In this document: positions 1 to 64,000 of the stretch, piece after piece
How the letters are laid out: each line of letters begins with the position of its first letter
Numbering within the stretch: the first letter of the stretch is position 1
Assembly: GCA_947627805.1 (NCBI GenBank)
Contig: CANQXB010000001.1
Coordinates: forward strand, 24,836-88,835
Direction of reading: 5' to 3'
Length of the DNA stretch: 64,000 nt
Source of the DNA: an uncultured Bacilli bacterium
GTDB taxonomy: Bacteria; Bacillota_I; Bacilli_A; RF39; UBA660
Translations under genes and position numbers: made by a program
Notes under the pieces: generated by a model
The model's input: only the letters and a program-made list of their open reading frames with translations
Databases searched by the model: none
What the model was told of the DNA's origin: nothing

Positions 1-243
1 CTTTACTCATTAAATAATTTAGTAGATGTTATATCTACCACAGGGCAGCTTGCCCGCATAGGTGTATGGTCACATCCTGGTCTAATGATGATTATTAATG
101 GTGAAGAAATTAGAGTTACCGCAAGTGGTTATTATGAATTAGATGCAATTCTTATCACTTCTCTTGGAATTGTTGCTCCTGATAACAATTATTCTAATTT
201 CTTTACAATTGATTACGAATATGACGAAGATGTAGAAGGATAA
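1..243 (+). CDS. C-terminal fragment of an upstream virion structural gene; runs off the window start
   Basis: Frame 1 is open from nt 1 to TAA at 241-243, followed by RBS AAAGGAGG for the next gene. Confidence 0.4.
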   Translation, partial: LYSLNNLVDVISTTGQLARIGVWSHPGLMMIINGEEIRVTASGYYELDAILITSLGIVAPDNNYSNFFTIDYEYDEDVEG

Positions 244-255
244 AGGAGGCGCAGC

Positions 256-2763
256 ATGGATTCGCTTTACGGAGGCCATCAAGGAATTAGCTTTGTTCTA
301 AAAGCATCTTATCCATCTGTCGCTCAAATGGTTGCTGCTTTTAAAGGTGGCGCAAACTATACAGCTGTATGGTATGGTGAATTTGTTTTAATAGATACAC
401 CTAATAAAAATGATGCAGATAATGGCAAAGTTTATCGTCGTGGTCTTGATTATCAGAATAATATGGGTGGCGCTGAATATATTGGACAAATTGTTGGTCC
501 AAGCAGTGGTACACCATATTTTCAATTAGATGATCTTGATGAAGTCAAAGAAAAAGCGCAAGAAGCTATTGATGAATTAACATGGAAGAAATATCCAACA
601 GGCCGCGATGAAGATGGTAAATATATTGTTTCTACTAATGGTGACGGCTCAGATATTGGAGAATTTGCTTTTGGCAGGACTAATGCATTAGTACCTGGTA
701 AACAAGGTGAACAATTTAATGATGATATTAAATATACGTGGGTAAATATTCGTAAAGATAATGCGGATGCAGATTCATGGTTTTATGTTGGTTTTGAAAT
801 TCCTTACCTAGTAATTGATTACCAAGTTAATTCTGCAAGCCCTTATAACGATTTAGGAAATCGTGTTGATTTAGCAACAATTGAACGTATAGATAACTAT
901 ACTCATCCATTTTATGAAGAATGGCGATTAAATGTTCCAAAAGGTGTTAAAGGTGATACATTAAGTAATTTGCGAGTTATTGTACCGCAAGCACAAGATA
1001 TTATTTATGATATTGATAATATTACCACTTCTGTAGATCTTTCAACAGGTAAATTTACTACCACTCTTGGAAAACCGGGATATGATGGACAGCAAGATGA
1101 TATCACGGGTGGTCGTGCTATTTTAGTATTTGATTATTCTTATTATGATGATACAGCACAAGGCACTACTGTTACTGTTTATGTTGCTGATTATAATTTA
1201 GTGCGGGCTGTTAATTTAGATGATGATGGTACTTTGCGGTTAGAGATGACTCATGAAGATGAAGTTGTCTTTGAAAAGAAAATTCGTTGGATTGATTTAA
1301 TTTCTTTGACTAACGGTAATGGTCAAGATGGTGGTCATTTTACTTTTAGATATAATAATGATAATCCAAGACAGATAGATGAATTTGATATTTCTTGGAT
1401 TAAAGGTCTTGAAATAGATGATGATGGTTCTATAATTTATACTTATGCGGGAACACCAGATAGTTTACCTGAAGGAAACCGCCGCATTGCAGAAGGTGTA
1501 TATAGAGTTGAAGATTTCTTACAATGGATTTCCGCAGTATCTTTAAATTCTGATACTGGCGAGTTTACTGTTACTAATAATAGAAGTGAAACTATTTATA
1601 GTACAGTTTTAGATTGGATTAAAAGTATTCAACTTGATCAAGATGGTACTCTTCATTTGCGTCATACAAAAGACAATCGAGATGAACAATTAGTGCATGC
1701 AATTAAATGGGTAACTGATGTTGATCTTAATTTACAAACTGGCATCTTCCAAATAAATTTTAATTATGGAGATCCATTAACTGTACAACTTGATTGGATT
1801 AATGATCTTTATATTGATGAAGCAACTGGTGAAATCGCAGTTCATCATATAAGTGATGCGCATAACACTGACACCACTGCTGGCGGGCAAAAAGGTAAAA
1901 TTTTAGATGCTAAGTTAAAAATTATAGTAAAAGCACAAATTGGCTCTGATGGTACTATTGATTTTATAACTAACACTGGTAATGTTATTTCTTTGCAAAA
2001 TGCTGGATTTGAAGGCGGCGCTTTTAGATTTAAAACACTAGATGATGTACGACTTCAAACTCCAATAGCTGCGGATAAGCATATTCAAGTAAAATATAGT
2101 ACCGATGTAACTTACCAAAATATTGGTAATCCAATTAATTATATTCAAGATATGGTGGTCAGAAATACTGACTTTCATTTATTGGTTCTTTATAATGATC
2201 CTACTCATAGACCTACCGCGGAACAGTTAGATGAACAAGGTAAGTGGCATGGCTATAGTTGGATCGCTGATATACAAGGGTCAGATGGTTCTAACTATGG
2301 CCCATCTGTATATTGGCAAGATTTAGGGACTATTAAAGATCAAAGTGGTCTTTTAATTGGTTTTAATGTAACAGAAGATAAAATTACAGGTTCTTTATTT
2401 GATGATATTATCTCTTATCTAAATGGTACTTATCCTGATGGTTTAACTGAAGAACAAAATGAACGGGGCGGATTACCACTAAAAGGAAAAATAGTCACTT
2501 ATAGCAAAGACGTTGGAGATAGTAAAGAATATTATGCTTTTGATTATAATGCTCATTCATGGTATTATTTAGGAAAGTTAGAAGATAGCGGTGATATGCG
2601 GGATGCTAGAGCTATTCTTACTCCATATTCTGGAGCACAAAGACAAGAAATGATTCAGAAACTGACAACAAGTGGCTTGCTTTTTACTATTGATACGCAA
2701 GTAACTTCTTCTGATACTAATATACCAAGATACTGGAGTTGGGATTACAACCAATGGACATAG
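256..2763 (+). CDS. large virion structural protein, probably a tail or baseplate component
   Basis: 835-aa ORF with a strong RBS; Asp/Gly/Thr-rich beta-type composition; sits in the late block next to the tail fibre and lysis genes. Confidence 0.6.
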   Translation: MDSLYGGHQGISFVLKASYPSVAQMVAAFKGGANYTAVWYGEFVLIDTPNKNDADNGKVYRRGLDYQNNMGGAEYIGQIVGPSSGTPYFQLDDLDEVKEKAQEAIDELTWKKYPTGRDEDGKYIVSTNGDGSDIGEFAFGRTNALVPGKQGEQFNDDIKYTWVNIRKDNADADSWFYVGFEIPYLVIDYQVNSASPYNDLGNRVDLATIERIDNYTHPFYEEWRLNVPKGVKGDTLSNLRVIVPQAQDIIYDIDNITTSVDLSTGKFTTTLGKPGYDGQQDDITGGRAILVFDYSYYDDTAQGTTVTVYVADYNLVRAVNLDDDGTLRLEMTHEDEVVFEKKIRWIDLISLTNGNGQDGGHFTFRYNNDNPRQIDEFDISWIKGLEIDDDGSIIYTYAGTPDSLPEGNRRIAEGVYRVEDFLQWISAVSLNSDTGEFTVTNNRSETIYSTVLDWIKSIQLDQDGTLHLRHTKDNRDEQLVHAIKWVTDVDLNLQTGIFQINFNYGDPLTVQLDWINDLYIDEATGEIAVHHISDAHNTDTTAGGQKGKILDAKLKIIVKAQIGSDGTIDFITNTGNVISLQNAGFEGGAFRFKTLDDVRLQTPIAADKHIQVKYSTDVTYQNIGNPINYIQDMVVRNTDFHLLVLYNDPTHRPTAEQLDEQGKWHGYSWIADIQGSDGSNYGPSVYWQDLGTIKDQSGLLIGFNVTEDKITGSLFDDIISYLNGTYPDGLTEEQNERGGLPLKGKIVTYSKDVGDSKEYYAFDYNAHSWYYLGKLEDSGDMRDARAILTPYSGAQRQEMIQKLTTSGLLFTIDTQVTSSDTNIPRYWSWDYNQWT

Positions 2764-3098
2764 TACAATATAAAGGTCCTTTTAAGGCAGGTTCCCGCGT
2801 AACTGTAGAACCAGTAACTGGGAAAAGATATGTACATATTGGCATTCAAAGACCTAAAATACAGGGTTATGGAATACCAGTTACTACAGTTTCCGCGGAT
2901 GGTAAAACAACTACTGTTATTCCAGACTCTTGGAGAGAGATTAGAGCGCCGCATACACAAGTTAGAATAAATGATGTGATATATCAATATAGTCCAAGTG
3001 GAATATTAGAATTTGATGGACTAAATGAAGTAGAATGGAATATTACTTTTTTAGATGATGCCCCCGCGGAGACTATAATTGATATTGTGAGAGAATAA
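2754..3098 (+). CDS. small virion-associated protein (hypothetical)
   Basis: ORF overlaps the end of the previous gene; listed from a TTG at 2739, but ATG at 2754 is the more likely start. Confidence 0.4.
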   Translation: MDIVQYKGPFKAGSRVTVEPVTGKRYVHIGIQRPKIQGYGIPVTTVSADGKTTTVIPDSWREIRAPHTQVRINDVIYQYSPSGILEFDGLNEVEWNITFLDDAPAETIIDIVRE

Positions 3099-3111
3099 AA
3101 GGAGGTAGCTA

Positions 3112-5589
3112 ATGGTGAGAGGAGATCCCAATAACGAAGAAATGAAATTAAATTTCGTTGCTAAAGTTTGGGATGAAAAAGCAAATGATGGTCAAGGTGC
3201 ATATAAACCTATATATGTTGCGCCAGATGCTACCTCTAACACTAGAGGAGATGTTTATTTATCAGATGCTGTTGATGGTACGGATAACGCGGAGACTGGT
3301 GTAACAGCAGCAACCCCCGCGGCTGTAAAAGCAGTGAATGATAAAATTGATGATAAAGTATCTAAATCGGATTTAGAAACACAGTCTATTAAAAGTTCTT
3401 TGAACCCAGATGTAACGGATACTCAAGATTTAGGCACAGAAGAACTAAAATGGAATGATATTTATGCAAATAAATTCCACGGTGAATTAGACGGAAATGC
3501 GACTACTGCTTCAACTTTAAAAACTCCTCGTAATATTGGTATTAAAAATGGAGAAGCTGAAGAATCAAAACTTCCTTTTGATGGCGCAGGAGATATAACT
3601 ATTCCACTTAATAGTTTAGATGCTAGTACCTTGACAGTAGGAGAAGTTCCTCTAGCACGATTACCAAAAGCAGCTTTAGAGAGATTAGTTATTGTTCAAG
3701 ACTTAGATGCAATGTATGATTTAACTACTGATACTGTGCAACTTGGAGATACAGTTCAATTAGAAGATACAAAAGCTATGTATTATGTAGTTGATGAAAG
3801 TAATCTTGATAATGAAAAAGGTTACGTTGAATATGTTGCGGCTACCGCCGCAAAAGCAACAGAAGCAGATAAATTAAGTGATGCAAATGTAGGTTCATCT
3901 AGCCATCCTGTTTATTTTAGTGGTGGAAAACCAGTTGCTACTTCTGGTACTACTGGGAGCACTAGCTGTCCTGTTTATATATCTAATGGTGTGCCGACAG
4001 GAATTAGTGCTTTAAGTGTATCATATGGTGGTACAGGTGCTACAACTGCGAATGATGCTTGGACAGCACTTGGTGGCGGCAATATTGGCAAAATGAATTC
4101 TACTGGTTCTACTTCTTATTTCTTAAGAGCAGATGGTCAATGGGCTGCTCCACCTACGAGTAGCGGCAGTACTACAGATAATGACTATAGAGTACAACAG
4201 GCATATAGCAGTAACTCTAGTAGTTATCCGATTCTTTTAAGACCAGTTACTTCAGGTACTACTACTACTACTACTACTGCATATTATAGTGGAGTTAGCA
4301 TTACTCCATCTACAAATACTATTAATGGTAACTTAAGTGGTACTGCTTCTTATGCTACGTCCGCGGGAACTGCTAGTGGTTTATCTAGTACATTAGGTGT
4401 TTCTTATGGTGGTACAGGAAATACGTCATTGACTAGTAATCAAGTAGTTTTAGGTAATGGTAGTAGCGCATTAAAAACAACTAGTGCGACAGGAACAGGT
4501 GCTCTTTATCGTACTAGTACAACTGGAGCACCAAGTTTTGGCGTCTTACCAGTCGCGCAAGGTGGTACAGGTGTAACTAGTATTTCTGAGTTACAGAATT
4601 TAGTTGGAGGCGGAGGTTCTTCTTCTGATGTTAATGTAACGCAGAATGCGACAACAACTAATGCTAGTTATCCTATTTTATTAAAAGGTACAACTACATC
4701 TGGTTCATATACCGGTACTGTGTATTTTGATAGTGGGGTTACTCTTAATCCTTACACAAATATGATTGCAGCTAACATTAGTGGAAATGCGGCGACTGCA
4801 ACAACTGCTACTTCTGCGACAACAGCCACTACCGCAAGCGGTTTATCTAGCACATTAAGTATTAATGGCGGTGGTACTGGTGTGACTACTCTTACCTCTA
4901 ATCAAGTAGTCCTAGGTAATGGAACTTCTGCTTTAAAAACTACGTCAGCATCAGGAACTGGTGCATTATATCGCACAGGAACAACAAGTGCTCCTAGCTT
5001 TGGCACACTAGGCGTTTCTTATGGTGGTACAGGTACGACAAGTTTAACAAGTAATCAAGTTGTGCTTGGTAGTGGAACTGGAGCTCTTAAAACAACTAGC
5101 GCATCTGGTGTAGGTATATTACATCGTACTGTCGCGACTTCTGCTCCTACTTTTGGACCAATAAAATGGGAAACTGTAAATGTTACTTATAATACTACTA
5201 GTTCATTTGGTGGTACTAAACTTAAAGTGTTAACAAGTCCCAATGGTGAACAACGTGCTTATGTGTGCGGATGTAAAGCACTTAATATTCTTAAAATAGG
5301 TGTTCGTTTTGGTCTTGCTTCTGGTACAACTATAACAGCAGGGACTTGGACATTACTCACTTTACCAACAGGATGGCGTCCTACTTCTAAACGAACGTTA
5401 TATGATTTTTGTGAAATACAAGAAATGCATGCCCCAGAGGCACAAAGAGCACATTATTTAGGTAAATTTATAGTATATATTAATACCAATGGTACAGTAC
5501 AAGTATATATTCAATCAGCACGTAGTAATGTACAAGAAATTGCAATATATCAATTTCCTATAGATACTAGTCAATGGGGATTAACTTAA
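3112..5589 (+). CDS. tail fibre protein with internal Gly/Thr/Ser-rich repeats
   Basis: 825 aa; four or more copies of the module VSYGGTG..T.LTSNQVVLGNG.SALKTTSA.GTGALYRT; RBS AAAGGAGG. Confidence 0.7.
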   Translation: MVRGDPNNEEMKLNFVAKVWDEKANDGQGAYKPIYVAPDATSNTRGDVYLSDAVDGTDNAETGVTAATPAAVKAVNDKIDDKVSKSDLETQSIKSSLNPDVTDTQDLGTEELKWNDIYANKFHGELDGNATTASTLKTPRNIGIKNGEAEESKLPFDGAGDITIPLNSLDASTLTVGEVPLARLPKAALERLVIVQDLDAMYDLTTDTVQLGDTVQLEDTKAMYYVVDESNLDNEKGYVEYVAATAAKATEADKLSDANVGSSSHPVYFSGGKPVATSGTTGSTSCPVYISNGVPTGISALSVSYGGTGATTANDAWTALGGGNIGKMNSTGSTSYFLRADGQWAAPPTSSGSTTDNDYRVQQAYSSNSSSYPILLRPVTSGTTTTTTTAYYSGVSITPSTNTINGNLSGTASYATSAGTASGLSSTLGVSYGGTGNTSLTSNQVVLGNGSSALKTTSATGTGALYRTSTTGAPSFGVLPVAQGGTGVTSISELQNLVGGGGSSSDVNVTQNATTTNASYPILLKGTTTSGSYTGTVYFDSGVTLNPYTNMIAANISGNAATATTATSATTATTASGLSSTLSINGGGTGVTTLTSNQVVLGNGTSALKTTSASGTGALYRTGTTSAPSFGTLGVSYGGTGTTSLTSNQVVLGSGTGALKTTSASGVGILHRTVATSAPTFGPIKWETVNVTYNTTSSFGGTKLKVLTSPNGEQRAYVCGCKALNILKIGVRFGLASGTTITAGTWTLLTLPTGWRPTSKRTLYDFCEIQEMHAPEAQRAHYLGKFIVYINTNGTVQVYIQSARSNVQEIAIYQFPIDTSQWGLT

Positions 5590-5629
5590 TATCTTTAATA
5601 AATATTTTTTTATCGAAAGGAGTATTTTC

Positions 5630-6166
5630 TTGGATAATCTTGTAAATTTACTGAGTCAATACTCCTTAGAGGGTATTATTATTTTTATTGTTATGATTAT
5701 TGTAGCTTCTAAATTTATATTTGAAACTATTGATTGGTTGTGGCAAAAAATAAAAATAAAAGTTACTAAAAAAAATGAAGAGCAAGAAAAAACAGAAGAT
5801 ATTGACCATTATTTTGAAAAAATAGATAAAAATTTTGAAGAAATTAATAAACGTTTTGATACAATAGATGCTCAATCGCAGCAAACAAATGAACGTTTAT
5901 CTTTTATAGAAGAACGTCAACAAGAAAATACTCGTTCTTATTTAATTGATGCACATCATAAATTCTGTTATGAAATAAAAGCTATAGATGATATAAACTT
6001 ACAATCTATGGAAAGACGATATATGTATTATAAGACTCAAGGTGGCAATAGCTTTATTAATGAATTAATGCAAGAAGTAAGACAATTACCAAGAGTTAAT
6101 CTTAGTCATCCAATATCAGATATTACCTTAGAAAACATTGATAATGAAAGGAGCAATGATGGCTAG
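5630..6166 (+). CDS. membrane-anchored coiled-coil protein (TTG start)
   Basis: N-terminal TM helix followed by a K/E-rich coiled coil; RBS GAAAGGAG 8 nt upstream of TTG. Confidence 0.45.
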   Translation: MDNLVNLLSQYSLEGIIIFIVMIIVASKFIFETIDWLWQKIKIKVTKKNEEQEKTEDIDHYFEKIDKNFEEINKRFDTIDAQSQQTNERLSFIEERQQENTRSYLIDAHHKFCYEIKAIDDINLQSMERRYMYYKTQGGNSFINELMQEVRQLPRVNLSHPISDITLENIDNERSNDG

Positions 6167-7148
6167 TACAGGTCAAAATGTTGCAGGAATCATGGAACAT
6201 CTAGTAACTCATAGCTCACATGGATACACCCAAGGTAATCGTTGGGGTAACGGGCGTACAGAAACTATTACTGTTAATGGACAGCAATATCAAGTTGCAC
6301 TAGGTGACCGCGATTGTTCTTCAGGTTGTATTAGTGCCTGGGAAGCCGCAGGAGTAAATTGTGGCGGTGCTACTTATACAGGTAATATGCGTTCTTGTAT
6401 GTGCGGTACCGGTAACTTTGTTTGGTATCCTGGCACTTCTTTTATCGCTAGTCCTGGTGACATGTATCTTAATGAAAATAACCATGTTGCAATGTGTAAG
6501 CAACAGGTACCAGATGAGTTAATGGAATTTTCAATTTCTGAAACTGGCGGCATCTTTGGTGCTGAAGGAGATCAAACAGGTTGGGAAAGTCATATTGCTG
6601 CTTATTATAACTATCCTTGGGATGGAATCTTACATTATGTAGGTAGTGATGTTAGTGCTCCTAATGTTGTGCAACCATCTATTCCTACTCCTTATCTAAC
6701 TTATAGAGCTTCTACAGATCCAAATGGGCAATATTGGTTACCAGAAATGCAAGATTGGCATGACACTGGTGGTTCTTCTGATGATTACGCAGGCGATGCT
6801 CTTAATCCAATTAGATGGCTTGCTATTCAAATGCCTGGTTGGTATCAAGTTAGAACTCAAGCTGGCGGTTGGCTTGTACCTGTTAGAGGATATAATATTA
6901 ATGATCTAGAATTTGGTACTGCGGGTGACGGTTCTCCAATTTTAGATGTAAGAGCATACTATGAAACCCAGAATCCCGCGGAAACTGGATGGCTAGGAAT
7001 TGAATATCAATGTGCTGACCTCAATGAAAATTGGCTACCACTAATGGTTGATTTAACTGATACAGGTGGCTCCGCAGATGACTTTGCAGGAGATGCTGAT
7101 AATCAACCAATTACTAAGTTTAGAGCTAGATTAGTTTCTACAGAATAA
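6138..7148 (+). CDS. putative cell-wall hydrolase with a Cys/His peptidase-like N-domain and a duplicated C-terminal repeat
   Basis: Conserved Cys (DCSSGC) and a later His (NHVAMC) resemble CHAP or NlpC/P60-type enzymes; two copies of W.P.M.D.TDTGGS.DD.AGDA.N.PI. Confidence 0.4.
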   Translation: MIMKGAMMASTGQNVAGIMEHLVTHSSHGYTQGNRWGNGRTETITVNGQQYQVALGDRDCSSGCISAWEAAGVNCGGATYTGNMRSCMCGTGNFVWYPGTSFIASPGDMYLNENNHVAMCKQQVPDELMEFSISETGGIFGAEGDQTGWESHIAAYYNYPWDGILHYVGSDVSAPNVVQPSIPTPYLTYRASTDPNGQYWLPEMQDWHDTGGSSDDYAGDALNPIRWLAIQMPGWYQVRTQAGGWLVPVRGYNINDLEFGTAGDGSPILDVRAYYETQNPAETGWLGIEYQCADLNENWLPLMVDLTDTGGSADDFAGDADNQPITKFRARLVSTE

Positions 7149-7169
7149 ATAAATAGGAAGGAGAGGTTT

Positions 7170-7982
7170 ATGATAGATAACTATGGTATAGACTCTCTTC
7201 GTCCTAATGTAATTGTTTTAAAATCTTTAGACCAAGATATATCTGATCCAATTATCGCGGGTGCTGGTGAGGCAGGTGGTAATAAACTAGTTGTAGTTTT
7301 TGCACAAGAAGCTGCGGCAAGATTTACTCCTGAAACAAAAGTTTATCTTAACTGGCGCCATCAGGATTTTGATAATGTCTGTGGATTTGATATGTTCCAA
7401 GAGCAACAAGAAGAAGAAGAGGTATCTATGAAATGCGGGACTCCGCATTGTATTTGGTCAATAGGGTGGCCCCGCAATATGAAACACGAAGGCACTGTTG
7501 AAGCTTCTATTGTGCTTTTGGATGCGGTCAGTAAAGATGAAACAGTTCATTTTAATATAAATGTTTTATCTGATTTGAACGGTTCAGAAAATCAGATGGA
7601 CGATGAAGATTTTTCTTTATTTGAACAAGCCTTATTAGATGTAAATCAAACTATATCAGATACTAGAGATTTGTGGGAAGAAGCGCAAAAAGTTTTTGAT
7701 GTTATATTTGATTTACAACAACAATTAACACAAGAATTAGAAGATGTTAAACAAGAAGCAGAAAAATTAAAACAACAGCAAGAAGAGTTAATCCAAGAAT
7801 GGAATGATTTCTTAGCTGAATATGAAAAATATGATGATAGGGTTAAACGTTTAGAAGAACAAATGTATATATGGTTTGCATATCATGGATTAGCATATTA
7901 TCCTCGTATAGATACAAGTGATATTATTACTCCTGGCTTACCTGAATATAACTCAGAATTAAAATTCAAAGGAGGTAACTAA
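7170..7982 (+). CDS. acidic coiled-coil protein (hypothetical)
   Basis: 270-aa ORF with a good RBS; long E/Q/K-rich heptad region. Confidence 0.45.
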   Translation: MIDNYGIDSLRPNVIVLKSLDQDISDPIIAGAGEAGGNKLVVVFAQEAAARFTPETKVYLNWRHQDFDNVCGFDMFQEQQEEEEVSMKCGTPHCIWSIGWPRNMKHEGTVEASIVLLDAVSKDETVHFNINVLSDLNGSENQMDDEDFSLFEQALLDVNQTISDTRDLWEEAQKVFDVIFDLQQQLTQELEDVKQEAEKLKQQQEELIQEWNDFLAEYEKYDDRVKRLEEQMYIWFAYHGLAYYPRIDTSDIITPGLPEYNSELKFKGGN

Positions 7983-8284
7983 TGGGGTTAGAAATGATTC
8001 CTATTAATGACTTTATTTCTCCAATTATTGTGCTTGCTTGTTTATGTGTTGGCTATGTAATTAAAAATATTATTCCTAATGAAAAAGTCAATAATTGGAT
8101 TCCTTTAATTGTTTGTGCTTTAGGTATTATTCTTAATATTTGGAACAGTGGTGGTGTTGATTTACTTATTGTAGTTACTGGTGCAATTAGTGGTCTTGCC
8201 TCTAGTGGTTTATATGAAGCATTTAAAGGTTTCATTGAAGCGCTTACTGCTCCTAAAGAAGCAAAAGAAGAAAATGCTGGTTAA
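7982..8284 (+). CDS. holin
   Basis: 100 aa with three predicted TM helices and a charged C-terminus; immediately upstream of the endolysin. Confidence 0.6.
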   Translation: MGLEMIPINDFISPIIVLACLCVGYVIKNIIPNEKVNNWIPLIVCALGIILNIWNSGGVDLLIVVTGAISGLASSGLYEAFKGFIEALTAPKEAKEENAG

Positions 8285-8368
8285 CTATGGCTGAAGAAAC
8301 AACTGCAATGTCTTGCGACGTTCCTGTTGATATTGACCTTTCTATCAACAGTGATTTAGTAGATACTC

Positions 8369-9643
8369 GTGATTGTTCTCAGGATAACACAGCAGAGACA
8401 GAAGGTGAACAACTTGGCTAGCTATGAAATTAAAAAATATCATGGCTCATTTAACCGCAGTTATCGAGGTAATACAAGTATTAAATATATTGTAATGCAC
8501 TATACCGGTGCGGGTAGCTCTGCACCGGGTTGTGCTCGTAATAACTGTATTTATTTTTCTGGCGGAGATAGACAGGCTTCCGCGGATTACTTTGTTGATG
8601 ATGCAGATATTTACGAATATAATGATCCTAGTTCTGGATATTATACTTGGCACTGCGGCGATGGCTATGGAGTATATGGTATTACTAATTCCAATTCTAT
8701 TGGAATTGAAGTATGCATGAATGGTGATAATCCTTATACAGCGGCAGAAATTGATCGTGCAACTTTCTTAGTGCAGTATTTAATGAATAGATTTGGTATT
8801 CCTGCGAATAATATTGTGCGACATTATGATGCTTCCCGCAAATTATGTCCTTATTATTATGCTAATCGTCAAGATGCGTGGAATAATTTAAAGGCACAAT
8901 TAACTGGAGGAGCAGTTTCTGGCGATTCTTCCAATAGCAATGGAGGTTTTACTGATCCTACTGGATTAAGTTTAACTGAAGTCGCACAACGTGTTATTAA
9001 TGGTGAATTTGGTAATGGTGATGAACGTAAGCAACGTCTTATTGCTGCTGGATATGATTATAACGCGGTTCAAACAGAAGTTAATCGTTTGCTTGGTGGC
9101 GGTTCTGCTAATACTGGTTCTCCTTCTTCAAATGGAATTACAGCTGGTACATATCGTATTATAGTAGATAGCCTAAATGTGCGGACCGCACCTTCAACAT
9201 CTGCACAATCTGTGGCAAGTTATAGTGCAGGAGAGAGCGTTATCTTAGACGGATGGTCAACAACCGCGAATGGTTATATTTGGGGTAGATACGTAGGAGC
9301 AAGTTCTGGTCAATACCGTTATATTGCCATTAAAGAAATTAACGGTTCTGATTATGCTGTTTTAAATGGTACAACTGGGTCTGGCGGCAATAATGGTGTA
9401 TCTACCAGTGTTCCCGCGGGACGTTATCAAGTAATTGTTGATACATTAAATGTGCGTACTGCGCCTACTACATCTGCGCAAGTTGCTACTTATTATAATA
9501 ATGGTGGTACAGTAAACCTTGACGGATATTCTACTGTTGCAGATGGATATGTTTGGGGCAGATATATTGGTGCTACCAGTGGTCAATACCGTTATATTGC
9601 AATACGAACAACTGGTGGAACAGAATATGCTCAAAAAATTTAA
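8369..9643 (+). CDS. endolysin: N-acetylmuramoyl-L-alanine amidase (amidase_2/PGRP fold) plus two C-terminal SH3b-like repeats
   Basis: KYIVMHYTGAG...IGIEVCMNG amidase_2 motifs; duplicated segment YR(I/V)IVD(S/T)LNVRTAP(S/T)TSAQ; the true start is probably TTG near 8414, behind RBS GAAGGTGA. Confidence 0.8.
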   Translation: MIVLRITQQRQKVNNLASYEIKKYHGSFNRSYRGNTSIKYIVMHYTGAGSSAPGCARNNCIYFSGGDRQASADYFVDDADIYEYNDPSSGYYTWHCGDGYGVYGITNSNSIGIEVCMNGDNPYTAAEIDRATFLVQYLMNRFGIPANNIVRHYDASRKLCPYYYANRQDAWNNLKAQLTGGAVSGDSSNSNGGFTDPTGLSLTEVAQRVINGEFGNGDERKQRLIAAGYDYNAVQTEVNRLLGGGSANTGSPSSNGITAGTYRIIVDSLNVRTAPSTSAQSVASYSAGESVILDGWSTTANGYIWGRYVGASSGQYRYIAIKEINGSDYAVLNGTTGSGGNNGVSTSVPAGRYQVIVDTLNVRTAPTTSAQVATYYNNGGTVNLDGYSTVADGYVWGRYIGATSGQYRYIAIRTTGGTEYAQKI

Positions 9644-9650
9644 GCAAAAA

Positions 9651-9690
9651 ATAAGGGGTTAGTCTTAATTGACTAACCCCATTTTTTTAT
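9651..9690. terminator. bidirectional rho-independent terminator between the late plus-strand and early minus-strand blocks
   Basis: GGGGTTAGTC-ttaatt-GACTAACCCC hairpin with an A-run upstream and a T-run downstream. Confidence 0.7.
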
Positions 9691-9744
9691 TTTACGCGTG
9701 TGCGGCAGCCGAAGCCATATTCCTGGATTCATGGATTCATCATT

Positions 9745-9858
9745 TTAGCGGCCATCATCTATTAAATTATTAAGCTCATCTTGAAGATTAATTAATTGTA
9801 CTTTAAAAGATAATAGTTGCTCTTTTAATGATGTAAGTCTACGTTCTAAGTTAGACAT
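9745..9858 (-). CDS. small coiled-coil protein (37 aa), absent from the ORF track
   Basis: Read on the minus strand: MSNLERRLTSLKEQLLSFKVQLINLQDELNNLIDDGR. Confidence 0.25.
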   Translation of the reverse strand: MSNLERRLTSLKEQLLSFKVQLINLQDELNNLIDDGR

Positions 9859-9865
9859 GCTTTTA

Positions 9866-10087
9866 TCAATGCTCTGTATATCTTGGATTATATCTACTAT
9901 ATCTCTCTGTGGTTGCATAATAATTATACCCCTTTATCTTTTCTTGTAACATTGTTAAAAAAGGAATTGCTTCTGTCATTGTATAACCACTATCATATGC
10001 GGCTTTCCATACTTTCCAAGCTGCTTCCGCGAGTTTCTGCGTATTCATTGTAGCTTCTACAATATTTTTTGTCTCTAAATTATCCAA
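9866..10087 (-). CDS. hypothetical protein
   Basis: 73-aa ORF at the head of the minus-strand block. Confidence 0.4.
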   Translation of the reverse strand: MDNLETKNIVEATMNTQKLAEAAWKVWKAAYDSGYTMTEAIPFLTMLQEKIKGYNYYATTERYSRYNPRYTEH

Positions 10088-10099
10088 TTAAATCACCTT

Positions 10100-10612
10100 T
10101 TAAAAATTAACAGGTGTTTGTTTCATTTCAATATTACCAGCTATTCCAATAGCAATAGCATCTGCTTCATCTTCAGTAATGTCAATATTAAATTTATTTT
10201 TTACAAAATCACAACTTTTATTTTTTTGTTCAGTCCTTGAACGTCCAAATTTAATATTAAAATTATCTGTAATAATTTTTCGCCAATGAGATGGTGAGAG
10301 AATTAAATATTTTGTCTCATTAAAAAAACACCATAATAAAATTGTTGCTTGTACATAAGCTAATTTTTTATAAGTGTCTTTATTATTTTGATATTGAATA
10401 TCTTCAAAATATATATATTCAAATTGATAATCTTTATATAATTTATATATTTTTTCCCACAAAGTACCTAGACGGTTCTCAATAGATTCCGCGCTATGAA
10501 TTTTAAAATGACCAAATTTTATCAATGAATTGTTATCAAAAATAGCCCAACCAGATGTGTTAAGACTTTGATCTAACGCCAATATCTTCATCTTGTTGAA
10601 CTCTCCTTTCAT
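10100..10612 (-). CDS. RuvC-like Holliday junction resolvase
   Basis: N-terminal KILALDQSLNTSGWAIF is typical of the RuvC/RNase H-like resolvase fold; likely start is the internal ATG (MKILALDQ) behind RBS AAAGGAGAG. Confidence 0.65.
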   Translation of the reverse strand: MKGEFNKMKILALDQSLNTSGWAIFDNNSLIKFGHFKIHSAESIENRLGTLWEKIYKLYKDYQFEYIYFEDIQYQNNKDTYKKLAYVQATILLWCFFNETKYLILSPSHWRKIITDNFNIKFGRSRTEQKNKSCDFVKNKFNIDITEDEADAIAIGIAGNIEMKQTPVNF

Positions 10613-10727
10613 AACAATCTAAACATAACGCAATAACCGAACCATTTTGATTTACCCAAACCGCGGACTTGTGCTTCTTCCCGCATTTCTGACATTCAAA
10701 GCCTGAATCTGTCTCTATCTCTGTCAT
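10557..10727 (-). CDS. small zinc-ribbon protein (56 aa), absent from the ORF track
   Basis: ATGA start/stop overlap with the dUTPase stop; CQKCG...CLDCY spacing. Confidence 0.35.
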
Positions 10728-11173
10728 ACTCCAGTACTCCCAAATCCTCCACGATTAGAGCTATTTAATTCTTCAACTTTCAATAGATGAATAGGAGGTT
10801 GATGTTGAATAATGCGGAATTGACATAATCTTGTATCTTTTGGAATACAAATAAAAGACTTATCTTGATTTAAGTTTAATACTGGCATTTTCCAAATATC
10901 ATCATTCCCGCAATAACTCTCATCTATTACTCCAATATGGTTAGTTTGAATAATATTATATTTCATAAAAGTAGAACTGCGGGGAACAATTAATGCTTCA
11001 TATCCTTGTGGAAGTTCCATAGCAATACCTAAATTTACAAGACAAAATTCCCAAGGCTTTAAGATTACCTCTTCATAAGTATAAAGATCAATCCAATCTC
11101 CCTTTTTTATTTGTTCTAATTTATGTGCTCCTGGGAGATATTTAATTATAATAGTCTCTGAAATATTGCTCAT
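10724..11173 (-). CDS. dut: dUTP diphosphatase
   Basis: 149 aa; IGVIDESYCGNDD and C-terminal RGGFGSTG motifs of trimeric dUTPases. Confidence 0.8.
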   Translation of the reverse strand: MSNISETIIIKYLPGAHKLEQIKKGDWIDLYTYEEVILKPWEFCLVNLGIAMELPQGYEALIVPRSSTFMKYNIIQTNHIGVIDESYCGNDDIWKMPVLNLNQDKSFICIPKDTRLCQFRIIQHQPPIHLLKVEELNSSNRGGFGSTGV

Positions 11174-11443
11174 TTATTCACCAAAATCAATCTGTTGTTT
11201 TTGTTTATAGGTGATAGAATCAAGAGCAAAATCAGGATCGCGCAAACTATTAAAGATAAATTTATATTTTACTTGGTAATAAATTTCATCAGTTTTTTTA
11301 TTTTCTTTTTGAGTCCAGCTAAAATTATTTAGTAGACACCCCATATTATCAGCTTCATCTTGCAACTCTTTATGTAAAGCCTCAACATCTTGTATTGTTT
11401 CTACACGGACTTCATTTGTTGAACTAATTAAAAATTGTAACAT
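11174..11443 (-). CDS. hypothetical protein
   Basis: 89-aa ORF tightly packed in the operon. Confidence 0.4.
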   Translation of the reverse strand: MLQFLISSTNEVRVETIQDVEALHKELQDEADNMGCLLNNFSWTQKENKKTDEIYYQVKYKFIFNSLRDPDFALDSITYKQKQQIDFGE

Positions 11444-11458
11444 TATAACACCTTTTCT

Positions 11459-11743
11459 CTAAAACGAGACATAATTAATTTGTATATCTGTAGATAAAAT
11501 ATGATTACTCATCTTCATACCAATTTCACCCGTGTAATCTTCAGGGCCGCATAACATAATCTCGCTGATTTGTCCTTTAAATTTTTCTAATATAATATCA
11601 ATAGTTGGTATTAATTCTGAATACCAAAATTGATTAGAATACATTTCTGTATTAGTAGATTCTTCTAATACAGTTAAAGTCAGTTTAGAAGTAGGAAAAG
11701 CTCTAATTATAATTATCATATTTTTACGACCCAATCTGTACAA
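11459..11743 (-). CDS. hypothetical protein
   Basis: 94-aa ORF. Confidence 0.4.
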   Translation of the reverse strand: MYRLGRKNMIIIIRAFPTSKLTLTVLEESTNTEMYSNQFWYSELIPTIDIILEKFKGQISEIMLCGPEDYTGEIGMKMSNHILSTDIQINYVSF

Positions 11744-12093
11744 TTAAATAAAGTATACATGCGAGGTTCTTCATCATCATAACTTTGTACCCAACATTCA
11801 TAATAATGATTATTATGAGAATAATCAATACTCAAAATAACCCCTCTTGTTTCAAGACATTCTCTTAATTCTTTGATAAATTTATCATAGTCTTGATCTT
11901 GGAAATAAAAAATAATAAAGTCATGTATTTCACGACAATATAACAAGAAATAATCGTTTTTCTTATAATTATAGGATAACCATGCACCTACACTAGCTAA
12001 TTGTAATTTAACACTTTTTTTACTTGGCTTATCCATTTGTTTTAACAAGTTTTTATTTAAATCATATGCATTCCCTAGTGCAATATCAGCCAT
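11716..12093 (-). CDS. hypothetical protein
   Basis: 125-aa ORF downstream of a consensus promoter. Confidence 0.45.
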   Translation of the reverse strand: MADIALGNAYDLNKNLLKQMDKPSKKSVKLQLASVGAWLSYNYKKNDYFLLYCREIHDFIIFYFQDQDYDKFIKELRECLETRGVILSIDYSHNNHYYECWVQSYDDEEPRMYTLFNCTDWVVKI

Positions 12094-12131
12094 TTTACTC
12101 CTTTATTCTTTTTTTATTTACTATATTATAT

Positions 12132-12160
12132 AGTATAACATTATTTTTTTGTCTTGTCAA
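12132..12160 (-). promoter_or_regulatory. sigma-A-type promoter: TTGACA, 17 nt, TATACT, with TGn extension
   Basis: Minus-strand reading TTGACAagacaaaaaaataatgtTATACT; member of the recurring promoter family. Confidence 0.5.
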
Positions 12161-12578
12161 ATCTAATTACTTGTTGATTGCGGGAACCACACCATCTCAG
12201 CCCTAAATCTTTTTCATCTTCTATAAAAGGACCCGCTACTAATACATCAACTTTTTCTAATATTTCTTTTAATTGTCTATTATTTATATTGGTTAAAAAT
12301 TCATATTCATATCCTGTATATAACCAAATTTTTATATGAGGAAATATTAAACGTACTTCTCGCAATAATTGGTTTAAATCTTTCCAATTGCATTCTTCAA
12401 GTGGTTCTCCGCCAAGAATGCTGAGTCTAGTTATTACAGGGTTATTTAAATATTGAAAAAGAGTTTCTTTTGTCTCTTGGATAAATTTTTCACCAGCATC
12501 AAAACTCCAAGTCTCTGGCTGAAAACATCCTTTACAATGAATTGAGCTAAGAGCAGCCTTGAACAAACAACGCAACAC
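12141..12578 (-). CDS. nrdG: anaerobic ribonucleotide reductase activating protein (radical SAM)
   Basis: CKGCFQPETW matches the NrdG C-x-G-C-x-N-P-x-T-W cluster; adjacent to nrdD. Confidence 0.7.
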   Translation of the reverse strand: MLRCLFKAALSSIHCKGCFQPETWSFDAGEKFIQETKETLFQYLNNPVITRLSILGGEPLEECNWKDLNQLLREVRLIFPHIKIWLYTGYEYEFLTNINNRQLKEILEKVDVLVAGPFIEDEKDLGLRWCGSRNQQVIRFDKTKK

Positions 12579-12601
12579 CTATTCCTTCTCCATTAGATAT
12601 A

Positions 12602-13525
12602 TCAAGCGGTCTGATCGTGGCATACCTCATTAGCATCACCTCCTATAATAAAAGTGCTAGTTTCTAACAGTAAATCTTCTATTATTAAATTATTATAATG
12701 CCAATAAGGAATTCTAATAATTGGAATATTGTTATCAAAACAATATTGATTCTTAAATTGGTCTTTATTTTTAATTTTTTGTAAATCCATAGGAGTTCTT
12801 GCCCAAGTATTACTTTTGTAATGTTGTCGTCCGTCAAATTCAATGATATATTTGTTATTAACGTAAAAGTCAAAACGTAAAGATCTTTTAGAATTATTGT
12901 AAAATAATTTAGGAGCATATTCTTGAATATAAGGAATATTTGCTTGATTTAATAATGTTTTAATTTTTTCTTCTCCTTTAGAAAAGGAAATACAACCACA
13001 ACTAATAGTGTCATTTGCAATCAAATGATTGCCATATATATCTTTAATTGTGCCACATTCGCATTTACAAGTATATTTCACCCCATTTGTAACACGATCA
13101 TTCCATGTTTGTGTTTGAGAAGGTTCGATGACTGTTAATAATCCAAATTTTTGACCAGATAAATTATTTCTTAATTTTGTTTCCTTACATTGTGAGCTAC
13201 CACAACTTTTTGTTTTTCCAGTTCTTAAATGATTTTTATAGACAGATAAAATTTTTCCACAATTACATTGACAAATATATTTTTGGCTATTATTTTCATC
13301 TTTTTTTAAAACCATTAATTTACCGAATCGTTTCCCTATATCATCTATTTTTTGAGCGCACCCACAGCTTTTGGTGCGCCCTTTCCTTAGTTCTGATCCA
13401 TAAATACTTTTTATAGTACCACAATCACATTGACAAATCCAGTATCCACGCTGTTTAGTATTATCTCGTTTTAATACTGTCCATTTACCATATCTATGCC
13501 CTGTTTCATCTATTAATCTAGGCAT
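12602..13525 (-). CDS. free-standing homing-endonuclease-like protein inserted between nrdG and nrdD
   Basis: Five N-terminal repeats of Y.C.C.CG(T/K)I...G(T/K)TKSCGC; C-terminal FDFY.NN.YIIEFDGRQH resembles a DUF559/Vsr-like nuclease domain. Confidence 0.5.
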   Translation of the reverse strand: MPRLIDETGHRYGKWTVLKRDNTKQRGYWICQCDCGTIKSIYGSELRKGRTKSCGCAQKIDDIGKRFGKLMVLKKDENNSQKYICQCNCGKILSVYKNHLRTGKTKSCGSSQCKETKLRNNLSGQKFGLLTVIEPSQTQTWNDRVTNGVKYTCKCECGTIKDIYGNHLIANDTISCGCISFSKGEEKIKTLLNQANIPYIQEYAPKLFYNNSKRSLRFDFYVNNKYIIEFDGRQHYKSNTWARTPMDLQKIKNKDQFKNQYCFDNNIPIIRIPYWHYNNLIIEDLLLETSTFIIGGDANEVCHDQTA

Positions 13526-15756
13526 TAATAATCCTCTTCGTTATGGTCGGTCACATGAATAAATCTGTGGTACATTTCATCAGCACGTCCTTCATTAAAA
13601 GCGCTTGTACTGATGTAGCCACATACTCGTCGAGCAACATTCATTCTTTCAAAATTACGATTGCCACATTGTGGACATTCAAAATAGTGTTTACCATTTT
13701 CATCTTCATGAAGGATAATTTCTCCCTCAAAGCCGCAATCCATGCAATTATCTAGTTTTGTGTTAAACTCACAGTACATAATCTTATCATACATAAACTT
13801 AAGCAATGCTAAAATTACTTCGAGATTATTTTGAAGATTAGTTGTTTCAATATAACTAATACATCCTCCTGGACTTAGTTTTTGAAATTCAGCTTCTTTT
13901 TTAATTTTATCCCAAGGAGTGATAGGTTCTTCTACCCACACATGATAACTATTAGTTACATAATCTCTATCTGTGATGCCTGGGATAATACCAAACTTTT
14001 CTTGTAATTTGCGGGCAAATTTATAAGTTGTAGTTTCAATAGGTGTGCCATATACGCTATAATCTACAGGTTCTTGCTTACGCCATTCTATACATTTATC
14101 ATTCATAAATTGCAATACTCGTAAAGCAAAATCCCGGCCTTTAGGCTGCGTATGACTTTCACCTGTAATTACCAGAGCGGTTTCATATAAACCAACATAC
14201 CCTAGGCTAGAAGTAAAATGTTTTTCTGCGATAACTTTTCCAACAGGCTCATCAGCTTCTAATCTTGACAATGCTCCATATTGCCAAAGAATAGGATTAA
14301 CTTCCGCGGGTGTATCTTGTAATCTTTCCCAACGAACTCTTTGAACATCATGACAAAGTTCTAATCTTCTTTTGAGAATATCAAAAAATAATTTTTCTAA
14401 TTCTTCTTCATTTGTTGGAGCGCCATCTTGTCTCCAATATATATCATCTATCATTGCCTTTGCGGTTAATGCTGTATCAATTAAATTTACAGTGGTAACA
14501 CCTATATTGCCTCTACCATAAAATTCTGGTTTACCTTCCTGATTTAGGTAGGTATCTGTTAAAAAGCTTCTACATCCCATACACGGATAGCAATCCCCAG
14601 TTCCTGCAGGATTAATTTTTTGTTCTTTCATAACTTTTTCAGAGATGTAATCAGGTACCATCCTTTTTGCAGTACATTCTGCGGCGAGTTCTGTAAGATA
14701 CCAATAAGGAGCATCTTCTGTAATATTATCCTCTTCAAGAACGTAAAGTAATTTAGGAAATGCTACTGTAACATATTGTCCAGCTTCATTTTTCATACCT
14801 TGAATACGTTGCCGCAACGTTTCTTCAATTAACATTGCAACTTCTTCTTTATATTCTTCAGTTTCTCCTAAATACATACAAATACTAACAAAAGGAGTTT
14901 GTGCGCGTGCCACACAGAAAGAATTAATCTGATAGTTTAAAGTTTGGATAGCATCTTGTACTTCTTTGCGAGTATCTTTCATAGCCAAAACTTCAACTTG
15001 TTTAGGAGTTAAGTCCTCTTCCATATATTTTTCAAGATAACGTTCATAAGAATCTCGCACAAAAGGCGCTAAATGAGTTAAAGTAATAGTTAAACCACCA
15101 TATTGTGCACCACTTACTGCCGCAATAATTTGTGAGGCAATAGTGGCAGCTGTAATAAGACGATGCGGTTTTTCAATCATAACACCATTAATAACCGTGC
15201 CATTTTGTAACATATCTTCAAGATTAACTAAGCAACAATTTGTATAAGTCCTTTCTGCGGAAAAGTCCATATCATGAATATGAATTTCTCCTGCATCGTG
15301 AGCTGCTACAGCCTCTCTTGGAAAAATAAAAGTGCGGGCAAGATCTGTATCTACAATACCCGCAATATAATCTCGTTGAGTTACAGCTAAACGAGCATCT
15401 TTATTACTATTTTCTGTACGCCAATATTCATTATTACCTTGAATCATCTCTAGGATTTCTGCTTCATTACGATGTTGCCTCGCTAATTCTCTTTTATATC
15501 TATATCTAATATAAGCCTTAGCTTCATCATAATATCCCCACACCATTAATGCAGTTTCAACCAAATCTTGGATTTCTTCTACAGAAATAATAGGATTAGG
15601 CCAATTTTGAATTAGTTGATCAATTTCTGTTAAAATTTCAGTATCTTCAAATTCCCTTTCTAATTCTTCAAAAGCACCTGCTATAGCGACAGAAATACGT
15701 TCCAAGTCGTAAGGCACTAATGATTCATCACGTTTCATTACTTGAATCATATGCAT
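13525..15756 (-). CDS. nrdD: anaerobic ribonucleoside-triphosphate reductase
   Basis: 743 aa; C-terminal zinc ribbon CMDCG...CPQCG and glycyl-radical motif RVCGY. Confidence 0.9.
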   Translation of the reverse strand: MHMIQVMKRDESLVPYDLERISVAIAGAFEELEREFEDTEILTEIDQLIQNWPNPIISVEEIQDLVETALMVWGYYDEAKAYIRYRYKRELARQHRNEAEILEMIQGNNEYWRTENSNKDARLAVTQRDYIAGIVDTDLARTFIFPREAVAAHDAGEIHIHDMDFSAERTYTNCCLVNLEDMLQNGTVINGVMIEKPHRLITAATIASQIIAAVSGAQYGGLTITLTHLAPFVRDSYERYLEKYMEEDLTPKQVEVLAMKDTRKEVQDAIQTLNYQINSFCVARAQTPFVSICMYLGETEEYKEEVAMLIEETLRQRIQGMKNEAGQYVTVAFPKLLYVLEEDNITEDAPYWYLTELAAECTAKRMVPDYISEKVMKEQKINPAGTGDCYPCMGCRSFLTDTYLNQEGKPEFYGRGNIGVTTVNLIDTALTAKAMIDDIYWRQDGAPTNEEELEKLFFDILKRRLELCHDVQRVRWERLQDTPAEVNPILWQYGALSRLEADEPVGKVIAEKHFTSSLGYVGLYETALVITGESHTQPKGRDFALRVLQFMNDKCIEWRKQEPVDYSVYGTPIETTTYKFARKLQEKFGIIPGITDRDYVTNSYHVWVEEPITPWDKIKKEAEFQKLSPGGCISYIETTNLQNNLEVILALLKFMYDKIMYCEFNTKLDNCMDCGFEGEIILHEDENGKHYFECPQCGNRNFERMNVARRVCGYISTSAFNEGRADEMYHRFIHVTDHNEEDY

Positions 15757-15808
15757 ACTCCTTAAAAAATCCGACTATTTTATTTATATGAAAAAACTAA
15801 AACTAAGA

Positions 15809-16417
15809 TTATTGTATCTTGCCCATTAGCTGCAAACGACGTAGAATAGAATTTACTGCTTTTATACTAGCTTGTTCTCCTCCTGTATTATGAATAATAA
15901 GAGGTTCAATAATAGAATTTCTATGTAGCCATCTTTTAAATCCAGCAAAATCTTTATAATCAACAGCTAGCCGTCTAAAAAATTCAAATGACCATTTACC
16001 TTCTCTATCATGGCTACGTATAAGTCTTTCTTTTGTATTAGTTTCCAAAAGTACAGGTAGAACAGCGTCAAATAATGTACTGTTAATAATATTGCGGACG
16101 CCCGCTGGATCAAAAATTGCAATATTAAATCCATCTGCAATTTCATCTGCGGACGTTCCATAGTACCAACCATTAAAATCTGTATATTCTAAATATTTTC
16201 CTTCTGCGGCCCTCTTTAAAAATTGTTCAGAAGAAAGATAGTGATAATGAACACCATTATTTTCTCCTTTGCGTTTTGGTCTAGTAGTATCACTAATCAT
16301 AATATGGCAAGGATAACTTTTAGCTTGTAGCACTCGGTTAAGTTTCATTGCAACCGTGTCTTTACCAGCTGCGCTCTTTCCGCATAAAAGTATTAAAGTT
16401 TTACCCATTAGTTTCAT
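15809..16417 (-). CDS. deoxynucleoside monophosphate kinase (P-loop)
   Basis: LLCGKSAAGKDT P-loop resembling the T4 gp1 dNMP kinase. Confidence 0.55.
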   Translation of the reverse strand: MKLMGKTLILLCGKSAAGKDTVAMKLNRVLQAKSYPCHIMISDTTRPKRKGENNGVHYHYLSSEQFLKRAAEGKYLEYTDFNGWYYGTSADEIADGFNIAIFDPAGVRNIINSTLFDAVLPVLLETNTKERLIRSHDREGKWSFEFFRRLAVDYKDFAGFKRWLHRNSIIEPLIIHNTGGEQASIKAVNSILRRLQLMGKIQ

Positions 16418-19400
16418 CCCATCTCTTATTAGTCATATCAAAGCTACCATCACTATGAATTTCTGTAATTTTATATAATTGATGCGAAGGAGTCTTGCTA
16501 TATGCTTTTGCTATAAACATATCTCCTCTTCTGTATCCATTTACAACTACTAAAGTACCTTTTGAGAACCAACTTGCTTCCCGCACTTTTTTTGTACCAT
16601 CTGGCATCACTTCACTTATGCGGCGATTATATTTTGCATAATAATCTCTATTAAATTTAACAAAAACAACTCCACTATTTGGTGTTAAAATAGATATGGT
16701 TGATTTTATATCATCTTTTGCTACTACAGTTCCCGCTATGCGGCAAGTTTCAAAAATAGGAATTTCAATACCACTTCTTTTAAAAGTATATTCTACAGGC
16801 GGATATTCTGGTAAATCTTTATATTCCCGCACATGTTCTAATTCTAGACGTGCTTCCCGCAATTCATGATCATGATAATAACAACCTAAACTATCCATTT
16901 CCCATTTTGATAATGAGCCTTCAGCATATTTTTTCCATTGCTCTTGGAATAATGCATCATTTAATTGTTCTAATAATTCAATTTTATGTTTTGTTATATA
17001 TTCTTTTGCGGGAGCCATAGCTTTATCGTAGCATTTCTTTTTCCATATTTCTTTATCTATTGCTAAATCATTATTAAAAGGTTCTAATAAATCAATATCA
17101 AAAAATTGTTCATAAAAATCATAATAATTATCTTTAATAATATATTTACCATTTTTTAATACATTTTTTAATGCTTTATTAAAAACAAATACTCTTTTTT
17201 GAAAATCTAACTCTTCTGGCAATAAATTTCTTTGATTTAAACCGTTAAAATTTTGCATAGTTACACGTTTTTTAGGTTCGCTGCATATGTTCATATAATC
17301 TTGCATTACTTCTATACGATTTTTAAATTGATCAAAAGCTCCAGCTTTAATCAAAGATACTATAACAGTTTTATTTGCAGAAGTTTTTTCTAAAACATCC
17401 TCTAATCCTTTATATGGACGATTATCTATAATCTCTTGGATAATCTCTCCACCAACTCCATTAAGTCCTTTCATTCCAAAAAGTATTTGATTATTTTCTA
17501 CGTCTGGTTCAAACATATATAATGATTTATTTATATCAATTAAAGATATATGAATACCATGGTTCATCATATTACCTACAGCTGTAGCAATTTTATCATA
17601 GTTTGTACTTGCATCTTCATCTAGTCCGCTATCTACTCGTAAACATGCAGTATTCCAATAAATAGGATTATAATATGTAGCTAGATAAACAGTCTGCAGC
17701 CCCACATATGAGTATGCCAAGGAATGGATCAGAGAGAATGAATATCCTAGTTGGATCTTAATCAACACTTCCCAAACATATTCTCCTAAAGCAGTAGACT
17801 TAGCTGATTCTAATACTTTTTTCTGAAGCTGCGGGATTTCCTCCATTCTTTTCTTTGCACAGACTTTCCTAGCCCAATTTGCATCCTCTAAGCTAAATCC
17901 GCAGATATCTGGATCCATTAAGATCATCATCATATCTTCTTGCTGCGCGGGCGTACCATAACTATCTTTACAATATTTCTCTAACACATGCTGTTCTGCT
18001 TTAGTTAAACCCCAACGATTCATTTCATCATACCATAAAAACAAATTATTTTTTAATCTTTGATATCTGTCTGTCGGTGTTTCGCCACCTTTTTCTTGAG
18101 CCATTAACCGCATAACAGAATTACAAGTTGCCATTTCTTTAGGGCTATGTGGCTTTAAAGTTTTGATAGTTTGTGCACCTACCATACTATCAAATTGAAA
18201 GAACTTTAGAATATTACCTGAAACTGCAGCTTCCCACAATTTTTCATCATTAATTGGCAATACATCTGGATGTAAATATTTATTATAAAGCTGTCGCAGA
18301 CTTAAATTTGCTTCTACTTCTTCATGTTCTTGAAGAATTTGGAGGCACTGGGTAATCACGTCCTGAATCTCTGTCACCAAAAAGTCATATTTAACTGATC
18401 CAACTTCCTCTTCGTCATGAAGAGAAAACTGCGTTGTGATCGCTCCATTGCGGGCCTTCATGAAACACGAAGATTCATATGGATCATCATCATAAAAAAC
18501 TACTCCAGATGCATGGATACCTCTACGTGAAATTAACCCTTCAATCTTTTCAATAATTTCTAATAGTCCAGGATATTTATTTACTTCTTGAATAAATGCT
18601 TTAACAGGTTTTCTATCTTTTTCTTTATTCCCATTAATAACATCAGAAATTGGCCATAAAAAACCTCTTTCTACAGGAATTAAAGATGACATATATTGAG
18701 CAATATCATTATCAATACCGTGCGGAAACTCCGCTGCACTATACCCTCTACAAGCTGTTACAATTGCTGACTTGGTTGATTCTGTACCATACGTACAAAC
18801 TTGAATACAACCTAATTTTCCACGTTCTTCTCTAATCCTGGCGAAAATTTCTTCTCTTTTGCTGGGGCAGATATCAATATCAATATCTGGCAATTCTGTT
18901 CGAGATTTATTTAAAAACCTCCAGTAAGGAAGAGCATTCTTCAGCGGGTCTAATTGAGTAATACCCAGCAGATAATGATTTAATCCCGAACAAGCGCTAC
19001 CTCTTCCAGCTCCAACAGTGCTCCCGCATTCCCAAATTAAATCAATATATTTTTGTAAGAAAATTGGATAACTAAAAATACAGGTTCCTAACTTTTCACC
19101 AATAAATTTTTGAATATCTGCTTCTTCTTCAAGCCTACTTAAATATTTATCATTATATAAATCAAGTTCCCGCAATTTATTTAAACAATAATTTACCCAA
19201 TATCTTTCTTGCGGATTGTTGCTATCCAAAAGTGAGTTAAGAACAGAATAACCAATATCTTTCTTGACTCTTGGGTAATCTGGTACATCTACTTGCGGGC
19301 AGTGCTGTTTGCGGGCAATGCTAAAATCTCCAATCTTACTATAAACTTCTAAAGTATTATTTTTTAATTCTTCATAATCTAAATCTGTATTTTTTAAATT

Positions 19401-20219
19401 TTTAATTACTTCTTCTTCTGTTTGAAGATAAGCATAACTATAAAATTCATCAACTTCTCTTTCTCCTAACTTTGAATTAAGATAAGCCTTATGAATAGGT
19501 CTATCCGCGGCAGTCAGATAATGTGCATCAGTCGTTATAACAATCTTACTATTACAATAATTTGCGACCGCTCGCATTTTATTATTAACAATCAATTGTT
19601 CTTTACTTTGTGCTGGTTGTACTTCTAAATAAAAATCATCACCAAACATTTCTTTACAAAAATTAAGATGTGCAATTAATTGTTCATTTGCTTCAATCTT
19701 ACCCTGAATATTTTGTACTTTATCTGCTTTATCCATTTCAAGAATATAATAATCCACTTCTGAACCTAAGCATGCGGAAGAGCCTATTAAATGCCCTTCT
19801 CCATATTTTTGGATAACTTCAGCAAGTTCAGATTTTAGTAGTGGGACTCTCTCCATTCCTCGGTCAAAATATGAATTAATCCAAGCTATAGAGGACAATT
19901 CTTTTAACATTTTAAAACCAAGTTCATCTTTTGCAATTAAAATAAAATGAAAATATTTTTGTCCATTTTTCCGTTCATTAACTAAATAAATTTCATTACC
20001 GTGCGCTATTTTAAAATTAGGATTTTTATCTTTATATTTTTTTTGTAACCTATCTATTATTACACTTGCTCCTAATGATTCATGATCGGTAATAGTGATA
20101 CCTGCTAGTCCCATATCATAAGCAGATTCAATCAATTTTTCTGGTGTATTAATACAATCAAGTAATCTTAAATTAGAGTTAAGAATAATGAGTATGTGAA
20201 TGCATTTCAAAACGTCCAT
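16401..20219 (-). CDS. DNA polymerase III alpha-like replicative polymerase with N-terminal PHP domain
   Basis: 1272 aa; N-terminal PHP motif GITITDHESLGA; size and architecture of DnaE/PolC. Confidence 0.85.
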   Translation of the reverse strand: MDVLKCIHILIILNSNLRLLDCINTPEKLIESAYDMGLAGITITDHESLGASVIIDRLQKKYKDKNPNFKIAHGNEIYLVNERKNGQKYFHFILIAKDELGFKMLKELSSIAWINSYFDRGMERVPLLKSELAEVIQKYGEGHLIGSSACLGSEVDYYILEMDKADKVQNIQGKIEANEQLIAHLNFCKEMFGDDFYLEVQPAQSKEQLIVNNKMRAVANYCNSKIVITTDAHYLTAADRPIHKAYLNSKLGEREVDEFYSYAYLQTEEEVIKNLKNTDLDYEELKNNTLEVYSKIGDFSIARKQHCPQVDVPDYPRVKKDIGYSVLNSLLDSNNPQERYWVNYCLNKLRELDLYNDKYLSRLEEEADIQKFIGEKLGTCIFSYPIFLQKYIDLIWECGSTVGAGRGSACSGLNHYLLGITQLDPLKNALPYWRFLNKSRTELPDIDIDICPSKREEIFARIREERGKLGCIQVCTYGTESTKSAIVTACRGYSAAEFPHGIDNDIAQYMSSLIPVERGFLWPISDVINGNKEKDRKPVKAFIQEVNKYPGLLEIIEKIEGLISRRGIHASGVVFYDDDPYESSCFMKARNGAITTQFSLHDEEEVGSVKYDFLVTEIQDVITQCLQILQEHEEVEANLSLRQLYNKYLHPDVLPINDEKLWEAAVSGNILKFFQFDSMVGAQTIKTLKPHSPKEMATCNSVMRLMAQEKGGETPTDRYQRLKNNLFLWYDEMNRWGLTKAEQHVLEKYCKDSYGTPAQQEDMMMILMDPDICGFSLEDANWARKVCAKKRMEEIPQLQKKVLESAKSTALGEYVWEVLIKIQLGYSFSLIHSLAYSYVGLQTVYLATYYNPIYWNTACLRVDSGLDEDASTNYDKIATAVGNMMNHGIHISLIDINKSLYMFEPDVENNQILFGMKGLNGVGGEIIQEIIDNRPYKGLEDVLEKTSANKTVIVSLIKAGAFDQFKNRIEVMQDYMNICSEPKKRVTMQNFNGLNQRNLLPEELDFQKRVFVFNKALKNVLKNGKYIIKDNYYDFYEQFFDIDLLEPFNNDLAIDKEIWKKKCYDKAMAPAKEYITKHKIELLEQLNDALFQEQWKKYAEGSLSKWEMDSLGCYYHDHELREARLELEHVREYKDLPEYPPVEYTFKRSGIEIPIFETCRIAGTVVAKDDIKSTISILTPNSGVVFVKFNRDYYAKYNRRISEVMPDGTKKVREASWFSKGTLVVVNGYRRGDMFIAKAYSKTPSHQLYKITEIHSDGSFDMTNKRWDETNG

Positions 20220-20322
20220 TACTCATTACCATTAACATCACCTTCCTCTCTCATAAGTGTCTATATCAAAGATAATTACCATAGCTTAATCCTTGATACT
20301 TTTCTAGTTTTCTTATAAGAAT

Positions 20323-20351
20323 ATTATACTATAGAAAAGAGCAATTGTCAA
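20323..20351 (-). promoter_or_regulatory. sigma-A-type promoter, TTGACA, 17 nt, TATAAT
   Basis: Minus-strand reading TTGACAattgctcttttctatagTATAAT, upstream of the polymerase gene. Confidence 0.55.
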
Positions 20352-20359
20352 TTTACTCT

Positions 20360-20881
20360 TTATAGCAATTCAGCAAATATAAGTTTATCTGATAAAAAAT
20401 TTTTACATAAATAAATAGAAGCAAAAGCAGGTGATTTTGGTTTATCTGATAAATCTAAATTATGATGAAATCTTATTCTTTTATTAAAAATAAGTAATTC
20501 ACACTGTTTAATTAAATTAAAACTTTTTTGAAGCTGTATACTTGGTAATGGCCACATAATAGCAAAAGGAATATCTAGTTTAAATAAATATTTTAATATT
20601 TCTTCTTTCTTACTAAAAGGCGGATTACTAATTATACAATCACAAGGTGGGTAAGGTATTTCAAAAAAATTTTGATCATATTCTATATGTGTATTTATTA
20701 CATCATATTTTTTTGACAATATTTTAACATATTGGCTATCTTCTGTATCAAAAGGACACCAAATTGTTTTTGTATCATCAGGGATATAAGGTAGAATTGC
20801 TTCTACAGCATAACTAGGGGTATATAATTCATCTCCTTTAACCGTTCTATCACTAGTCATATATCCTATATTCATGCCCAT
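20360..20881 (-). CDS. small DNA N6-adenine methyltransferase (NPPF motif IV)
   Basis: DCIISNPPFSKKEEI catalytic motif. Confidence 0.55.
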   Translation of the reverse strand: MGMNIGYMTSDRTVKGDELYTPSYAVEAILPYIPDDTKTIWCPFDTEDSQYVKILSKKYDVINTHIEYDQNFFEIPYPPCDCIISNPPFSKKEEILKYLFKLDIPFAIMWPLPSIQLQKSFNLIKQCELLIFNKRIRFHHNLDLSDKPKSPAFASIYLCKNFLSDKLIFAELL

Positions 20882-20885
20882 ATAT

Positions 20886-21122
20886 TTATTCCTCTATCAT
20901 TTCTTTTAATGTTTTAAAATATCTAGGATATGTTGTATTAAATGTTATATCACATAAATTTTTAAAAAAGTCACTCGTAGTATAGTATTTAATAAAAATA
21001 TCATAGCTAATAGAGAAATTAAGAAAAGCATACATCATAGCTCTAAACCGCATAGACTCTTCATACCATTGTGCAATATCTTCATTTGAGACATCTTGTT
21101 TTTCTAACATTAAAATATCCAT
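20886..21122 (-). CDS. hypothetical protein
   Basis: 78-aa ORF. Confidence 0.35.
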   Translation of the reverse strand: MDILMLEKQDVSNEDIAQWYEESMRFRAMMYAFLNFSISYDIFIKYYTTSDFFKNLCDITFNTTYPRYFKTLKEMIEE

Positions 21123-22900
21123 TCTTCTCTTAATTCATAATCATCTATCAAAATTTGTGGAGTTACAAAATCATTCCATTCATTTATATTTGGCGTACCT
21201 ACTATTGTAAGAACTTGATTTGGTTTAGTCCATTTTTCATACTCCTCTTGTGAAGAATTAAATTTAATTAAATTAACTCCATTATTTAGAATTACTTTAA
21301 TCGTTGGCTTTTTATCAGGTGACATTAGTTGTACTTCTTGTGATTCTAACGGAATATGTGCTACTACTACAGCTGCCTCAGGAATTTCTTGTCCCCAATA
21401 ATCATTCATTTTATTTAAGTCATATAAATAATGAGAAAAATCTTCGTTAGTGTGCCAAATAAAATCAACCCAATAAATAGGTTCTTGCGGGACGTTCGCG
21501 TAAATTCTATTAGTAACAGCTATAAATTTATCTAACTGCTCCTCTGGAATTGATATTCCGAAAGCACCAGCATGTCCAGTTGCAAAATCTACACATCCTG
21601 TTTTTTCACAAATTTCCCGCATATCCTGCACCTGTGATTTGCTATAATTGCGGGCGCTTCCCATATAAACATATTTATCAGCATCGGGCACTTTTGTTTT
21701 AGTGAGAACTAAGCATGGTCTTTGATATTTTGCTTGAATTTTATTTGCTGCCAACCCTGCGAGATTTTTTTCTACTTCTCCCGGTTCACATAAACAAATA
21801 ATAATACTATTATCTAATAAATGCTCATCTTCAATTTTATTTTCCAAAAGTTGCATAGAAGCGTCTGATAATCTAGTCTGTCTAGCTTTTACATTAGCAG
21901 CAACCCGCACTGCTTCTTCTACTCTTGGAACCAATTCGCCTTTATGTCCGCGTTTTTCTGATTTAATCTTTTCAAATGCTTTTGTAGTAAGCATTGATTC
22001 AAAGATTAGTTGTTTTTCTTCTTGTGTACCTGATCGTACAATAGCATTAATAAAAGGTGTTACATACCAAGCTATTGAATTATAATTTACCCCACCTTTT
22101 TTATCAATAGAAAAACTATTTTTTTCAACCATATAATAAAAAAATGAATTATGAATATTTTGTAAACCTTTATGAATAATATATCTCGTTTCAAGATTGC
22201 GATAATCCATCATATCAGATAAATTTCCAAGTGCGACTAAATCTAAAAAATCATCTGCAAAATTGTTTCCAGTTTCATTATCATAGGCTTGGCAAAAACG
22301 ATATACTATTCCAGCACCACTAAATGATTTATTACTATAATCATTTGAAAGTTGATTATTAACTGTAATTACATTAGCACTTGTACTTGTATGCGGGGCT
22401 TCGTGATGGTCAAAAATTACAATTATTTGACCTTTTTTACTCATTATTTCATGTTCTTCATAATCATTGCTACCTGCGTCTGGTACTATAACTATCGGAG
22501 CAGTTAATTTATCTGTCATATCTGCTAGTCCATGTTGTTTACCTGTATGCAAATAATATTTTATATGGTCTGCCGCATATTCTGGAGCAACTGCATTGAT
22601 ATAGTTGATAAAAATGGCAGAAGAACAGTACCCATCGGCATCACAATCCACCACCACTTCCATATCCCATTTTTGAGCAATGGCATCTTGGATAACAACT
22701 ACTGCATCTATAATACTATCTAACTTACGCCAAATTTCTTTTTCATTAGGATTTTCTGCTTTAATCCATTTTTCTAGTATATCTTCATTAATTCCTCGAC
22801 TAATTAAAATGCGGGAAGTAGTATCTTTATATTCATCTTCGTTTTCACTAAATAAGCGATAATCCACGTTTTTCCTCCAATGCTTTTGAACATAAGTCAT
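21110..22900 (-). CDS. DHH-family phosphoesterase, RecJ-like exonuclease
   Basis: VVVDCDADGYCSS DHH motif I and DHH motif FDHHE. Confidence 0.7.
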   Translation of the reverse strand: MTYVQKHWRKNVDYRLFSENEDEYKDTTSRILISRGINEDILEKWIKAENPNEKEIWRKLDSIIDAVVVIQDAIAQKWDMEVVVDCDADGYCSSAIFINYINAVAPEYAADHIKYYLHTGKQHGLADMTDKLTAPIVIVPDAGSNDYEEHEIMSKKGQIIVIFDHHEAPHTSTSANVITVNNQLSNDYSNKSFSGAGIVYRFCQAYDNETGNNFADDFLDLVALGNLSDMMDYRNLETRYIIHKGLQNIHNSFFYYMVEKNSFSIDKKGGVNYNSIAWYVTPFINAIVRSGTQEEKQLIFESMLTTKAFEKIKSEKRGHKGELVPRVEEAVRVAANVKARQTRLSDASMQLLENKIEDEHLLDNSIIICLCEPGEVEKNLAGLAANKIQAKYQRPCLVLTKTKVPDADKYVYMGSARNYSKSQVQDMREICEKTGCVDFATGHAGAFGISIPEEQLDKFIAVTNRIYANVPQEPIYWVDFIWHTNEDFSHYLYDLNKMNDYWGQEIPEAAVVVAHIPLESQEVQLMSPDKKPTIKVILNNGVNLIKFNSSQEEYEKWTKPNQVLTIVGTPNINEWNDFVTPQILIDDYELREEWIF

Positions 22901-23057
22901 TGAGGAAGAACCATTCGCAAAATGTACCTTTTATTTTTGGATGTCTAATTATTTTATCTAAAAGTCTGCAAACATAAAATTTTCCGCAATATCTTAAATG
23001 TTCACATGGTATTATATATTTTTCACAGTATCTACATATTGTACATGTTCTTTTCAT
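22848..23057 (-). CDS. small Cys-rich protein
   Basis: 69 aa with CTICRYC...CEHLRYC. Confidence 0.35.
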   Translation of the reverse strand: MKRTCTICRYCEKYIIPCEHLRYCGKFYVCRLLDKIIRHPKIKGTFCEWFFLNDLCSKALEEKRGLSLI

Positions 23058-23065
23058 GATTCTTC

Positions 23066-24154
23066 CTATTGTAATATAATTCTATTTTCTCTAAACAAAT
23101 ATTGGAACACATCTTTACCATGGTCTAATGGCGATGATTTATAATCTAATAAGTTGCTTTCATCCCATATAATACTTACATTGACTTGTGAAGTAAACTT
23201 GCGAGCTAATTTAATCATTTTATCTCTATTCTCATAATATTCTTGTGAGCCAATGTCTTTAAAATCTTTATCGAATGCGATAATTAAATCTTTAACTCCA
23301 AGAGTCACAAGTAAATGAAATTGATATTTTGATATAGAGCTGCCGCATACTGCTACACACATATTATTACCTAAACCAATATATGATAAATATTGCATAA
23401 CAGCTTTTTCTGATTCTACTACAATAGCCGTTTTCTTCTTTTGTATATTTTCTTTTGCTTGTTCTAACCCATATAAATTAAAAGCTAATGGATGATTATA
23501 CATTTTACCATTATTTATCCACGGTCTATACTTTCCACATTGCTCTTCAATTTCTTTTACTAATGTTCTTGTTCTAATTCCTATTAATCTACCATCTTCA
23601 TCTGTATGAGGAATTAAAATTCCACCATTTACAGGATCATACCGTATATTCATATAATCACAAACTTCTTTAATTATACCTTCACGCTCCCAAGATTTAA
23701 TTAAAGGTTGTGGATAATATTGTAAAATATTCTCATTGATTTGCGGCAAGATTAATTTTTCAGTTTGCTCACCATGAATTTTTGCGACTCTTTGATATTC
23801 TCTAAATGCTTTTTGATCTTCTGTATTTAATACTTCTATATCAGTTATAGAACCTTCAAGATTAAAAAATTGAACAACAAAATAAATTGCCGTATTAAAA
23901 TCTTCTAAATGTTCTATTTTTTGTACTAGTTCAAATATATCAAATTTTCCGCAACTACCTGTGTAACATGTAAATAGTTGGCTATTTTCATAATAATATA
24001 ATTTATGAGAATCTCCGCCATGACATATTGTTAATGCTTCTATATGATTAGAATACATTTGCGGTTCTGCATTATAATATTCTAATAATAAAAAAACATC
24101 TTCTAACTCAATTAATTCTTTAACTTCTTCTTTACTATAGCTCATTATTATCAT
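23066..24154 (-). CDS. DnaG-like DNA primase
   Basis: CHC2 zinc finger (CHGGDSH...CYTGSCG) followed by a Toprim region (VVESEKAV...D.D). Confidence 0.75.
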   Translation of the reverse strand: MIIMSYSKEEVKELIELEDVFLLLEYYNAEPQMYSNHIEALTICHGGDSHKLYYYENSQLFTCYTGSCGKFDIFELVQKIEHLEDFNTAIYFVVQFFNLEGSITDIEVLNTEDQKAFREYQRVAKIHGEQTEKLILPQINENILQYYPQPLIKSWEREGIIKEVCDYMNIRYDPVNGGILIPHTDEDGRLIGIRTRTLVKEIEEQCGKYRPWINNGKMYNHPLAFNLYGLEQAKENIQKKKTAIVVESEKAVMQYLSYIGLGNNMCVAVCGSSISKYQFHLLVTLGVKDLIIAFDKDFKDIGSQEYYENRDKMIKLARKFTSQVNVSIIWDESNLLDYKSSPLDHGKDVFQYLFRENRIILQ

Positions 24155-25691
24155 CTACTTCTATAGTTAAAGGAGTTAATGTAATTGGATTATATTTCCA
24201 ATCTGTAACAAAGATCCCTTCAAAACGACAAGTGCCTTTATCTGCGTACATCCATATATAACATTTGTTGCACTCGCCACCACGATTTTTATAAATTGAC
24301 ATTTTTATATTAGGTTCACGAGACAATTCTAATGATGGGGTTAGCTGAGATAATTTTTCTCTATCATTATCAGTTAATTCTAACAAAATCATACCAGCGT
24401 CTACTTTATCTGCAATAGCTTTTGCACCACGTAATAGATTTTGATCAGGTGTATCTGATGTTTGATAATCTGCATTTAATTGTGTTGCAGACATAATAAA
24501 TATATTAAATTTTGTGCATATATCTTTTAACGATACTGAAATCATAAAAAGAACATTATCTTCTCTTAGCCGCATACCTGCGGAACGTCGAGAAATTTCT
24601 TCTAATATTTTCATTGAACTATGAATATAATCTAAAAAAACATATTGAATTGCATGTTGCCGCAAATTTCTTTTAATTGTATTCTCAATATCTTTCATAT
24701 TAAAATCAGGAAGCTCTTCAACATATAAAGGAGAGCTTTGTAATAATTTTGCAGCGTATTGTACTCTTTCTAATTCTTCTGTTGAATAATATTCATTTCG
24801 TAGAATATGTTCTTCATTTACAGCTGATAAAAATGCTAAAGCCATTGTAGTAATTTCTTGAATATCTTGCTCTGTCGATATAAATAATACTGGTTGTTTC
24901 TTACCATTTTTAATCCATTTTCCATGAGTAGTAGAGTATATCTCAGAGCATGCCATCTGACAAGCATCCGCAACCATAGACCTTGATTTACCGATACCAG
25001 TCGCGGCAGATCTAATATAAAATTTACCAAGACGCGCTCCCCGCACCGCCGCATTTGTGAACTGATCATGTAGCGGAAGTCCAACATCTGGTAATTTTTC
25101 AAGACTAGCTAAAATATCAGAAACTTTATCTCCAAGAAGTACAGCTCCTTCATATACGTTTTCTTCCGCATAGTGCGCCCGCACATTCTCTATCATTATT
25201 TCTATTTCATTAGCAATATCATCAACAGTTAAACTTTCAAAATATTTTCTTTTTTCTTCAACAATATCTGAGCTATCTAATATATCAGAAGGAATTGGAT
25301 AAAATTTGCTAACATCTACCCCAATTGCATCATACGCTCGCAAAAGAGTTAATTTCTTGATTGTATTATAATAATGGTCAAAATTTAATAATTCTGACTG
25401 CTCTTTAACATTTTCTACCCACTGCGCTCCACCATTTGCATCATATATTGCTTTACTTTTGGGTTTCGATTCAAGATAGTTTTCTATCGCTTGTAAAGTA
25501 ATATTTTGTGCACCAGTTTGATATAAATTATAAACTGCGCCAAATACTACTTTATGCATATCGTTTAAAAAATCTTCTTCATTAAAAAAATAAATACCAT
25601 CGTTTTCTAATAATGATGGTTTCTTTAAAATACATCCTATTAAATGAAGAGCGGCGTCATTATCTCTATAATCAGAGTTTTTTATACTCAA
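24135..25691 (-). CDS. DnaB-like replicative helicase
   Basis: N-terminal DnaB domain and RecA-fold Walker A SAATGIGKS. Confidence 0.8.
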   Translation of the reverse strand: MSIKNSDYRDNDAALHLIGCILKKPSLLENDGIYFFNEEDFLNDMHKVVFGAVYNLYQTGAQNITLQAIENYLESKPKSKAIYDANGGAQWVENVKEQSELLNFDHYYNTIKKLTLLRAYDAIGVDVSKFYPIPSDILDSSDIVEEKRKYFESLTVDDIANEIEIMIENVRAHYAEENVYEGAVLLGDKVSDILASLEKLPDVGLPLHDQFTNAAVRGARLGKFYIRSAATGIGKSRSMVADACQMACSEIYSTTHGKWIKNGKKQPVLFISTEQDIQEITTMALAFLSAVNEEHILRNEYYSTEELERVQYAAKLLQSSPLYVEELPDFNMKDIENTIKRNLRQHAIQYVFLDYIHSSMKILEEISRRSAGMRLREDNVLFMISVSLKDICTKFNIFIMSATQLNADYQTSDTPDQNLLRGAKAIADKVDAGMILLELTDNDREKLSQLTPSLELSREPNIKMSIYKNRGGECNKCYIWMYADKGTCRFEGIFVTDWKYNPITLTPLTIEVDDNNEL

Positions 25692-25706
25692 TACACCCCT
25701 CCTCTT

Positions 25707-26201
25707 CTACTCTAAATGAAACAATTTTAATCTCTTTGGTTTCGTAGTTACAGTAGAATTTGTATGAATAATTTTTGGCTCTAGTGATTTTTTCCATTTA
25801 TCAAAATTTGTCTCATTGTATTGGTGTTTACTTTTTTCTTTTTCCTCCCAATAATCCATTGCTTCTCCATACACATATTCTACAATACCTATACTTCCAT
25901 AAGCAGCGCTTGGATCATTCTTTTTTATATCATACCAATAATCAAGAGTTTTCTTTATTCCTATTGGAGTGAATCCCATTTTTTTATATGCAGATATTTT
26001 TGAATCTATTCTTTTTTTATTATACGCATTTCCGCATAATTCTCGCATTTTACAATGAATTGAATCTATTATAATATCATTTTTATTACGTTCTATATAA
26101 CATTTTTTATGATAATATCTATTTTTTACTTGTACATATTCTTCATCTTCTCGATAAAAAGATTGCTCACATGAAGGACATTTTACTTTATGTTTTGCCA
26201 T
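25707..26201 (-). CDS. hypothetical Zn-binding protein
   Basis: 164 aa with CPSCEQ...HKKCY. Confidence 0.45.
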   Translation of the reverse strand: MAKHKVKCPSCEQSFYREDEEYVQVKNRYYHKKCYIERNKNDIIIDSIHCKMRELCGNAYNKKRIDSKISAYKKMGFTPIGIKKTLDYWYDIKKNDPSAAYGSIGIVEYVYGEAMDYWEEKEKSKHQYNETNFDKWKKSLEPKIIHTNSTVTTKPKRLKLFHLE

Positions 26202-26239
26202 GAATATCCTCCTTTGTGTATACTAATACTATATAATAT

Positions 26240-26268
26240 ATTATATCATAAAAAAACATTCTTGTCAA
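26240..26268 (-). promoter_or_regulatory. sigma-A-type promoter, perfect TTGACA, 17 nt, TATAAT with TGn
   Basis: Minus-strand reading TTGACAagaatgtttttttatgaTATAAT. Confidence 0.6.
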
Positions 26269-26275
26269 AGAAAAA

Positions 26276-26297
26276 GCCCGCCGAAGCGGGCTTAAAA
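26276..26297. terminator. bidirectional rho-independent terminator
   Basis: AAAAAGCCCGC-cgaa-GCGGGCTTAAAAAG. Confidence 0.65.
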
Positions 26298-26305
26298 AGT
26301 ATTTC

Positions 26306-26956
26306 TTAAATTCCTTGTCCAACAGCATCAATAAGATCTGATATAATAAGATCGAGTTGCTCAACTTGTGAACGTTGCATTTCTGCAACTTTTTTACCTG
26401 GACCAAGATGTTTAGCTACAATATCATTGATGCGGGGAGCCCAGGTAGTGCCAAAATTCCCTCCCGCAGCTTCCATGATCTTAGAAACAAGATCATTAAA
26501 GGTTGACATTAACTGGTCAAAGTTAGGAGTTTCTTTAATTTCATAAGCTGTAGTGCGGGAGTCTGTAACAAATTCTCCATTATGCGTTTCAGCTTCTTTA
26601 TCAATAGCCTCTCCAATAGCATCAACAAGATTTTGATATGTAAACTCAATAGATGGCGGAGTAAAACGAAAACGACTACCAGCTACAAATCGCGGGGTTC
26701 CGCGCATATATAAGGTGGTGTGAGTTGTGCCATCTTCGTCTTGTACAGGATGCGCATAACCAATAATATCAGACATGCGGTCTACAATAAGACGAGGACG
26801 CTTATCAAGAGTTGGAACAATTTGGTTATACTCTTTGCCGTTTTCATCAGTAAAGACTTTGTCCTCAGAGTGAGAAATCATTACTAAACCATATCCCATT
26901 TGCGGGATACTGCGCAATGTTTCATCAAATTCTTTTGCGGCGAGTTTGTAACCCTT
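26306..26956 (-). CDS. exon 3 (217 aa) of a split P-loop recombination-type ATPase gene (RecA-like/AAA_24, Sak4-like)
   Basis: Continues the exon 2 frame after the intron; exact 3' splice site within GGATAACATAATTG|AAGGGT is uncertain by a few nt. Confidence 0.6.
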   Translation of the reverse strand, partial: KGYKLAAKEFDETLRSIPQMGYGLVMISHSEDKVFTDENGKEYNQIVPTLDKRPRLIVDRMSDIIGYAHPVQDEDGTTHTTLYMRGTPRFVAGSRFRFTPPSIEFTYQNLVDAIGEAIDKEAETHNGEFVTDSRTTAYEIKETPNFDQLMSTFNDLVSKIMEAAGGNFGTTWAPRINDIVAKHLGPGKKVAEMQRSQVEQLDLIISDLIDAVGQGI

Positions 26957-28045
26957 CAATTATGTTATCCTAAAGGCTTTTTATCCTTTAGTTCTTATAC
27001 TTCTTATTCGTATAAGTTCAGCATATCTTTTTATCCTTTTGCAAAGGATAAGCAGTCTCGTGGAAAATTATTTCATTATAAGTTTTTGGAATTTTTCAAA
27101 TTTTCTTTTCATATAAATTTTTGGATTATCTTTATAAAGAAAATCTAAAACGGTTTTAGCTTTATTCCCATAGCAATAAAGTCTATATAAAGGAATTCTC
27201 CTATTTTCACCAAATTGAGAAGTTAAATTAAGTTGAATATTGATAGTCTCTAATAAGTATTGCTGAATTTCAGTTAAAAAATGTAAACAAGTAGAATCTA
27301 ATTGAAAAACTAAAGAAGTCGCTTTTTTAACAGAACCATCGCCATCAAAAAACCCTCTTATGTAATGACGAATTAAATGATAATCAATACTATCTAAAGG
27401 AACATGGAAATTTTTATGATTGTAAGTTTTATTTGGAGGTAGGTGGTATCGTTCAATTAATATTTTTTTAAGATTTTTATCTTCTATATAAAGTTTACAA
27501 TTTTCATATCCTCGTTGTGTCACATAAAATTTAATTGGTCTAGTTAATCCCATTGCTTCTCTAATTTTTTCTAGCACTTCAGCATCTTGTTTTCGTAACT
27601 CAATATATACTTGATTACTTCGTTCTGCTACACATCCATCAGCTGCAATTAAACCTAATGTATATGCTAATTCTTCAGACTGATGATAGAAAAAATCTTC
27701 ATTAAAATTATATACTCTGCAATGCTCTCCCGGTTTTCTCGTATCAACATTGTGTTTTGCTAAAATTTTTCTTAATCTTTTTTCTCCAATGCTAAAATGT
27801 TTACATGTCTTTTTAATAGAATTAGGTTGTAAATAATATTCAACAACCTTTAATTCATTTACTTCTACAATTTTACCCATTTTACTCCTCCCGAGTCAAA
27901 TGTTTTACTTATAATGTTTAAGTTTTCTATGCGTTGCACGTGACTAAACTTTTGCATTTAGCCTTCCGTTCTGATTCCCCTCTCAGGGTTCCAGCTTTTA
28001 CTGCTTTTTTCAAAGAATATTACTATTCTAAGCGGCAAGTAATTT
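26957..28045 (-). mobile_element. group I intron 2 in the ATPase gene, carrying a LAGLIDADG homing endonuclease
   Basis: Starts T|AAATTACTTGCCGCTTAG like intron 1; shares TTGAAAAAA, GAAGGCT, ACG(T/C)GCAACGCATAGA and the 3' block TGTTATCCTAAAGGCTTTTTATCCTTTAGTTCTT with intron 1; covarying P9-like stem. Confidence 0.7.
27068..27880 (-). CDS. LAGLIDADG homing endonuclease, intron-encoded
   Basis: LGLIAADGCV and IRGFFDGDGSV motifs; N-terminal HTH-like region; own RBS and start codon. Confidence 0.8.
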   Translation of the reverse strand: MGKIVEVNELKVVEYYLQPNSIKKTCKHFSIGEKRLRKILAKHNVDTRKPGEHCRVYNFNEDFFYHQSEELAYTLGLIAADGCVAERSNQVYIELRKQDAEVLEKIREAMGLTRPIKFYVTQRGYENCKLYIEDKNLKKILIERYHLPPNKTYNHKNFHVPLDSIDYHLIRHYIRGFFDGDGSVKKATSLVFQLDSTCLHFLTEIQQYLLETINIQLNLTSQFGENRRIPLYRLYCYGNKAKTVLDFLYKDNPKIYMKRKFEKFQKLIMK

Positions 28046-28315
28046 ACCGTAGGGTATATCACCTATAGTTGCGGCACCTTCATTATTGCAAATATATTTT
28101 TCACATAAATCATAAGCTATGTCTGCCGTATCCACAATAATATTTTGAAACTTTTGATGAGCTTCTTCATTATTTAATTGCTTCAAAACCTTTTTAAAAT
28201 CAGACCATTTTTTAATAGGTTGCGCAAGAATCCCAGGGATAGCCAGGTATCCGACTTCAAAAGCTAAAAGCAAAGCCTTGGGAAATTGACTGGCGATGGT
28301 AGTTTTTCCGGTTTT
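28046..28315 (-). CDS. exon 2 (90 aa) of the split ATPase gene
   Basis: TGKTTIASQF completes Walker A GAPK|TGKTT with exon 1; the tracked ORF 28028..28318 begins on GTG and ends on an intron-encoded stop. Confidence 0.6.
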
Positions 28316-29348
28316 CACATTGTTATCCTAAAGGCTTTTTATCCTTTAGTTCTTGCGGTTTCCCGCAAGGTCAGCATATATTATCATCTATTTAATATAA
28401 CTAAATAGAGTCCTTGACTCGTGGATTTATTATATTCTTGAATTAAGCGCTATAAGATATTTGTTATATTTTCTTTCTAGCTTTGGAGTATTAATATTAT
28501 AAATATCTTTTAAGAATTGCAAAGAAGGCGTAGTTGATAGTTCTAAACTATATAAGTCTCTTGATGTATGATAAAGATACCAAGGATAATCTGTAAAATC
28601 TTGAATTTCTTCAAATAATCCTTTTGTCTTTGAAGTAATTTTTACTTTCCCAGCAGTATAACTCCCATCTCCATCATAAAAACCTTTAATAAAACTTAGT
28701 TTAAATACATCTGGGATATTCTTCATTGAAATATTTTTGTAAGTTTTATCAGGAACAATGCTATAATTTTCTAAATCTTCTTTAATTTGTTTAGAAGAAA
28801 ATTCTAATTCTGCTACAGGATATTTACTTTCAACAGTATAATGTTTAATTGGAGCTTCAATTTGAGCTTTTTCTTTGAATTCAATTAACCATTGTTCGTC
28901 TGCTACTTGCAATCCAATTTTTATAGCATTACGATTTTTTCTTATTGTGCCATCTGCCGCAATAAAACCTAAATAATAAGCTGATGTATCATTTAATGTA
29001 TGAAAATAATTATGATTAACTTTGTATCCTCTTTTCATATTTTCAATAACACACTGTTCATGACGATCTCTAATATGAACATTATAAGAATTAAACATTT
29101 TTTTCAACTTATAGGTAGAAATATTAAATTCTCTTTCACAAGCAGCTAAACTATTGCCTTCTTGATAAAATTTTATAATATTACTGTGGTTGACCATTAC
29201 AGGCAAGCATCCTTTCTTCAAGTTTCAAAATCTATGCGTTGCGCGTGTTATAACTTTTAAATTATAACTTCCGCTCGTGTTAGCAGCTAAGCCTTCACGT
29301 TTTTTCAAGGATTTGCTAGTTTAATCGCTCAAACTAGGCCCAAAATTT
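28316..29348 (-). mobile_element. group I intron 1 in the ATPase gene, carrying a LAGLIDADG homing endonuclease
   Basis: 5' splice site after U (GCGCCT|AAATTTTGGGCC) with a 4-bp P1 to IGS GGGC; terminal G in AATGTG|AAAACC; P2 hairpin CTAGTTT..AAACTAG. Confidence 0.7.
28430..29221 (-). CDS. LAGLIDADG homing endonuclease, intron-encoded; paralogue of 27068..27880
   Basis: LGFIAADGTI and IKGFYDGDGS motifs. Confidence 0.8.
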   Translation of the reverse strand: MKKGCLPVMVNHSNIIKFYQEGNSLAACEREFNISTYKLKKMFNSYNVHIRDRHEQCVIENMKRGYKVNHNYFHTLNDTSAYYLGFIAADGTIRKNRNAIKIGLQVADEQWLIEFKEKAQIEAPIKHYTVESKYPVAELEFSSKQIKEDLENYSIVPDKTYKNISMKNIPDVFKLSFIKGFYDGDGSYTAGKVKITSKTKGLFEEIQDFTDYPWYLYHTSRDLYSLELSTTPSLQFLKDIYNINTPKLERKYNKYLIALNSRI

Positions 29349-29435
29349 AGGCGCACCGTATAACAAAACCGTATAGCCGCAGAGATCACGAGAAATTTCA
29401 TGCGGCTGGATAGACAGAATATCAATATCAGCCAT
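29349..29435 (-). CDS. exon 1 (29 aa) of the split ATPase gene
   Basis: RBS AGGAGG then ATG; MADIDILSIQPHEISRDLCGYTVLLYGAP ends in the first half of Walker A; a stop follows 4 codons into the intron. Confidence 0.55.
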
Positions 29436-29449
29436 CTATACAACCTCCT

Positions 29450-30403
29450 TTAAAATACAAAGCCTGCATTAGTGGTTGACTTAGGCGCCTCTGCTGCTGG
29501 TGTCACACTCCCCGCGAATCCATTATTGCGAGAGTTTTGATAATCCTCTTGTTCTTTTTTGCGTTGAGCGACATAAGCCTCACGAGCTTCAATAGCTTTC
29601 TTAAGTTCATCCAAAGTAATTGTGCTTGGATCATCAAATACCATTGGCTCAGGAGAAGCTGCTGTTACATCCCACGCACGGAATACACGAGTTGTTGTTT
29701 CAATTTCAGGTGCTCCAAAAGCACTTTCAATTTCTCGCTCTTGGACAATTGTATTTGAAATAATGCGCCCACGTAAAGTCGTTAGCATAGGATTCTGAGA
29801 GCTAATATCCGCATCTTCAAAATATTTTAATCCAGCAGTAGTAGAGAATGTTACTGGAAGCAAATCTCCTCGCCAATTAAAACAATATCCATTAAGTTGC
29901 AAATAATCTTCTCCATCTTCAACCTCTTTTAATACAGTTGAAGAAATAAGAGTATCTACTTCAAAATGCGCACCAGTTCCAGAAAGGTCACTAATAATAT
30001 TTATAAAACTACCACGGACACGCTTTTGTGCTACCATTTCATTTGTACGATTACTCAAGAAATCATTAATTTCAATTTCTCCTTGAACGCGAACTTTTGT
30101 AGCATTAGTACCTACTTGCTCATAAGTTTGGCACTTACCCTCAATAAACCCTTTCAGAGTATTAAAATTAGGATTGGGCTTAGGGTTAGGCCGCTGTGGT
30201 GTAACTGCACCATATGTAGGAGTTACATAAGTAAAATATACAGGAACTACATTTAGTGCATCATCATCTGTTGCGATATTAAGAACACCATTAATAAATT
30301 TTTGTCCAGGATTTTTTGATTTTTCTCCACTTACACGTTCTTGTAGGTTTACATTAAAAATATAGCCTTCTACTGTAACACTATTTTTCCAATTGTCTTT
30401 CAA
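29450..30403 (-). CDS. hypothetical protein, possibly ssDNA-binding or recombination-associated, upstream of the ATPase
   Basis: 317-aa ORF; the stop overlaps the RBS of ATPase exon 1; function not recognised. Confidence 0.45.
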   Translation of the reverse strand: MKDNWKNSVTVEGYIFNVNLQERVSGEKSKNPGQKFINGVLNIATDDDALNVVPVYFTYVTPTYGAVTPQRPNPKPNPNFNTLKGFIEGKCQTYEQVGTNATKVRVQGEIEINDFLSNRTNEMVAQKRVRGSFINIISDLSGTGAHFEVDTLISSTVLKEVEDGEDYLQLNGYCFNWRGDLLPVTFSTTAGLKYFEDADISSQNPMLTTLRGRIISNTIVQEREIESAFGAPEIETTTRVFRAWDVTAASPEPMVFDDPSTITLDELKKAIEAREAYVAQRKKEQEDYQNSRNNGFAGSVTPAAEAPKSTTNAGFVF

Positions 30404-31340
30404 TTCTACTCCTTAATTCTCTTTCTTCTTCTTCATAATCTTCTTCTTCATCTTCTTCTTCAAAATCTTCGTCTTTAAAAATTTCTATTATATTTTCTTT
30501 TATATCTTCTTCTTTTATTTTATTGTTTTCTTCTATTTCTTTGTCTTCTTTTACCTCTTCCGTTTCTTCTTTTTCCTGCTTACTATCACATTTGTTTTTT
30601 TTCTTTCTTTGTTGTTTTTCCTCTCTAAGCTCTTTCTCAATTTGTTCTAACATTTTACTTTTTCTTTTATTTTCTTTTATTATATCATAAGATTTTTCTT
30701 TTGTAAAGTTTCCAGTTATAAATTCAGAATAAGGTAAAGAATTAATCCAATTTACAAAATTAACACGCCAATGCGGCAACCTGTGATTATGTCTTTGTTG
30801 ATACATTCTAGCTAAAACTTCATAATTTATATTAATAAATCTACGTTGAATATAGCTACAAGGTAATAAACTTTTAATTTCAACTAGTAGATCTGATTGT
30901 ATTGTTTTAGCTAAATTAGGAGTATTATAAGCATTAATCAATTTATTTAAAATTTCAATAATATAAGATAATGCTTTATATGAGTAATTCTTCATAGAAA
31001 CAGAACTATCAAAATCTGCGATGGACAATTGAGCTTTTCCAATAGTGTGCATAGTTGATTCAGAATTGCAGCTTACGCCAATGTGATAGGTGTCCCATTC
31101 AGACCAAAAAAATAATGGCGCAGCTATTTCTACCCAAACCTGCACTTGCCGCATCCATTTTCTATGCTCTGAGCCACCTTCCCACAATGATTTAGCTAAT
31201 CTGTAATCTCTTGGGCCAATAACAATTTTATTATTTTTATAATCAAAATAACTATCTGCTTTATTATATGATTTAAGGGGCGCTCGCATACCTTCTAAAG
31301 CTGCTTGCCACCCACTAATATTCTTTGTTAAAAATTCCAT
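30381..31340 (-). CDS. hypothetical protein with K/E-rich low-complexity C-terminal tail
   Basis: 319 aa; C-terminal 90 aa is almost pure K/E/D. Confidence 0.45.
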   Translation of the reverse strand: MEFLTKNISGWQAALEGMRAPLKSYNKADSYFDYKNNKIVIGPRDYRLAKSLWEGGSEHRKWMRQVQVWVEIAAPLFFWSEWDTYHIGVSCNSESTMHTIGKAQLSIADFDSSVSMKNYSYKALSYIIEILNKLINAYNTPNLAKTIQSDLLVEIKSLLPCSYIQRRFININYEVLARMYQQRHNHRLPHWRVNFVNWINSLPYSEFITGNFTKEKSYDIIKENKRKSKMLEQIEKELREEKQQRKKKNKCDSKQEKEETEEVKEDKEIEENNKIKEEDIKENIIEIFKDEDFEEEDEEEDYEEEERELRSRIERQLEK

Positions 31341-32246
31341 TTATTTAACCCCCGTATTTGAATTATAACCATAGTCACAACTTAAATACGTTTTAATATA
31401 AAATTGTTCTAATTCATTTAATTCTTCTTTATTACATTCTTGAATAACTTCAAAAGTAAATTGATCTAAACCATATTTTAACATTGCTTCATATAATTTA
31501 TTTTTTTCTGGTGTATCAATACCAAGCCCGCATTTACAATGTTGGAGAAAGCGTTCCCTGCAATTAAGACTTTGCCCAATATAACATTCATCAGTTTGTA
31601 TATTAGTTATTTTATAAATACCTGTAACTGCTTCAGTCCCTAATATATTAGCAAATAATTTCTTTGCTTTAGGCTGATAAAATGTTTGCCAAATTAACAT
31701 TGATAAAATACGGGGCTTCCGCAAAACATGACGTATACTTTCTAAGGTTTGTATATCAGCATGTTCCGCGGAAGTCAAGACTAATCTATAATTATCTTTT
31801 TCCTTTTGGAGAATTTCTTCACGATGCGTTGCTTCTACAATAGCTTGTTTTTGTGCTTGATATTGTTCTAATTCATTTTGTAGCTGTTTAGACTCTGCAT
31901 TAATTTTAGTCTTAAATTCTTCAAAATCATTATATAATAAATCTTTTTGTGAAGCTAATGTTCTTTCAAACTCTTCTTTTTTATAAGCATATTCTTGTTC
32001 AAGAGCTTTACTTTTTTCATTATAAGCTGTTTGCGCATTTTGTCGAGCATTATTTATCAGCGCTTTTTGAGCTTCATAATTAGAACTAATTCTACTTATA
32101 TCTTGAAGAATTTGTTCACGTTCCCGCAAAACATTATCATTATTTTCTTGAACAATATTAACGGTTTTTTTACGACCAATTTTATAAAATATTATACCTA
32201 CAAGTACACATAAAATGGAGCAAATAATAATTATAATTAACTCCAT
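31341..32246 (-). CDS. membrane-anchored coiled-coil protein with C-terminal GIY-YIG nuclease domain
   Basis: N-terminal TM helix; about 130-aa coiled coil; GIYKITN...YIGQS...R...H...E GIY-YIG motif. Confidence 0.55.
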   Translation of the reverse strand: MELIIIIICSILCVLVGIIFYKIGRKKTVNIVQENNDNVLREREQILQDISRISSNYEAQKALINNARQNAQTAYNEKSKALEQEYAYKKEEFERTLASQKDLLYNDFEEFKTKINAESKQLQNELEQYQAQKQAIVEATHREEILQKEKDNYRLVLTSAEHADIQTLESIRHVLRKPRILSMLIWQTFYQPKAKKLFANILGTEAVTGIYKITNIQTDECYIGQSLNCRERFLQHCKCGLGIDTPEKNKLYEAMLKYGLDQFTFEVIQECNKEELNELEQFYIKTYLSCDYGYNSNTGVK

Positions 32247-32279
32247 TTTTATAAACCTTTACTTTTTAATAATAAACAA

Positions 32280-32310
32280 AGAATAGGCTGCTTAGACAAA
32301 CAGCCTATCC
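32280..32310 (-). terminator. rho-independent terminator for gene 32344..32616
   Basis: Minus-strand reading ATAGGCTG-tttgtctaag-CAGCCTAT followed by a T-rich stretch. Confidence 0.5.
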
Positions 32311-32343
32311 CCTTCTCCTTTTATCTCTTTATAAGATATAATA

Positions 32344-32616
32344 TTACTCAGCATCTACTTTTTCAGCGAGCACATCAAATGCGGCGCCCTCCGCGGTTAG
32401 ACGAATAACCTTATCATCAATACCATCAATCTTTACTCGTTCAACTAGTGGAGCATGAGACTTGGAATTACGACCAAGACCAGTTAGTGTACCATTTACA
32501 GATTTCTTCTCAAGACCAAGAGCTTCGGCAATAGACGCGGCAGTTACATCCATGTCCTGATTGTTCTGTAGATACTTTAGAATTACTTGTGCTTTTTCAG
32601 ATAGAATTGCAGCCAT
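32344..32616 (-). CDS. hypothetical protein
   Basis: 90 aa with its own consensus promoter. Confidence 0.45.
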   Translation of the reverse strand: MAAILSEKAQVILKYLQNNQDMDVTAASIAEALGLEKKSVNGTLTGLGRNSKSHAPLVERVKIDGIDDKVIRLTAEGAAFDVLAEKVDAE

Positions 32617-32731
32617 TTACAATCTCCTTCTTTTTCTTTTGAGTGAACTTTCTTACTTTATTTTTTACTTCTTTTTCTTAATATTATATTCAAACAAAGG
32701 CTTCACTCTCTATCCTTCATTTGTTAATATT

Positions 32732-32760
32732 ATTATAATATATTTTTTTAATTATGTCAA
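32732..32760 (-). promoter_or_regulatory. sigma-A-type promoter, TTGACA, 17 nt, TATAAT
   Basis: Minus-strand reading TTGACAtaattaaaaaaatatatTATAAT. Confidence 0.55.
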
Positions 32761-32776
32761 TTATTTTTTCTTGTTT

Positions 32777-33145
32777 TTAAATAAAATCATATAATGTTTT
32801 AGCTTTATGTCTAGCTTTCCGCAAAGCATTCACTATATTAATATCAGAATAATGTTTTTCAATTTTTTCTGCTACTTTTGGAGGAATTAAATTGATGCAA
32901 CAAATACCGTTGCTCCAAAAGAAAATTTTACTATTTTTTAAAAATATATCAACATCATGAGCGTCCCAATCAAAATAAACATATCTATAATTGTGATTCT
33001 CATTATAATGTTTTTGTATTTCTTCTTTTAAAATTTTTTGAAAAAGTTCTAGCTGTTCTTGTGTTAAAGAAAAATTAATATCTGAATCATCTTCTTGAGA
33101 AAAAGCATAATATATAATATCATTTAAACAGAATCTAATAGCCAT
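32777..33145 (-). CDS. hypothetical protein; paralogue of 33145..33543
   Basis: Shared YYAFS...L...IL(R/K)(K/E)EI(R/Q)KH...Y.Y(V)(K/Y)FDWD...INALR.AR.K. Confidence 0.45.
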   Translation of the reverse strand: MAIRFCLNDIIYYAFSQEDDSDINFSLTQEQLELFQKILKEEIQKHYNENHNYRYVYFDWDAHDVDIFLKNSKIFFWSNGICCINLIPPKVAEKIEKHYSDINIVNALRKARHKAKTLYDFI

Positions 33146-33543
33146 TATTTTTTCTCTTCTCTAATAGCTTTTCTTGCTGTTCTTAAAGCATTTATAATAA
33201 CTGGATTATCTGGATCAAAATTATATTTTTCTTCGACCCAAGAAACAGCCCATTCGGGTATTTTATCAATTAAATAAATTTCATCTATCCAATGAAAAAA
33301 TAAGTCTTGATGATTTGTAAAAAATTGATTATATTCAAACTCATCCCAATCAAATTTTACATACGTATAATGAGAATGTTCATAACGATGTTTGCGAATT
33401 TCCTTACGAAGAATATCTAAAAAAGTATTAAATTGTTTTAATGTAAGACAACTTGTAGGAATTAAAGAATCATCATCAGAAAAAGCATAATAAATAACTG
33501 GTTTTAACTTAAATAAAACTGTCATATTTATCACATCTATCAA
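33145..33543 (-). CDS. hypothetical protein; paralogue of 32777..33145
   Basis: Tandem duplicate, see previous feature. Confidence 0.45.
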   Translation of the reverse strand: MIDVINMTVLFKLKPVIYYAFSDDDSLIPTSCLTLKQFNTFLDILRKEIRKHRYEHSHYTYVKFDWDEFEYNQFFTNHQDLFFHWIDEIYLIDKIPEWAVSWVEEKYNFDPDNPVIINALRTARKAIREEKK

Positions 33544-34610
33544 TTATTAAAGATACTGCCTAAAGTACACTCGATAGCAGGCTTATCATCGCGAATCCGC
33601 ATTAGTCTACCATGACGAATAGTTAATTCTTCTTTATTAACAGACATAGCTTGAATTTCTACAACTTTGCCTAAATAATTATTAGGACATTTAGCCATAT
33701 CTTCTCTCCAAAAGTCTGTCATACCACTACTAATAGTACCAATATTAACTAAATCACCTTTATCATTATATGCGGCAACTTCTATACCTGCTTTCCAACC
33801 GTTGTAATATGCTTTTGTTACAGGAATATCATTTTGCCAATATTTCCAAGTTTCAATTTCTTTTCCAGTATATTCTTTTTCAGGCTCGATAAAGCCATTT
33901 ATGATACAATCAAAAGTTTCTTCAGTTTTTACTTTAAAATTATCAGGCGGTCTTTTACCTGGAATATAAACTCCATTTTGTTTTTTAAAAACCATTCCTT
34001 CTTCGCCATTATCAAAAACTTTTTTTAAATTTTCTGATAAATTATTTTTATAAAATTCTACAAATTCAATATAATCATTTTGACGGAAATAAAAGTCTGC
34101 CATCAAAGTATATAGTCTATCCCCATAAGAATGAGACATTAATTCTCTACCATTTTGATAAATTATATCATGAATATAATAATGGATTGGACCACCATAT
34201 TCTTCTGTATTAAATTGACGCTCAATTGCTCTTTTAGATAGGCATCCCATGATTTTAGTTACATCTTTGCTTGTCTTTTCTGGGTAATATATCTCACCAA
34301 TTAAAACGGTGCCTGGCCGCGTGTAATTATGTGCCCATTCTTCAATATGCGGGACATTAGCAATTTTTTCTGTTAACTCACCAGTTTTACGAGACTTTGA
34401 ACGAGAGAACAAATATACCTTACCTGTTGGAGTATGCTCTAATTGATACCAATATCCATCACGCTTAACAGTACCTATATATTTACCATTATTTAAATAT
34501 TGCGATAACTTAGGCTCTGATGGAGTTTTGCTGATAAGCATAGCAGGAATCTGATAACTGTCAGGATATAGTGTATCACTCATGTCAATTCTTCTTCTAC
34601 ACACAAACAA
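33540..34610 (-). CDS. ATP-dependent DNA ligase (compact, T7-like size)
   Basis: Nucleotidyltransferase motifs I (VKRDGYW), III (VLIGEIYY), IV (EGMVFKK) and V. Confidence 0.65.
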   Translation of the reverse strand: MFVCRRRIDMSDTLYPDSYQIPAMLISKTPSEPKLSQYLNNGKYIGTVKRDGYWYQLEHTPTGKVYLFSRSKSRKTGELTEKIANVPHIEEWAHNYTRPGTVLIGEIYYPEKTSKDVTKIMGCLSKRAIERQFNTEEYGGPIHYYIHDIIYQNGRELMSHSYGDRLYTLMADFYFRQNDYIEFVEFYKNNLSENLKKVFDNGEEGMVFKKQNGVYIPGKRPPDNFKVKTEETFDCIINGFIEPEKEYTGKEIETWKYWQNDIPVTKAYYNGWKAGIEVAAYNDKGDLVNIGTISSGMTDFWREDMAKCPNNYLGKVVEIQAMSVNKEELTIRHGRLMRIRDDKPAIECTLGSIFNN

Positions 34611-34804
34611 TTTTGATTAAATTCACTACATCTATACCATGAACTATGAAGATAATCTTTAGTAAAACAAATACATTGCGGATTACACGAATCTCTTCTT
34701 AAGGGACACCATACTCTATCATCACCATATCGCTGATCTGGATATACATATTTAACTCGTCTAATTTTTGGCATACTGTTTTCCTTTTTGTGCTCGTTTT
34801 CCAA
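34580..34804 (-). CDS. small Cys-rich protein
   Basis: 74-aa ORF. Confidence 0.3.
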   Translation of the reverse strand: MENEHKKENSMPKIRRVKYVYPDQRYGDDRVWCPLRRDSCNPQCICFTKDYLHSSWYRCSEFNQNCLCVEEELT

Positions 34805-36968
34805 TAGGCAAAGATAATAAGTTTTTATCTTTTACAATTTTCACATCATAAACATAATCTCCATCTTTAAGACTAATCCCTTTAACACCTTTCGCACCTT
34901 TACCAGTTAGCCGCACGTCTTCCATTTCAAAACACAAACCTATGCCATCTTTTGTACGGACCTCCGCATAATCTCCGTTGGTCTCTTCTATCGCAACAAT
35001 TTCGTCATTTTCATTTAACCCAATTGCTTTAAGACCATTTAGATTGCGGGTATTAGCTATAAAATCACTTTTATCAGTCTTTTTAACTAATCCGTTTTTA
35101 GTAAAGAAAGCTATATAAGGATATTTTTCATCAATGTTCATTGAAAATATATTAACAATTTTTTCATTATTTGTCAACTTAATAAGAGCGCCGCACGCTT
35201 GACCTTTGTCACGTGGCCCGCATTCTTTAATATCGCTTGCTAAAATTCTATATTGTTTCCCAAAATTACTAAATAATAAAACAGTATCATTAGTTTGACA
35301 TTTAAATGTAGTTTTTGCTGTACTATTACGATACCGATTCATAGGAATAGACCGTATATAACCCGTATCTGTAAATTGAATAACTACATCTTGCGGGATT
35401 ACTATCTTTGCTTCTTTACTTTTGGAAATACGCTTAATCTCTTTTTGTGTCACTTTAGTGCGACGCTCGTCCGCAAATTCTTTAACTAATTGTTGTAATT
35501 CATTAGTTAAAATCTTTTTTTGTTTATTTTCTGATTCAATGATAGCTTGACAATATTTTGCATATTCTTCTTTCTCTTGGAGTTCTTTTTCAACCTTAAC
35601 TTTCTCTAAGTTAGCTAAACGAGATAATTTCATATCAAGAATAGCTTTAGCTTGCTTATCAGAGAAGCCATATTTCTCAATTAACTTACTCTGTGCGCTT
35701 GCCGCAGTATCACTGTGTTTAATAATTGCAACAATATTATCAATATCAGTTAATGCCTTAGACAGTCCTTTTAAAATTTCTATACGCGCGTTGGCAGCAT
35801 CGAAATCGTATTTGAAGCGATTCACGATAAGTCGCAGATTAAACGCGATATAATAATCAACCACTTGCGCTAAATTTAATAGAGTGGGTGATTTTCCAAC
35901 CAATGCAACTTGATTGACACTGAATGATTTGCGGAGATCTGTTAGATTAAAAAGAATCTCCGCCACTTGATCAATATCCGCATCTTTCTCAATTTCAAAA
36001 ACGATGCGGGGTTTTAGTAATTCACTTTCATCTTGTACATCTAAGATATGCGGCAAATTATCATCTGCATATTCTTTTGCAATTTTTTCAAGTAATGGCT
36101 GAATAAACACTTGAAATGGTAATGAAGTAAAAACAAGAAGTCTTTTATTCCCTCTAGTTTCTTCATGATATTCGCTTTCAACAATTACTTTACCACGTCC
36201 AGTTTTATAAATTGTTGCTATATCTTTTTGATTAACAATAATTCCTCCAAGAGGAAAATCAGGATAAAGATTATCATAATCAATTTCTTCATCGCGGAGG
36301 ACTGGCAGAATAGCCTTCTCCGCAATATCTCGTAAATTATTCGGCAGCCAGTTGCATGCAAGAGCTACGCCAATTCCTTGAGTGGGATTACAGAGTAAGT
36401 TTGGAAAAAGTGCAGGGAGCAGCTTTGGTTCTTCCTGTGTCTCATCATAGTTTGGTTGCATCTCAACTATATTTTTATTCATATATGCAAGCAGACCGTC
36501 TTCTGATAGTTTCTCAAGACGACATTCTGTATAACGAGAAGCAGCTGCGCCATCCCCTACGATATTACCTTGATTGCCATGCCAGTCAATTAATGGATAC
36601 CGCATACTCCAAGGTTGACTTAATCTTGTTAAGGCATCATAAACTGCGGCATCTCCGTGAGGATGCCAGTGTCCCATTACCGAGCCCACAACTCTGCCGC
36701 ACTTCACATAAGTTTTATTGTGAAATAATTTGGTTTCAGCCATATCATATAAAATGCGGCGAGCAACTGGTTTAAGTCCATCTTCTACCGATGGAATTGC
36801 ACGATCTGTGTTTACCGCAATAGCGTAGTCTATAAAATTTTGTCCTAGTTCTTCATTTAAATCAATCTCACACATAAATTTCAGCCTTTTCCGCATTTTC
36901 TTGTATAAACTTTTTGCGGGAAGTGCTATCACTTCCAAGCAGTGTATCAAATAATAATCCTGCCGCAC
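34761..36968 (-). CDS. type II topoisomerase subunit A-like (GyrA/ParC breakage-reunion domain)
   Basis: DGLKPVARRILYDM signature and active-site AASRYTE. Confidence 0.8.
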   Translation of the reverse strand: MRQDYYLIHCLEVIALPAKSLYKKMRKRLKFMCEIDLNEELGQNFIDYAIAVNTDRAIPSVEDGLKPVARRILYDMAETKLFHNKTYVKCGRVVGSVMGHWHPHGDAAVYDALTRLSQPWSMRYPLIDWHGNQGNIVGDGAAASRYTECRLEKLSEDGLLAYMNKNIVEMQPNYDETQEEPKLLPALFPNLLCNPTQGIGVALACNWLPNNLRDIAEKAILPVLRDEEIDYDNLYPDFPLGGIIVNQKDIATIYKTGRGKVIVESEYHEETRGNKRLLVFTSLPFQVFIQPLLEKIAKEYADDNLPHILDVQDESELLKPRIVFEIEKDADIDQVAEILFNLTDLRKSFSVNQVALVGKSPTLLNLAQVVDYYIAFNLRLIVNRFKYDFDAANARIEILKGLSKALTDIDNIVAIIKHSDTAASAQSKLIEKYGFSDKQAKAILDMKLSRLANLEKVKVEKELQEKEEYAKYCQAIIESENKQKKILTNELQQLVKEFADERRTKVTQKEIKRISKSKEAKIVIPQDVVIQFTDTGYIRSIPMNRYRNSTAKTTFKCQTNDTVLLFSNFGKQYRILASDIKECGPRDKGQACGALIKLTNNEKIVNIFSMNIDEKYPYIAFFTKNGLVKKTDKSDFIANTRNLNGLKAIGLNENDEIVAIEETNGDYAEVRTKDGIGLCFEMEDVRLTGKGAKGVKGISLKDGDYVYDVKIVKDKNLLSLPIGKRAQKGKQYAKN

Positions 36969-37272
36969 CTAAATCTTCAACAGTGATCTGTTTGATAATG
37001 CGATTATTTGGATCAATCAGACATTCAGCTGTTTCTTCTGCGCTTAATTCCCCAAGCCCCTTTAAGCGGCTGACTTGGTATTTGTCAATAGAGCGACTCT
37101 TTTTAAATTTTTGAAGAGCTGCATCATCTTTAAGATAAAGAATTTCTTTATTATTCTTCAAACGAAACAAAGGCGGTACGCCCGCGTAAATAAATCCATC
37201 TTGGAACATGTCCGGCAAGAAGTTCCAAAAAAACGCGTAGACCAGATTTTTGATATGCGCTCCATCAACATC
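36868..37272 (-). CDS. exon C (135 aa) of the split GyrB-like topoisomerase II ATPase/Toprim subunit
   Basis: In-frame upstream of the tracked ORF reads DVDGAHIKNLVYAFFWNFLPDMFQDGFIYAGVPPLF...KGLGE, the GyrB Toprim C-terminal signature. Confidence 0.7.
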   Translation of the reverse strand, partial: DVDGAHIKNLVYAFFWNFLPDMFQDGFIYAGVPPLFRLKNNKEILYLKDDAALQKFKKSRSIDKYQVSRLKGLGELSAEETAECLIDPNNRIIKQITVEDLGAAGLLFDTLLGSDSTSRKKFIQENAEKAEIYV

Positions 37273-37519
37273 CAGTGATTCTTATGTTTCCATAAGCCCT
37301 GACTATATCTTAATGTTATTACTAACACGATACCCATTTCAAACTACGTACCAATAGTAGTCTTACTCTCCCGATCCGGAGATAGTCGATACAGGTTTTA
37401 TCTTACCAGATATTTCCCACGGTATTACCATATGTTTTATACACTTAGGCTCCACCGTTAGCTTGCTTACACAAACCCTGCTGGTAAACAGAAAAGGTAT
37501 AACACAGCCAATATTACTT
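37273..37519 (-). mobile_element. ORF-less group I intron b (247 nt) in the topoisomerase gene
   Basis: Lies between GCT|AAGTAA and CACTG|GATGTT; contains P7-type GACTA...AAGATATAGTC; 5' and 3' blocks are homologous to intron a. Confidence 0.55.
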
Positions 37520-37753
37520 AGCATCGGACATAATTATAACTTTGCCATAGCGAACTTTATTTTTATCATACGCCAGCTTTTTGTCTCCTTTAGCTGGCTG
37601 GAAACCAAGAGCTTTAATTAAGTCCATAATTTCTGCGTTTGCCATTGCTTTATCCAATGTAGCTTTTTGAGTGTTTAGCACTTTGCCTTTGACACCTAAG
37701 ACAGCTTGAAACTCTTTGTCACGTACCGCTTTCAGGTTACCTGACGCAGAATC
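37520..37753 (-). CDS. hidden exon B (78 aa) of the GyrB-like subunit, not in the ORF track
   Basis: DSASGNLKAVRDKEFQAVLGVKGKVLNTQKA...VRYGKVIIMSDA matches the GyrB Toprim core (EGDSAGG...RYGKIIIMTDADVDG) and joins exon A to exon C. Confidence 0.7.
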
Positions 37754-38823
37754 CGTATTATCCTATATTTCTATAGGGACTGACTATTTCTTCGCTCTGA
37801 TTTGTCAAATCTTCAACGCGTCCTCTATTTCGAATTACGTATCAATAGTAATCCTACTCCCTCACAACAAGGGATAGTCGATACAGCTTATTTTATATCT
37901 TTATAAGTTTTTCTAAGCGCAATATTATAAATCGTGCTATAGACTTGAGTTAAATTAAGTTGTTTTTGAATTTGTTTTACTGATATTCCTTGGTCGTATA
38001 AATCTCTAATTTTTCTTACTTCATCAGGACTAAATTGTCTTTTGTTATTAGCAGCAACCTCATAAGGATTAGCTTTAGCTCTAGTAGCATGCCATTTTCT
38101 ATTCTCTTCAGTATAATATTCTGGATATACTTCTTTCCAAGTATCAAACCACCAAACTTTTTGTAATCCTCTTTTAGAAATTTTAGTTTTATACTGCTCA
38201 TATACGACTTTAAAAGGAATATGGTCATTATAACATTCTCTAATATACTTAACATCATCCAAAGTCAATAATGCGCGACCATTATTTTCTCCTTTTTGGC
38301 CTGGCTTTCCTTTGCTATCTGAACCACCAGGAGTTGCATTATAGCCATTGTAATAAGAATCATATTGATTAATGTATAATTTTTCAAGACTATCTAAAAA
38401 TTCTTGAGTATATTCATCTTGTGAAATCTCTACTAAAACTTGGAAATCGAAGTTATCCCATCCATATTTTCTTATTGCTTGATGAAATTGACTATTATAA
38501 TCTTGAGCTTGATTATTATATGCAGCATTTTTATGTTGAGACACTCTTCTTTGTATATTAATGCTTTGACCTACATAAACTTTTTGATTAATTTTATTAG
38601 TAAATTTATAAATTCCTATCATACACTACCTCCTTCATCGTTTATATATGAAAGTGATAATGTACAAATAACTCAATTTTACCCAAAGATATAAAACCTT
38701 GCCACGAGATTATCTTCGCCTAAACATATTTTGACGTATATGTGTAACGGTCAGACTTCCTCGTTAGCCTCATAAAGAGACCCCTGCGATAAACAGGAAA
38801 AAAGGATAAGGGCAATTCCATTT
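37754..38823 (-). mobile_element. group I intron a in the topoisomerase gene, carrying a GIY-YIG homing endonuclease
   Basis: Exon A ends ELIITEG|; intron ends GGATAATACG|GATTCT; P7-type GATTA...AATAGTC. Confidence 0.65.
37888..38622 (-). CDS. GIY-YIG homing endonuclease, intron-encoded
   Basis: MIGIYKFTNKINQKVYVGQS...R...H...E GIY-YIG motif; own RBS AAGGAGG. Confidence 0.8.
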   Translation of the reverse strand: MIGIYKFTNKINQKVYVGQSINIQRRVSQHKNAAYNNQAQDYNSQFHQAIRKYGWDNFDFQVLVEISQDEYTQEFLDSLEKLYINQYDSYYNGYNATPGGSDSKGKPGQKGENNGRALLTLDDVKYIRECYNDHIPFKVVYEQYKTKISKRGLQKVWWFDTWKEVYPEYYTEENRKWHATRAKANPYEVAANNKRQFSPDEVRKIRDLYDQGISVKQIQKQLNLTQVYSTIYNIALRKTYKDIK

Positions 38824-40149
38824 ACCCTCTGTGATGATGAGCTCACATTTAGAACGATCAGTGCTATAGCAGTCAGATAATTTAGACGGCAAATTAATAT
38901 TTTTTTGTTTTATAACACCAGTTGTTGATGTTTTCTTCCGCACATTCTCTCGTGCTCTTTTCGCTGCTTCCGCAGCTTTCCGCGCTAATAATGCTTTATC
39001 AATAATCGCACGCCCATCCGCGGGATTATTATCTAACCAAAGTTCTAAATTCTTTCCAATAGCCTCATTAAGGAAAGAAACAAATTCATTGCTAACAATG
39101 CGGGACTTCACTTGTGCATCGTAAGCAATGCCAGGTGATACAAGATTAAAGATAAATACTAATCCTTCTTGAAGATTAGCTCCTTCTAAATTTTTATCTT
39201 TTTCCTTAAGAAGCCCTTGCTCTTTCGCCCATTTATTTAATGTGCGAGTAATACAACTCTTTGCTGCTGTTAAATGTGGGCCTGCGTCAGTTAAACCATA
39301 ATTGACATACGCTACAATTTTACTACTATTGTTTGAAGTATATGTAAGCGCCGCGTCTAGTTTTCTTTTTTCACTTTGCTCTTGGAAAATTAATTCACTT
39401 GTAAGTGGTATAGTTTTTTCAATTTCTTTATCTAAAAAATCTTCAAGTCCTTTTGGATGACTAAAAATTTTAATTTCAGAATCCCATTTTAATTCAATTA
39501 TTAATTGCGGACACAAAATAGTAATATCATCTAAAAAAGATTCTAATGCTTTTCTATCAGGTTCAATATAAGAAAAAAATTCTTCACTTGGCTGAAACAC
39601 AATTCTTGTTCCTGAAGGAGATGAATATTCATCACTTATACTATTGATATTATGTATCTCTATATCTGTAAGGCATCCTTCATTATACAAGTCTCGTTCC
39701 ATCCTACCCTTTTGCCAAGATTCAACCTTCACATAATGAGACAAATATATTGGCAATTTTGCGCCAATACCATTAAGACCAAGACTGGTACCTTCATATA
39801 CTCCATCATCACGATACTTGGCAGAAGTGTTCATTACACTAAAAGCAGCTTCAAGGACAGTTTTTCCATCTTCTCTTTTTTCCCCTATTGGAAAACCTTG
39901 TCCTTCATCTGTCACACTAACAAACAGATTTTGATTATTATCTTTATAAACATGAATATAGATTTTGTTCCCATGACCGAGATTATGCTCATCTACTGCA
40001 TTACTAACTAACTCTACAATCAAATGATTGGGGTAAGTAGTATCGCCGCAATATACGCCAGGTCTTAATCGAGTAAACTCTAATGGAGATAATGATTCAA
40101 TACTATTTTTATTATACAAATTTTCCAAATTTTTCTTCACCCCTTTCAA
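38824..40149 (-). CDS. exon A (442 aa) of the GyrB-like subunit: GHKL ATPase, transducer and start of Toprim
   Basis: HLIVELVSNAVDEH GHKL motif; the ORF tail after ELIITEG is intron read-through. Confidence 0.75.
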
Positions 40150-40183
40150 GATATTATTATTATAACATTTTAATAGTAATTTA

Positions 40184-40645
40184 TCAAGCGGGATTTGTTT
40201 CTTTACTTTCTTGTTGTTTTTTCATTTTTTCTCTAAAATCTCGACGAGCTTTAACAACTTTGTCACAAAACATATACTCTTTTTGTGACATATTATCATA
40301 TTTATTTTTAGTTTTCATATACTCTTTATAAGCACCTTTGACTTGCTGCTTCATTGCATTAATCATAAGTTTTTCTTCGCCAGTTAATTTAATAGTTTCA
40401 TATTGCTGTAAGATATGTTCATAAAGATTTTTTGCTCCTAAATAGCGTTCCCGCATTTTATTGCGGTGAAGTTTAGCAATTTCTTTATTACAACGAAATT
40501 CACAAATGCGGGCACCATCCCATTGATTTGCAATATCTAAATCATCTGGATGAACAAAAGCAGCTCCTTTTACCATTCCATAAGGTGAACTTTTTTCCAT
40601 AAAAGATGCCCCATTAGATGTGTAAGAAAAATCAATTTTAGGCAT
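40184..40645 (-). CDS. hypothetical protein
   Basis: 153-aa ORF. Confidence 0.45.
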   Translation of the reverse strand: MPKIDFSYTSNGASFMEKSSPYGMVKGAAFVHPDDLDIANQWDGARICEFRCNKEIAKLHRNKMRERYLGAKNLYEHILQQYETIKLTGEEKLMINAMKQQVKGAYKEYMKTKNKYDNMSQKEYMFCDKVVKARRDFREKMKKQQESKETNPA

Positions 40646-40646
40646 T

Positions 40647-41357
40647 TTAATCCTCCAACTTTACTACACTGCGATATAACATATGAAACTTATCTTGAAT
40701 TGTGCGGTCATCGTGCATATGTCCAAAATAGTATGCTTTAAGATTAATTTCATCTAAAATTTTCTGAATACCATGTTCCATACTTTTGTCTGTTGGACCT
40801 ATATATTTTAAGAATAAATCAGATACATCTTTTTCAATGCGGATAGGATAAGTGTGAGCAACAACATAAAACTCATTATTCAATTTATATTTTTTAATAT
40901 TCCGCATTAATGAGCCCATTTCTGAAGATGTTAATTGCTCATGTGGTTCATAAATAATTCCATTTAGTTGACGATACACTCCGTCAATAGACCATGCTCC
41001 TGGAATAAAAATAAATACTTTCCCATCAATATGTACTATATCTCCTGCATCTTTGACGTACCAGATATTAGGATATTTATCCTGAACCAAAAAATGATCT
41101 TTATAAGTTAAATGCCATCCTTCTTGTCCTTCATGATCTCGCCAATAACGCGTATCATGATTTCCCCGCAAAATTATAAAAGTACAAGAATATTTTTTAC
41201 AAACTTTTTTAATTCCTCCAAATACTTTACCGCCATACTCTGCACCAAAGTCGCCGCAAATAATCATATAGTCTTTATCAGTTAATTCTAAATCTTTTAA
41301 CCTATTCTTTAATTCCGCGGCTTCCCCATGTGTGTCACCTGTTAAATAAATTGTCAT
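40647..41357 (-). CDS. calcineurin-like metallophosphoesterase (paralogue 1 of 3)
   Basis: GDTHG...ICGDFG...GNHD motifs. Confidence 0.65.
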   Translation of the reverse strand: MTIYLTGDTHGEAAELKNRLKDLELTDKDYMIICGDFGAEYGGKVFGGIKKVCKKYSCTFIILRGNHDTRYWRDHEGQEGWHLTYKDHFLVQDKYPNIWYVKDAGDIVHIDGKVFIFIPGAWSIDGVYRQLNGIIYEPHEQLTSSEMGSLMRNIKKYKLNNEFYVVAHTYPIRIEKDVSDLFLKYIGPTDKSMEHGIQKILDEINLKAYYFGHMHDDRTIQDKFHMLYRSVVKLED

Positions 41358-42159
41358 TTTTTGTTACCTTTTCTTTAATCAAATGATATAATATTTCTTC
41401 CATCATAATGACAGTACGTGTACAGTTAACACTTTTATGATAATAACAAAAAGTATCTGCCATATTATCTATATGATGTATATAATAATCAGCTAAGACT
41501 TGAGCTTGCTTTAAATTATACATTTTTTTGTTACGTTTTAAACATAATATATTTTGCATCACATCATTATCTTTTATTTTAATACATTCTGCATAAGGAT
41601 AGTTACTAGTATATTTCTTAATAAAATAATCAATTCTTGCTAAATGAGAAAGTTGTTTAGGGTCAAATCCATATTTATTAATATATTCCATTCTACTTGG
41701 ATAATTGTGAGTTAAAGCATGATATTTTTGATAAGCCATACCCCGCATAGCTTTTACTGCTTGATAAGGATTAACTCTTGCAATTGCTTCCCTCATAGTA
41801 ATAAAATCATTCCAATAAGGACAATATCTTGGATTAACTATTGTCCATTCAGTAAAAAATACTTCAACAAAATTAATATTACATTTTAAAACAATTTTAA
41901 GATATTCCCGCGCATCTTTTACATCACAATGTTCATTATTATTCATAATAAAAGTACGACTAATAGGCGGTTTGTTTAAAGCAAGTTCTCGCAAACTAGG
42001 CACAATTAATGCTTTAGAATCAATATCAGATTCTTCATCAGCAACTCCATAATTTTGTGAACCTTGTAAAGCTATAAAAAATAAATCTAAATCAGGTCTT
42101 TTTTCTTCAACTTCATTCCAATGTTCATATAATCTATTTTTTATTTTATCATCTTCCAT
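41335..42159 (-). CDS. Pol-beta superfamily nucleotidyltransferase (minimal NTase fold)
   Basis: LQGSQNYGVADEESDIDS = GS...D.D motif. Confidence 0.5.
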   Translation of the reverse strand: MEDDKIKNRLYEHWNEVEEKRPDLDLFFIALQGSQNYGVADEESDIDSKALIVPSLRELALNKPPISRTFIMNNNEHCDVKDAREYLKIVLKCNINFVEVFFTEWTIVNPRYCPYWNDFITMREAIARVNPYQAVKAMRGMAYQKYHALTHNYPSRMEYINKYGFDPKQLSHLARIDYFIKKYTSNYPYAECIKIKDNDVMQNILCLKRNKKMYNLKQAQVLADYYIHHIDNMADTFCYYHKSVNCTRTVIMMEEILYHLIKEKVTKNDNLFNR

Positions 42160-42177
42160 TTTTCCTCCTTTTTATAA

Positions 42178-42206
42178 ATTATAACATAAAAAAGAGTATT
42201 AGTCAA
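42178..42206 (-). promoter_or_regulatory. sigma-A-type promoter, TTGACT, 17 nt, TATAAT with TGn
   Basis: Minus-strand reading TTGACTaatactcttttttatgtTATAAT. Confidence 0.5.
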
Positions 42207-42210
42207 TAAA

Positions 42211-42240
42211 TAAAAAAAAGGAAGGATTAAATATCCTTCC
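42211..42240 (-). terminator. rho-independent terminator
   Basis: GGAAGGAT-taaat-ATCCTTCC followed by TTTTTTTT on the minus strand. Confidence 0.55.
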
Positions 42241-42412
42241 CATCTAATAGATTTTTCTTTTCATTTTCTCTATACCTTTGTTGGTCTTTTATATCTTGTC
42301 GTTTATGCTTGTTCTGTGTTTTCTCATACGCCTTTGCTGCTTTTGGTTTGTGTTTTACCTTTTGGAAAGTAGGTTCTTCATCATATTCCTCTTCCCAATA
42401 TAAATCATTCAT
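42227..42412 (-). CDS. small basic protein (hypothetical)
   Basis: 61-aa ORF. Confidence 0.3.
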   Translation of the reverse strand: MNDLYWEEEYDEEPTFQKVKHKPKAAKAYEKTQNKHKRQDIKDQQRYRENEKKNLLDGKDI

Positions 42413-42435
42413 AATTCTCCCTTATTTCTCTAATT

Positions 42436-42510
42436 TGGTGCCCCTACAGGAACTCGAATCCCGATTCTCAGATTAGAAGTCTGACGTTCTATCCATTGAA
42501 CTATAGAGGC
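42436..42510 (-). tRNA. tRNA-Arg (anticodon TCT), CCA encoded
   Basis: GCCTCTA-TA-GTTC/AATGGATA/GAAC-G-TCAGA/CTTCTAA/TCTGA-GAAT-CGGGA/TTCGAGT/TCCTG-TAGGGGC-A-CCA cloverleaf folded by hand. Confidence 0.8.
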
Positions 42511-42756
42511 TTTTTAAAAAGACTTTTCCTTTTACGAACGAAATAAGTTTTAGAAAGGATAACGGATTAATATTTCTTCTTCCTTTTTTTTTGTGTTCTT
42601 TTAACATTTAAAGGAATGCGAAAGAAAAGAATATAATCATTAACTTCTGCCACAATAAGTGTTTTCCTAAGATAAGAGCCTTTAATTATCTTAGTCGCTG
42701 ACTAGGCGCGAGGTAGGTCTATAAGACCATTAGCTACATGCTTAACCCCTAAGTCT

Positions 42757-42945
42757 TTATTTGGAAAAAATGTAAAAGTTTTTACATGTATTTCCAGAAC
42801 AAAACATAATATTAGTATCATCAAGACGAATCATAGGTCTCCCACATTTTCTACATTTAAATTGTTTTTTTCTGCGGTGACGCTCCTTTGGTTCATCAGC
42901 TAATCCTGCTTCGACAAGTGCTTTTTGCATTGCTCCTAAACTCAT
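42757..42945 (-). CDS. small zinc-ribbon protein
   Basis: CRKCGRP...CSGNTC. Confidence 0.35.
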   Translation of the reverse strand: MSLGAMQKALVEAGLADEPKERHRRKKQFKCRKCGRPMIRLDDTNIMFCSGNTCKNFYIFSK

Positions 42946-42947
42946 AT

Positions 42948-43313
42948 TTAGTCTCTCTCTTCAATCAAATATATTTGTACTTTTCGACCAATTGATTTCG
43001 CATAATCTATAGTATATTTAGTACCTCGTGATTGTCCATTCCAAAAAGCGATAATAATATCTGCGGCCTTTGCCATTTCTTCGTCTCTTACTAAAGGAGC
43101 TCTTTTACCAAACATTTTATAATTAGGCTTATAAAGTACAAATTCAATTTTATTTTTTTTAGCCCATTGTTCAGCTATACTATCAACTCCAGTTGCGCCG
43201 CCAGATAAAATCGCTGCATAATCCTGCGGTTTAAGGAATTGTGATAAATTTAGAAAAGTTATCGTTCTTGAACCTATAATCGCGGCAATTGGCTTTGTCG
43301 TAATTAATGGCAT
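42948..43313 (-). CDS. Rossmann-fold SLOG/DprA-like domain protein
   Basis: IIGSR...SGGATGVD motif. Confidence 0.45.
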   Translation of the reverse strand: MPLITTKPIAAIIGSRTITFLNLSQFLKPQDYAAILSGGATGVDSIAEQWAKKNKIEFVLYKPNYKMFGKRAPLVRDEEMAKAADIIIAFWNGQSRGTKYTIDYAKSIGRKVQIYLIEERD

Positions 43314-43418
43314 GATAATACCTGCTGTAGGTCTCTCGATACCAAATCAGAAGCAATCCTAACATTCCTAAAACAGCTCCGCCGCACGCGGCCAATAAAA
43401 TTTTCTTCACAAAATCTC

Positions 43419-43862
43419 CTAAAATATATGTTCATAACAATAACCCGCATCTGTAGTATAATATATATGCCTAATTCCTTTATCCCGCAAAGCTGCAATA
43501 CACGCTTCACAAGGTCTCGCCATTCCAAAACCCCGTTCTTTACCAGGACAACTACGATAAATATAAACCTTAACCTTAGACCAATCTATTTGTTGTGCTA
43601 TTGGATAAGGTATTTCATTCAATGCTTTCATTTCCGCATGAACGCTATCAACAATAGGCTTTTCACTTTTTTTAAATGTACGGTATCGCCTATTATATTT
43701 ACGTTGTTTTGGATGTGTTTTATTACTATTAGATGCTTCACTAATAATATGGTGTTTATAAGCAATTACACATCCAAGACTATGAGTTTTATAAGTAGAA
43801 GTATAACTTACCTGATGTGCTTTTTCAAACATTTTATAATCAAAATTAGTAAGAGTTTTCAT
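43419..43862 (-). CDS. dCMP/cytidine deaminase family protein
   Basis: VHAEMKAL and PCEAC zinc-binding motifs. Confidence 0.7.
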   Translation of the reverse strand: MKTLTNFDYKMFEKAHQVSYTSTYKTHSLGCVIAYKHHIISEASNSNKTHPKQRKYNRRYRTFKKSEKPIVDSVHAEMKALNEIPYPIAQQIDWSKVKVYIYRSCPGKERGFGMARPCEACIAALRDKGIRHIYYTTDAGYCYEHIF

Positions 43863-43899
43863 TATACTTCTTTTTCTTTTTCCAACCTTTAATAATTAA

Positions 43900-43928
43900 A
43901 TTATACTATATTTAAATATTACTGTCAA
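43900..43928 (-). promoter_or_regulatory. sigma-A-type promoter, TTGACA, 17 nt, TATAAT
   Basis: Minus-strand reading TTGACAgtaatatttaaatatagTATAAT. Confidence 0.5.
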
Positions 43929-44103
43929 TATTTTTATTCAAAAAACATCTCTTCGTAAACTTTAATTTCACATTCAGGTTCTGACATCTTCGCAATTGTT
44001 AGAAAAATAGCTGCTTCTTTACTATTAAGAAAAGGCCATTCTTCTTCTAGTTTAATATTACCCGAGATTTTGTCAATGTAACGGAACAAATACATTCTTT
44101 CTC

Positions 44104-44766
44104 CTACCACTTAAACTTATCACCTAACAATTCTTTATATTCTTTTTCAAAAGCTATCTTTGCTCTTTGAGCAGATATATCAATATGTCCATCAGGTTTT
44201 AAAATTAAATCTTGTTGAGGTCGAGCAATAACTTTTTCCCAATCTGTAAAAGGCGCTTGCAAAAAACGTCTATTATATTTTGGTAATTGCGAAAAACGGT
44301 TAGTAATATATTTAAAACTTACTAACTTAAAATTATTTATTTCAAGACACGTACTAATATAATTTGGTTTGTCAATTATATTATTATGAAGATGAGCATA
44401 TACGTTAATTTGGTCATCAAATACATTTTGAGGAATATGACTAATACAAATTTTATCATTGATATAAATAGGATATTCATATATAATATCAAAATATTGT
44501 TTAAATAATGTTATATCTGTATGTTTATCATGATTGCCAAACATAAATATTGTTTTACATTTAAAATTATTCATTAAATATAAAAATTCAGTATTCCCCC
44601 AATCACCTAAAACCCAAAGCTCATCTTCTTCATGTAATATTGTAGACCATTCAATAAAACTATTTACTAAAAATTGATCATGCATTTTAATATTTGAAAA
44701 TTGTGGGCGAGCCCATTCAATAATATTTTTATGAGAGAAATGAGGGTCACCTAAGAAAAACTTCAT
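44104..44766 (-). CDS. calcineurin-like metallophosphoesterase (paralogue 2 of 3)
   Basis: GDPHF...LGDWGN...GNHD. Confidence 0.65.
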   Translation of the reverse strand: MKFFLGDPHFSHKNIIEWARPQFSNIKMHDQFLVNSFIEWSTILHEEDELWVLGDWGNTEFLYLMNNFKCKTIFMFGNHDKHTDITLFKQYFDIIYEYPIYINDKICISHIPQNVFDDQINVYAHLHNNIIDKPNYISTCLEINNFKLVSFKYITNRFSQLPKYNRRFLQAPFTDWEKVIARPQQDLILKPDGHIDISAQRAKIAFEKEYKELLGDKFKW

Positions 44767-45572
44767 TTAAAAAACTCTTTCCATTTATATCCATAACTAC
44801 TTTGAGATTTCCCCATACAAGCACGACGAATATTGCCTCCGCCATTAGCATTTTTCCCTATTTTTAAAGCTGCTTCAGTATAGTTACTATATTCTGCAAT
44901 TATTTTACCAGTTTTTGAATCAATTTGTTGAATAATACGTTTTTTAGGTTTTTGTAAAGTTGCATAATCTTCTACTTTACACCATCTAAAATTATAAGCT
45001 GTATGTTGTATATTATTAATTGCTAATTCTATTGCAGAGCGTGTACCATGCAAAGCTGCTGCCGCTGCTTTTATAGATGGATACTGTTTAATAATTTCTA
45101 AGGTATCTTTATCCAATTGATAGATCGGAATTGATGTTGTATTAGGTTTATTGTAAACACCTCGCTTACCTATTACTTTTCTAACAACACGTCTATCGCA
45201 TCCAAAATAATTAGCGGTTTGCTGGATATTTTGTAATTCTTTATATTTGGTCCAAATAGCGTCATAATCATATTGAGTGTTTCCATCGCCACCACGAGTA
45301 GCATTATATCCATTAGAATAAGTATTTAACTTATTAATCCAAAATTGTTCTCGTTCATCAATTTCTTCTTCATTGCATACTTCTAAAGTTGTAATAAAAA
45401 AATTATCTTCTCCATATTTTTTTATTGCATCATATAATGGACGTTTTTTATTTTGACTAGAATTAATATCACTTAAATGTTTTTTATATCTAGTCTGAAC
45501 ATCTGACATAGTTTTGCCTACATATTGTTTTCCATTTATTTTATTGGTGATACAATAGATAAATCCATTCAT
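44763..45572 (-). CDS. free-standing GIY-YIG homing-endonuclease-like protein
   Basis: GFIYCITNKINGKQYVGKT...R...H GIY-YIG motif plus a C-terminal DNA-binding region. Confidence 0.7.
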   Translation of the reverse strand: MNGFIYCITNKINGKQYVGKTMSDVQTRYKKHLSDINSSQNKKRPLYDAIKKYGEDNFFITTLEVCNEEEIDEREQFWINKLNTYSNGYNATRGGDGNTQYDYDAIWTKYKELQNIQQTANYFGCDRRVVRKVIGKRGVYNKPNTTSIPIYQLDKDTLEIIKQYPSIKAAAAALHGTRSAIELAINNIQHTAYNFRWCKVEDYATLQKPKKRIIQQIDSKTGKIIAEYSNYTEAALKIGKNANGGGNIRRACMGKSQSSYGYKWKEFFK

Positions 45573-45668
45573 AATAGCACCTACTTTCTATTCATGTTTA
45601 CATGAATATATGAAAATAGTGCAACTAAAATATCTTCATTCTACCCATTTTTCTTAATTTACTATTAT

Positions 45669-45697
45669 ATTATAATATAAAATTTTAAATATGTCAA
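45669..45697 (-). promoter_or_regulatory. sigma-A-type promoter, TTGACA, 17 nt, TATAAT
   Basis: Minus-strand reading TTGACAtatttaaaattttatatTATAAT. Confidence 0.5.
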
Positions 45698-45909
45698 ATT
45701 CTCTTCCAATAGTAGCCATAAGCCTTAGAGTGAAACTTATTAATTGCGTCCGCTATGATTTGTGGGCGCCCTCCTTTGGCTTTTGCAGCTGCTATTACGT
45801 TTGGATAAATACCTGTAATCATATAAGTATTAGGATCAACCGCAGCAACTTTGCGGAAAACCCTAAGATTTACATTTTCTACTTCTGTCGGATTTTTCCA
45901 CTTCAACAT
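45694..45909 (-). CDS. hypothetical protein
   Basis: 71 aa; start overlaps the stop of the upstream gene (translational coupling). Confidence 0.4.
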   Translation of the reverse strand: MLKWKNPTEVENVNLRVFRKVAAVDPNTYMITGIYPNVIAAAKAKGGRPQIIADAINKFHSKAYGYYWKRI

Positions 45910-46226
45910 TACTTTGTCCTATAATGACTAGACCAATATGCTTTAAAATCTTTTTCATCATCAAAATGTTCTTTAGTCCATTGCCAATTCTTAGCATCAT
46001 CATAATCTACTCGACAGCTATAATCACAAATATACCAACTACAATTCATCTTTCGATAAGCACTCCCATCTGGAATATCTTGAAACTTATCGCTTCGCCG
46101 CAATTTGCGATTAAAATGTTTTTTATACCAGGAGTCTTTTGCGCATTTCACAACCGGATTATGACGATATGACCGAGACATAATTAACCTCTTTCTGTGG
46201 CGGAAGTCCGAGGTAACGCTCCCCAT
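45909..46226 (-). CDS. hypothetical basic protein
   Basis: 105 aa, preceded by a GC-rich structured leader. Confidence 0.45.
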   Translation of the reverse strand: MGSVTSDFRHRKRLIMSRSYRHNPVVKCAKDSWYKKHFNRKLRRSDKFQDIPDGSAYRKMNCSWYICDYSCRVDYDDAKNWQWTKEHFDDEKDFKAYWSSHYRTK

Positions 46227-46289
46227 ACCTTGCGGTACTCACTGCTTTCGAGGCAGGACTAGAAACTTTTCTAGTTGAACTTCCACTTA

Positions 46290-46781
46290 TTAAACAATAG
46301 AGCACAAAATACGCACTTCTCCTGGATTAGGATAATAAATGCCATTCTCTTCTACAATAAAATTAATCTTAGACATAAAATTCTCTAATGCATTATATTG
46401 CGGATAATTTCCATCCTCATCAGGCTCAACATCATAATCAGTAACCATAACTTGATCAGTTTCCGCAAGCAGATTTAACTCAATATAATCATACCAAGTA
46501 GTTTGCGCGGCACTTCGCATAGAGACAGAGAACTCACCATCTTCATCATCTTCTTTGCTATCAAAATATTTGCTAGCAATAGGTCCAAGTTCTTTAGGAA
46601 GGCGTCGCCAGCTACCTTCAAACTTTTCAAACAGCAATTCAAACAACTCATAATCTGCATTACCAGTATCTAGCCACAAAGGCTCAAACTCGCCATCTTC
46701 ATTTTTAATATAAAAAGTTACATCTTCCCAAGAACCATCCTCATTACGCTTTTCAATAAAAAATCTAGGGGTGCGGCTCAT
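46290..46781 (-). CDS. acidic hypothetical protein
   Basis: Tracked ORF 46290..46808; likely start is ATG at 46781 behind RBS AAAGGAGAG, which avoids overlapping the tRNA. Confidence 0.5.
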   Translation of the reverse strand: MSRTPRFFIEKRNEDGSWEDVTFYIKNEDGEFEPLWLDTGNADYELFELLFEKFEGSWRRLPKELGPIASKYFDSKEDDEDGEFSVSMRSAAQTTWYDYIELNLLAETDQVMVTDYDVEPDEDGNYPQYNALENFMSKINFIVEENGIYYPNPGEVRILCSIV

Positions 46782-46800
46782 AGTAACTCTCCTTTTTTGT

Positions 46801-46895
46801 TGGTACACGCGGAGGGACTTGAACCCCCATCGTGCGCTAATCTGGCGCTTATCTCGGGTATAAACCGAGCGCTCTGCCCATTGAGCTACGCGTGC
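46801..46895 (-). tRNA. atypical 95-nt tRNA with a 24-nt variable arm and apparent anticodon UAU
   Basis: GCACGCG-TA-GCTC/AATGGGCA/GAGC-G-CTCGG/TTTATAC/CCGAG, then variable arm with GCGC/GCGC stem, then GGGGG/TTCAAGT/CCCTC-CGCGTGT-A-CCA; identity uncertain. Confidence 0.6.
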
Positions 46896-46917
46896 ACTTT
46901 CCCTTTCTTACAATTAT

Positions 46918-46946
46918 ATTATAACATTAATATTTTTTGCTGTCAA
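46918..46946 (-). promoter_or_regulatory. sigma-A-type promoter, perfect TTGACA, 17 nt, TATAAT with TGn; drives the tRNA and the downstream gene
   Basis: Minus-strand reading TTGACAgcaaaaaatattaatgtTATAAT. Confidence 0.6.
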
Positions 46947-46954
46947 AATAATTT

Positions 46955-48145
46955 TTAAACTGCCTTAAAATTATAAATAGGAGTTAATTGCTCAGTTATA
47001 ACAAAACCATTACGAGTTAGGAGTTCTTCTAATGCTTTACTACTATTATATGTATTAGGAGCTTCATCTAATGTAGACTCAGTAACACAACTAGAATAAA
47101 TTCCATTCATTGATGCCTTATATGACTCTATTTGCAATAGTAGATGTGCGGCTGTACGTGACATTACACGACCAGCCCCATGCGGCAAACTATTATTCCA
47201 ATCTTCGTTCTCACACCCTTCGATAATAAGTAGTCCATCCCGCATATTTAACGGAACTAGACATCTCGCGTTTGTACAGTCGATAGCACCTTTTCGCACT
47301 ATATGATTATCTACATCAACGTAATTATGTAAACTTGTTGCAACTATAGAATAATTATAATAACCTATTAACATATTGGCCATAGCAATATGACTTACTA
47401 AAGACCAATTTGCACAAACTAACATATCATTTAAATAATCATCTAAATCATTACCTTCAATATAAGCTAAATCAGACTCTAAAGCATACTTTTCAATTTG
47501 TATTCCATGTAACATATCTAACATCTGGCTAATTAATTGTTCTTGATGCGTCTCTTTCCCATATGAAATAACAGCTTCCCGCATTGTTTTAAGTAGGTTA
47601 CCTTTACTTTTGGATTTTTCTACAGCAATTTTCTGATAAAAATTACAAACTTGTACTCCTAAATTGCGGGAACCACTATGTATAACAAGATAAACACGAC
47701 CATTGTCATCTACATCTAATTCGATATAGTGATTGCCTCCTCCAAGAGTGCCTTGAGAATTGATAATACGTTGATGATTACTAATATAATCCCAACACAT
47801 CAATTCATTATAATCAAAAGAAGAAACAGAATGATTATGAATATTTCTTCCTGTTGGAATAACAGAACGTACTTTTTTATCAAATTTATCTAAATCTGTC
47901 ATATCTTCTAAGAACCAAGGGGTTTCAAATAGCGATATGCGGCAACCAATATCAACTCCTACAGTATTAGGACAAATCTTATCACTAAATGTAGAGGTAA
48001 AACCAACACAAGACCCTTTACCCGCATGCGCATCTGGCATAATGCGGATTTTCTGGTCCACATACGCAGGACTTGCCGCAATTTCTGCAACCTGGTCTAA
48101 TAGTTTTTTGGTTTTATTTAAAGCAAAATTTTTAACATCAGTCAT
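46955..48145 (-). CDS. rtcB: RtcB RNA 3'-phosphate/2',3'-cyclic-phosphate ligase
   Basis: MPDAHAGKG, GVDIGC, GGGNHYIE and HSGSRNLG RtcB motifs; start moved to ATG 48145 behind RBS AGAAAGGGG. Confidence 0.8.
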   Translation of the reverse strand: MTDVKNFALNKTKKLLDQVAEIAASPAYVDQKIRIMPDAHAGKGSCVGFTSTFSDKICPNTVGVDIGCRISLFETPWFLEDMTDLDKFDKKVRSVIPTGRNIHNHSVSSFDYNELMCWDYISNHQRIINSQGTLGGGNHYIELDVDDNGRVYLVIHSGSRNLGVQVCNFYQKIAVEKSKSKGNLLKTMREAVISYGKETHQEQLISQMLDMLHGIQIEKYALESDLAYIEGNDLDDYLNDMLVCANWSLVSHIAMANMLIGYYNYSIVATSLHNYVDVDNHIVRKGAIDCTNARCLVPLNMRDGLLIIEGCENEDWNNSLPHGAGRVMSRTAAHLLLQIESYKASMNGIYSSCVTESTLDEAPNTYNSSKALEELLTRNGFVITEQLTPIYNFKAV

Positions 48146-48178
48146 AAAAAAAATCCCCTTTCTTAACAATATAAATAT

Positions 48179-48207
48179 ATTATATTATAATAGAAAGGGG
48201 TTGTCAA
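48179..48207 (-). promoter_or_regulatory. sigma-A-type promoter, TTGACA, 17 nt, TATAAT
   Basis: Minus-strand reading TTGACAacccctttctattataaTATAAT. Confidence 0.5.
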
Positions 48208-48229
48208 AGAAAAAATAAGCAGTTTTTTA

Positions 48230-49250
48230 GGTTAACGCCAAGACACTGCAAAACTTGGCGGATGTTAGCAGGCGGTGAGCCTATGATTCGTTTATATAAA
48301 CAGGCGGAGTACTTACTATCGACTATATGATCTTTCTCCGCGTCATATTTAACGTGTGACCAACCACGGTAAGCGTTTAATTTTTTTGACTGTTTATTTT
48401 ATTAATTATTAAATATAGATTTACAAAACTCTTAAACTGACTTTCGCCATACTCGCAAGCCCGCATAAATATTCAGCCACGTAGGAGATAAGTCTGACTC
48501 ATAAGGAGCGACCTTATAAGTTCTTACCCCGGCATCTTACCATATCTACGAGTGGATTGGTTACCACTAACTTTCACCCACCATTCAGAAATTGAATGGG
48601 ACTTTTTCCTCAAAAGCCAAATTAATTATTATTTAGTCTATTAATCTTCCTCAATTTGGGCTACTCGCTCTTTGAACTTTCCTTATAGTTAATTACTTAG
48701 CATCAACGAGGAAACTTACTTATTTGGATTCCCTAACGTACTATGAGGTTCCACCCTCATGCCTAATTAGGGTTCAAAGGTGCGCTGCACCCGCCTATTA
48801 CGCAAGCGGAAAGATAAAGCCTTTTTATACGAAACTCTTTTGAGCGCCATTCTCTTTTGTTGGAAGTTTCTTCCTTCTGCGACTTGGTTACCTGCTGCCG
48901 CAATGTCCGCCCACGATAAAAGTATCCTTTTATCGGACAGGCACTTAAGGGATGCCCCTGACCGCATGGTATTGCGCATGCACAAGGTTGTAAAGAGTTT
49001 TGTAAATCTATATTCAATTTTCAATTTACATTTTAGGTACCTTATTTTGTAAGGCACCTAATGTGGGGCATCTATTTTGTAGACGCCCCACGTAAATGAC
49101 TTAACATTAAGTCATATAAACTACTGCCCTATGATGTAGTTTACACCCAGCAACCCTCCGCTGCCCTGATAACCCTTCCCAGTAACCGATTGATTTGCAG
49201 AACGCAGGCTCAATCACATAGAACAGATCGTATGTTTAGTTTAAAGCCTT
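48230..49250 (-). ncRNA. candidate large structured non-coding RNA (about 1 kb), unclassified
   Basis: No ORF over about 95 aa on either strand; local GC far above the genome background; 12 or more strong hairpins (for example CCGATAAAAG-tatc-CTTTTATCGG, GTGGGGC...GCCCCAC, ATGACTTAA-cat-TTAAGTCAT, CCATTCA-gaaatt-GAATGG); two tandem consensus promoters directly upstream. Confidence 0.4.
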
Positions 49251-49257
49251 GATTTAT

Positions 49258-49286
49258 ATTATATCATTTTTTTATTTTATTGTCAA
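49258..49286 (-). promoter_or_regulatory. sigma-A-type promoter, TTGACA, 17 nt, TATAAT
   Basis: Minus-strand reading TTGACAataaaataaaaaaatgaTATAAT, facing the structured region. Confidence 0.5.
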
Positions 49287-49320
49287 AAGTTTTTTATTTT
49301 TCCTTTCTCTCTCCTTTTAT

Positions 49321-49349
49321 ATTATAACATATATTTTTCTATCTGTCTA
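49321..49349 (-). promoter_or_regulatory. sigma-A-type promoter, TAGACA, 17 nt, TATAAT with TGn
   Basis: Minus-strand reading TAGACAgatagaaaaatatatgtTATAAT. Confidence 0.5.
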
Positions 49350-49379
49350 GTAAAATTTTTAACTGTTTCTGGTCGCGAA

Positions 49380-49620
49380 GCCTAGGTGCTGCTCCTAGTT
49401 ACCCCAGCTTATGAGACTGGGTCAGATACTGACCTGCCGCCCGCATTTTGGTTGCTCCCGGTGGTTACGCTCCACCCGCACAATACTTATGAGGCATTGC
49501 TAGACACTAGTCAAGAGAGCAATGCATGTATCTTTACTCTTGAGTTCCTTACGCCAAGCTTGCGCCCAGCCGCGGACTCGAACCACGTCAAGCATCATTA
49601 ACATATTACTTTTACGTCTA
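49380..49620 (-). ncRNA. candidate structured ncRNA (about 240 nt) ending in a tRNA-like T-arm and acceptor 3' strand
   Basis: GC-rich hairpins (CCCAGC-ttatgaga-CTGGG, GGTCAG-atac-TGACC, GCATTGCT...AGCAATGC); 3' part CGTGG-TTCGAGT-CCGCG-GCTGGGC-G is a perfect T-arm plus acceptor 3' strand with no matching 5' acceptor strand; own promoter at 49740-49768. Confidence 0.45.
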
Positions 49621-49739
49621 AAAGTAAATTATAGTTAATTACTTTTGTAAAGATACATCTTTTCTACTTATAATAAGTAGAAAGTCTAATAAGAGATTCA
49701 CAACCCGTCGGCTTTTGTTATCTCCTTTCGATATTTATA

Positions 49740-49768
49740 TTATATCATAAAAATTTTTATCTGTCTAG
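49740..49768 (-). promoter_or_regulatory. sigma-A-type promoter, TAGACA, 17 nt, TATAAT with TGn
   Basis: Minus-strand reading TAGACAgataaaaatttttatgaTATAAT. Confidence 0.5.
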
Positions 49769-49864
49769 GTAAATTTTATATTGAATCAGCTTTGACACTT
49801 GAAGTCACAGTTTGTGATTTCAAATTTAAACCTATCTCTCATTGGTAAAAAACAATACCTATAG

Positions 49865-49939
49865 TCTGCCTAGCAGGATTTGAACCTACGACACCTTGCT
49901 CCCAAAACAAGTGCGCTAACCAAACTGCGCTATAGACAG
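49865..49939 (-). tRNA. tRNA-Pro (anticodon TGG), CCA not encoded
   Basis: CTGTCTA-TA-GCGC/AGTTTGGTTA/GCGC-A-CTTGT/TTTGGGA/GCAAG-GTGTC-GTAGG/TTCAAAT/CCTGC-TAGGCAG-A; flanked by inverted repeat TACCTATAG / CTATAGGTA. Confidence 0.75.
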
Positions 49940-49949
49940 GCTATAGGTA

Positions 49950-50249
49950 TTACAACTCTTCTAAGAAAACCTCAATCTTCTTAGCAAGAACAGCTTTTGT
50001 TTTGCGGCCCCGCACAAGATCATCTTTAATTTCATATAAAAATTCTGTCATTTCATTTATATCTTGTGCTTTTGAATCGTTCCGATATTCATAATAATCA
50101 CGATCCTCAGTTGCTGCATATAATTGAGCTTTTAAATTTTCTACTTCATCTTGACAGAGATACTGTCTAACATCATTAATTTCGTCACTGTCAAAGCCAG
50201 CTTCCCGCAAACTTTCTTCACAAGAATATTGACTATAGATGAATTTCAT
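49950..50249 (-). CDS. acidic hypothetical protein
   Basis: 99-aa ORF with a long structured leader. Confidence 0.45.
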   Translation of the reverse strand: MKFIYSQYSCEESLREAGFDSDEINDVRQYLCQDEVENLKAQLYAATEDRDYYEYRNDSKAQDINEMTEFLYEIKDDLVRGRKTKAVLAKKIEVFLEEL

Positions 50250-50541
50250 ATTTATTCCTTTCTTTTGGAATAAAAATTTTTTTCTGGTGGAGCTGCTGAC
50301 TTACGATAGCCAGGTCCTAACATACTAATTACTAAATCCTTAATATAATCTAAAAGATAAAATTAGTTAATAAATGTGCCTTTTAATGATTCTTCCTCGC
50401 ACGTAAAAGGCATCGGTGCGAGGTATAGGCTTATGCTGCCATTGCAAAATTAAATTTGTCAGTTAATTTTTTAAAGGTGATTACAGATTTAGCTTTCATA
50501 TCCTAGTCGAATCCTTTCAGCCCCTTTCTCATTATATTAAT

Positions 50542-50571
50542 ATTATAACATATTTATTATCTGGCTGTCAA
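50542..50571 (-). promoter_or_regulatory. sigma-A-type promoter, TTGACA, 18 nt, TATAAT with TGn
   Basis: Minus-strand reading TTGACAgccagataataaatatgtTATAAT. Confidence 0.45.
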
Positions 50572-50574
50572 GAT

Positions 50575-51132
50575 TTACATTATAAAGAACTCTGAAAATT
50601 CATTTGTATTATAACAAGTAGGACCACTATAAACTCCACTTGCGTTACCACGATAAATTTCAAAATGAAGATGCGGGCCTGTACTATTTCCAGTAGACCC
50701 AACCACCCCAATTTGTTCACCTTTCCGCACATGTTGTCCAAAAGTAACACGAATGTCAGGCTGATGCGCGTAAGCAGTAGTCAAATTTAAATCTGGGTGA
50801 TATATTTGTACATAATAGCCATAAGTGCCGCACCACCCCGCATAAATTATTTCACCATTGGCAGCTGCATAAATAGGAGTATACATAGTCGCGGGAATAT
50901 CGCAAGCAGGATGCCCCGCGTAAGTAGTATAATATGAGTTATCTGTTAGTGGCCATAGTAAACGGCCATCAGTTGAATGTCGCGCACCACCACCATCAGG
51001 AATCCATATTGAATAAGTAATCCCTGGAAGAGGAGAAAGTGGAATCCGCACTTCTTGTGCGGAAGCTACAGTAGGTAACATAAATAGACATAGTAATGCA
51101 GTTATGCAACTGCCGCATATTTTGTGTAACAT
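50575..51132 (-). CDS. secreted M23/LytM-family peptidase
   Basis: Signal peptide plus HxxxD and GPHLHFEIY motifs. Confidence 0.7.
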   Translation of the reverse strand: MLHKICGSCITALLCLFMLPTVASAQEVRIPLSPLPGITYSIWIPDGGGARHSTDGRLLWPLTDNSYYTTYAGHPACDIPATMYTPIYAAANGEIIYAGWCGTYGYYVQIYHPDLNLTTAYAHQPDIRVTFGQHVRKGEQIGVVGSTGNSTGPHLHFEIYRGNASGVYSGPTCYNTNEFSEFFIM

Positions 51133-51285
51133 AACAAACCTTTCTCTGAACTATTTTAGCGCAATCCAGCGATACCACGAGGAGGTATAGTTCTAATCGC
51201 CACAAATAATAACGCGGCAGGGGATAATAGTTCACCCTACCGCGCCATCCTATAAATTAAAAAATCTTAATTAAAGATTGTTAAA

Positions 51286-51843
51286 TTAAAGCCGAGAAAC
51301 TAAAGAATAAATATATTTTTCTAAATCAGAAGGATTATCTTTTTTATAATTTAGCAAGTCAGATATATTATAACTATTGGTAGAATAATTATATTTAGGA
51401 CCTGCTTGCTGTTTTTGAAGAAGTTTGCAATATTTATTTAAAAGTTTACTATAATCACCACTAACTTTATTATACTTGTTTTCTAGTTCTTCATATGCTT
51501 CTTCTAATTCTTCATATTCATCTATTGAAACATCTTGTGGTGACTCTTTTTCCTCTTGAAGCTGTTTCTCAAACTCGTCAAAGCCTTCTTCTAGTCCTCC
51601 ATTCAACTCATCACAGACCTCTGTAATAGTTTCACCTTCTGCGGTGACTTCAATTTCATATCCCTCCGCAGTATGTACAGTTACTTCGCCTGAAGCACCC
51701 GCATCATCTTTACTAATAGAAACTGTATAAGTAATTTGATCTGTCATTTTATCTCCTTTTTCATCAATAATTAGTATATAAATCTCTTGTACCTGCCGCG
51801 CACCCTGAATCATATACTTTTCCCTGTCCATATGGTGTATCAA
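51286..51843 (-). CDS. acidic hypothetical protein
   Basis: 185-aa ORF. Confidence 0.4.
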   Translation of the reverse strand: MIHHMDREKYMIQGARQVQEIYILIIDEKGDKMTDQITYTVSISKDDAGASGEVTVHTAEGYEIEVTAEGETITEVCDELNGGLEEGFDEFEKQLQEEKESPQDVSIDEYEELEEAYEELENKYNKVSGDYSKLLNKYCKLLQKQQAGPKYNYSTNSYNISDLLNYKKDNPSDLEKYIYSLVSRL

Positions 51844-52546
51844 TTACATCACCATATGCATCAGAAGAAGAAGCTACAACAATATTACCTTCTTCGTCAC
51901 AAACAAATCCACGTTCATCAACATGGCGGCCTGGTATTGATAAACCTTCTCCTGGAAGCATATTTTGACTATACCACGTATACCTCCATCCATTTTGATA
52001 TACTACACCAGCATTTTTAAAATCACTAGAATAACTATTATCGTAATTATTAGTAATTGGAATAAATGTGTCAGAATGATTAATTGAAGTAGATGCATCA
52101 GAATAATTAACTGGATTTTGTTGAGTAGTTATTGTATCTTTTGTGGATTGCGCTTCTGCTTGTATTAAATCTACTCCATTAAGAATACCATGAATTTCTT
52201 TAATAGAATGCGACGTAGCCATAGTGATTGACATTTGTTCTAATACATTTAATTGTTCTTCTGTTAAATATCCACTATATTGAATTATTGTATCTGCAAT
52301 ATAAGTTGCATATCTAGCTTTTATATCACTAATTTCTTGTAACCATTCATCTAAATTATCAAAACCATCTGACTCGTACCAATCTGCAGGAACTTTTAAA
52401 TCTTGTACTTCTTCATTAAATGTTGTTTGCGAAACTGTTTGTTCTTCTTGTTGAATATAATTAATATGACTATAATATCCAATACAAATAGCACATAGGA
52501 TAATTAGAATACCTGCGATAGTACCAAGAATAATTTTTCTTTTCAA
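51764..52546 (-). CDS. membrane-anchored protein with C-terminal 3D (MltA-like) domain
   Basis: N-terminal TM helix; GRHVDERGFVCDEEGNIVVASSSDAYGDVIDTPYGQGKVYDSGCAAGTRDLY. Confidence 0.5.
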   Translation of the reverse strand: MKRKIILGTIAGILIILCAICIGYYSHINYIQQEEQTVSQTTFNEEVQDLKVPADWYESDGFDNLDEWLQEISDIKARYATYIADTIIQYSGYLTEEQLNVLEQMSITMATSHSIKEIHGILNGVDLIQAEAQSTKDTITTQQNPVNYSDASTSINHSDTFIPITNNYDNSYSSDFKNAGVVYQNGWRYTWYSQNMLPGEGLSIPGRHVDERGFVCDEEGNIVVASSSDAYGDVIDTPYGQGKVYDSGCAAGTRDLYTNY

Positions 52547-52581
52547 TCATTTCACCTTCTCAAAATAAAAAGTGTATTTAA

Positions 52582-53409
52582 TTATATATCAAAATCAGAA
52601 GATTCAAATGATTCACTTTCGTCCGCTCGCACACCAATATTATTATTCATTAAAGTAAAAGCTGTATCCAAAAGTAGCTTACATTTATGACACCTACAAT
52701 TCATATCATAAGCACACTTCCGCCCGCATCTCATTTTATAATCAATAATTTCACTTTGTATATAACTATTGCCTGGAATAGGTACGTTTAAACCAGTAAT
52801 AATTTCTTGTAGATTACCACGCCAATGTTGCTTTTCAAACCAAGCCCTATAATAGACTCCAAATTTATCCCAGTTATAAGGACTACCGCAATCAAATTCT
52901 ACTACATCAATATAATTTTTATATCTCTCGAATGCTTGCGGTGCAAAGAACATACCTTTTTCAGGCTGAGATTCAATTGCACTACTTTGCATATGATTCA
53001 AAATTATTCGCACTTCTGTCCATTCTTGAATTTGCGGCAACTTGTATAAGAGGTCTCCCGCAGGATAGATTGCGCACACTCCAACAGCAAGAAGATCTTG
53101 AAATAAAACAAAATTATCTACTGGATCCTGTGTAAAGAAACTTACGCGGGAATCTCTTAATTCCGCCGCATGTTCCCGCAATTGTTGACGAGTTAACTTA
53201 CATGAAACATGCGGGTGTATCCTTTGGAGTGTTCGCATAAGAGATGCATCTACACTATCAAACATAATAACTAATCTGTGATCTTGATACTCTTCAGCAA
53301 ACTCAATTAATTTTTCAAAAGAATTACGCTTATTATTATATTTAAGAATTAATTCTCCCATTTTATCTGTATATTTATTATTAAGTGCAAACGGTCCAGC
53401 TAATATCAT
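52582..53409 (-). CDS. hypothetical protein
   Basis: 275-aa ORF. Confidence 0.45.
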   Translation of the reverse strand: MILAGPFALNNKYTDKMGELILKYNNKRNSFEKLIEFAEEYQDHRLVIMFDSVDASLMRTLQRIHPHVSCKLTRQQLREHAAELRDSRVSFFTQDPVDNFVLFQDLLAVGVCAIYPAGDLLYKLPQIQEWTEVRIILNHMQSSAIESQPEKGMFFAPQAFERYKNYIDVVEFDCGSPYNWDKFGVYYRAWFEKQHWRGNLQEIITGLNVPIPGNSYIQSEIIDYKMRCGRKCAYDMNCRCHKCKLLLDTAFTLMNNNIGVRADESESFESSDFDI

Positions 53410-54878
53410 ATATGTCCTTCCAACAAAGCTGTATAAAAATCTAAATATTCTTTATCCGATTCACAAAGATTTTTTGCTATAAAATGCCCTTCTTCTATAT
53501 CATATCGCAATTCTTCTTGCGCGCATGATTCACACATTTTAGTATATGTTATGCCACCTGTAATTACATTATATACGGGTATTAAATATACTTCATCTGG
53601 ATCATAATGAGATTCGCAACATTCGCATAGTTCTTTATTTAAACAATTATAACAAACGATTTCACATGCTTCTCCGCAATCATCCTCAATTAGCGGTTCC
53701 CCGCATACAACGCAATGAGCAGTTGCCCCAATACTAATATCTATGGTTTTAGGAACATAATTGCGGGAACATACAAAAGGATAAGATGGGTTATTAGGAA
53801 AATCATTATATACTAATCCATGAGAAACAAAGAAAATTCGATGTGCTCTCTCATTAGTAGTAGGAGACCAATCCCAATATAGAGAATCTTTATATTCTTC
53901 TTGTTTATATTGGTAATTCCATTTGAGGTTTTCCTTAACCAAATCTTCGATGCCGGAAAGCGCGGCACAGTCAATTGATTTAGAATGGAATGGATAACTT
54001 TTACCTATAATTGCAATATGTTTATTAACAAAAGCAAAAGCTCTCCAAAATTTATTTGGTAGAGGTTGTCGCATTCCTGATACTTGCATATCTTTACTAT
54101 GTTTAGCATATACAATTAAACAATTTTTACTTCCAAGATATTCAAGAATACCTGCTCTATATGCTCCTGGACGCCTAAAATCGAGGCATGAGGTCCAGCC
54201 GCAATGATTATCACTTGCCATCAATATATCTAAAGGATGAATACTAATTACAATAGACCGCGGACGTGTGCTGCGGGTGCGTATATTTGAGATTGCATCA
54301 CACCAACGTGTAAATAATGGTAAAATATTTTTTTGTATTTTTTCATCTAAGCACATTATAATTTTGCGGATGCCTTTAATTGGTTTACATCCTTCAGGAA
54401 TTTTTACTTTTTTACCGTTAACAGTAAATTCATAAGTCTTTTGGACACGTTGTTCTGCAATTTGTTTATAGCTAAACAAACACGTAAGATCAAAAACATC
54501 TTCTTCTTTGATAAATGGAAAGACATTATAAAAAAATCGTGCTACAAATATATCTTGGAACACATTTTGTAAAGAATCTTCATCCATGTTCATATATATT
54601 TTAGCTTCCCACGTATCAATGGGATAAAAATTATAAATAGTAGATAAGTCTTGAGCGATTACATCAGTTGAGTCATTAAATAAAGATACATCAACAGGAA
54701 TTTCAACTCTAAGTTTACCGCCAAGAGCTTTACAAAGAGTTGTTTTATTTTTATTCCAGTCACCTAATAAATCTTCTATAGGTAATAGATACTCATCATG
54801 AGGATAACTAACAGATAATTGATAATAATTATATATATCGTGTAATTCATCTTCTGATAAAAGATCAATAGGATACAT
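53406..54878 (-). CDS. hypothetical protein with Cys-rich C-terminal Zn-binding region
   Basis: 490 aa with multiple CxxC pairs near the C-terminus. Confidence 0.5.
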   Translation of the reverse strand: MYPIDLLSEDELHDIYNYYQLSVSYPHDEYLLPIEDLLGDWNKNKTTLCKALGGKLRVEIPVDVSLFNDSTDVIAQDLSTIYNFYPIDTWEAKIYMNMDEDSLQNVFQDIFVARFFYNVFPFIKEEDVFDLTCLFSYKQIAEQRVQKTYEFTVNGKKVKIPEGCKPIKGIRKIIMCLDEKIQKNILPLFTRWCDAISNIRTRSTRPRSIVISIHPLDILMASDNHCGWTSCLDFRRPGAYRAGILEYLGSKNCLIVYAKHSKDMQVSGMRQPLPNKFWRAFAFVNKHIAIIGKSYPFHSKSIDCAALSGIEDLVKENLKWNYQYKQEEYKDSLYWDWSPTTNERAHRIFFVSHGLVYNDFPNNPSYPFVCSRNYVPKTIDISIGATAHCVVCGEPLIEDDCGEACEIVCYNCLNKELCECCESHYDPDEVYLIPVYNVITGGITYTKMCESCAQEELRYDIEEGHFIAKNLCESDKEYLDFYTALLEGHI

Positions 54879-54887
54879 CTTTTTCCT

Positions 54888-55136
54888 CTACTCTATAATA
54901 TCAATCTCTTCATCTATTCTATCTTTACTATATTGCGGAAGCATTAAATAATCTAAATTATATTCTTCAAAAAAACCATTCATTTGTTCAAAAGTTACTT
55001 TACCATTATATGTATCTTTTATTTCTTGTATCATCTCTTCTGTTCTCGCGGCTAAATCATTTTCTATCATTGAAAACATACCAGCATTAGGGGGGAATAA
55101 TTGTGGTGGAAAAATTTGTGTAAAATCTTCTTCCAT
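54888..55136 (-). CDS. hypothetical acidic protein
   Basis: 82-aa ORF. Confidence 0.4.
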   Translation of the reverse strand: MEEDFTQIFPPQLFPPNAGMFSMIENDLAARTEEMIQEIKDTYNGKVTFEQMNGFFEEYNLDYLMLPQYSKDRIDEEIDIIE

Positions 55137-55167
55137 ATTAACTCCTTTACTCTATTTACTATAATAT

Positions 55168-55196
55168 ATTATATCATAAAGGAATTATTTTGTCTA
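55168..55196 (-). promoter_or_regulatory. sigma-A-type promoter, TAGACA, 17 nt, TATAAT with TGn
   Basis: Minus-strand reading TAGACAaaataattcctttatgaTATAAT. Confidence 0.5.
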
Positions 55197-55220
55197 ATAG
55201 ATTTTTAGACAAAGTTATAA

Positions 55221-55251
55221 AAATAAAAAAAGTGCGGAAACCCGCACTTTT
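55221..55251. terminator. bidirectional rho-independent terminator downstream of the Ro60-like gene
   Basis: AAAAAAA-GTGCGG-aaac-CCGCAC-TTTT. Confidence 0.65.
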
Positions 55252-56707
55252 AATAATGAATTGCTTGAATTACTTCTTCTAGTTTTAATCCTTGGTTTGC
55301 CTCCATATATGGGAACAATTTAAATACTTTATCATTTAGTGCGGTCATTAGATGAACATAAGGATTATTTGGATTAGCAATCTGTCCTTTGTAATTGCCT
55401 AAGTCAAAACTAAATATATCTGTACGACCATATTTTGTACAATAACGATTATAAGAATTAACAGTATTCTCACGACTATTATAATAATGGTCTTCCATTG
55501 TTTGCATATCACTAATAAGAAAGATGCGGTCAACTTTTTCATCTAATTGATTGAATGCTTTTGGAACATTAGTGCCATATCCTAGATTTTCTTCATCAAT
55601 CATATGTTCAATACTAACAAATGGATTAAATCTAATTGCATTTGTATCATAATTTTTCTTTTTAGCTGAAGTGCCAAATTTAATGAATACACTTTCAGGA
55701 TTTTGAATCAATAGAGTCGCCGCATATACTGCGCCAACTTCTTTAAGAGTAATAACACTCTTAGGTGACATGCGACAATCCATAGACCCAGATATATCAA
55801 GCATAATAGCTGTGCGGCCATCCAGCTGGGGAATATTTCCAACAGCCGCATAGAATGCTTGTTGAAGAGCATCAATTAAATTACCTGGCACAATATCTTT
55901 AATCTCACGATAAGCCGCATAAATTTGATATGGAAATACTAATGATTTATAGATTGCTATTTGATTACATACTTGGCCGCAAAGATATTTAGTAATCCAC
56001 TCTCTTGAAACTCCGCTTTGTAAAATATTGCGGAGATTGCGGATGAGCGCTAAATATCCAAGTTGCTTTTTCTCAACTAGATTTTGCCAAGCCTTACAAC
56101 GTTCTTCTTCTGACTGCTGTTGAGAAATATTACGTTCCCACGTATCAATTTCTGAATATTGTTCATATACAAACTTATCAATATGCGGGGAAGTTGCATG
56201 AGTAATTCTAATTAAATCATGCATATTATATTTTTTACCCTTTAGCTTATATTTTGCTAATTGGTAACCTGTTAACTGTGAGAGATAATCGCAAATACCT
56301 CGAACCACCGCATGAGATCTCTTTTGTCCCATCATCTCAATTGCCGCGAATAGTTCTGCCGCGTCATCAGGTCTATGCGGGAAGTGCGCATAGAACTGAC
56401 GTTTATTAGCAAATTGGAGGTCATTAAGATACGCCGCTACTAAAGTAGCCGCGCTCCGCATTCCAAGTTCATTACGAGCAAAGTAAGCGCCCTTTGCCGC
56501 AAATTCTGGCCCCTTAGTATCAATTACTTTTTGAGTCAGATCAAGGAAACGAGTTGTTTGTTCTGTTTCTGTTTCATAAAATTTATCTGAGAGGAAAGAT
56601 GAAAACATAAAATTAATCCAATCCTCTGTTGGATTTTTTTGATACAACTCTGCGCCCTCGTATGATATTGTTTTAGGTGCTTCTTGCTTCATATTAAATT
56701 TGGACAT
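55250..56707 (-). CDS. Ro60-like RNA-binding protein (TROVE domain plus C-terminal vWA domain with MIDAS motif)
   Basis: 485 aa; MIDAS LDISGSM with downstream GYGTNV and LISDMQT metal-site equivalents; N-terminal alpha-helical-repeat region consistent with TROVE; assignment from motif layout only. Confidence 0.55.
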   Translation of the reverse strand: MSKFNMKQEAPKTISYEGAELYQKNPTEDWINFMFSSFLSDKFYETETEQTTRFLDLTQKVIDTKGPEFAAKGAYFARNELGMRSAATLVAAYLNDLQFANKRQFYAHFPHRPDDAAELFAAIEMMGQKRSHAVVRGICDYLSQLTGYQLAKYKLKGKKYNMHDLIRITHATSPHIDKFVYEQYSEIDTWERNISQQQSEEERCKAWQNLVEKKQLGYLALIRNLRNILQSGVSREWITKYLCGQVCNQIAIYKSLVFPYQIYAAYREIKDIVPGNLIDALQQAFYAAVGNIPQLDGRTAIMLDISGSMDCRMSPKSVITLKEVGAVYAATLLIQNPESVFIKFGTSAKKKNYDTNAIRFNPFVSIEHMIDEENLGYGTNVPKAFNQLDEKVDRIFLISDMQTMEDHYYNSRENTVNSYNRYCTKYGRTDIFSFDLGNYKGQIANPNNPYVHLMTALNDKVFKLFPYMEANQGLKLEEVIQAIHY

Positions 56708-56965
56708 TATCTCTCCTTATATATCTCACGGGGAAATACTATAGAAGGTAATATGATAGCTTATCATGTCAGCTATGTTTTCCTTATTATATACTGAAGT
56801 AACCTTCTAACCATCACCCGCAACTTACATAAATGGGCACTATATTAATAATGCCCTTAGATAGAGAAAGGAAAAAAGGTACAAATAAGGACATACTTAA
56901 AAAAGTGTTTACATACCATCCTTTATATGAAGTAACTTTTTTACCATCACTTATTTGATATTTAT

Positions 56966-56994
56966 ATTATATATTAATTTTTTTATATTGTCAA
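56966..56994 (-). promoter_or_regulatory. sigma-A-type promoter, TTGACA, 17 nt, TATAAT, driving the Ro60-like gene through a roughly 250-nt leader
   Basis: Minus-strand reading TTGACAatataaaaaaattaataTATAAT. Confidence 0.5.
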
Positions 56995-56999
56995 ATTTT

Positions 57000-57029
57000 T
57001 TGACATGTTTTTTACAATTATGGTATAAT
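57000..57029 (+). promoter_or_regulatory. divergent plus-strand promoter, TTGACA, 18 nt, TGnTATAAT
   Basis: TTGACAtgttttttacaattatggTATAAT, 22 nt upstream of the RBS of ORF 57052. Confidence 0.55.
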
Positions 57030-57051
57030 AAATTTAAAAGAGAGGAGTTTT

Positions 57052-57354
57052 ATGGACGATAAAAAATATATTAAGTTGTTATGTAGTGATTGTGACAATC
57101 AAAATATATGCGTATATGGAGATAAATATTGTTGGTGGTTAGACCAAGAAAATATTGGATGTACTAGATTAGTTGATTCTGAAACGCATGATGAATATTT
57201 TTATCGTACAAATGAAGAACTACCTTTATTTTTAGCCAATCCAAAAGTCAATGAAGAACAAAAGATAAAGAAGTTCAATGAGCTTTTGGATTGGCTTGAT
57301 AAGTTCATATACTCCGCACCTATAGGAAGGATATGCGGGAGTCCGCAAGATTAA
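57052..57354 (+). CDS. Cys-rich hypothetical protein
   Basis: 100 aa; RBS AGAGGAG. Confidence 0.5.
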   Translation: MDDKKYIKLLCSDCDNQNICVYGDKYCWWLDQENIGCTRLVDSETHDEYFYRTNEELPLFLANPKVNEEQKIKKFNELLDWLDKFIYSAPIGRICGSPQD

Positions 57355-57704
57355 TTATAATTCTTGCGCTGTTTCATTTGCTCCAAATATGCGCGTCCTT
57401 TGTCTGTTAAAACATATACCGCATCATCGTCGTCCTTATCCTCATCGTCTTCTTGGTCATCTTTAAAGAAATCCTCAAACAGCTTATAAATAGCTCTCAT
57501 GTGTGATTCATACTCTTCATAGCGCCAATCAGAAAAACAATCTTGGCAGATATGTCGTTCCCGTACTTTGAACAGGTTTCTGTCTGGGACAAAAAAAGTA
57601 TTAATGTAATCACCAAAGAGCCCAGGATGCTCAGAATCCTCAACAAAGGACTGCCCGCATACGTCACAACGAAAACGATAAAGTTTCTCTTGTCCTACGT
57701 ACAT
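57351..57704 (-). CDS. acidic zinc-finger protein
   Basis: CDVCGQ...CQDC; D/E-rich C-terminus. Confidence 0.45.
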   Translation of the reverse strand: MYVGQEKLYRFRCDVCGQSFVEDSEHPGLFGDYINTFFVPDRNLFKVRERHICQDCFSDWRYEEYESHMRAIYKLFEDFFKDDQEDDEDKDDDDAVYVLTDKGRAYLEQMKQRKNYN

Positions 57705-57723
57705 TTTTTGTTCCTTTCTCTCT

Positions 57724-57951
57724 TTATTTTACTTTGCGAATCTCAAATACTACACCTTGTTTAGGCTTATGCGCATTAAGAAAGTCTTGTGCATCTTCTT
57801 TTGTTGCAAAAGAAAAAGCATCATCTAATTTAGTAACTCTTTCTCCTTTTTCATTAATAGCACGAAAACTACTATCAGGTCCCATATATTTATGAGTATC
57901 TGTATTATAAATAGCTTCAGTTCTCTTACCATATACTAGATATTGGCCCAT
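57724..57951 (-). CDS. hypothetical protein
   Basis: 75-aa ORF. Confidence 0.4.
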   Translation of the reverse strand: MGQYLVYGKRTEAIYNTDTHKYMGPDSSFRAINEKGERVTKLDDAFSFATKEDAQDFLNAHKPKQGVVFEIRKVK

Positions 57952-57973
57952 ATATTCTCCTTATAATTATTTT

Positions 57974-58207
57974 TTAAATAATTTTTATTGGAGGTTCATT
58001 ATAACCTTTTATTTTATTTTTGTCAAGTATCCGCGGTGATGACTTATGAGATACATAAACACCAGAGCGAGATAAATCTGGAGTAATATCATCTTTACCG
58101 GCCTTAGAAATTTTTACAGCTAACCTTTTAAGACTTTTGGGAAGTGTTTTGTCGAGTATGGGATTTGTCATAGCACGCAAAACCATAACATCGCAAGGAT
58201 AAAACAA
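57974..58207 (-). CDS. hypothetical protein
   Basis: 77-aa ORF. Confidence 0.35.
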   Translation of the reverse strand: MFYPCDVMVLRAMTNPILDKTLPKSLKRLAVKISKAGKDDITPDLSRSGVYVSHKSSPRILDKNKIKGYNEPPIKII

Positions 58208-58347
58208 GATATAGTTAATATCATAGAAGACGATATTAAAATATAAAACACTGCTTGATAGTCTTTCATTTCAATACCTAAATTTATTATTATTACTACT
58301 TAATATTGCAAAGATAATACCTATTAATAATAATATTAATCCAAGTA

Positions 58348-58584
58348 TTAATCCATACATTGAAACTCCCAATCTTCTTCCCGTAAACAATCTTCATAAG
58401 TTGGAAAAAATGTTTCTCCTCTATGATTAATCCAATCATATGCAATTGGAACATTAGCCCAAGCTAATACTTGTCGGCAAAGTCTCTTCTCTCTCTCAGA
58501 AAGTTCATCACTATTAAGCAATTGCTCAATTTTGCGGGTCTTAATGCGGGGATCTCTATCCATGAAATAATCAATATCAATCAT
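58348..58584 (-). CDS. hypothetical protein
   Basis: 78-aa ORF. Confidence 0.4.
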   Translation of the reverse strand: MIDIDYFMDRDPRIKTRKIEQLLNSDELSEREKRLCRQVLAWANVPIAYDWINHRGETFFPTYEDCLREEDWEFQCMD

Positions 58585-58598
58585 TATTCTTCCTCATT

Positions 58599-59423
58599 TC
58601 AATAGTACCTAGCGAAAATTTCATCATTCTCTACATAGGCAAAATCATCACATACACACCGCATCTGTGAGACTTCTTCATCGCCCCAATCTTCAAAGCT
58701 ATCTTTATGATAGTGGCCATGAATCCAAGGAATTTGCGGGAACTTGCGATAGACACCTTCTAGGATGCGCTGTCCCGCGGTTGTCGCATCGAAGGGCAGG
58801 TCATATTCTTTATTATAATTTAAAGAAATATGCGATGGTGCATCATGAGAAACAATTACATCTGGAGTAAAACTCATTGTTGCGAGAACCAATTTCACAC
58901 CTGTATAATCAACATCCTCATTTTCCCACCAAGAACGATGATTACACCGCACACTCTCAAAACGACTGCGGTAAAGATAATATCTCTCCATATCTTCTGG
59001 ATCACTAGGGTTGGCTGGCGTATGCCACAGGTCATGCGAAGCTGCACCAGGAATCAAAAAGAATTTTTGACCCGCAATTTCACCCGCCCATGGTCTATCT
59101 ATAATATAAATGTTATCAAAATACTCACCATACATTACGAATTGCCGCACAGGATAATTACCAAGATAGATACTATCCATAGCGCCATATGCATCTCGAT
59201 CATCATGGTTGCCGCACATTGCATAGATAGGATAACCAAGGTTATTTAGGAAGTGCGCATATCGCAATTCTCTTTGCATATCTTCAATTGTGTGGTCAGG
59301 AGAAAGAACTCCAAAAGGAATACCAAAGTCACCAGCAATGATTACCGCGTCAGCTTGATGTTTCTGCGGCCACTCCCGCAAAACTGGGCAGCCATGAATA
59401 TCGCCTGTAATGTAAACTGTCAT
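58599..59423 (-). CDS. calcineurin-like metallophosphoesterase (paralogue 3 of 3)
   Basis: GDIHGC...IAGDFG...CGNHDD motifs. Confidence 0.65.
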   Translation of the reverse strand: MTVYITGDIHGCPVLREWPQKHQADAVIIAGDFGIPFGVLSPDHTIEDMQRELRYAHFLNNLGYPIYAMCGNHDDRDAYGAMDSIYLGNYPVRQFVMYGEYFDNIYIIDRPWAGEIAGQKFFLIPGAASHDLWHTPANPSDPEDMERYYLYRSRFESVRCNHRSWWENEDVDYTGVKLVLATMSFTPDVIVSHDAPSHISLNYNKEYDLPFDATTAGQRILEGVYRKFPQIPWIHGHYHKDSFEDWGDEEVSQMRCVCDDFAYVENDEIFARYY

Positions 59424-59445
59424 TCTCTCTCCTTTCTTTTATTAT

Positions 59446-59474
59446 ATTATAACATTAAAAAATATTACTGTCTA
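59446..59474 (-). promoter_or_regulatory. sigma-A-type promoter, TAGACA, 17 nt, TATAAT with TGn
   Basis: Minus-strand reading TAGACAgtaatattttttaatgtTATAAT. Confidence 0.5.
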
Positions 59475-59493
59475 ATAGTTTTTTAGAATGCGG

Positions 59494-60438
59494 CTATCCT
59501 AGATTTATAAATGCACGAGCTGCCGCAAAGGTCTCTCGTTGAAGAGCTGCGAAATTAATAGTCGGGTTCTTCCATTTCTTACAAATGAGAGCTATTTCAT
59601 CAAGAACCGCATCTCTCCAAACCATTTGTAGGTACATTCCAATATGCTTATTTGTTTTAGTACTGAATTGTTCGTTAAGAGTATTCTCAATTTTTGCGAT
59701 AGCTTTCCCGCATTCTTCATCAGTGACACAATATTTGACAATCTCTTTTTCTGTCTCTCCTGCGGGAATTACTTTCTTGCTCTTGGATTTGTCTTGTCGA
59801 TACTGCGGCCGCACATATTTACCAATTTCATAGCGGCCATATTTATTAAGATAATCAAGTCGCCGCACAACCAAACCTTCTCCAATAGCGCCATTGAGCA
59901 TTAGGAAAGTATTTTTTTCAGCCTCAGCCGCAATATCTTGTGTCGTTGGATTTTCAAGAGTTTTAAATGGTACATAATAAGGATATTTTTCTTCTCCATA
60001 CATGTCCCAATAGACATCAAGAAGCTCTCGCCATTCCGCATCTTCTAGGTAGCGGCCTGTGGATGAATCATAAATATCAAACACCCACAAGTGTTCAAGT
60101 GCTAGAGTTGGATCATAAGATTTAATGCTTCCGATAAATTTGCGGGAACCGAGCCATTCTCCATATATAATATAGGAAGGATTATCTGTTAGCACTTGCC
60201 GCAAAACAACCTTTTCAGAAGTATTTACATTAGACCACCAGAGAGCAAAATCTGCGTTGTCTTTCTCTATAGTGATGGTGCGAGTGCGGGAGCCTGCGCA
60301 AAATTCGCCATCATTGAACCAGACACAAGAATTAGTGCCATCCAGCTTTGGAGAAATTGTGACAGTGCCATTGAGAAGTCCTTCTACATCAGGAGACTCC
60401 AGTTTTTCAACATGATTATATGAACGATAAGTAGTCAT
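59494..60438 (-). CDS. RNA ligase, Rnl2-like covalent nucleotidyltransferase
   Basis: Motif I SPKLDGTN, motif III YIIYGEWLGS, motif IV GEGLVVRRL, motif V region; no OB/DNA-ligase-type C-terminal domain. Confidence 0.55.
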   Translation of the reverse strand: MTTYRSYNHVEKLESPDVEGLLNGTVTISPKLDGTNSCVWFNDGEFCAGSRTRTITIEKDNADFALWWSNVNTSEKVVLRQVLTDNPSYIIYGEWLGSRKFIGSIKSYDPTLALEHLWVFDIYDSSTGRYLEDAEWRELLDVYWDMYGEEKYPYYVPFKTLENPTTQDIAAEAEKNTFLMLNGAIGEGLVVRRLDYLNKYGRYEIGKYVRPQYRQDKSKSKKVIPAGETEKEIVKYCVTDEECGKAIAKIENTLNEQFSTKTNKHIGMYLQMVWRDAVLDEIALICKKWKNPTINFAALQRETFAAARAFINLG

Positions 60439-60464
60439 TGCGCTTCCTTTCTTTCGATGGTTAT

Positions 60465-60493
60465 ATTATATCATAGGAGAAAAAATCAGTCAA
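60465..60493 (-). promoter_or_regulatory. sigma-A-type promoter, TTGACT, 17 nt, TATAAT with TGn
   Basis: Minus-strand reading TTGACTgattttttctcctatgaTATAAT. Confidence 0.5.
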
Positions 60494-60530
60494 GATTTTT
60501 ATTAGGGTTAATTGTGTGAAATATTGCGGG

Positions 60531-60559
60531 TTGACTAAAGTTGCGGCGTATGGTATAAT
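60531..60559 (+). promoter_or_regulatory. plus-strand promoter, TTGACT, 17 nt, TGnTATAAT
   Basis: TTGACTaaagttgcggcgtatggTATAAT. Confidence 0.55.
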
Positions 60560-60602
60560 ATAGTTATTGAAAGGGCGCAAGACTAATAGATAGGAGTTCC
60601 CG

Positions 60603-60779
60603 CATGAATGACTGGAAAGAAGATTATGTGTATTATCAATATCTAAAGTATCGCGAGTGTCAAGAAGAGTATAAGCGCATCCAACAGCAACAAGAATTAA
60701 TTGATGAGTCAGATAATTGGGATAATTGGGAAACTGCTTTGGTTTATGATGCTTTTGGAGAGCCGCTTGTGGTTTAAAC
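60603..60779 (+). CDS. small hypothetical protein (58 aa), absent from the ORF track
   Basis: ATG behind RBS TAGGAG; MNDWKEDYVYYQYLKYRECQEEYKRIQQQQELIDESDNWDNWETALVYDAFGEPLVV. Confidence 0.35.
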
Positions 60780-60780
60780 G

Positions 60781-61395
60781 TTGATAGGAGATAGTTATAT
60801 GGAGATTATGCAGTATAAAAAACAAAATAATATGGTCTGTGTTGTTACTTTTAATAATATGGGTCATTATTGCGGGTATGTTGGTGTAAATAAATATCAT
60901 CCTTTCTTTGAGGTTGATTATCAAGACTTAGGGTGCGGCATCTCTGTACATGGTGGTCTTACTTATTCTGGAAAAGAAATTGGTGGAAAAGATATTGCGG
61001 ATGGTCAGTATTGGTTTCTTGGGTTTGATTGCGCGCATGCGGGTGATGTATGTAGTGAGGATGGTATTGATGCTTTTGGAGATGCGGTTTATGTGTGGAC
61101 CGCGGAATTGGTTATGCGGGAATGTGAGAATTTAGCTAGTCAGTTAAAGAAAATTTATGATGATTGTAAGAGTGAAATTTTAGAAATTGATACTGTCCAA
61201 GAGACAATGGAATCTATCTTAACTCAATTGTTGGAACTTGGTGAGACTGCGGACAAGTGTGAAGATAAAGCTGATGGTCCTATTAAATTGAGTTGGTATA
61301 AATTTAATGTTTTGCTTGATTTAGTAATTAGTACAGCAATGGATGCGGCTGATATGTTAGAAATTATACGTTGCCAAGAGCAAGGTAAGAAATAG
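60781..61395 (+). CDS. hypothetical protein
   Basis: 204-aa ORF followed by a terminator. Confidence 0.5.
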   Translation: MIGDSYMEIMQYKKQNNMVCVVTFNNMGHYCGYVGVNKYHPFFEVDYQDLGCGISVHGGLTYSGKEIGGKDIADGQYWFLGFDCAHAGDVCSEDGIDAFGDAVYVWTAELVMRECENLASQLKKIYDDCKSEILEIDTVQETMESILTQLLELGETADKCEDKADGPIKLSWYKFNVLLDLVISTAMDAADMLEIIRCQEQGKK

Positions 61396-61396
61396 G

Positions 61397-61426
61397 GTCT
61401 CATGAGAGGCCCTTATTTTTTCGCGC
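61397..61426 (+). terminator. rho-independent terminator
   Basis: GGGTCTC-atga-GAGGCCC followed by TTATTTTTT. Confidence 0.65.
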
Positions 61427-61493
61427 GGGCGGTCAGGTAAGATATTTCTTTAACTGCCGCATAATATTTTTTATCTGACCAGGCGGCCGCGTT

Positions 61494-61537
61494 TCTCTTA
61501 AGATAATTGTTAGAGAAGAAGTCTGGTAAGATAAGTG
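61494..61537. repeat. 44-bp direct repeat (left copy) bracketing the iteron array
   Basis: TCTCTTAAGATAATTGTTAGAGAAGAAGTCTGGTAAGATAAGTG; 41/44 identical to 62034-62077. Confidence 0.7.
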
Positions 61538-61750
61538 CAAGAGGAGATGAGTTTAGGAAAACCAGATAAAAAAAGTTAGGGGAATATGTTAAAAAAGTTA
61601 GGGGCCTAAAAGACAAAGACAAAGATATATAAAAGACATGTCATCTCTCTTTTAGTTTAGTATTTTTATCATGCTAAAACATGATATTTGATATTATATA
61701 TTAAAAATGATAAAAGAAATTTCGGAGAGACTATAAATAAACAGATAGTA

Positions 61751-61966
61751 AAAAATATAACACATTATTAGTAGGGTAATAAAAAATATAACACATTATA
61801 AAAAAAATATAACACAACTTATGCAAAAATATAACACATTATAAAAAAAATATAACACATTATTAGGAGTTATTTATTGACCCGATCAAAAATATAACAC
61901 ATTCCGATCAAAAATATAACACAACCCGCCGAAAAATATAACACAACCTATGCAAAAATATAACAC
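61751..61966. repeat. iteron array: 9 direct copies of AAAAATATAACAC(A), spaced mostly 21-22 bp; probable origin or initiator-binding site
   Basis: Copies start near 61751, 61782, 61803, 61825, 61846, 61888, 61910, 61932 and 61954. Confidence 0.7.
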
Positions 61967-62033
61967 CCTAAAAGTAATAAGTAATAAGTAATATAAAAGT
62001 AATGTCTCAACTTCTCTCTTAAGATAATTGTTA

Positions 62034-62077
62034 GAGAAGAAGTTTGATAAGATGAGTGTAAAAGAAGTACGGACTAA
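62034..62077. repeat. 44-bp direct repeat (right copy) bracketing the iteron array
   Basis: TCTCTTAAGATAATTGTTAGAGAAGAAGTTTGATAAGATGAGTG. Confidence 0.7.
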
Positions 62078-62098
62078 TTTGACATTATATATTTTTAT

Positions 62099-62127
62099 TG
62101 ATATAATTATATTAATTAAAATCAAAG
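62099..62127 (+). promoter_or_regulatory. plus-strand promoter, TTGACA, 17 nt, TATAAT
   Basis: TTGACAttatatatttttattgaTATAAT upstream of ORF 62147. Confidence 0.55.
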
Positions 62128-62146
62128 TTGAATATAAGGAGTATTA

Positions 62147-62878
62147 ATGGATAAAATTTTCATTAGTGTTGCAGAAGATCATATGAAGGAGAAGAATTAT
62201 AATCCTAAAGCTGTGGTTATTGCACAAGATTTAGGTTATATTCAAGAAGGTAATAGGGTTATTAATCGTCGAGAATTTACAACTTATCTTCAGCGAATAT
62301 TAAAAATAACTAAATATAAATGTAAAAAAATAATTGATACTTTTGTAGATACTGGTATTTTATTACAACATGATAATGACAGTAATATATTAATTATGCC
62401 AGCATTAAAAACAAATTTTCTAAAATTATTAAGAAGTACAACTAAATTTTGTATAGATGGTATAAGCGATTTTGCTTTTAAAGTATATTGTTATTTATTT
62501 AATAAATATAATATTAATCAAACTTATTGTAAACATCATAAAGAAAATTTTTTCTTTAGTAAAAAGCAGATATTAGCAGATTTAGGCTATAGTCGAGGAC
62601 AAGATAAATTAGTACAATTAACGAATGTTTTAACACTTTTACAAGATTTAAAAATGATTAATTATAATGAAAAAGGTATTGGTAGACCTGGTAACCATGG
62701 TACTTATCATGAACTTTATAAAGTGAATGAATATAGTCCTACACAAGTTAGAGCTTTAAATGTTACTATTGAAGAATTAGGGGTAGATAAATGTCCAGAA
62801 TTAGTTAAAGAACGAGATATGTTAGTAGAAAAAGAAAAATTTACGTTACCGGAGAAAAATGAAGGGTTTCAATTTTAA
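62147..62878 (+). CDS. hypothetical protein adjacent to the iterons, candidate replication initiator or iteron-binding protein
   Basis: 243-aa ORF with RBS AAGGAG; the functional guess rests on position only. Confidence 0.5.
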   Translation: MDKIFISVAEDHMKEKNYNPKAVVIAQDLGYIQEGNRVINRREFTTYLQRILKITKYKCKKIIDTFVDTGILLQHDNDSNILIMPALKTNFLKLLRSTTKFCIDGISDFAFKVYCYLFNKYNINQTYCKHHKENFFFSKKQILADLGYSRGQDKLVQLTNVLTLLQDLKMINYNEKGIGRPGNHGTYHELYKVNEYSPTQVRALNVTIEELGVDKCPELVKERDMLVEKEKFTLPEKNEGFQF

Positions 62879-62906
62879 AAGGAGAATAGTATGTATAAAG
62901 TTAAAT

Positions 62907-62966
62907 ATTATAAAGATTTTCTTATACCTTAAAGAATTATAAAGATTTTCTTATACCTCAAAGAAT
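62907..62966. repeat. tandem 30-bp direct repeat (2 copies)
   Basis: ATTATAAAGATTTTCTTATACCT(T/C)AAAGAA twice, head to tail. Confidence 0.6.
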
Positions 62967-63915
62967 TTGTGGTGCGCACATATAACAAGCGTTGTCAACA
63001 AAAATATTTTAAAATACATAACCATAACAAATTCTCGAACCTTCAAATTTATTATTTTGTTAAAAGTTAGCAATTTTAATGTTCAAACATACAATATTTT
63101 GTATTTTTTCAATATGTTTTTGATACAATATTTAGTATAGAATAGCGCAGTTAGTATAATTTTTTTTCAACCTACCAAATACTCGAGAGATAATAAAGTT
63201 AATAAATTTTGATAATGGATTTTGTTTATATTTAATATATATAAATTTTATACATATTTAATTTATTTTTAATATTTAAAAAATGATAAATCTTGAATCC
63301 TAGAAAATTTATAATAGGTGCGGAGCTGTGGAAAACTCAATAAAATTAATGGAAAACTTGTTGAAAGCTATTGAATTTTCAATGGAAAACTTGTTGAAAA
63401 CTTGTGGACAATCGTCTGAAGAGACAGGGCTAGCATAATTTTTCCTCAACCTGACAAGGACACGAGAGATAACAAATTCAATAAATTTTGATAGCAAATT
63501 GCGGGCCTCTGTGATATTAACTTTTTCGCTAGCTAAAACATTCATCTTACAGGGTTGCCGCGTATCAGTACCACCCTTATTACTATTTTCATTTCTACTT
63601 TTGGAATTGGGCTAACTTTAGTTAGTTAAGAATTGTTAAAAATAATTTTCAAGTTTGGGACTCCTAAATAGTTTTCATTTTCACTTTTGGAGACTCACGA
63701 AAAAAGTTTCATTTTAAGTAGAGGTTAGTAGCGCGAGAATCAGCCGAAGAGAATCTCATTTTCATTTCCAAAAGAAGTTTCAGTTCAAAATTTGTCTTTA
63801 CAGATAATAAAAAGTATTGTATAATATAGTCATCAAGAGAGGATAAGCCAGCTTGATAGAAGGAACAAAGTGTGGCTGTCCTGTGGTCTGAACTTTTTAA
63901 CTAGTTAAAAAAGTT

Positions 63916-63944
63916 TTGACAGTATAAAAATTTTATATTATAAT
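63916..63944 (+). promoter_or_regulatory. plus-strand promoter, TTGACA, 17 nt, TATAAT
   Basis: TTGACAgtataaaaattttatatTATAAT near the window end. Confidence 0.45.
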
Positions 63945-64000
63945 ATATGTGTAAGAAAGAGAAAAGAAAGAATAGTTAAAATATAATAAGCACTCCAAGA

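Follow-up and report, generated by a model that had tools for sequence, protein, structure and literature searches.

Strand-symmetric enrichment of the short DNA word (T)GCGG in a large SPbeta-like gut phage, with a Chi-like signal as a tentative explanation

In a large SPbeta-like phage infecting a Gram-positive gut bacterium, strong pressure keeps (T)GCGG as frequent as possible throughout the DNA, irrespective of reading frame and strand. This pressure overrides the choice between synonymous codons and acts equally on non-coding DNA. The window, which is the whole stretch of 64,000 nt that was analysed, is part of this phage and lies in a contig of approximately 117 kb. The host is placed among the Gram-positive bacteria because the lysin domains Amidase_2, CW_7 and SH3 are present in the window. 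Searches for the host with homologues of GyrA, the lysin and the M23 peptidase and with the ncRNA region returned only metagenome contigs, phages of the same family and tRNA matches. The best guess among the explanations, held tentatively, is that (T)GCGG is a Chi-like signal for a DNA-end-processing nuclease of the AddAB type.

GCGG/CCGC is the most over-represented 4-mer in the window. Exact counting gave 429 sites (4.6x base composition; 211 GCGG and 218 CCGC on the top strand), and 268 of these are TGCGG/CCGCA (8.6x base composition; 129 TGCGG and 139 CCGCA on the top strand). The most over-represented 5-mers are TGCGG, GCGGG and GCGGC. GCGG/CCGC occurs about once per 150 bp and TGCGG about once per 470 bp per strand, and the chance expectation for a pentamer at the composition of the window is about one per 4 kb per strand. 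The same density of GCGG/CCGC was seen beyond the window in L049 and L050. The site field and one example of a compound site are:

1..64000, both strands: field of GCGG/CCGC sites, recorded as exact counts and enrichment over base composition
2216..2221, no strand assigned: CCGCGG, in which CCGC and GCGG overlap (one of 20 such sites)

The original prediction described the enriched word as TTCCCGC/GCGGGAA. The enrichment of this 7-mer is real (20 TTCCCGC and 14 GCGGGAA on the top strand, 34 together, vs 1.7 expected from base composition), but the unit is the 4-5-mer (T)GCGG, of which TTCCCGC(A) is a favoured extension, TGCGG(G/C)AA. At least 35 copies of TCCCGC/GCGGGA had been claimed and the exact count is 57. 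The extended form TTCCCGCA/TGCGGGAA occurs 27 times. Position frequencies confine the information to T-GCGG and a weak V-A-A 3' flank. A longer motif or repeated element was rejected, as there is no information past T-GCGG-V-A-A and the 7-8-mers are absorbed by higher-order Markov models. CCGCGG had been listed at about 17 copies vs about one expected. Its excess over base composition stands (20 vs 1.3), but it is not an independent signal and is fully explained as a statistical by-product of the 4-mer excess. The 4-mer frequencies (order 3) give 17 copies vs the 20 observed, Markov models of order 3-4 give 34-37 vs 40 when both strands are counted, and eight relatives contain no copies.

A coding artefact, in which amino-acid content, codon usage or a codon-pair bias such as CGG-GAA for Arg-Glu generates the word with no DNA-level cause, has already been refuted and retains practically no probability. 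Some sites do have the form that it predicts. The sequence xxG-CGG-GAA accounts for 12 of the 31 in-gene GCGGGAA sites, CGG-GAA encodes 14 of the 66 Arg-Glu pairs, and the Leu-Arg-Glu and Met-Arg-Glu examples with CGG that had been pointed out were confirmed as exact matches at the following positions:

16854..16861, minus strand: extended form TGCGGGAA (top strand TTCCCGCA), TTG CGG GAA, Leu-Arg-Glu at DnaE residues 1120-1122
19167..19174, minus strand: second TTG CGG GAA, Leu-Arg-Glu at DnaE residue 349
47576..47583, minus strand: ATG CGG GAA, Met-Arg-Glu at RtcB residue 196

The 2x excess of GCGG in phage SPP1 does come from codon usage and is frame-biased. However, the enrichment in the window survives a codon-aware k-mer test, which had been named beforehand as the means of refutation. 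In comparison with 300 synonymous shuffles preserving the amino-acid sequence and the per-gene codon usage, GCGG was found 390 times vs 172 (z=21), TGCGG 246 vs 78 (z=24), GCGGGAA 31 vs 4.2 (z=14), TGCGGGAA 24 vs 2.2 (z=16) and CCGCGG 19 vs 2.4 (z=11). Synonymous and codon-order shuffles together leave z=14-30. As predicted, the word also occurs in other frames; each of the six, the antisense strand included, holds 48-96 GCGG sites. Enrichment is as strong in intergenic DNA (GCGG 6.0x, TGCGG 10.4x).

Codon choice in the window depends on the neighbouring bases. The Arg codon CGG is used at 33% after G vs 2% elsewhere, the Arg codon CGC at 63% after C vs 7% elsewhere and the Pro codon CCG at 46% before C vs 4% elsewhere, and the codon TGC has a frequency of 0.72 before GG vs 0.25 otherwise. 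Met-Arg pairs contain CGG in 58% of cases and Trp-Arg pairs in none. The odds ratios of this synonymous switch are approximately 19. About 18% of the synonymously permissive positions are filled for GCGG and 26% for TGCGG, compared with 3-9% for other CpG-containing 4-mers. Positional conservation relative to the other family members is 0.43-0.72 at identical amino acids, which is close to independent equilibrium occupancy; it is thus the density that is maintained and not particular sites. Neighbour-driven codon choice, together with the presence of the word in all frames, on both strands and in non-coding DNA, shows that something reads the DNA itself. These findings strongly support the proposal that the force acts on the DNA word rather than on the protein.

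The word was said to lie mostly in the same top-strand orientation, which is wrong. The two orientations are found 20 vs 14 times for the 7-mer and 129 vs 139 times for TGCGG/CCGCA, and relative to transcription 132 TGCGG sites are sense and 114 antisense (54:46). The strand balance holds in every 4-kb block. With a candidate origin at approximately 61.8 kb, the word is split about 56:44 in favour of the presumptive leading strand, and no orientation switch was found at that origin. The sites are spaced in a Poisson-like manner (CV 1.07 per strand), and neither helical nor codon periodicity was found across the window. Inverted pairs of the form GCGG-N4-CCGC are found 7 times vs 0.7 expected in the window and 16 times vs 3.2 across the clade. 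For example:

55228..55251, no strand assigned: AAAAGTGCGGAAACCCGCACTTTT, a terminator-like hairpin from TGCGG-N4-CCGCA (one of 7 inverted pairs in the window)

Hairpin formation as the function of the word was rejected, since such pairs make up only a few per cent of all sites.

Enrichment of the word is conserved in 21 IMG/VR and 26 GTDB-MAG relatives. The GCGG core is common to all 40-odd metagenomic SPbeta-like relatives and the flanks vary by subclade, with T in the clade of the window, C in L026, L040 and L032, and G...C in L043 and L047; in none of the subclades is AGCGG the enriched form. The core is retained across a deep phage family, in which DnaE identity falls to 45% and contigs occur in MAG bins of many taxa. 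That AT-rich DNA or the SPbeta replication module would generally show the effect was rejected on the basis of three controls. SPbeta shows no enrichment (GCGG 0.8x) despite its homologous replication module, a bacterial locus of 26% GC has GCGG at 0.7x, and the codon-driven excess in SPP1 lacks context dependence. A literature search for TGCGG or GCGG enrichment in phages returned nothing relevant beyond work on Chi and uptake signal sequences (USS).

Homing-endonuclease ORFs and a few low-GC ORFs contain 0-1 sites, compared with 5-16 per kb elsewhere. The pressure has yet to reach these recently arrived endonuclease genes. They are listed here with a motif-poor methyltransferase-like ORF:

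27068..27880, minus strand: LAGLIDADG homing-endonuclease ORF, no GCGG/CCGC
37888..38622, minus strand: GIY-YIG homing-endonuclease ORF that splits gyrB, no GCGG/CCGC
12602..13525, minus strand: HNH/intron-encoded endonuclease ORF, one GCGG in 924 bp
20360..20881, minus strand: methyltransferase-like ORF of 173 aa (NPPF motif) occupying the variable recJ-dnaE slot, one site, 25% GC

The methyltransferase-like ORF had been mentioned in connection with the motif. No tie was found, and it was rejected as the cause of the enrichment: the ORF is motif-poor and foreign-looking, and the content of the slot differs among equally enriched relatives, with C5-methyltransferase-like ORFs in L007 and L013. 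It matches PHROG 799 (E=6e-31) over profile positions 208-363 of 458 only, and scores 25.9 bits with Pfam EcoRI_methylase, under the cutoff of 26.4. A ThyX-like base-modification enzyme at 30381-31340 was also rejected, as the product resembles neither the ThyX of relative L052 nor any solved structure.

The Chi signals known in Firmicutes are AGCGG (B. subtilis) and GAAGCGG (S. aureus), both read by AddAB, and in bacterial genomes 75-90% of Chi sites are co-oriented with replication. TGCGG is one base off AGCGG, is G-rich and keeps the GxGG 3' core shared by characterised Chi sequences (PMC3321194). Chi is over-represented in phages without RecBCD inhibitors and scarcer in recently acquired genes (PMC3784561); no RecBCD/AddAB inhibitor families were recognised within the window, the word is strongly over-represented, and it is rare in the homing-endonuclease ORFs. 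The V-A-A flank can be compared with the 3'-flank purines that enhance E. coli Chi (PMC5041463). Under a Chi-like mechanism, a host helicase-nuclease of the AddAB/RexAB type would enter at double-strand ends, which could be the ends of the injected, circularly permuted genome or tails generated when the genome replicates by a rolling-circle or recombination-dependent mode. The enzyme would degrade the DNA until it met 5'-TGCGG-3' on the 3'-ending strand, where degradation of this strand would stop and RecA would be loaded. A signal of five letters would be read with limited efficiency, and the ends could lie anywhere and face either way, so that the phage would gain from a dense, orientation-balanced carpet of sites.

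Among the candidate functions that had been put forward, a Chi-like signal is the best of a known kind, but the strand polarity expected of Chi is absent (54% sense, about 56% on the presumptive leading strand). This lowers the probability of Chi-like action, although the balance could be functional in a circularly permuted phage. The size of the effect (8.6x, odds ratio about 19) also argues against Chi, being far above the documented excess (O/E about 2.3; PMC3784561). In addition, no context-driven enrichment of AGCGG was found in the two B. subtilis phages checked, and no subclade has AGCGG as its enriched form. Retention of the GCGG core across a deep family, with contigs in MAG bins of many taxa, is explained by a reader that the phages encode no less well than by an enzyme of the host.

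It is unlikely that the word is read by a replication or genome-handling protein of the phage family itself, with dense sites on both strands then being selected. The site of the SP6 primase is 5'-GCA-3' with a cryptic A. A DnaG-like primase could possibly start on the template 5'-CCGCA-3', with the A cryptic and pppGCGG as the primer. Genes for a primase, a helicase and a polymerase are present in the family itself, and a candidate reader lies in the window:

23066..24154, minus strand: DnaG-like primase with zinc finger and Toprim (Toprim E=4e-5; a CHC-type zinc motif is visible in the translation)

An all-G/C tetramer would be the most stable primer available in an AT-rich genome, and the chance density is too sparse for lagging-strand priming, so that enrichment to about one site per 470 bp makes functional sense. 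The family-wide core with subclade-specific flanks is as expected if a reader co-evolves with the phage. However, SPbeta with its homologous module is not enriched, the orientation of the word is unchanged across the candidate origin, and the known primases of the DnaG type read trinucleotides. Primase sites are not known to be enriched across a genome. In another possible version, the word would serve a nuclease or binding protein of the phage as its own 'self' mark, a Chi private to the phage, but neither a nuclease nor an abundant DNA-binding protein emerged as a candidate. The broader proposal of a self-mark private to the SPbeta-like gut phage family, read on duplex or unwound DNA by a family-encoded protein, is given a low probability. 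Possible readers are a nuclease that has a 'Chi' of its own, a sequence-targeted DNA-modifying enzyme whose multiplied sites shield the genome, and the primase; the carpet of sites would distinguish or service phage DNA as opposed to host DNA, and within each subclade reader and flanking base would evolve together.

Molecular drive is also unlikely. Under this explanation, (T)GCGG would be marked or corrected at the duplex level by a sequence-specific enzyme, and the word would accumulate without benefit to the phage. Candidates are enzymes that modify cytosine or guanine and mismatch endonucleases of the very-short-patch type, from the phage family or from a conserved host system, and the word would either decay more slowly than its neighbours or be the product towards which mismatches are resolved. 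A position-blind process of this kind would naturally leave the pattern observed, with perfect strand symmetry, Poisson-like placement and the same strength inside and outside genes, and density rather than site identity is maintained. The word is CpG-centred and 30% of all CpGs in the window sit within GCGG/CCGC, all other CpG contexts being depleted (0.28-0.73x). The family also has a variable methyltransferase slot, filled by C5-type ORFs in L007 and L013 and by the NPPF ORF in the window. Against drive, a search of the 64 kb for Vsr-like, C5-methyltransferase and 7-deazaguanine genes found none, and the slot enzyme differs between relatives with the same motif, of which only some have C5-methyltransferase-like ORFs. 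The deamination products are not depleted (TGTGG 0.95x, TGCAG 1.25x), which is weak evidence at equilibrium. Repair-driven word excesses in E. coli are small, approximately 1.2-1.6x, compared with 8.6x for TGCGG. A stable core across the deep family is unexpected for a host system because restriction-modification specificities turn over quickly.

The word has an odds ratio of about 19 over synonymous codons in every frame, and it is carried by an abundant family of large, uncultured phages from gut and rumen. If it is Chi-like, the word predicts the Chi of uncultured Firmicutes and offers a sequence-based handle on host assignment. If its reader is phage-encoded or a modification enzyme, it would point to an undescribed way of marking or protecting a phage genome. 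As a sharp compositional marker, it identifies family members and flags foreign inserts such as homing endonucleases.

Like the Chi of Firmicutes, the word is short and G-rich, ends in GCGG, is over-represented, lies mostly within genes in any frame and is rarer in acquired DNA; Chi is enriched in some phages as protection from the host end-processing nuclease. Unlike Chi, it has T before GCGG (C or G in other subclades) and never A, lacks co-orientation with replication and transcription, and is enriched several-fold above any documented Chi. Polar architecture motifs (KOPS and SRS) have an extreme strand skew that switches at the origin and terminus, which the word does not show. The uptake sequences of Haemophilus (USS) and Neisseria (DUS) resemble it in very high copy number, occurrence in all frames and both orientations, and some terminator-forming inverted pairs, and the Haemophilus USS core AAGTGCGGT contains TGCGG (PMC5217627). 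However, USS and DUS are 9-12 bp long with structured flanks and spread by biased uptake and recombination in naturally competent Gram-negative bacteria, whereas the word holds about 5 bp of information (T-GCGG with a weak V-A-A) and belongs to a phage whose replication module is SPbeta-like and whose lysin is of the Gram-positive type. In E. coli, Vsr repair causes a bias in CCWGG-related words, and this Dcm/Vsr bias is likewise strand-symmetric, frame-independent, position-blind and centred on a methylatable cytosine; it differs in having a methyltransferase/Vsr pair, of which none was found in the window, in the undepleted T-containing neighbours here and in an effect about an order of magnitude smaller. 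Restriction-site avoidance in phages is another DNA-word effect and is itself present in this genome (TCGA 0.28x, CCGG 0.37x, GATC about 0.5x), and eight relatives lack CCGCGG, but its sign is opposite, the AciI-type word GCGG/CCGC being enriched. To our knowledge, there are few cases of a DNA word dictating synonymous codons so strongly, and the nearest are the uptake sequences and, more weakly, Chi.

The most over-represented 4-mer in the window is GCGG/CCGC, which occurs at 429 sites (4.6 times the expectation from base composition) and retains a 2-fold excess under a maximal-order Markov model. The leading 5-mers are TGCGG/CCGCA (268 sites, 8.6-fold), GCGGG/CCCGC (8.2-fold) and GCGGC/GCCGC (7.8-fold). 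The original prediction had reported an excess of TTCCCGC/GCGGGAA and CCGCGG, and its counts were equalled or exceeded on exact counting of the window (34 sites for TTCCCGC/GCGGGAA, 57 for TCCCGC/GCGGGA and 20 for CCGCGG). A survey of all k-mers identified these longer motifs as facets of the shorter word. CCGCGG is abundant as claimed but is not a separate signal, as it matches two overlapping enriched 4-mers (40 observed on both strands vs 34-37 expected at order 3-4). The 8-mer TGCGGGAA shows a modest residual excess (27 vs 15.4 expected at order 4). Position frequencies at all sites place flanking information at three places only: position -1 is T in 62% of window sites (71% clade-wide) and A in only 8%, position +1 is not T, and positions +2 and +3 are weakly A.

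A purely coding explanation, in which protein sequence and codon usage account for the word, is refuted. Synonymous codons were shuffled inside each gene, preserving protein sequence and codon usage, and the signal survived this codon-aware background, which had been proposed as the decisive control: GCGG was observed 390 times vs 172 ± 10, TGCGG 246 times vs 78 ± 7 and TGCGGGAA 24 times vs 2.2. Ratios were larger still when codon order was shuffled. The word is present in all six frames (48-96 sites per frame and orientation), and its enrichment is equally strong in intergenic DNA, excluding the ncRNA region (GCGG 6.0-fold, TGCGG 10.4-fold). The clearest demonstration of a word-level effect is neighbour-dependent codon choice. 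Arginine is encoded by CGG in 33% of cases after G vs 2% otherwise and by CGC in 63% after C vs 7% otherwise, proline by CCG in 46% before C vs 4% otherwise (odds ratio near 19 for each Arg and Pro contrast), and cysteine by TGC in 72% before GG vs 25% otherwise. CGG is used in 58% of Met-Arg pairs (ATG CGG) and never in Trp-Arg pairs (TGG CGG); therefore, T at position -1 matters. Synonymously permissive positions are occupied in 18% of cases by GCGG and in 26% by TGCGG vs 3-9% for other CpG-containing 4-mers.

The sites were predicted to lie mostly in one top-strand orientation, which is contradicted by the counts (129 TGCGG vs 139 CCGCA on the top strand). Orientation relative to genes is also balanced (132 sense, 114 antisense), and the balance persists throughout the window and flanks, even though G and C are skewed 1.5-fold. 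Sites on each strand follow a Poisson-like spacing (mean 445-490 bp, CV 1.07), and no helical periodicity of site spacing was found in the window. Small hairpins of the form TGCGG-N4-CCGCA are over-represented, yet rare. GCGG density in the 50-61 kb region is about twice that of the replication genes. The word contains 30% of all CpGs, and other CpG contexts are depleted, except GCGC and GCGA/TCGC. The longest stretches without the motif coincide with ORFs for homing endonucleases and with a small number of low-GC ORFs, each at 0-1 sites vs 5-16 per kb elsewhere; recent insertions are so far untouched by the pressure on the word. This pressure acts on DNA and is frame-blind, orientation-balanced and specific for about 5 bp. 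The part of the original prediction that placed the effect on DNA rather than protein is upheld by the six frames, the intergenic sites and the shuffles, and the pressure may be selection, as it proposed, or else molecular processing with a bias towards the word.

The analysis covered 64 kb out of a total genome length of about 117 kb, together with about 15 kb of flanks. The window has a G+C content of 32.8%, is about 88% coding and contains a minus-strand gene block (10.1-60.4 kb) with plus-strand genes on either side. Its predicted replication module resembles that of SPbeta in gene order and includes a DnaB-type helicase, a zinc-finger/Toprim primase, a RecJ-like exonuclease and a PolIII-alpha polymerase (40% identity to SPbeta YorL). 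Other genes encode gyrase subunits, DNA ligase, NrdD/NrdG, dUTPase and RuvC. A Gram-positive host is indicated by the lysin, which carries Amidase_2, CW_7 and SH3 domains. Genes were called by a simple ORF heuristic that mis-called at least one locus, where a spurious plus-strand ORF had displaced the dCMP deaminase.

Features of the window (coordinates, strand where assigned, description)
3112-5589, tail-fibre-like gene
12602-13525, endonuclease ORF
20360-20881, minus, ORF with NPPF motif in the recJ-dnaE slot, partial match to a phage methyltransferase profile
28028-28318 and 26306-26959, Sak4-like AAA_24 ATPase, interrupted by a LAGLIDADG ORF (27068-27880)
28430-29221, endonuclease ORF
30381-31340, unclassified 319-aa ORF (PHROG 6721)
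31341-32246, ORF with endonuclease C-terminus
38770-40149 and 37514-37681 (Toprim fragment), GyrB, interrupted by a GIY-YIG ORF (37888-38622)
42436-42510, tRNA Arg-TCT
43419-43862, minus, dCMP deaminase (Pfam match on the identical protein in another locus, L054)
44763-45572, endonuclease ORF
46801-46895, tRNA Ile-TAT, unusually long (95 nt)
46955-48169, RtcB
48418-49011, minus, full-length ROOL RNA (Rfam RF03087, 324.7 bits, model positions 1-574)
49864-49939, tRNA Pro-TGG
50285-50524, minus, tmRNA-like gene (Rfam RF00023, 49.8 bits, barely over the gathering score of 47; no ARAGORN call)
55250-56707, TROVE/Ro60-like protein
59494-60438, RNA ligase
61750-61975, nine copies of AAAAATATAACAC(A) on a single strand, spaced 21-22 bp, in a 26%-GC region
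62147-62878, unannotated 243-aa ORF

The interruptions of the Sak4-like ATPase and GyrB genes are probably group I introns. The ROOL RNA lies in an ncRNA-rich, ORF-poor stretch adjoining RtcB, tRNA-Pro and the tmRNA-like gene; together with the Ro60-like protein, the RNA ligase and the other tRNAs, these look like a phage RNA-repair or RNA-quality-control module. The AAAAATATAACAC(A) array lies just upstream of the 243-aa ORF, adjoining the point at about 60.5 kb where transcription direction and GC skew both change. It resembles an iteron-type origin of replication accompanied by the gene for its initiator. The dCMP deaminase belongs to a nucleotide-metabolism set with dUTPase, a dNMP-kinase-like ORF and the 319-aa ORF. 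A further repeat, GGTGGTACAGG, found four times on one strand at 4027-5035 within the tail-fibre-like gene, was rejected as a DNA signal; it encodes a YGGTG peptide repeat.

None of the cultured phages compared with the window is close. Fragments of its genome are present in ENA assemblies such as ERZ27249352 and ERZ27249358, and identical proteins are encoded on a 116,643-bp contig at NCBI. Relatives were found in IMG/VR, where complete genomes of the subclades measure 125-145 kb, and in MAG bins from rabbit, rumen, sheep, buffalo and human gut. The GCGG excess is present in 21 of 21 IMG/VR loci (DnaE identity 52-66%) and in nearly all of the 26 MAG-bin loci (identity 43-83%), whose bin taxonomy is unreliable for phage contigs. 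The pressure on the word is thus conserved within the phage family. The window's clade has the TGCGG form at 5-10-fold, and context-dependent codon choice is also present in one related locus (L001). The GCGG core persists in more distant subclades, with C at -1 in L026, L040 and L032, and with G at -1 and C at +1 in L043 and L047; no subclade is enriched for the form with A at -1. CCGCGG is not a conserved feature because it is missing from eight relatives despite 1-3 expected from 4-mer content, and may be counter-selected in them. Among the controls, GCGG was at 0.8-fold without context dependence in SPbeta and at 0.7-fold in a 26%-GC bacterial chromosome segment, and a frame-biased 2-fold excess in SPP1 was accounted for by codon usage. 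Where window and relative share amino acids, the proportion of TGCGG sites retained is 43-72% vs roughly 0-56% for control 5-mers, about equal to retention from independent equilibrium occupancy. Density is maintained rather than particular sites.

The recJ-dnaE slot holds differing methyltransferase genes across relatives, including C5-methyltransferase-like ORFs of 316-328 aa with PCQ and ENV motifs in L007 (8917-9867) and L013 (7755-8741). Duplex-level drive through modification or short-patch repair would match the strand symmetry and CpG-centred pattern of the word; it is considered unlikely. A search of the 64 kb revealed no genes of this kind, and the content of the variable methyltransferase slot does not follow the motif. 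Depletion of 4-bp palindromes in the window (TCGA 0.28-fold, CCGG 0.37-fold, GATC about 0.5-fold) is as expected from restriction avoidance. Strong avoidance of short palindromes varies in pattern among the window, L042 (TCGA 0 vs 73 expected), L047 (GCGC 0 vs 13), L013 (CCGG 0.1-fold), L021 and L001, which suggests that restriction pressures, and hence hosts or strains, differ among them.

Mechanisms were ranked by judgement rather than computation, and a Chi-like function, in which the word would be a signal for a host AddAB-type nuclease, is tentatively placed first. TGCGG differs from the B. subtilis Chi (AGCGG) by one base and has the 3' GxGG core that known Chi sequences share (PMC3321194; bioRxiv 10.1101/2021.07.08.451572). 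Phages without nuclease inhibitors have a documented excess of Chi, and scarcity of Chi in recently acquired DNA is documented as well (PMC3784561). TGCGG occurs once per about 470 bp per strand vs about 4 kb by chance; if a pentamer were read with limited efficiency and genome ends could lie anywhere, a balanced site density would make coherent sense. A reader encoded by the phage family itself (a primase, nuclease or binding protein) is rated slightly less likely than duplex-level drive. Chi is typically polar, whereas the word in the window has no polarity, which counts against a Chi-like function, as do an effect far exceeding any documented Chi excess, the lack of comparable AGCGG enrichment in SPbeta and SPP1, and conservation of the GCGG core across a deep phage family; the latter points favour duplex-level drive and a family-encoded reader.

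Follow-up and report, generated by a model that had tools for sequence, protein, structure and literature searches.

A Sak4-like ATPase gene that appears to be split by two mobile group I introns from a single family

We analysed a 64,000-nucleotide stretch of DNA from an uncultured Bacilli bacterium (contig CANQXB010000001.1, positions 24,836 to 88,835), here called the window, in which all features described below lie on the minus strand. Positions 29435-26306 of the window hold a gene for a Sak4-like / AAA_24 P-loop ATPase, which gene callers break into three ORFs and which stands in an SPbeta-like replication module with the gene order YorF-YorG-YorH-DnaB-RecJ-PolIII alpha. Exon 1 (29435-29349; 29 codons), preceded by the ribosome-binding site (RBS) AGGAGG (29449-29444), encodes MADIDILSIQPHEISRDLCGYTVLLYGAP and closes with the codons GGT GCG CCT (G-A-P), the first half of a Walker A motif. 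Exon 2 (28315-28046; 90 codons) runs from K-TGKTT to DIPYG, exon 3 (26956-26306) contributes 216 codons and the stop, and directly 3' of the gene the hairpin GCCCGC-UUCG-GCGGGC, with a U run behind it, resembles an intrinsic terminator (26267-26291). Read onwards from exon 1, the frame meets a stop after 4 codons of the first intervening segment (K F W A *); read onwards from exon 2, it meets one after 5 codons of the second (K L L A A *).

When the three exons are joined, they yield a single protein, as the preliminary description had proposed, although its length is 335 aa and not 336, the figure of 336 codons including the stop. Joining restores GAPK|TGKT at the first junction and IPYG|KGY at the second, and an intact Walker A motif (GxxxxGK[ST]), GAPKTGKT, is present only in this spliced form, so that the earlier reading of a P-loop completed across the first junction is upheld. 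The spliced protein matches Pfam AAA_24 in one stretch over positions 3-195/195 (E 3.6e-42, 144.9 bits, cut-off 27) and phrog_124, "Sak4-like ssDNA annealing protein" (E 1.6e-51), and uninterrupted homologs of 333-336 aa with 67-88% identity, as well as Enterococcus phage proteins, can be aligned with it through both junctions without a gap. When its sequence was searched against the PDB, no meaningful match to solved structures came up. Judging by these family matches, the product is a Sak4-like phage DNA-recombination/replication ATPase, for which the putative role in ssDNA annealing or recombination is a name taken over from the family annotation.

Both intervening segments have a group I layout, with a U.G pair in P1, a terminal G, P10, helices P2 to P9.1 and a P3/P7 pseudoknot, and both have an extra helix, P7.1, whose loop contains a LAGLIDADG ORF; all helices are intact in the two introns. 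Intron 1 (29348-28316; 1033 nt, AAATTTTGGG...ACAATGTG) follows an exon U at insertion site A in the P-loop, between codons 29 and 30, and its last base is G (28316). In its P1 and P10 guide region (29338-29352), exon GCCU (29352-29349) pairs with guide GGGC (29341-29338), with the U.G at the splice site, and a P10 is possible between UUUU (29345-29342) and the 3' exon AAAA (28315-28312). The R element GCAACGCAUAG (29232-29242) contains the 5' strand of P7, GCAUA (29237-29233), after which comes the 5' strand of P7.1, GAUUU (29232-29228); the 3' strand of P7.1 (28428-28424) is adjoined by the endonuclease stop codon. The 3' half of the ribozyme (28316-28424) comprises CCACGAG, P3' CAAGGA (28416-28411), P8, an S element with P7' UAUGC (28378-28374), P9 CUUGCGG/CCGCAAG, P9.1 CUAAAGG/CCUUUAG, the tail GAUAACAAUGUG and the terminal G at 28316. 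AAAUC/GAUUU had been considered as P3 of this intron and was rejected, as compact relatives show GAUUU/AAAUC to be P7.1 and P3 to be UCCUUG/CAAGGA.

Intron 2 (28045-26957; 1089 nt, AAATTACTTG...CATAATTG) likewise follows an exon U and has G (26957) as its last base; codons 119 and 120 flank its insertion site, D (PYG|KGY). Its P1 and P10 guide region (28033-28049) pairs exon CGGU (28049-28046) with guide GCCG (28036-28033), again with U.G at the splice site, and CUU (28039-28037) could form P10 with the 3' exon AAG (26956-26954). P7.1 is formed by GAAAA (27927-27923) and UUUUC (27067-27063), with the endonuclease ORF in its loop, and the 3' ribozyme half (26957-27063) consists of CCACGAG, P3' ACUGCU (27056-27051), P8 UAUCCUUU/AAAGGAUA, S/P7' UAUGC (27025-27021), P9 CUUAUAC/GUAUAAG, P9.1, the tail GAUAACAUAAUUG and the terminal G at 26957.

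The sequence features that the preliminary description listed are all present where it placed them, although some are to be read differently. The blocks ACG(C/T)GCAACGCATAGA and AAGAACTAAAGGATAAAAAGCCTTTAGGATAACA are common to both introns. The hairpin with fully compensatory changes (CTTGCGG/CCGCAAG versus CTTATAC/GTATAAG) is real; it is P9, however, with the shared 34-nt block just downstream of it instead of around it. TTGAAAAAA and GAAGGCT are indeed shared by the two introns, but their structural positions are not homologous: TTG plus AAAAAA closes P3 and fills J3/4 in intron 1 and precedes P3 in intron 2, and GAAGGCT belongs to P4/P5 in the former and to P6/P6a in the latter. A whole-intron MAFFT alignment had suggested homology of these blocks, which we rejected, as it had misaligned the 5' halves.

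About 60 related introns were retrieved from viral metagenomes; because splice sites taken from tblastn coordinates were ambiguous or wrong at several loci (e.g. L054, L075, L092 intron 2 and L094), these were read by eye. Every aligned member has a GAUAAC tail followed by the terminal G, and the L9.1 loop AUAAAAAG is invariant across the family. Among same-site and other-site members, the guide varies with the exon at four insertion sites (GCCU/GGGC, GGCU/GGCC, CGGU/GCCG, GGGU/GCCC, UGGU/GCCA, CCGU/GCGG, CUGU/GCAG and GUCU/GGAC), and longer P10 examples were seen by inspection at other insertion sites. In the core alignment of 20 sequences, 94.1% of cells are paired, compared with 73.7% in shuffles (0 of 500 of which reach 94.1%) and 32-47% when partners are slid; this percentage is somewhat inflated, as ORFs were removed at hand-picked positions and the structure was derived from the same sequences, which the shuffle and slide controls offset only partly. 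Changes on both sides are found in 38 of the 55 core pairs. For P3, the column-based test gave 53% paired in the first register and 76% after a one-column shift, and an alignment-independent test showed that the two strands from one sequence pair for 5 bp or more in 93% of cases, compared with 12% for mismatched partners. GCAUA/UAUGC in P7 is replaced by GCGUA/UACGC in 7 loci, so that the P7 strand covaries with S, and P7.1 is 95% paired, with covariation in four of its five pairs. The earlier view that covarying stems support an RNA structure thus stands. A second extra helix, P7.2, was not found in this family, its place being taken by a conserved single-stranded CCACGAG, and the assignment to subgroup IA is uncertain because P7.2, usual in many phage IA2 introns, is not evident.

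That each intron carries a LAGLIDADG ORF is confirmed by profile matches. The ORF in intron 1 (28430-29197) encodes 255 aa from ATG 29197, with an alternative TTG start at 29221, has the motifs LGFIAADG and IKGFYDGDG, and matches Pfam LAGLIDADG_3 (E 1.1e-8, 35.6 bits, cut-off 22.5) and phrog_4645 (E 1.9e-35). The ORF in intron 2 (27068-27880; 270 aa) has LGLIAADG and IRGFFDGDG, matches LAGLIDADG_3 (E 8.5e-14, 52.0 bits, same cut-off) and phrog_4645 (E 2.2e-47), and shows a weak match to PDB 2dch (E 0.0013). Both are full length with two motifs each and acidic residues present. An RBS of its own had been proposed for each ORF; this holds for intron 2, which has a strong GGAGGAG (27891-27885), but not for intron 1, where there is only a weak and distant AAAGGA about 12 nt before ATG 29197. 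The two enzymes resemble double-motif (monomeric) LAGLIDADG enzymes such as archaeal 2dch in their paired motifs with acidic residues and in scoring above the LAGLIDADG_3 cut-off. In contrast to 2dch-type enzymes, they add an N-terminal region of about 60 aa with the look of a helix-turn-helix, and they are very diverged from solved structures, falling in the phage-specific cluster phrog_4645.

Comparison with same-site enzymes in other phages bears on the origin of the pair. The intron 1 enzyme is up to 58% and the intron 2 enzyme up to 39% identical to such enzymes, whereas the two are 30% identical to each other, and in the family alignment no two ribozyme cores are less alike than those of introns 1 and 2 (61%). 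Since both window enzymes have their nearest counterparts among those at the same site in other phages, the introns are, on these comparisons, probably two independent homing lineages. Of the origins put forward in the preliminary description, divergence in situ or homing into the same gene, only the latter is retained; duplication of one intron in situ was rejected, each endonuclease being closer to same-site enzymes elsewhere than to its neighbour.

Natural alleles of the gene show presence/absence polymorphism at the exact insertion site. In L107, a phage contig that is nearly identical, intron 1 occupies the same site but has cleanly lost its endonuclease ORF: outside the 716-nt deletion (window 29209-28494), 316 of 317 positions are identical to window intron 1. 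This ORF-less intron folds as P1-P9.1 with an MFE z of -4.8, every helix being recovered except the pseudoknotted P7. Intron 2 is missing from this 98%-identical allele, and three further loci (L108-L110) are without introns. Exon 1 is 100% identical between the window and L107, as are the first 40 nt of exon 2, and the rest of the gene differs by 7.7%; across exons 2 and 3, 71 of 921 nt differ, with only about 7 of 306 aa changed. Because this divergence is overwhelmingly synonymous, the ATPase gene is taken to be under selection. Sak4-like genes as a whole have at least five recurrent insertion sites of this one intron/endonuclease family, which is unannotated in cultured phages such as phiCD211; a megablast search of the 3.3-kb region against annotated phages gave no match.

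A check with the Rfam group I covariance model, as proposed in the preliminary description, was negative. The Rfam scan of the window found no group I intron at the gathering threshold and none at E <= 1, and its only matches were weak, spurious sRNA ones caused by the terminator hairpin at 26267-26291. RF00028 likewise left this family unmatched at the gathering threshold on loci with compact relatives, and Rfam gave no group I match at E <= 10 on one compact intron (a 351-nt stretch); RF00028 did detect a different, canonical intron in one of the loci (L008). We take the negative result as a limit of that model and no evidence against the introns; RF00028 is documented to overlook some phage variants (PMC11878797).

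Overall, we conclude, with a probability of about 0.93, that two mobile group I introns belonging to a single family split the ATPase gene, a conclusion that had been anticipated from the window and that the gapless homologs, the natural alleles and the family-wide covariation bear out. On this model, the whole gene would be transcribed as a single pre-mRNA, and ribosomes starting on exon 1 or exon 2 would halt 4-5 codons into the intron. Each intron would fold with P1 formed by the exon end and the guide, with the U.G wobble at the cleavage site, and with a core of P4-P6 and P3-P9 domains, the P3/P7 pseudoknot, the extra P7.1 and P9/P9.1. Presumed self-splicing by two guanosine-initiated transesterifications would then excise the intron up to its terminal G and rebuild GAPK-TGKT and PYG-KGY in the 335-aa protein. 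The predicted endonucleases would cleave intron-less alleles at their cognate sites (codons 29/30 in the P-loop, or 119/120), and repair would copy the intron plus flanking exon sequence into the cut allele. Such site-specific cleavage and homing, and the activity and target of both enzymes, are what we infer from the motifs and alleles above.

The three ORFs could also be a fragmented gene without splicing, in which free-standing endonuclease cassettes separate three pieces that are translated separately and then assemble, as certain split RNR or topoisomerase genes of phages do; the RBS and start codon of exons 2 and 3 would then be supplied by the conserved tail AGGAUAAC...(G/U)UG. AGGA does stand 7-8 nt before GTG 28318 and TTG 26959, gene callers do start an exon 2+3 piece (P0002) at the GTG with which the intron ends, and protein-level assembly of split phage genes is documented (PMC3045599). 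However, the first break cuts through the Walker A loop (GAPK|TGKT) and would leave a 29-aa piece, a two-chain P-loop being implausible; the roughly 230 nt of noncoding sequence around each ORF are kept as covarying helices, P1 with the exon included; and the ORF-less version at the same site in L107 would be senseless for a plain endonuclease cassette. We regard this explanation as very improbable.

Equally improbable, in our estimate, is that these are former group I introns that have lost splicing, with the ATPase a pseudogene in this phage. The lack of an Rfam match, the weak RBS of the intron 1 ORF and the loss of that ORF in L107 point this way, but the helices of both introns are all intact, the exons have no frameshift or stop, the divergence from L107 is overwhelmingly synonymous, and both endonuclease ORFs are full length with both motifs kept. 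Replication of related phages, moreover, reportedly requires Sak4-type proteins (Neamah et al. 2017, cited in PMC12403621). Interruption by a group II intron, by an intein or through translational bypass has nothing specific in its favour beyond completing the known ways in which an interrupted gene stays functional, and we consider it less probable still: the in-frame stops rule inteins out, there is no reverse transcriptase or domain V-like element and no group II match in the Rfam gathering scan, inserts of about 1 kb far exceed any known bypass, and four traits belong to group I alone, namely the U.G wobble in P1, the final G, the pseudoknot of P3 with P7, and the R/S-like elements.

As mobile group I introns, the two elements are of an ordinary kind, phage introns with homing endonucleases, and belong to a widespread phage intron family. 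They resemble the phage subgroup IA introns (T4 td/nrdB/nrdD, Twort and Bastillevirinae) in an architecture of the self-splicing type that has one additional helix between P7 and P3', in an R/S-like core whose S-P9 region is nearly identical to that of the canonical RF00028 intron in L008, in an endonuclease ORF in a peripheral loop, in sites at highly conserved codons of a DNA-metabolism gene, and in the presence of several introns per gene, sporadic among close relatives. Three introns interrupt orf142 of Staphylococcus phage Twort, and two or three interrupt DNA polymerase and terminase genes of Bastillevirinae (PMC3984707, PMC11878797). In contrast to those introns, the window family is not scored by RF00028, shows just one P7.1 helix, has P7 GCAUA/UAUGC rather than the usual ACUA/UAGU type, and has the invariant L9.1 loop and GAUAAC tail. 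Its ORFs are LAGLIDADG, whereas phage intron enzymes are mostly GIY-YIG, HNH, PD-(D/E)xK or EDxHD (PMC3984707). The locus also resembles Bacillus phage SPbeta in the gene order around the interrupted gene (yorF-yorG-yorH...), which is the yorG homolog at 31% identity, and in the SPbeta-type habit of placing introns in DNA-metabolism genes; SPbeta yorG, however, is uninterrupted (one tblastn piece), and no SPbeta-like Bacillus phages were among the matches to this intron family. We found no literature report of a Sak4-like/AAA_24 gene as a group I intron host.

More tentatively, at a little under even odds, we propose that these introns represent a large and so far uncatalogued structural lineage of phage group IA-like introns. 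Its traits may be the single P7.1 housing a LAGLIDADG gene, the GCAUA/UAUGC P7, the L9.1 loop and the GAUAAC tail, and it may have radiated across five or more conserved positions in Sak4-like genes and, in Firmicutes, Clostridioides, Staphylococcus and crAss-like phages, reside in other genes too, those for capsid and tape-measure proteins among them. Because RF00028 does not detect it, the lineage is probably missing from RF00028-seeded databases; surveys based on that model under-count phage introns, and this family is a concrete example with about 60 members in hand. A dedicated covariance model would put right many gene calls that are broken in phage and metagenome records, and the splitting matters here since the ATPase is an essential-type replication/recombination gene. 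With empty-site, ORF-minus and doubly occupied alleles of one gene family all at hand, the family is a compact natural system for endonuclease target-site change and for intron/guide co-adaptation, and its LAGLIDADG enzymes, related nucleases with different predictable target sites, may serve engineering.

The interrupted gene, which encodes a Sak4-like ATPase, is read on the minus strand. Exon 1 opens with an ATG at 29435, preceded by the ribosome-binding site (RBS) AGGAGG (29449-29444), and runs for 29 codons to 29349, ending GGT GCG CCT. Exon 2 (28315-28046) begins AAA ACC GGA AAA ACT ACC and ends CCC TAC GGT, and exon 3 extends from 26956 (AAG GGT TAC) to the stop codon at 26306, after which a terminator-like hairpin is found at 26291-26267. 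Between them lie intron 1 (29348-28316; 1033 nt) and intron 2 (28045-26957; 1089 nt), also on the minus strand, with long ORFs at 29197-28430 and 27880-27068, respectively. The minus-strand reading and the ORF listing thus bear out the three-exon, two-insert layout of the preliminary description, with predicted spliced junctions ...GCGCCT^AAAACCGG... and ...TACGGT^AAGGGTTAC...; the spliced protein, put there at 336 aa, counts 335 aa. This protein matched Pfam AAA_24 in one stretch (profile positions 3-195 of 195; E 3.6e-42) and phrog_124, "Sak4-like ssDNA annealing protein" (E 1.6e-51). In tblastn searches of annotated phages, Enterococcus phages matched it in a single piece (residues 4-329, 54% identity), as did yorG of SPbeta (31% identity). 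Further, thousands of 333-336-aa homologs in a large protein database have no interruption (top identity 88%), and both junctions are gap-free in the homolog alignment (LLYGAPKTGKTT and IPYGKGYKLAAKEF). We conclude from these sequence comparisons that the three exon segments are one gene. We note that the conserved intron tail, AGGAUAAC...(G/U)UG, resembles an RBS plus start codon (window 28318 and 26959); because of this mimicry, gene callers begin new ORFs precisely where the introns end (e.g. P0002).

The neighbor order (YorF-like, YorH-like, DnaB, RecJ, and PolIII alpha) is shared with L108, an intron-less relative from a metagenome-assembled genome of an uncultured Bacilli bacterium, in which a gene that weakly matches GIY-YIG (3470-4333), and that may encode a free-standing endonuclease, lies two genes upstream of YorF. 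Neither intron is present in L108-L110, and the corresponding sites in L108 read TATGGTGCGCCA^AAGACGGGAAAA and ATACCATACGGT^AAAGGCTATAAA. The near-identical phage contig L107 (1-1669; ENA ERZ27249337 NODE_23629) encodes a protein 98% identical to that of the window (exon 1, 100%). Its intron 1 has the same position and is identical at 316/317 nt, a clean 716-nt deletion (window 29209-28494) having taken out the endonuclease ORF and left an intron of 317 nt. Intron 2 is wholly missing from L107, where ...CCTTATGGC AAAGGTTAC... is uninterrupted; this empty site, TATGGC^AAAGGT (CCTTATGGC^AAAGGT), is without the U required by P1 and may be a resistant allele, and 6 of the 71 exon differences from the window fall in the 19 nt around it. 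Together, the alleles of L107 and L108-L110 therefore fix the intron boundaries to within 1-3 nt, the ambiguity coming from shared A residues, and only in the register given here is each intron preceded by a U and closed by a G. Exons 2 and 3 of L107 and the window differ at 71/921 nt but at only ~7/306 residues, which indicates that the interrupted gene is under purifying selection. No difference occurs over the 127 nt made up of exon 1 and the first 40 nt of exon 2, compared with 7.7% in the remainder; by simple arithmetic, the chance of 127 nt without a difference at that rate is about 4e-5. The difference-free stretch fits a recent transfer of intron 1 plus its flanks.

The preliminary description had proposed the Rfam group I intron model as a check. 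The Rfam search of the window returned no intron match, either at gathering or at E <= 1, and the group I case was therefore built on anatomy and comparison. Exact matches in IMG/VR to a 30-nt 3' block (n = 45) and to an R-like core element (n = 60) together yielded about 60 related elements with roughly 45 unique cores; 28 of the elements are compact, with no ORF after R. The compact copies reveal the order P1, P2, P3, an A-rich J3/4, P4, an AA/AA internal loop, P5, P6, P6a, R, an extra hairpin (P7.1), CCACGAG, P3', P8, S, P9, and P9.1, where R (GCAACGCAUAG) carries the 5' strand of P7 and S (AAGAUAUGCUGA) carries P7'. The loop of P9.1 is invariant (AUAAAAAG) and is followed by GAUAAC, 3-7 more nt, and a terminal G. 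Copies that contain an ORF all carry it within the loop of P7.1, with the stop codon directly against the P7.1 3' strand. We note that the ORF does not keep one position throughout the intron family: some members, in the IMG/VR contigs L002, L031, and L008, have a compact P7.1 loop and an endonuclease-like ORF whose end lies a short way upstream of the guide/P2 region. The extra helix between P7 and P3', the only one evident there, points to subgroup IA.

In each of the two window introns, P1 places a U.G wobble at the splice site (exon end/guide GCCU/GGGC in intron 1 and CGGU/GCCG in intron 2). The guide varies along with the exon end in relatives at four insertion sites: GGCU/GGCC, GGAGCU/GGCUCC, and AGAGU/GCUCU at site A; GUCU/GGAC and GGCU/GGCC at site B; CCGU/GCGG, CUGU/GCAG, and GGAU/GUCC at site C; and GGGU/GCCC and UGGU/GCCA at site D. 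P10 is possible, as the nucleotides directly 5' of the guide can pair with the 3' exon. To quantify covariation, 20 cores were aligned with their ORFs deleted, and pairs were counted on our own structure. Standard pairs occupied 94.1% of cells compared with 73.7% in shuffles (0/500 attained the observed value), partners slid by 1-3 columns were paired in 32-47%, and two-sided changes occurred in 38/55 pairs. Pairing was 100% in P4/P5, P9, and P9.1, 98% in P6, 95% in P7.1, 92% in P6a, and 87% in P8. P3, which has one-column offsets in the alignment, was tested separately without it: the two strands from one sequence pair over >=5 bp in 93% of cases, against 12% for mismatched partners. P7 is invariant among the 20 aligned cores; in 7/7 loci with the S variant UACGC, R has GCGUA, not GCAUA. 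Further, when the natural L107 intron of 317 nt was folded thermodynamically without the comparative model (MFE -81.9 kcal/mol, z -4.8), all helices except the pseudoknotted P7 were recovered. Given P1, the core covariation, and this fold of an ORF-less intron, the earlier reading of both inserts as group I introns is essentially right, and we infer that they splice.

The endonucleases of intron 1 (HEG1) and intron 2 (HEG2) each have two LAGLIDADG motifs, match LAGLIDADG_3 above the Pfam cut-off, and belong to phrog_4645; HEG2 also weakly matches the archaeal LAGLIDADG structure 2dch. We infer endonuclease activity for both. They share 30% identity over 208 aa. When relatives were ranked by tblastn against all fetched loci, HEG1 was closest to endonucleases of P-loop-site introns (L094, 58%; L084, 53%; L092, 46%) and HEG2 to those of PYG/KGY-site introns (L078, 39%; L092, 37%; L075, 36%), and the two ribozyme cores of the window are the least similar pair of the alignment (61%). 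These same-site relatives and the core identity lead us to reject duplication of one intron in place, and they imply separate site-specific lineages that arrived independently. The 34-nt 3' block identical in both introns is explained by its family-wide conservation, not by recent duplication.

The loci fetched by the R element are mostly Sak4-like genes interrupted by this intron family, some by two or three introns. The recurrent positions, in window-protein numbering, are about 29/30 (P-loop), 67/68, 92-96 (DT^ADIAYD), 115-121 (PYG^KGY), and 160-171; at least five such sites are seen in IMG/VR contigs (L054/L089/L097, L091, L092, L049/L050, and others). L092 has the same two sites filled as the window, with the P-loop intron 3 nt upstream (after GCU). 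The family 3' domain was also found in cultured Clostridioides (phiCD211-like), Staphylococcus (6ec-like), C. perfringens, and crAss-like phages, mostly unannotated or within capsid or tape-measure genes. The deposited phiCD211 record leaves the family member unannotated but marks a canonical Intron_gpI 24 nt downstream of it. A family member near a canonical RF00028 intron is seen in L008 (3300-3640 and 4606-4821) and in phiCD211 (2501-2578 and 2602-2867), where the annotated canonical intron adjoins the tape-measure gene.

The window also holds, on the minus strand, a full-length ROOL RNA (48418-49011; RF03087, 324.7 bits, E 5.7e-74) and a tmRNA-like gene (50285-50524; RF00023, 49.8 bits, just over the gathering value of 47) for which ARAGORN made no call. 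Both lie ~20 kb from the intron-split gene, in a setting that looks like a phage genome. Genes for tRNA Arg-TCT (42436-42510), Ile-TAT (46801-46895), and Pro-TGG (49864-49939) are on the same strand; the Ile-TAT gene, at 95 nt, is unusually long, which might reflect an insertion or a long variable arm.

Phage genes with several introns and intron-borne endonucleases are well known, as in Twort orf142 and the polymerase and terminase genes of Bastillevirinae (PMC11878797), for which one LAGLIDADG case is listed. Exon skipping is reported for Twort orf142; in the window gene, loss of exon 2 (270 nt) would leave the frame intact. According to reviews, phage introns carry mostly GIY-YIG, HNH, PD-(D/E)xK, or EDxHD enzymes (PMC3984707), whereas those of the window carry LAGLIDADG enzymes. 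Phage variants can escape the RF00028 and GISSD models (PMC11878797, 2025), and the largest intron database was seeded with RF00028 (PMC11835236). In the open-access text searched, we found no paper that connects introns and Sak4-like genes. The gain is thus at the level of the family: a widespread phage intron lineage undetected by Rfam, with P7.1 as the home of a LAGLIDADG gene, a clear preference for conserved Sak4-like motifs, and empty-site and ORF-loss alleles that occur naturally.

Follow-up and report, generated by a model that had tools for sequence, protein, structure and literature searches.

A phage gyrB/parE-like topoisomerase gene interrupted by two group I introns of one family

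Results

A topoisomerase B gene in three exons

A gyrB/parE-like phage gene on the minus strand of the analysed 64-kb stretch of DNA (hereafter the window) is composed of three in-frame exons (40149-38824, 37753-37520 and 37272-36868) of 1326, 234 and 405 nt, each divisible by 3, between which lie a 1070-nt insert with an intact GIY-YIG ORF and a 247-nt insert without an ORF. The two inserts are members of a single large family of group I introns from phages, and their removal by splicing, which we infer from sequence, would very probably restore a topoisomerase B subunit. This kind of mobile element is textbook, while no report of a topoisomerase or gyrase gene as host of a phage group I intron was found in the literature searched. 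The features of the locus are as follows.

40159..40187, minus strand: promoter-like site upstream of exon A (TTGATA-17-TATAAT, TG before the -10)
38824..40149, minus strand: exon A of the gyrB/parE-like gene, GHKL ATPase and transducer, with HATPase_c and DNA_gyraseB matches, ending ...ELIITEG with last codon GGU
37754..38823, minus strand: intron 1, group I (IA type), 1070 nt, endonuclease ORF in the P6 loop, last base G37754
38623..38823, minus strand: intron 1, 5' ribozyme segment, with P1 guide, P3 5' strand, two hairpins, P4, P5, P6 5' strand and endonuclease leader
37888..38622, minus strand: GIY-YIG homing endonuclease gene, 244 aa, intact, in the intron 1 P6 loop
37754..37887, minus strand: intron 1, 3' ribozyme segment, with P6 3' strand, J6/7, P7, P7.1, P7.2, P3 3' strand, P8, P7', P9 and terminal G
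37520..37753, minus strand: exon B, 78 aa, 234 nt, in frame, Toprim core DSASG...IIMSDA
37273..37519, minus strand: intron 2, compact group I, no ORF, 247 nt, last base G37273
36868..37272, minus strand: exon C, Toprim end and GyrB C-terminal domain, DVDGAHI...PPLF...KGLGE, stop TGA 36870-36868
34761..36875, minus strand: gyrA/parC-like A subunit, partner gene, Pfam DNA_topoisoIV 407.7 bits and DNA_gyraseA_C, uninterrupted

The three exons joined give a protein of 654 aa plus stop, one residue fewer than the 655 aa of the initial annotation, in which HATPase_c, DNA_gyraseB, Toprim and DNA_gyraseB_C follow in order, all above Pfam cutoffs. The continuity of the three exons is far beyond chance, because a single Toprim match (Pfam PF01751, residues 436-541) runs continuously over both junctions, and both align residue-for-residue with uninterrupted homologues (arrows, junctions): ELIITEG↓DSASGN against EIYITEGDSAGGN at junction 1, and IIMSDA↓DVDGAHIKNL against IIMSDADVDGAHIKNL at junction 2. 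The product is colinear across both junctions with uninterrupted GyrB/ParE genes (97-99% coverage), in line with the alignment to GyrB that had been proposed as a check, and the exons are free of stops and frameshifts and keep every catalytic motif. Both junctions are uninterrupted in 19 of 20 IMG/VR relatives and in about 31 of the 33 metagenome relatives spanning the region, the closest protein uninterrupted across both having 67% identity to the joined product. The exact junction 29-mers of the ligated exons were absent from IMG/VR, and a search for a near-identical intron-less allele found none; the identical three-exon allele is present in several independent assemblies. NCBIfam equivalog cutoffs were not reached (best, NF004189 'DNA gyrase subunit B', 485 bits vs 740; TIGR01059 gyrB, 445 vs 882; parE_Gpos, 406 vs 900), and the gene is therefore labelled GyrB/ParE-like, with neither gyrase nor topoisomerase IV chosen.

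Exon A has candidate starts at TTG 40149, GTG 40140 or TTG 40128, and its final base, U38824, is the U of the predicted U.G wobble with the internal guide. After ELIITEG, the ORF 38770-40149 on the minus strand continues for 17 further codons (KWNCPYPFFLFIAGVSL) to a stop, so the read-through first noted there is exact to the base. Translation of 37753-37520 on the same strand gives DSASGNLKAVRDKEF...RYGKVIIMSDA and that of 37272-36868 gives DVDGAHIKNLVYAFFW...KGLGE... followed by a stop, which, together with the continuous PF01751 match, confirms that exon B continues the Toprim domain and that exon C is in frame, as had been claimed. An in-frame TAG lies 4 codons upstream of exon B and an in-frame TAA 3 codons upstream of exon C, with no start codon between in either case. 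Exon B had been described as invisible to the ORF track; this holds for its 5' part and fails for its 3' part, which is covered by a 55-aa ORF from an internal GTG. Gene callers break the whole gene into pieces of 455, 43 and 113 aa.

The promoter-like site has the best sigma-70-like score of the region (11/12, a match to consensus alone) and is consistent with a single transcript over all three exons. At the other end, the probable ATG of the gyrA-like gene (about 36875) overlaps the gyrB stop (ATGTGTGA, read off the sequence).

Two IA-type group I introns of one family

Covariance model R1, which consists of seven introns from other phages and none from the window, matches intron 2 over its full length (37522-37268, 202.2 bits, E about 2e-72) and intron 1 in its 5' half (38826-38610, 51.9 bits) and 3' half (37955-37749, 79.9 bits), with nothing else convincing over the 64-kb window. 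Rfam RF00028 (Intron_gpI), whose gathering threshold is 50 bits, gives zero matches at that threshold in a whole-window scan; in E-value mode it detects intron 2 at 44.2 bits (E 1.8e-9) and the 3' part of intron 1 at 23.3 bits (E 0.0035). The Infernal search suggested with the initial annotation thus fails at default settings, because the curated threshold is not reached, and succeeds for both introns in E-value mode. P3 is deleted in the RF00028 alignment because the family's P3 5' strand sits elsewhere than the model's, and on a related intron (L003) Rfam finds no match at all.

The fold is supported helix by helix. RNAalifold gives 44 pairs, 30 with compensatory changes, and across 55 family members each helix reaches 85-100% pairing, every position showing 3-6 pair types, whereas slid registers collapse. 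By pair counts, 88.6% of cells are paired vs 73.5% when shuffled (0/500) and about 40% when slid; the covariation score is 0.466 vs 0.176 shuffled and 0.08-0.13 slid, and 41 of 62 pairs show change on both sides. The catalytic core (P3-P9 with the P3/P7 pseudoknot) is supported by this covariation, and both introns keep all invariant core positions and helices, including the P7 pairing GACUA...UAGUC, which is invariant in the family. All helices form in intron 2, whose single-sequence fold is unexceptional (z = -1.73); in intron 1, the alignment leaves the register of the short, AU-rich P3 ambiguous. Both introns have P7.1 and P7.2, which lie between the 5' strand of P7 and the 3' strand of P3 and covary strongly (98-100% paired for P7.1; 87-100% for P7.2, with up to 6 pair types), and by these elements both introns are of the IA type. 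The 5' order of the family is P1-P3-hairpin-hairpin-AA-P4, with no P2 between P1 and P3, and not the td-type IA2 order (P1-P2-P3-J3/4-P4). The proposal of two group I introns of one family therefore stands on both sets of model scores, on this covariation and on a common core matched by a model from other phages, with splicing as the inferred outcome.

The splice sites follow the same rules in both introns: an exonic U in the U.G pair of P1, a terminal G, and a P10 beside the P1 guide. Directly after an exonic U, intron 1 begins AAAUGG and intron 2 AAGUAA, and both end in G, which agrees with the AA(A/G)T starts, terminal G and P7-like pairs first pointed out. P1 of intron 1 pairs GAGGGU↓AA with UUGCCCUU (also scored as an 8-pair stem), and its P10 pairs the 3' exon GAUUC with intron GAAUU; P1 of intron 2 pairs GCU↓AA with UUGGC, with 3 exon base pairs and 2 intron pairs only, and its P10 pairs the 3' exon GAUGUU with intron AAUAUU (both P10 helices read off the sequence). 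Of the 55 family members, 50 have the U.G wobble at their 5' splice site, and changes in the exon are matched by changes in the guide (GGGU/GCCC, GGAU/GUCC, GGCU/GGCC, UGCU/GGC). In L003, the U↓...G↓ rule recovers the conserved KGLGE motif in place of the V obtained with the naive boundary. More speculatively, exon skipping in the two-intron allele might use the in-frame 234-nt middle exon and the GAU start common to both 3' exons.

A GIY-YIG endonuclease in intron 1

The gene at 37888-38622 indeed encodes a GIY-YIG protein, as first annotated, and its place in the P6 loop bears out the claim that one of the introns holds a homing endonuclease: it passes the cutoffs of Pfam PF01541 (42.6 bits vs 22.6) and of NCBIfam TIGR01453 'group I intron endonuclease' (74.1 bits vs 56.05). 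It aligns with the catalytic domain of I-TevI (PDB 1mk0/1ln0) with the GIY, YVG (YxG), R, H, E and N positions present, and a well-matching Shine-Dalgarno sequence (GAAGGAGG) lies 8 nt ahead of its ATG. Residues 195-232 give weak helix-turn-helix matches, both under cutoff (HTH_7, 19.2 bits; HTH_38, 18.2 bits), and the same region is matched by PDB 2lvs at E 0.0086. With at most 41% identity to GenBank phage enzymes, the protein is a divergent enzyme of the I-TevI type, whose target is presumably new and within universally conserved sequence.

Proposed splicing and alternative explanations

In the mechanism that we propose, the type IIA topoisomerase B (GyrB/ParE-like) gene would give one pre-mRNA with two IA-type group I introns, each folding to the P3-P9 core with its P3/P7 pseudoknot and the IA-specific P7.1/P7.2. 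The internal guide would pair with the 3' end of the upstream exon, placing the exonic U in the U.G wobble of P1; two-step guanosine-initiated transesterification would remove each intron up to its terminal G, the downstream exon being aligned by P10. Ligation 1 would restore the catalytic Glu motif of Toprim (EG↓DSA) and ligation 2 its metal-binding DxD motif (DA↓DVDG), and the resulting 654-aa subunit would work with the GyrA-like subunit encoded next to it, to which it is coupled in translation. Intron 1 would be a complete mobile element, its I-TevI-like GIY-YIG endonuclease cutting intron-less alleles near the EG↓DSA codons in mixed infections and recombinational repair copying the intron in, while intron 2, an ORF-less member of the lineage, would spread only passively, e.g., by co-conversion with intron 1, 234 bp away.

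The inserts might instead stay in the RNA, with the fragments translated separately and assembling like T4 gp39/gp60 after MobA insertion. The same enzyme and domain offer a precedent, as MobA-split T4-like Topo2L halves still assemble (PMC2988022), and public assemblies do have separate called pieces. We nevertheless regard this as highly improbable, given that in-frame stops precede exons B and C by 3-4 codons and that the 5' ends of these exons have neither start nor Shine-Dalgarno; the first usable starts (GTG 37681 and TTG 37218) would delete DSASG... and DVDG..., the breaks fall inside motifs without added terminal extensions of the MobA kind, and a conserved covarying ribozyme fills exactly the non-coding parts. 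A MobA split of the gp39/gp60 type was also rejected as such, exons B and C having no starts of their own and the inserted ORF being GIY-YIG, not HNH. Scarcely any probability attaches to other intervening elements, such as inteins, group II introns and translational bypassing or hopping. Inteins are known from GyrB, and the corresponding region of T4 gene 60 contains a 50-nt bypass, but the inserts measure 247 and 1070 nt, not 50 nt, and match group I models. Domain searches found no intein (Hint) or reverse-transcriptase domains, and an in-frame intein, which was rejected, is not possible because the host frame stops 1 codon into intron 2 (K, then stop) and 17 codons into intron 1. Sequence thus already effectively refutes these elements; separate polypeptides and bypass, the two outcomes that had been named as fatal to splicing, are both disfavoured by the upstream stops, the missing starts and the stops in all three frames of intron 2.

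It is also very unlikely that the introns are real but decayed, with ribozymes that no longer splice and a topoisomerase B pseudogene as the result. Intron 2 has lost any endonuclease and has a short P1, and the endonuclease ORF of the related L003 intron is broken, so decay does occur in the family. However, both introns of the window retain every invariant core position and helix, the exons retain an open frame and all catalytic motifs, the gyrA partner and its translational coupling are intact, and the three-exon allele is unchanged across several independent assemblies, all of which argue against decay.

Comparison with known systems

Like the introns described here, the T4 td intron belongs to a large lytic phage and interrupts an essential gene of DNA metabolism; it has P7.1/P7.2 and, like intron 1, carries a GIY-YIG gene of ~245 aa between the ribozyme halves that ends just before J6/7-P7, splicing in the present case being predicted. 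The td 3' core is homologous to that of the family (R1, 23.6 bits, E 1.5e-8), with the shared strings CGACUAUCCC...GGGAGUAGGG...CGAAA...AUAGUC. The relationship is nonetheless distant, since the 3' core alone scores and I-TevI matches the window endonuclease at E 3.5e-4, and the host gene is thymidylate synthase rather than topoisomerase B. The 5' layout also differs, being P1-P2-P3(UCUAUC)-UAAA-P4 in td, whereas in the family the P3 5' strand comes right after P1 and two covarying hairpins precede P4.

Three group I introns were reportedly described in a single gene, orf142 of Staphylococcus phage Twort, by Landthaler & Shub in 1999. Twort orf142 and the Jug phages share with the present gene several related group I introns per gene, only some with an endonuclease ORF. 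Jug phages average 18.5 introns per genome, which split terL, nrdD and polymerase genes, and metatranscriptome reads back the splicing of 37 of 76 predicted introns (PMC12880540). Topoisomerase IV is among their intact core genes (PMC12880540), in contrast with the interrupted B gene of the window. In the Bacillus cereus group (Firmicutes and prophages), several sites of nrdE/nrdF are occupied by group IA introns that encode GIY-YIG endonucleases (PMC2248736); they are alike in type, in endonuclease and in occupying several sites of one conserved replication-related gene, and differ in their host, ribonucleotide reductase.

As in T4 gene 39/gene 60, the large subunit of a phage type II topoisomerase has a homing-endonuclease element in its Toprim domain; MobA elements always insert in that domain of T4-like Topo2L and split a metal-binding site (bioRxiv 10.1101/2022.08.31.505936). 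MobA, an HNH enzyme, comes without a ribozyme, whereas the insert of the window combines GIY-YIG with a group I intron. In T4 the split is permanent and leaves two translated ORFs, with added extensions and a 50-nt ribosomal bypass; the gyrB-like gene of the window, in contrast, has no terminal extensions and no independent starts and would be repaired at the RNA level by the predicted splicing.

Insertion sites and spread of the family

The family is found at at least four gyrB-like sites (about residue 129/130, EG↓DSA, DA↓DVDG and KG↓LGE), with 32 of 55 members inserted after GGGU, and its occupancy is sporadic within the gene clade. Each window intron is closest to same-site introns in other phages. 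The core of intron 1 is 79% and 77% identical to those of two EG↓DSA-site introns (L105 and L066, respectively), whose endonucleases are 55% and 63% identical to that of intron 1 and whose host proteins are only about 43% identical; this contrast, like the sporadic occupancy, fits a mobile element. Intron 2 lacks the endonuclease that its relatives at DA↓DVDG carry. Introns 1 and 2 are not recent copies of each other: at 60.5% identity, against a family median of 58.8%, they are no closer than random family members, which suggests independent acquisitions rather than local duplication.

One joint reading, which we put forward only tentatively and as possible rather than probable, would see here a distinct, undescribed IA-type phage lineage, without P2 and with two conserved hairpins between the P3 5' strand and P4, that specialised on the topoisomerase B gene, colonised at least four conserved-motif sites by guide-directed ectopic insertion after G-G-G-U (glycine codons), and possibly allows exon skipping to a Toprim-less isoform.

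A 2014 review gives polymerases, ribonucleotide reductases and terminases as the hosts of phage group I introns, and the type IIA topoisomerase B subunit joins this short list. The Toprim catalytic motifs are a recurrent landing zone, in parallel to the unrelated T4 MobA/bypass element. Gene finders and the Rfam default threshold both miss the two-intron gene, and dozens of clusters in public protein sets consist of orphan 'Toprim plus C-terminal' fragments, about 214 aa long, that stem from the same type of split; phage topoisomerase genes are therefore under-called. Both the divergent endonuclease and intron 2, a small predicted ribozyme of 247 nt with a non-td 5' layout, are of interest as tools.

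A gyrB/parE-like gene in three exons

The initial annotation had read the locus as a GyrB-like topoisomerase gene split by two group I introns of one family, and its description proved exact to the base against the minus strand of 36850-38900 and the ORF table; its interpretation is supported, with minor refinements. The features are as follows, a slash in motifs and sequences marking the insertion point or junction.

40149-38770 (-): ORF for the GHKL ATPase and transducer part, GyrB/ParE-like; after ...CELIITEG the frame continues for 17 codons into non-coding sequence
40149-38824 (-): exon A, 1326 nt
38823-37754 (-): intron 1, 1070 nt, at EG/DSA
38622-37888 (-): GIY-YIG ORF, 244 aa, passes Pfam GIY-YIG
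37753-37520 (-): exon B, 234 nt, encodes DSASGNLKAVRDKEF...RYGKVIIMSDA
37519-37273 (-): intron 2, 247 nt, at DA/DVDG
37272-36868 (-): exon C, 405 nt, encodes DVDGAHIKNLVYAFFW...PPLF...KGLGE... and a stop

The predicted ligated junctions are ...ATCACAGAGGGT/GATTCTGCG... (exons A and B) and ...ATGTCCGATGCT/GATGTTGATGG... (exons B and C). The joined product of 654 aa, for which the start codon in exon A is uncertain, contains HATPase_c, DNA_gyraseB, Toprim and DNA_gyraseB_C, with a single, continuous Toprim match (residues 436-541) across both junctions, and aligns in one piece with uninterrupted GyrB/ParE genes at 97-99% coverage. Judged by sequence, it is a B-subunit enzyme assignable to neither gyrase nor topo IV, only GyrB/ParE-like. 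A GyrA/ParC-like gene adjoins it downstream, its probable ATG overlapping the gyrB stop.

Both junctions are uninterrupted in 19 of 20 relatives from IMG/VR (43-56% identity), with the motifs in exact register: ELIITEG/DSASGN in the window aligns with EIYITEGDSAGGN, and IIMSDA/DVDGAHIKNL with IIMSDADVDGAHIKNL. No near-identical uninterrupted protein was found over both junctions (best identity 67%), exact searches of IMG/VR with 29-mers of the spliced junctions gave no match, and the best identity in a metagenome scan for close relatives was 58%, so that no presence/absence polymorphism of the introns within a species could be demonstrated. Megablast of the region matched no GenBank phage, and in a tblastn search with a 214-aa piece made up of exons B+C no hit to a named GenBank phage exceeded 50% identity.

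Alternatives to splicing

In phage T4, the interruption of the topoisomerase by the MobA element (gp39/gp60) is solved at the level of protein and translation, not by splicing. A split gene of this type, with exons B and C expressed separately, is disfavoured here because in-frame stops lie four codons 5' of exon B and three codons 5' of exon C with no intervening start codon, and because intron 2 has stop codons in all three frames; moreover, the earliest usable starts within exons B and C would remove motif residues. The same observations exclude an intein or a translational bypass. A group II intron was also considered and rejected, since the inserts match group I models.

Both inserts belong to one group I intron family

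At its gathering score, the Rfam model Intron_gpI misses both introns; in E-value mode it finds intron 2 with 44.2 bits (E 1.8e-9) and the 3' part of intron 1 with 23.3 bits (E 0.0035). A 14-mer, CTGTATCGACTATC, covering J6/7 and the 5' strand of P7, is common to intron 1, intron 2 and the intron of L003, a related phage locus, and a search of IMG/VR with it returned at least 120 loci. In these loci a 3'-core profile hit 108 positions, 74 of which have a 5' core upstream. Among the matches listed, the two cores of most family members are 820-1050 nt apart, a spacing that points to an ORF within the P6 loop, and about 14 are compact and resemble intron 2. The covariance model R1, trained on seven compact members, none from the window, matches intron 2 over its full length with 202.2 bits and the two halves of intron 1 with 79.9 and 51.9 bits, bearing out the reading of two introns of one family. 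From this membership we infer splicing of both introns, activity of the endonuclease and the route of spread.

Over the rest of the 64-kb window R1 gave no further convincing match; a weak one at 18538-18617 (-) (13.5 bits, E ~0.002) lies inside a continuous ORF for a 1272-aa DNA polymerase and is most likely due to chance.

The L003 insert is 1028 nt long, lies at a third site and has ends resembling those of intron 1. Placing its exon boundary by the group I rule (exon-final U, intron-final G) gives the conserved K-G-L-G-E; the naive boundary from protein alignment gives V instead. Despite its clear family membership, this intron matches nothing in Rfam at E <= 1.

The only blastn match of intron 2 is 62 nt in an unannotated gap of Enterococcus phages EF1 and EF5. 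In EF1 (MF001358.1, 139900-139961) it covers the P6-P7.2 region of the core at 83% identity, between two CDSs annotated 'hypothetical protein', and may represent an unannotated intron of a cultured Enterococcus phage.

RNA structure and splice-site pairing

RNAalifold predicted 44 pairs from 12 compact members, 30 of them with compensatory changes. The scheme written on intron 2 comprises P1, P3, two hairpins, P4, P5, P6, P7, P7.1, P7.2, P8 and P9. In the 12-member alignment 88.6% of cells are paired, against 73.5% after shuffling (0/500) and ~40% in slid registers; 41 of 62 pairs show change on both sides. Covariation scores 0.466, compared with 0.176 after shuffling and 0.08-0.13 in slid registers. 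Length variation makes P1 and P8 appear weak in this MAFFT alignment; both are well supported in the larger alignment of 55 members. There each helix is 85-100% paired with three to six pair types per position, pairing collapses in slid registers, the P7 pairing GACUA/UAGUC does not vary, and 50 members have the U.G wobble at their 5' splice site. An MFE fold computed from intron 2 by itself recovers most helices, yet its z of -1.73 (12 of 200 shuffles equally stable) is not statistically exceptional, and the support is therefore comparative, not thermodynamic.

Guide and exon vary together across the family (GGGU-GCCC, GGAU-GUCC, GGCU-GGCC, UGCU-GGC). In the window introns the pairs are evident from the sequence itself. 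P1 of intron 1 pairs GAGGGU/AA with UUGCCCUU, an 8-pair stem also listed by a terminator scan, and its P10 pairs GAUUC of the 3' exon with GAAUU, directly 5' of the P1 guide; in intron 2, P1 pairs GCU/AA with UUGGC, and P10 pairs GAUGUU with AAUAUU.

P7.1 and P7.2 place the predicted structure in subgroup IA, the predominant type among viral group I introns (PMC11835236). The T4 td intron is a distant relative, of which only the 3' core matches R1 (23.6 bits). While the 5' half of td follows the canonical order P1-P2-P3-UAAA-P4, in the window family the 5' strand of P3 comes directly after P1, with no P2 between, and two covarying hairpins lie between this strand and P4 (columns 29-34/355-360 and 38-84 of the family alignment A1). 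Owing to this layout the Rfam alignment deletes P3 and scores below threshold. The 5' architecture is possibly a variant one.

The endonuclease of intron 1

The GIY-YIG protein scores 74.1 bits with NCBIfam TIGR01453, 'group I intron endonuclease' (cutoff 56.05), has the catalytic positions of I-TevI when aligned to its catalytic domain, and shows a weak match to a C-terminal HTH. Its gene is preceded by the Shine-Dalgarno sequence GAAGGAGG and lies within the P6 loop, with the stop codon abutting the 3' strand of P6, as in td/I-TevI. Relatives in GenBank phages are at most 41% identical. The predicted intron-less sequence at its EG/DSA site is ACAGAGGGT/GATTCTGC.

Relationships and insertion sites

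Among the matches listed, the core of intron 1 is closest to those of L105 (79%) and L066 (77%), both at EG/DSA, and the endonucleases are 55-63% identical, with host proteins only ~43% identical. Intron 2 is closest, among the same matches, to L040, L032 and L047, of which L032 and L047 carry their introns at DA/DVDG, the same site. The L032 intron shares the exon and guide sequence of intron 2 and carries a GIY-YIG ORF; intron 2 therefore belongs to a lineage that bears endonucleases, although it has no ORF itself. The identity between introns 1 and 2 is 60.5%, about the family median (58.8%), so they are independent acquisitions and not a local duplication.

In about 35 of the intron-bearing IMG/VR loci among the matches listed, the interrupted gene is gyrB/parE-like, and the insertion sites recur.

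EG/DSA: L066, L105, L174
DA/DVDG: L032, L035, L043, L047, L071, L097, L108, L137 and others
KG/LGE: L003, L030, L048, L089, L128, L132 and others
About residue 129/130: L139

When the gene clade was sampled by protein similarity, introns appeared only in L003/L168 and L174, which makes occupancy sporadic and an allele with two introns unusual. The L105 topoisomerase gene has introns at both EG/DSA and KG/LGE.

Insertion sites show a strong preference of the family for positions after glycine-type codons. In L003-L140, 32 of 55 introns directly follow exonic GGGU (guide GCCC) and eight more follow UGGU. Several family introns can also occur within a few kb: two in L105, three compact ones in L130, and three each in L038 and L050. 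The L003 intron (5700-6727, on the same contig as L070 and L168), at KG/LGE of a homologous topoisomerase gene, has its GIY-YIG ORF in two pieces (5889-6131 and 6366-6584), and its endonuclease is thus apparently in decay.

Group I introns with GIY-YIG endonucleases are classical in phage DNA-metabolism genes, and phage genes with several introns are known. Our literature search brought up no such intron in the topoisomerase or gyrase gene of a phage; a 2014 review gives polymerases, ribonucleotide reductases and terminases as the typical host genes. A well-known kind of intron here occupies a new host gene, at sites that recur; the case has clear value for annotation and is moderately surprising.

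Host range and misannotation

By sequence matching, the family is overwhelmingly phage-associated. Among the matches listed, nearly all 14-mer matches in viral contigs are real members; in bacterial and archaeal genomes, five of 120 loci are, and the rest are chance matches. These five (Ruminococcus, Lachnospiraceae and Spirochaetaceae MAGs, one unclassified MAG and one more locus) are mostly from rumen or gut Clostridia MAGs.

Many public 'proteins' of ~214 aa are exons B+C of genes split at EG/DSA. Dozens of such clusters with 'Toprim plus GyrB_C' only (L189-L192, proteins P0063-P0120) are exon B+C fragments, some on contigs longer than 100 kb and also in NCBI records. The start codon assigned in L189 is the terminal AUG of the intron, giving M-DSASGN...

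Phage neighbourhood

As a whole, the window represents a large uncultured phage's replication module, encoding a PolC-like polymerase, NrdD, RecJ, DnaB, RtcB and an endolysin, together with tRNAs, a tmRNA and a ROOL RNA.

50285-50524 (-): tmRNA match, Rfam 49.8 bits, barely above the threshold of 47
48418-49011 (-): full-length ROOL RNA, Rfam RF03087, 324.7 bits (gathering score 99.1)
46955-48169 (-): ORF for an RtcB 'tRNA splicing ligase' homologue, phrog_1075
46801-46895 (-): tRNA-Ile(UAU), 95 nt, its variable region enlarged by a 21-nt hairpin insert

ARAGORN did not call the tmRNA, perhaps a degenerate one or an unusual type carried by the phage. The ROOL RNA lies in the phage replication region between tRNA genes, adjoining the RtcB-like ligase gene. 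Directly downstream of the latter, the tRNA-Ile(UAU) carries an insert in its variable region that is unusual for tRNA-Ile.
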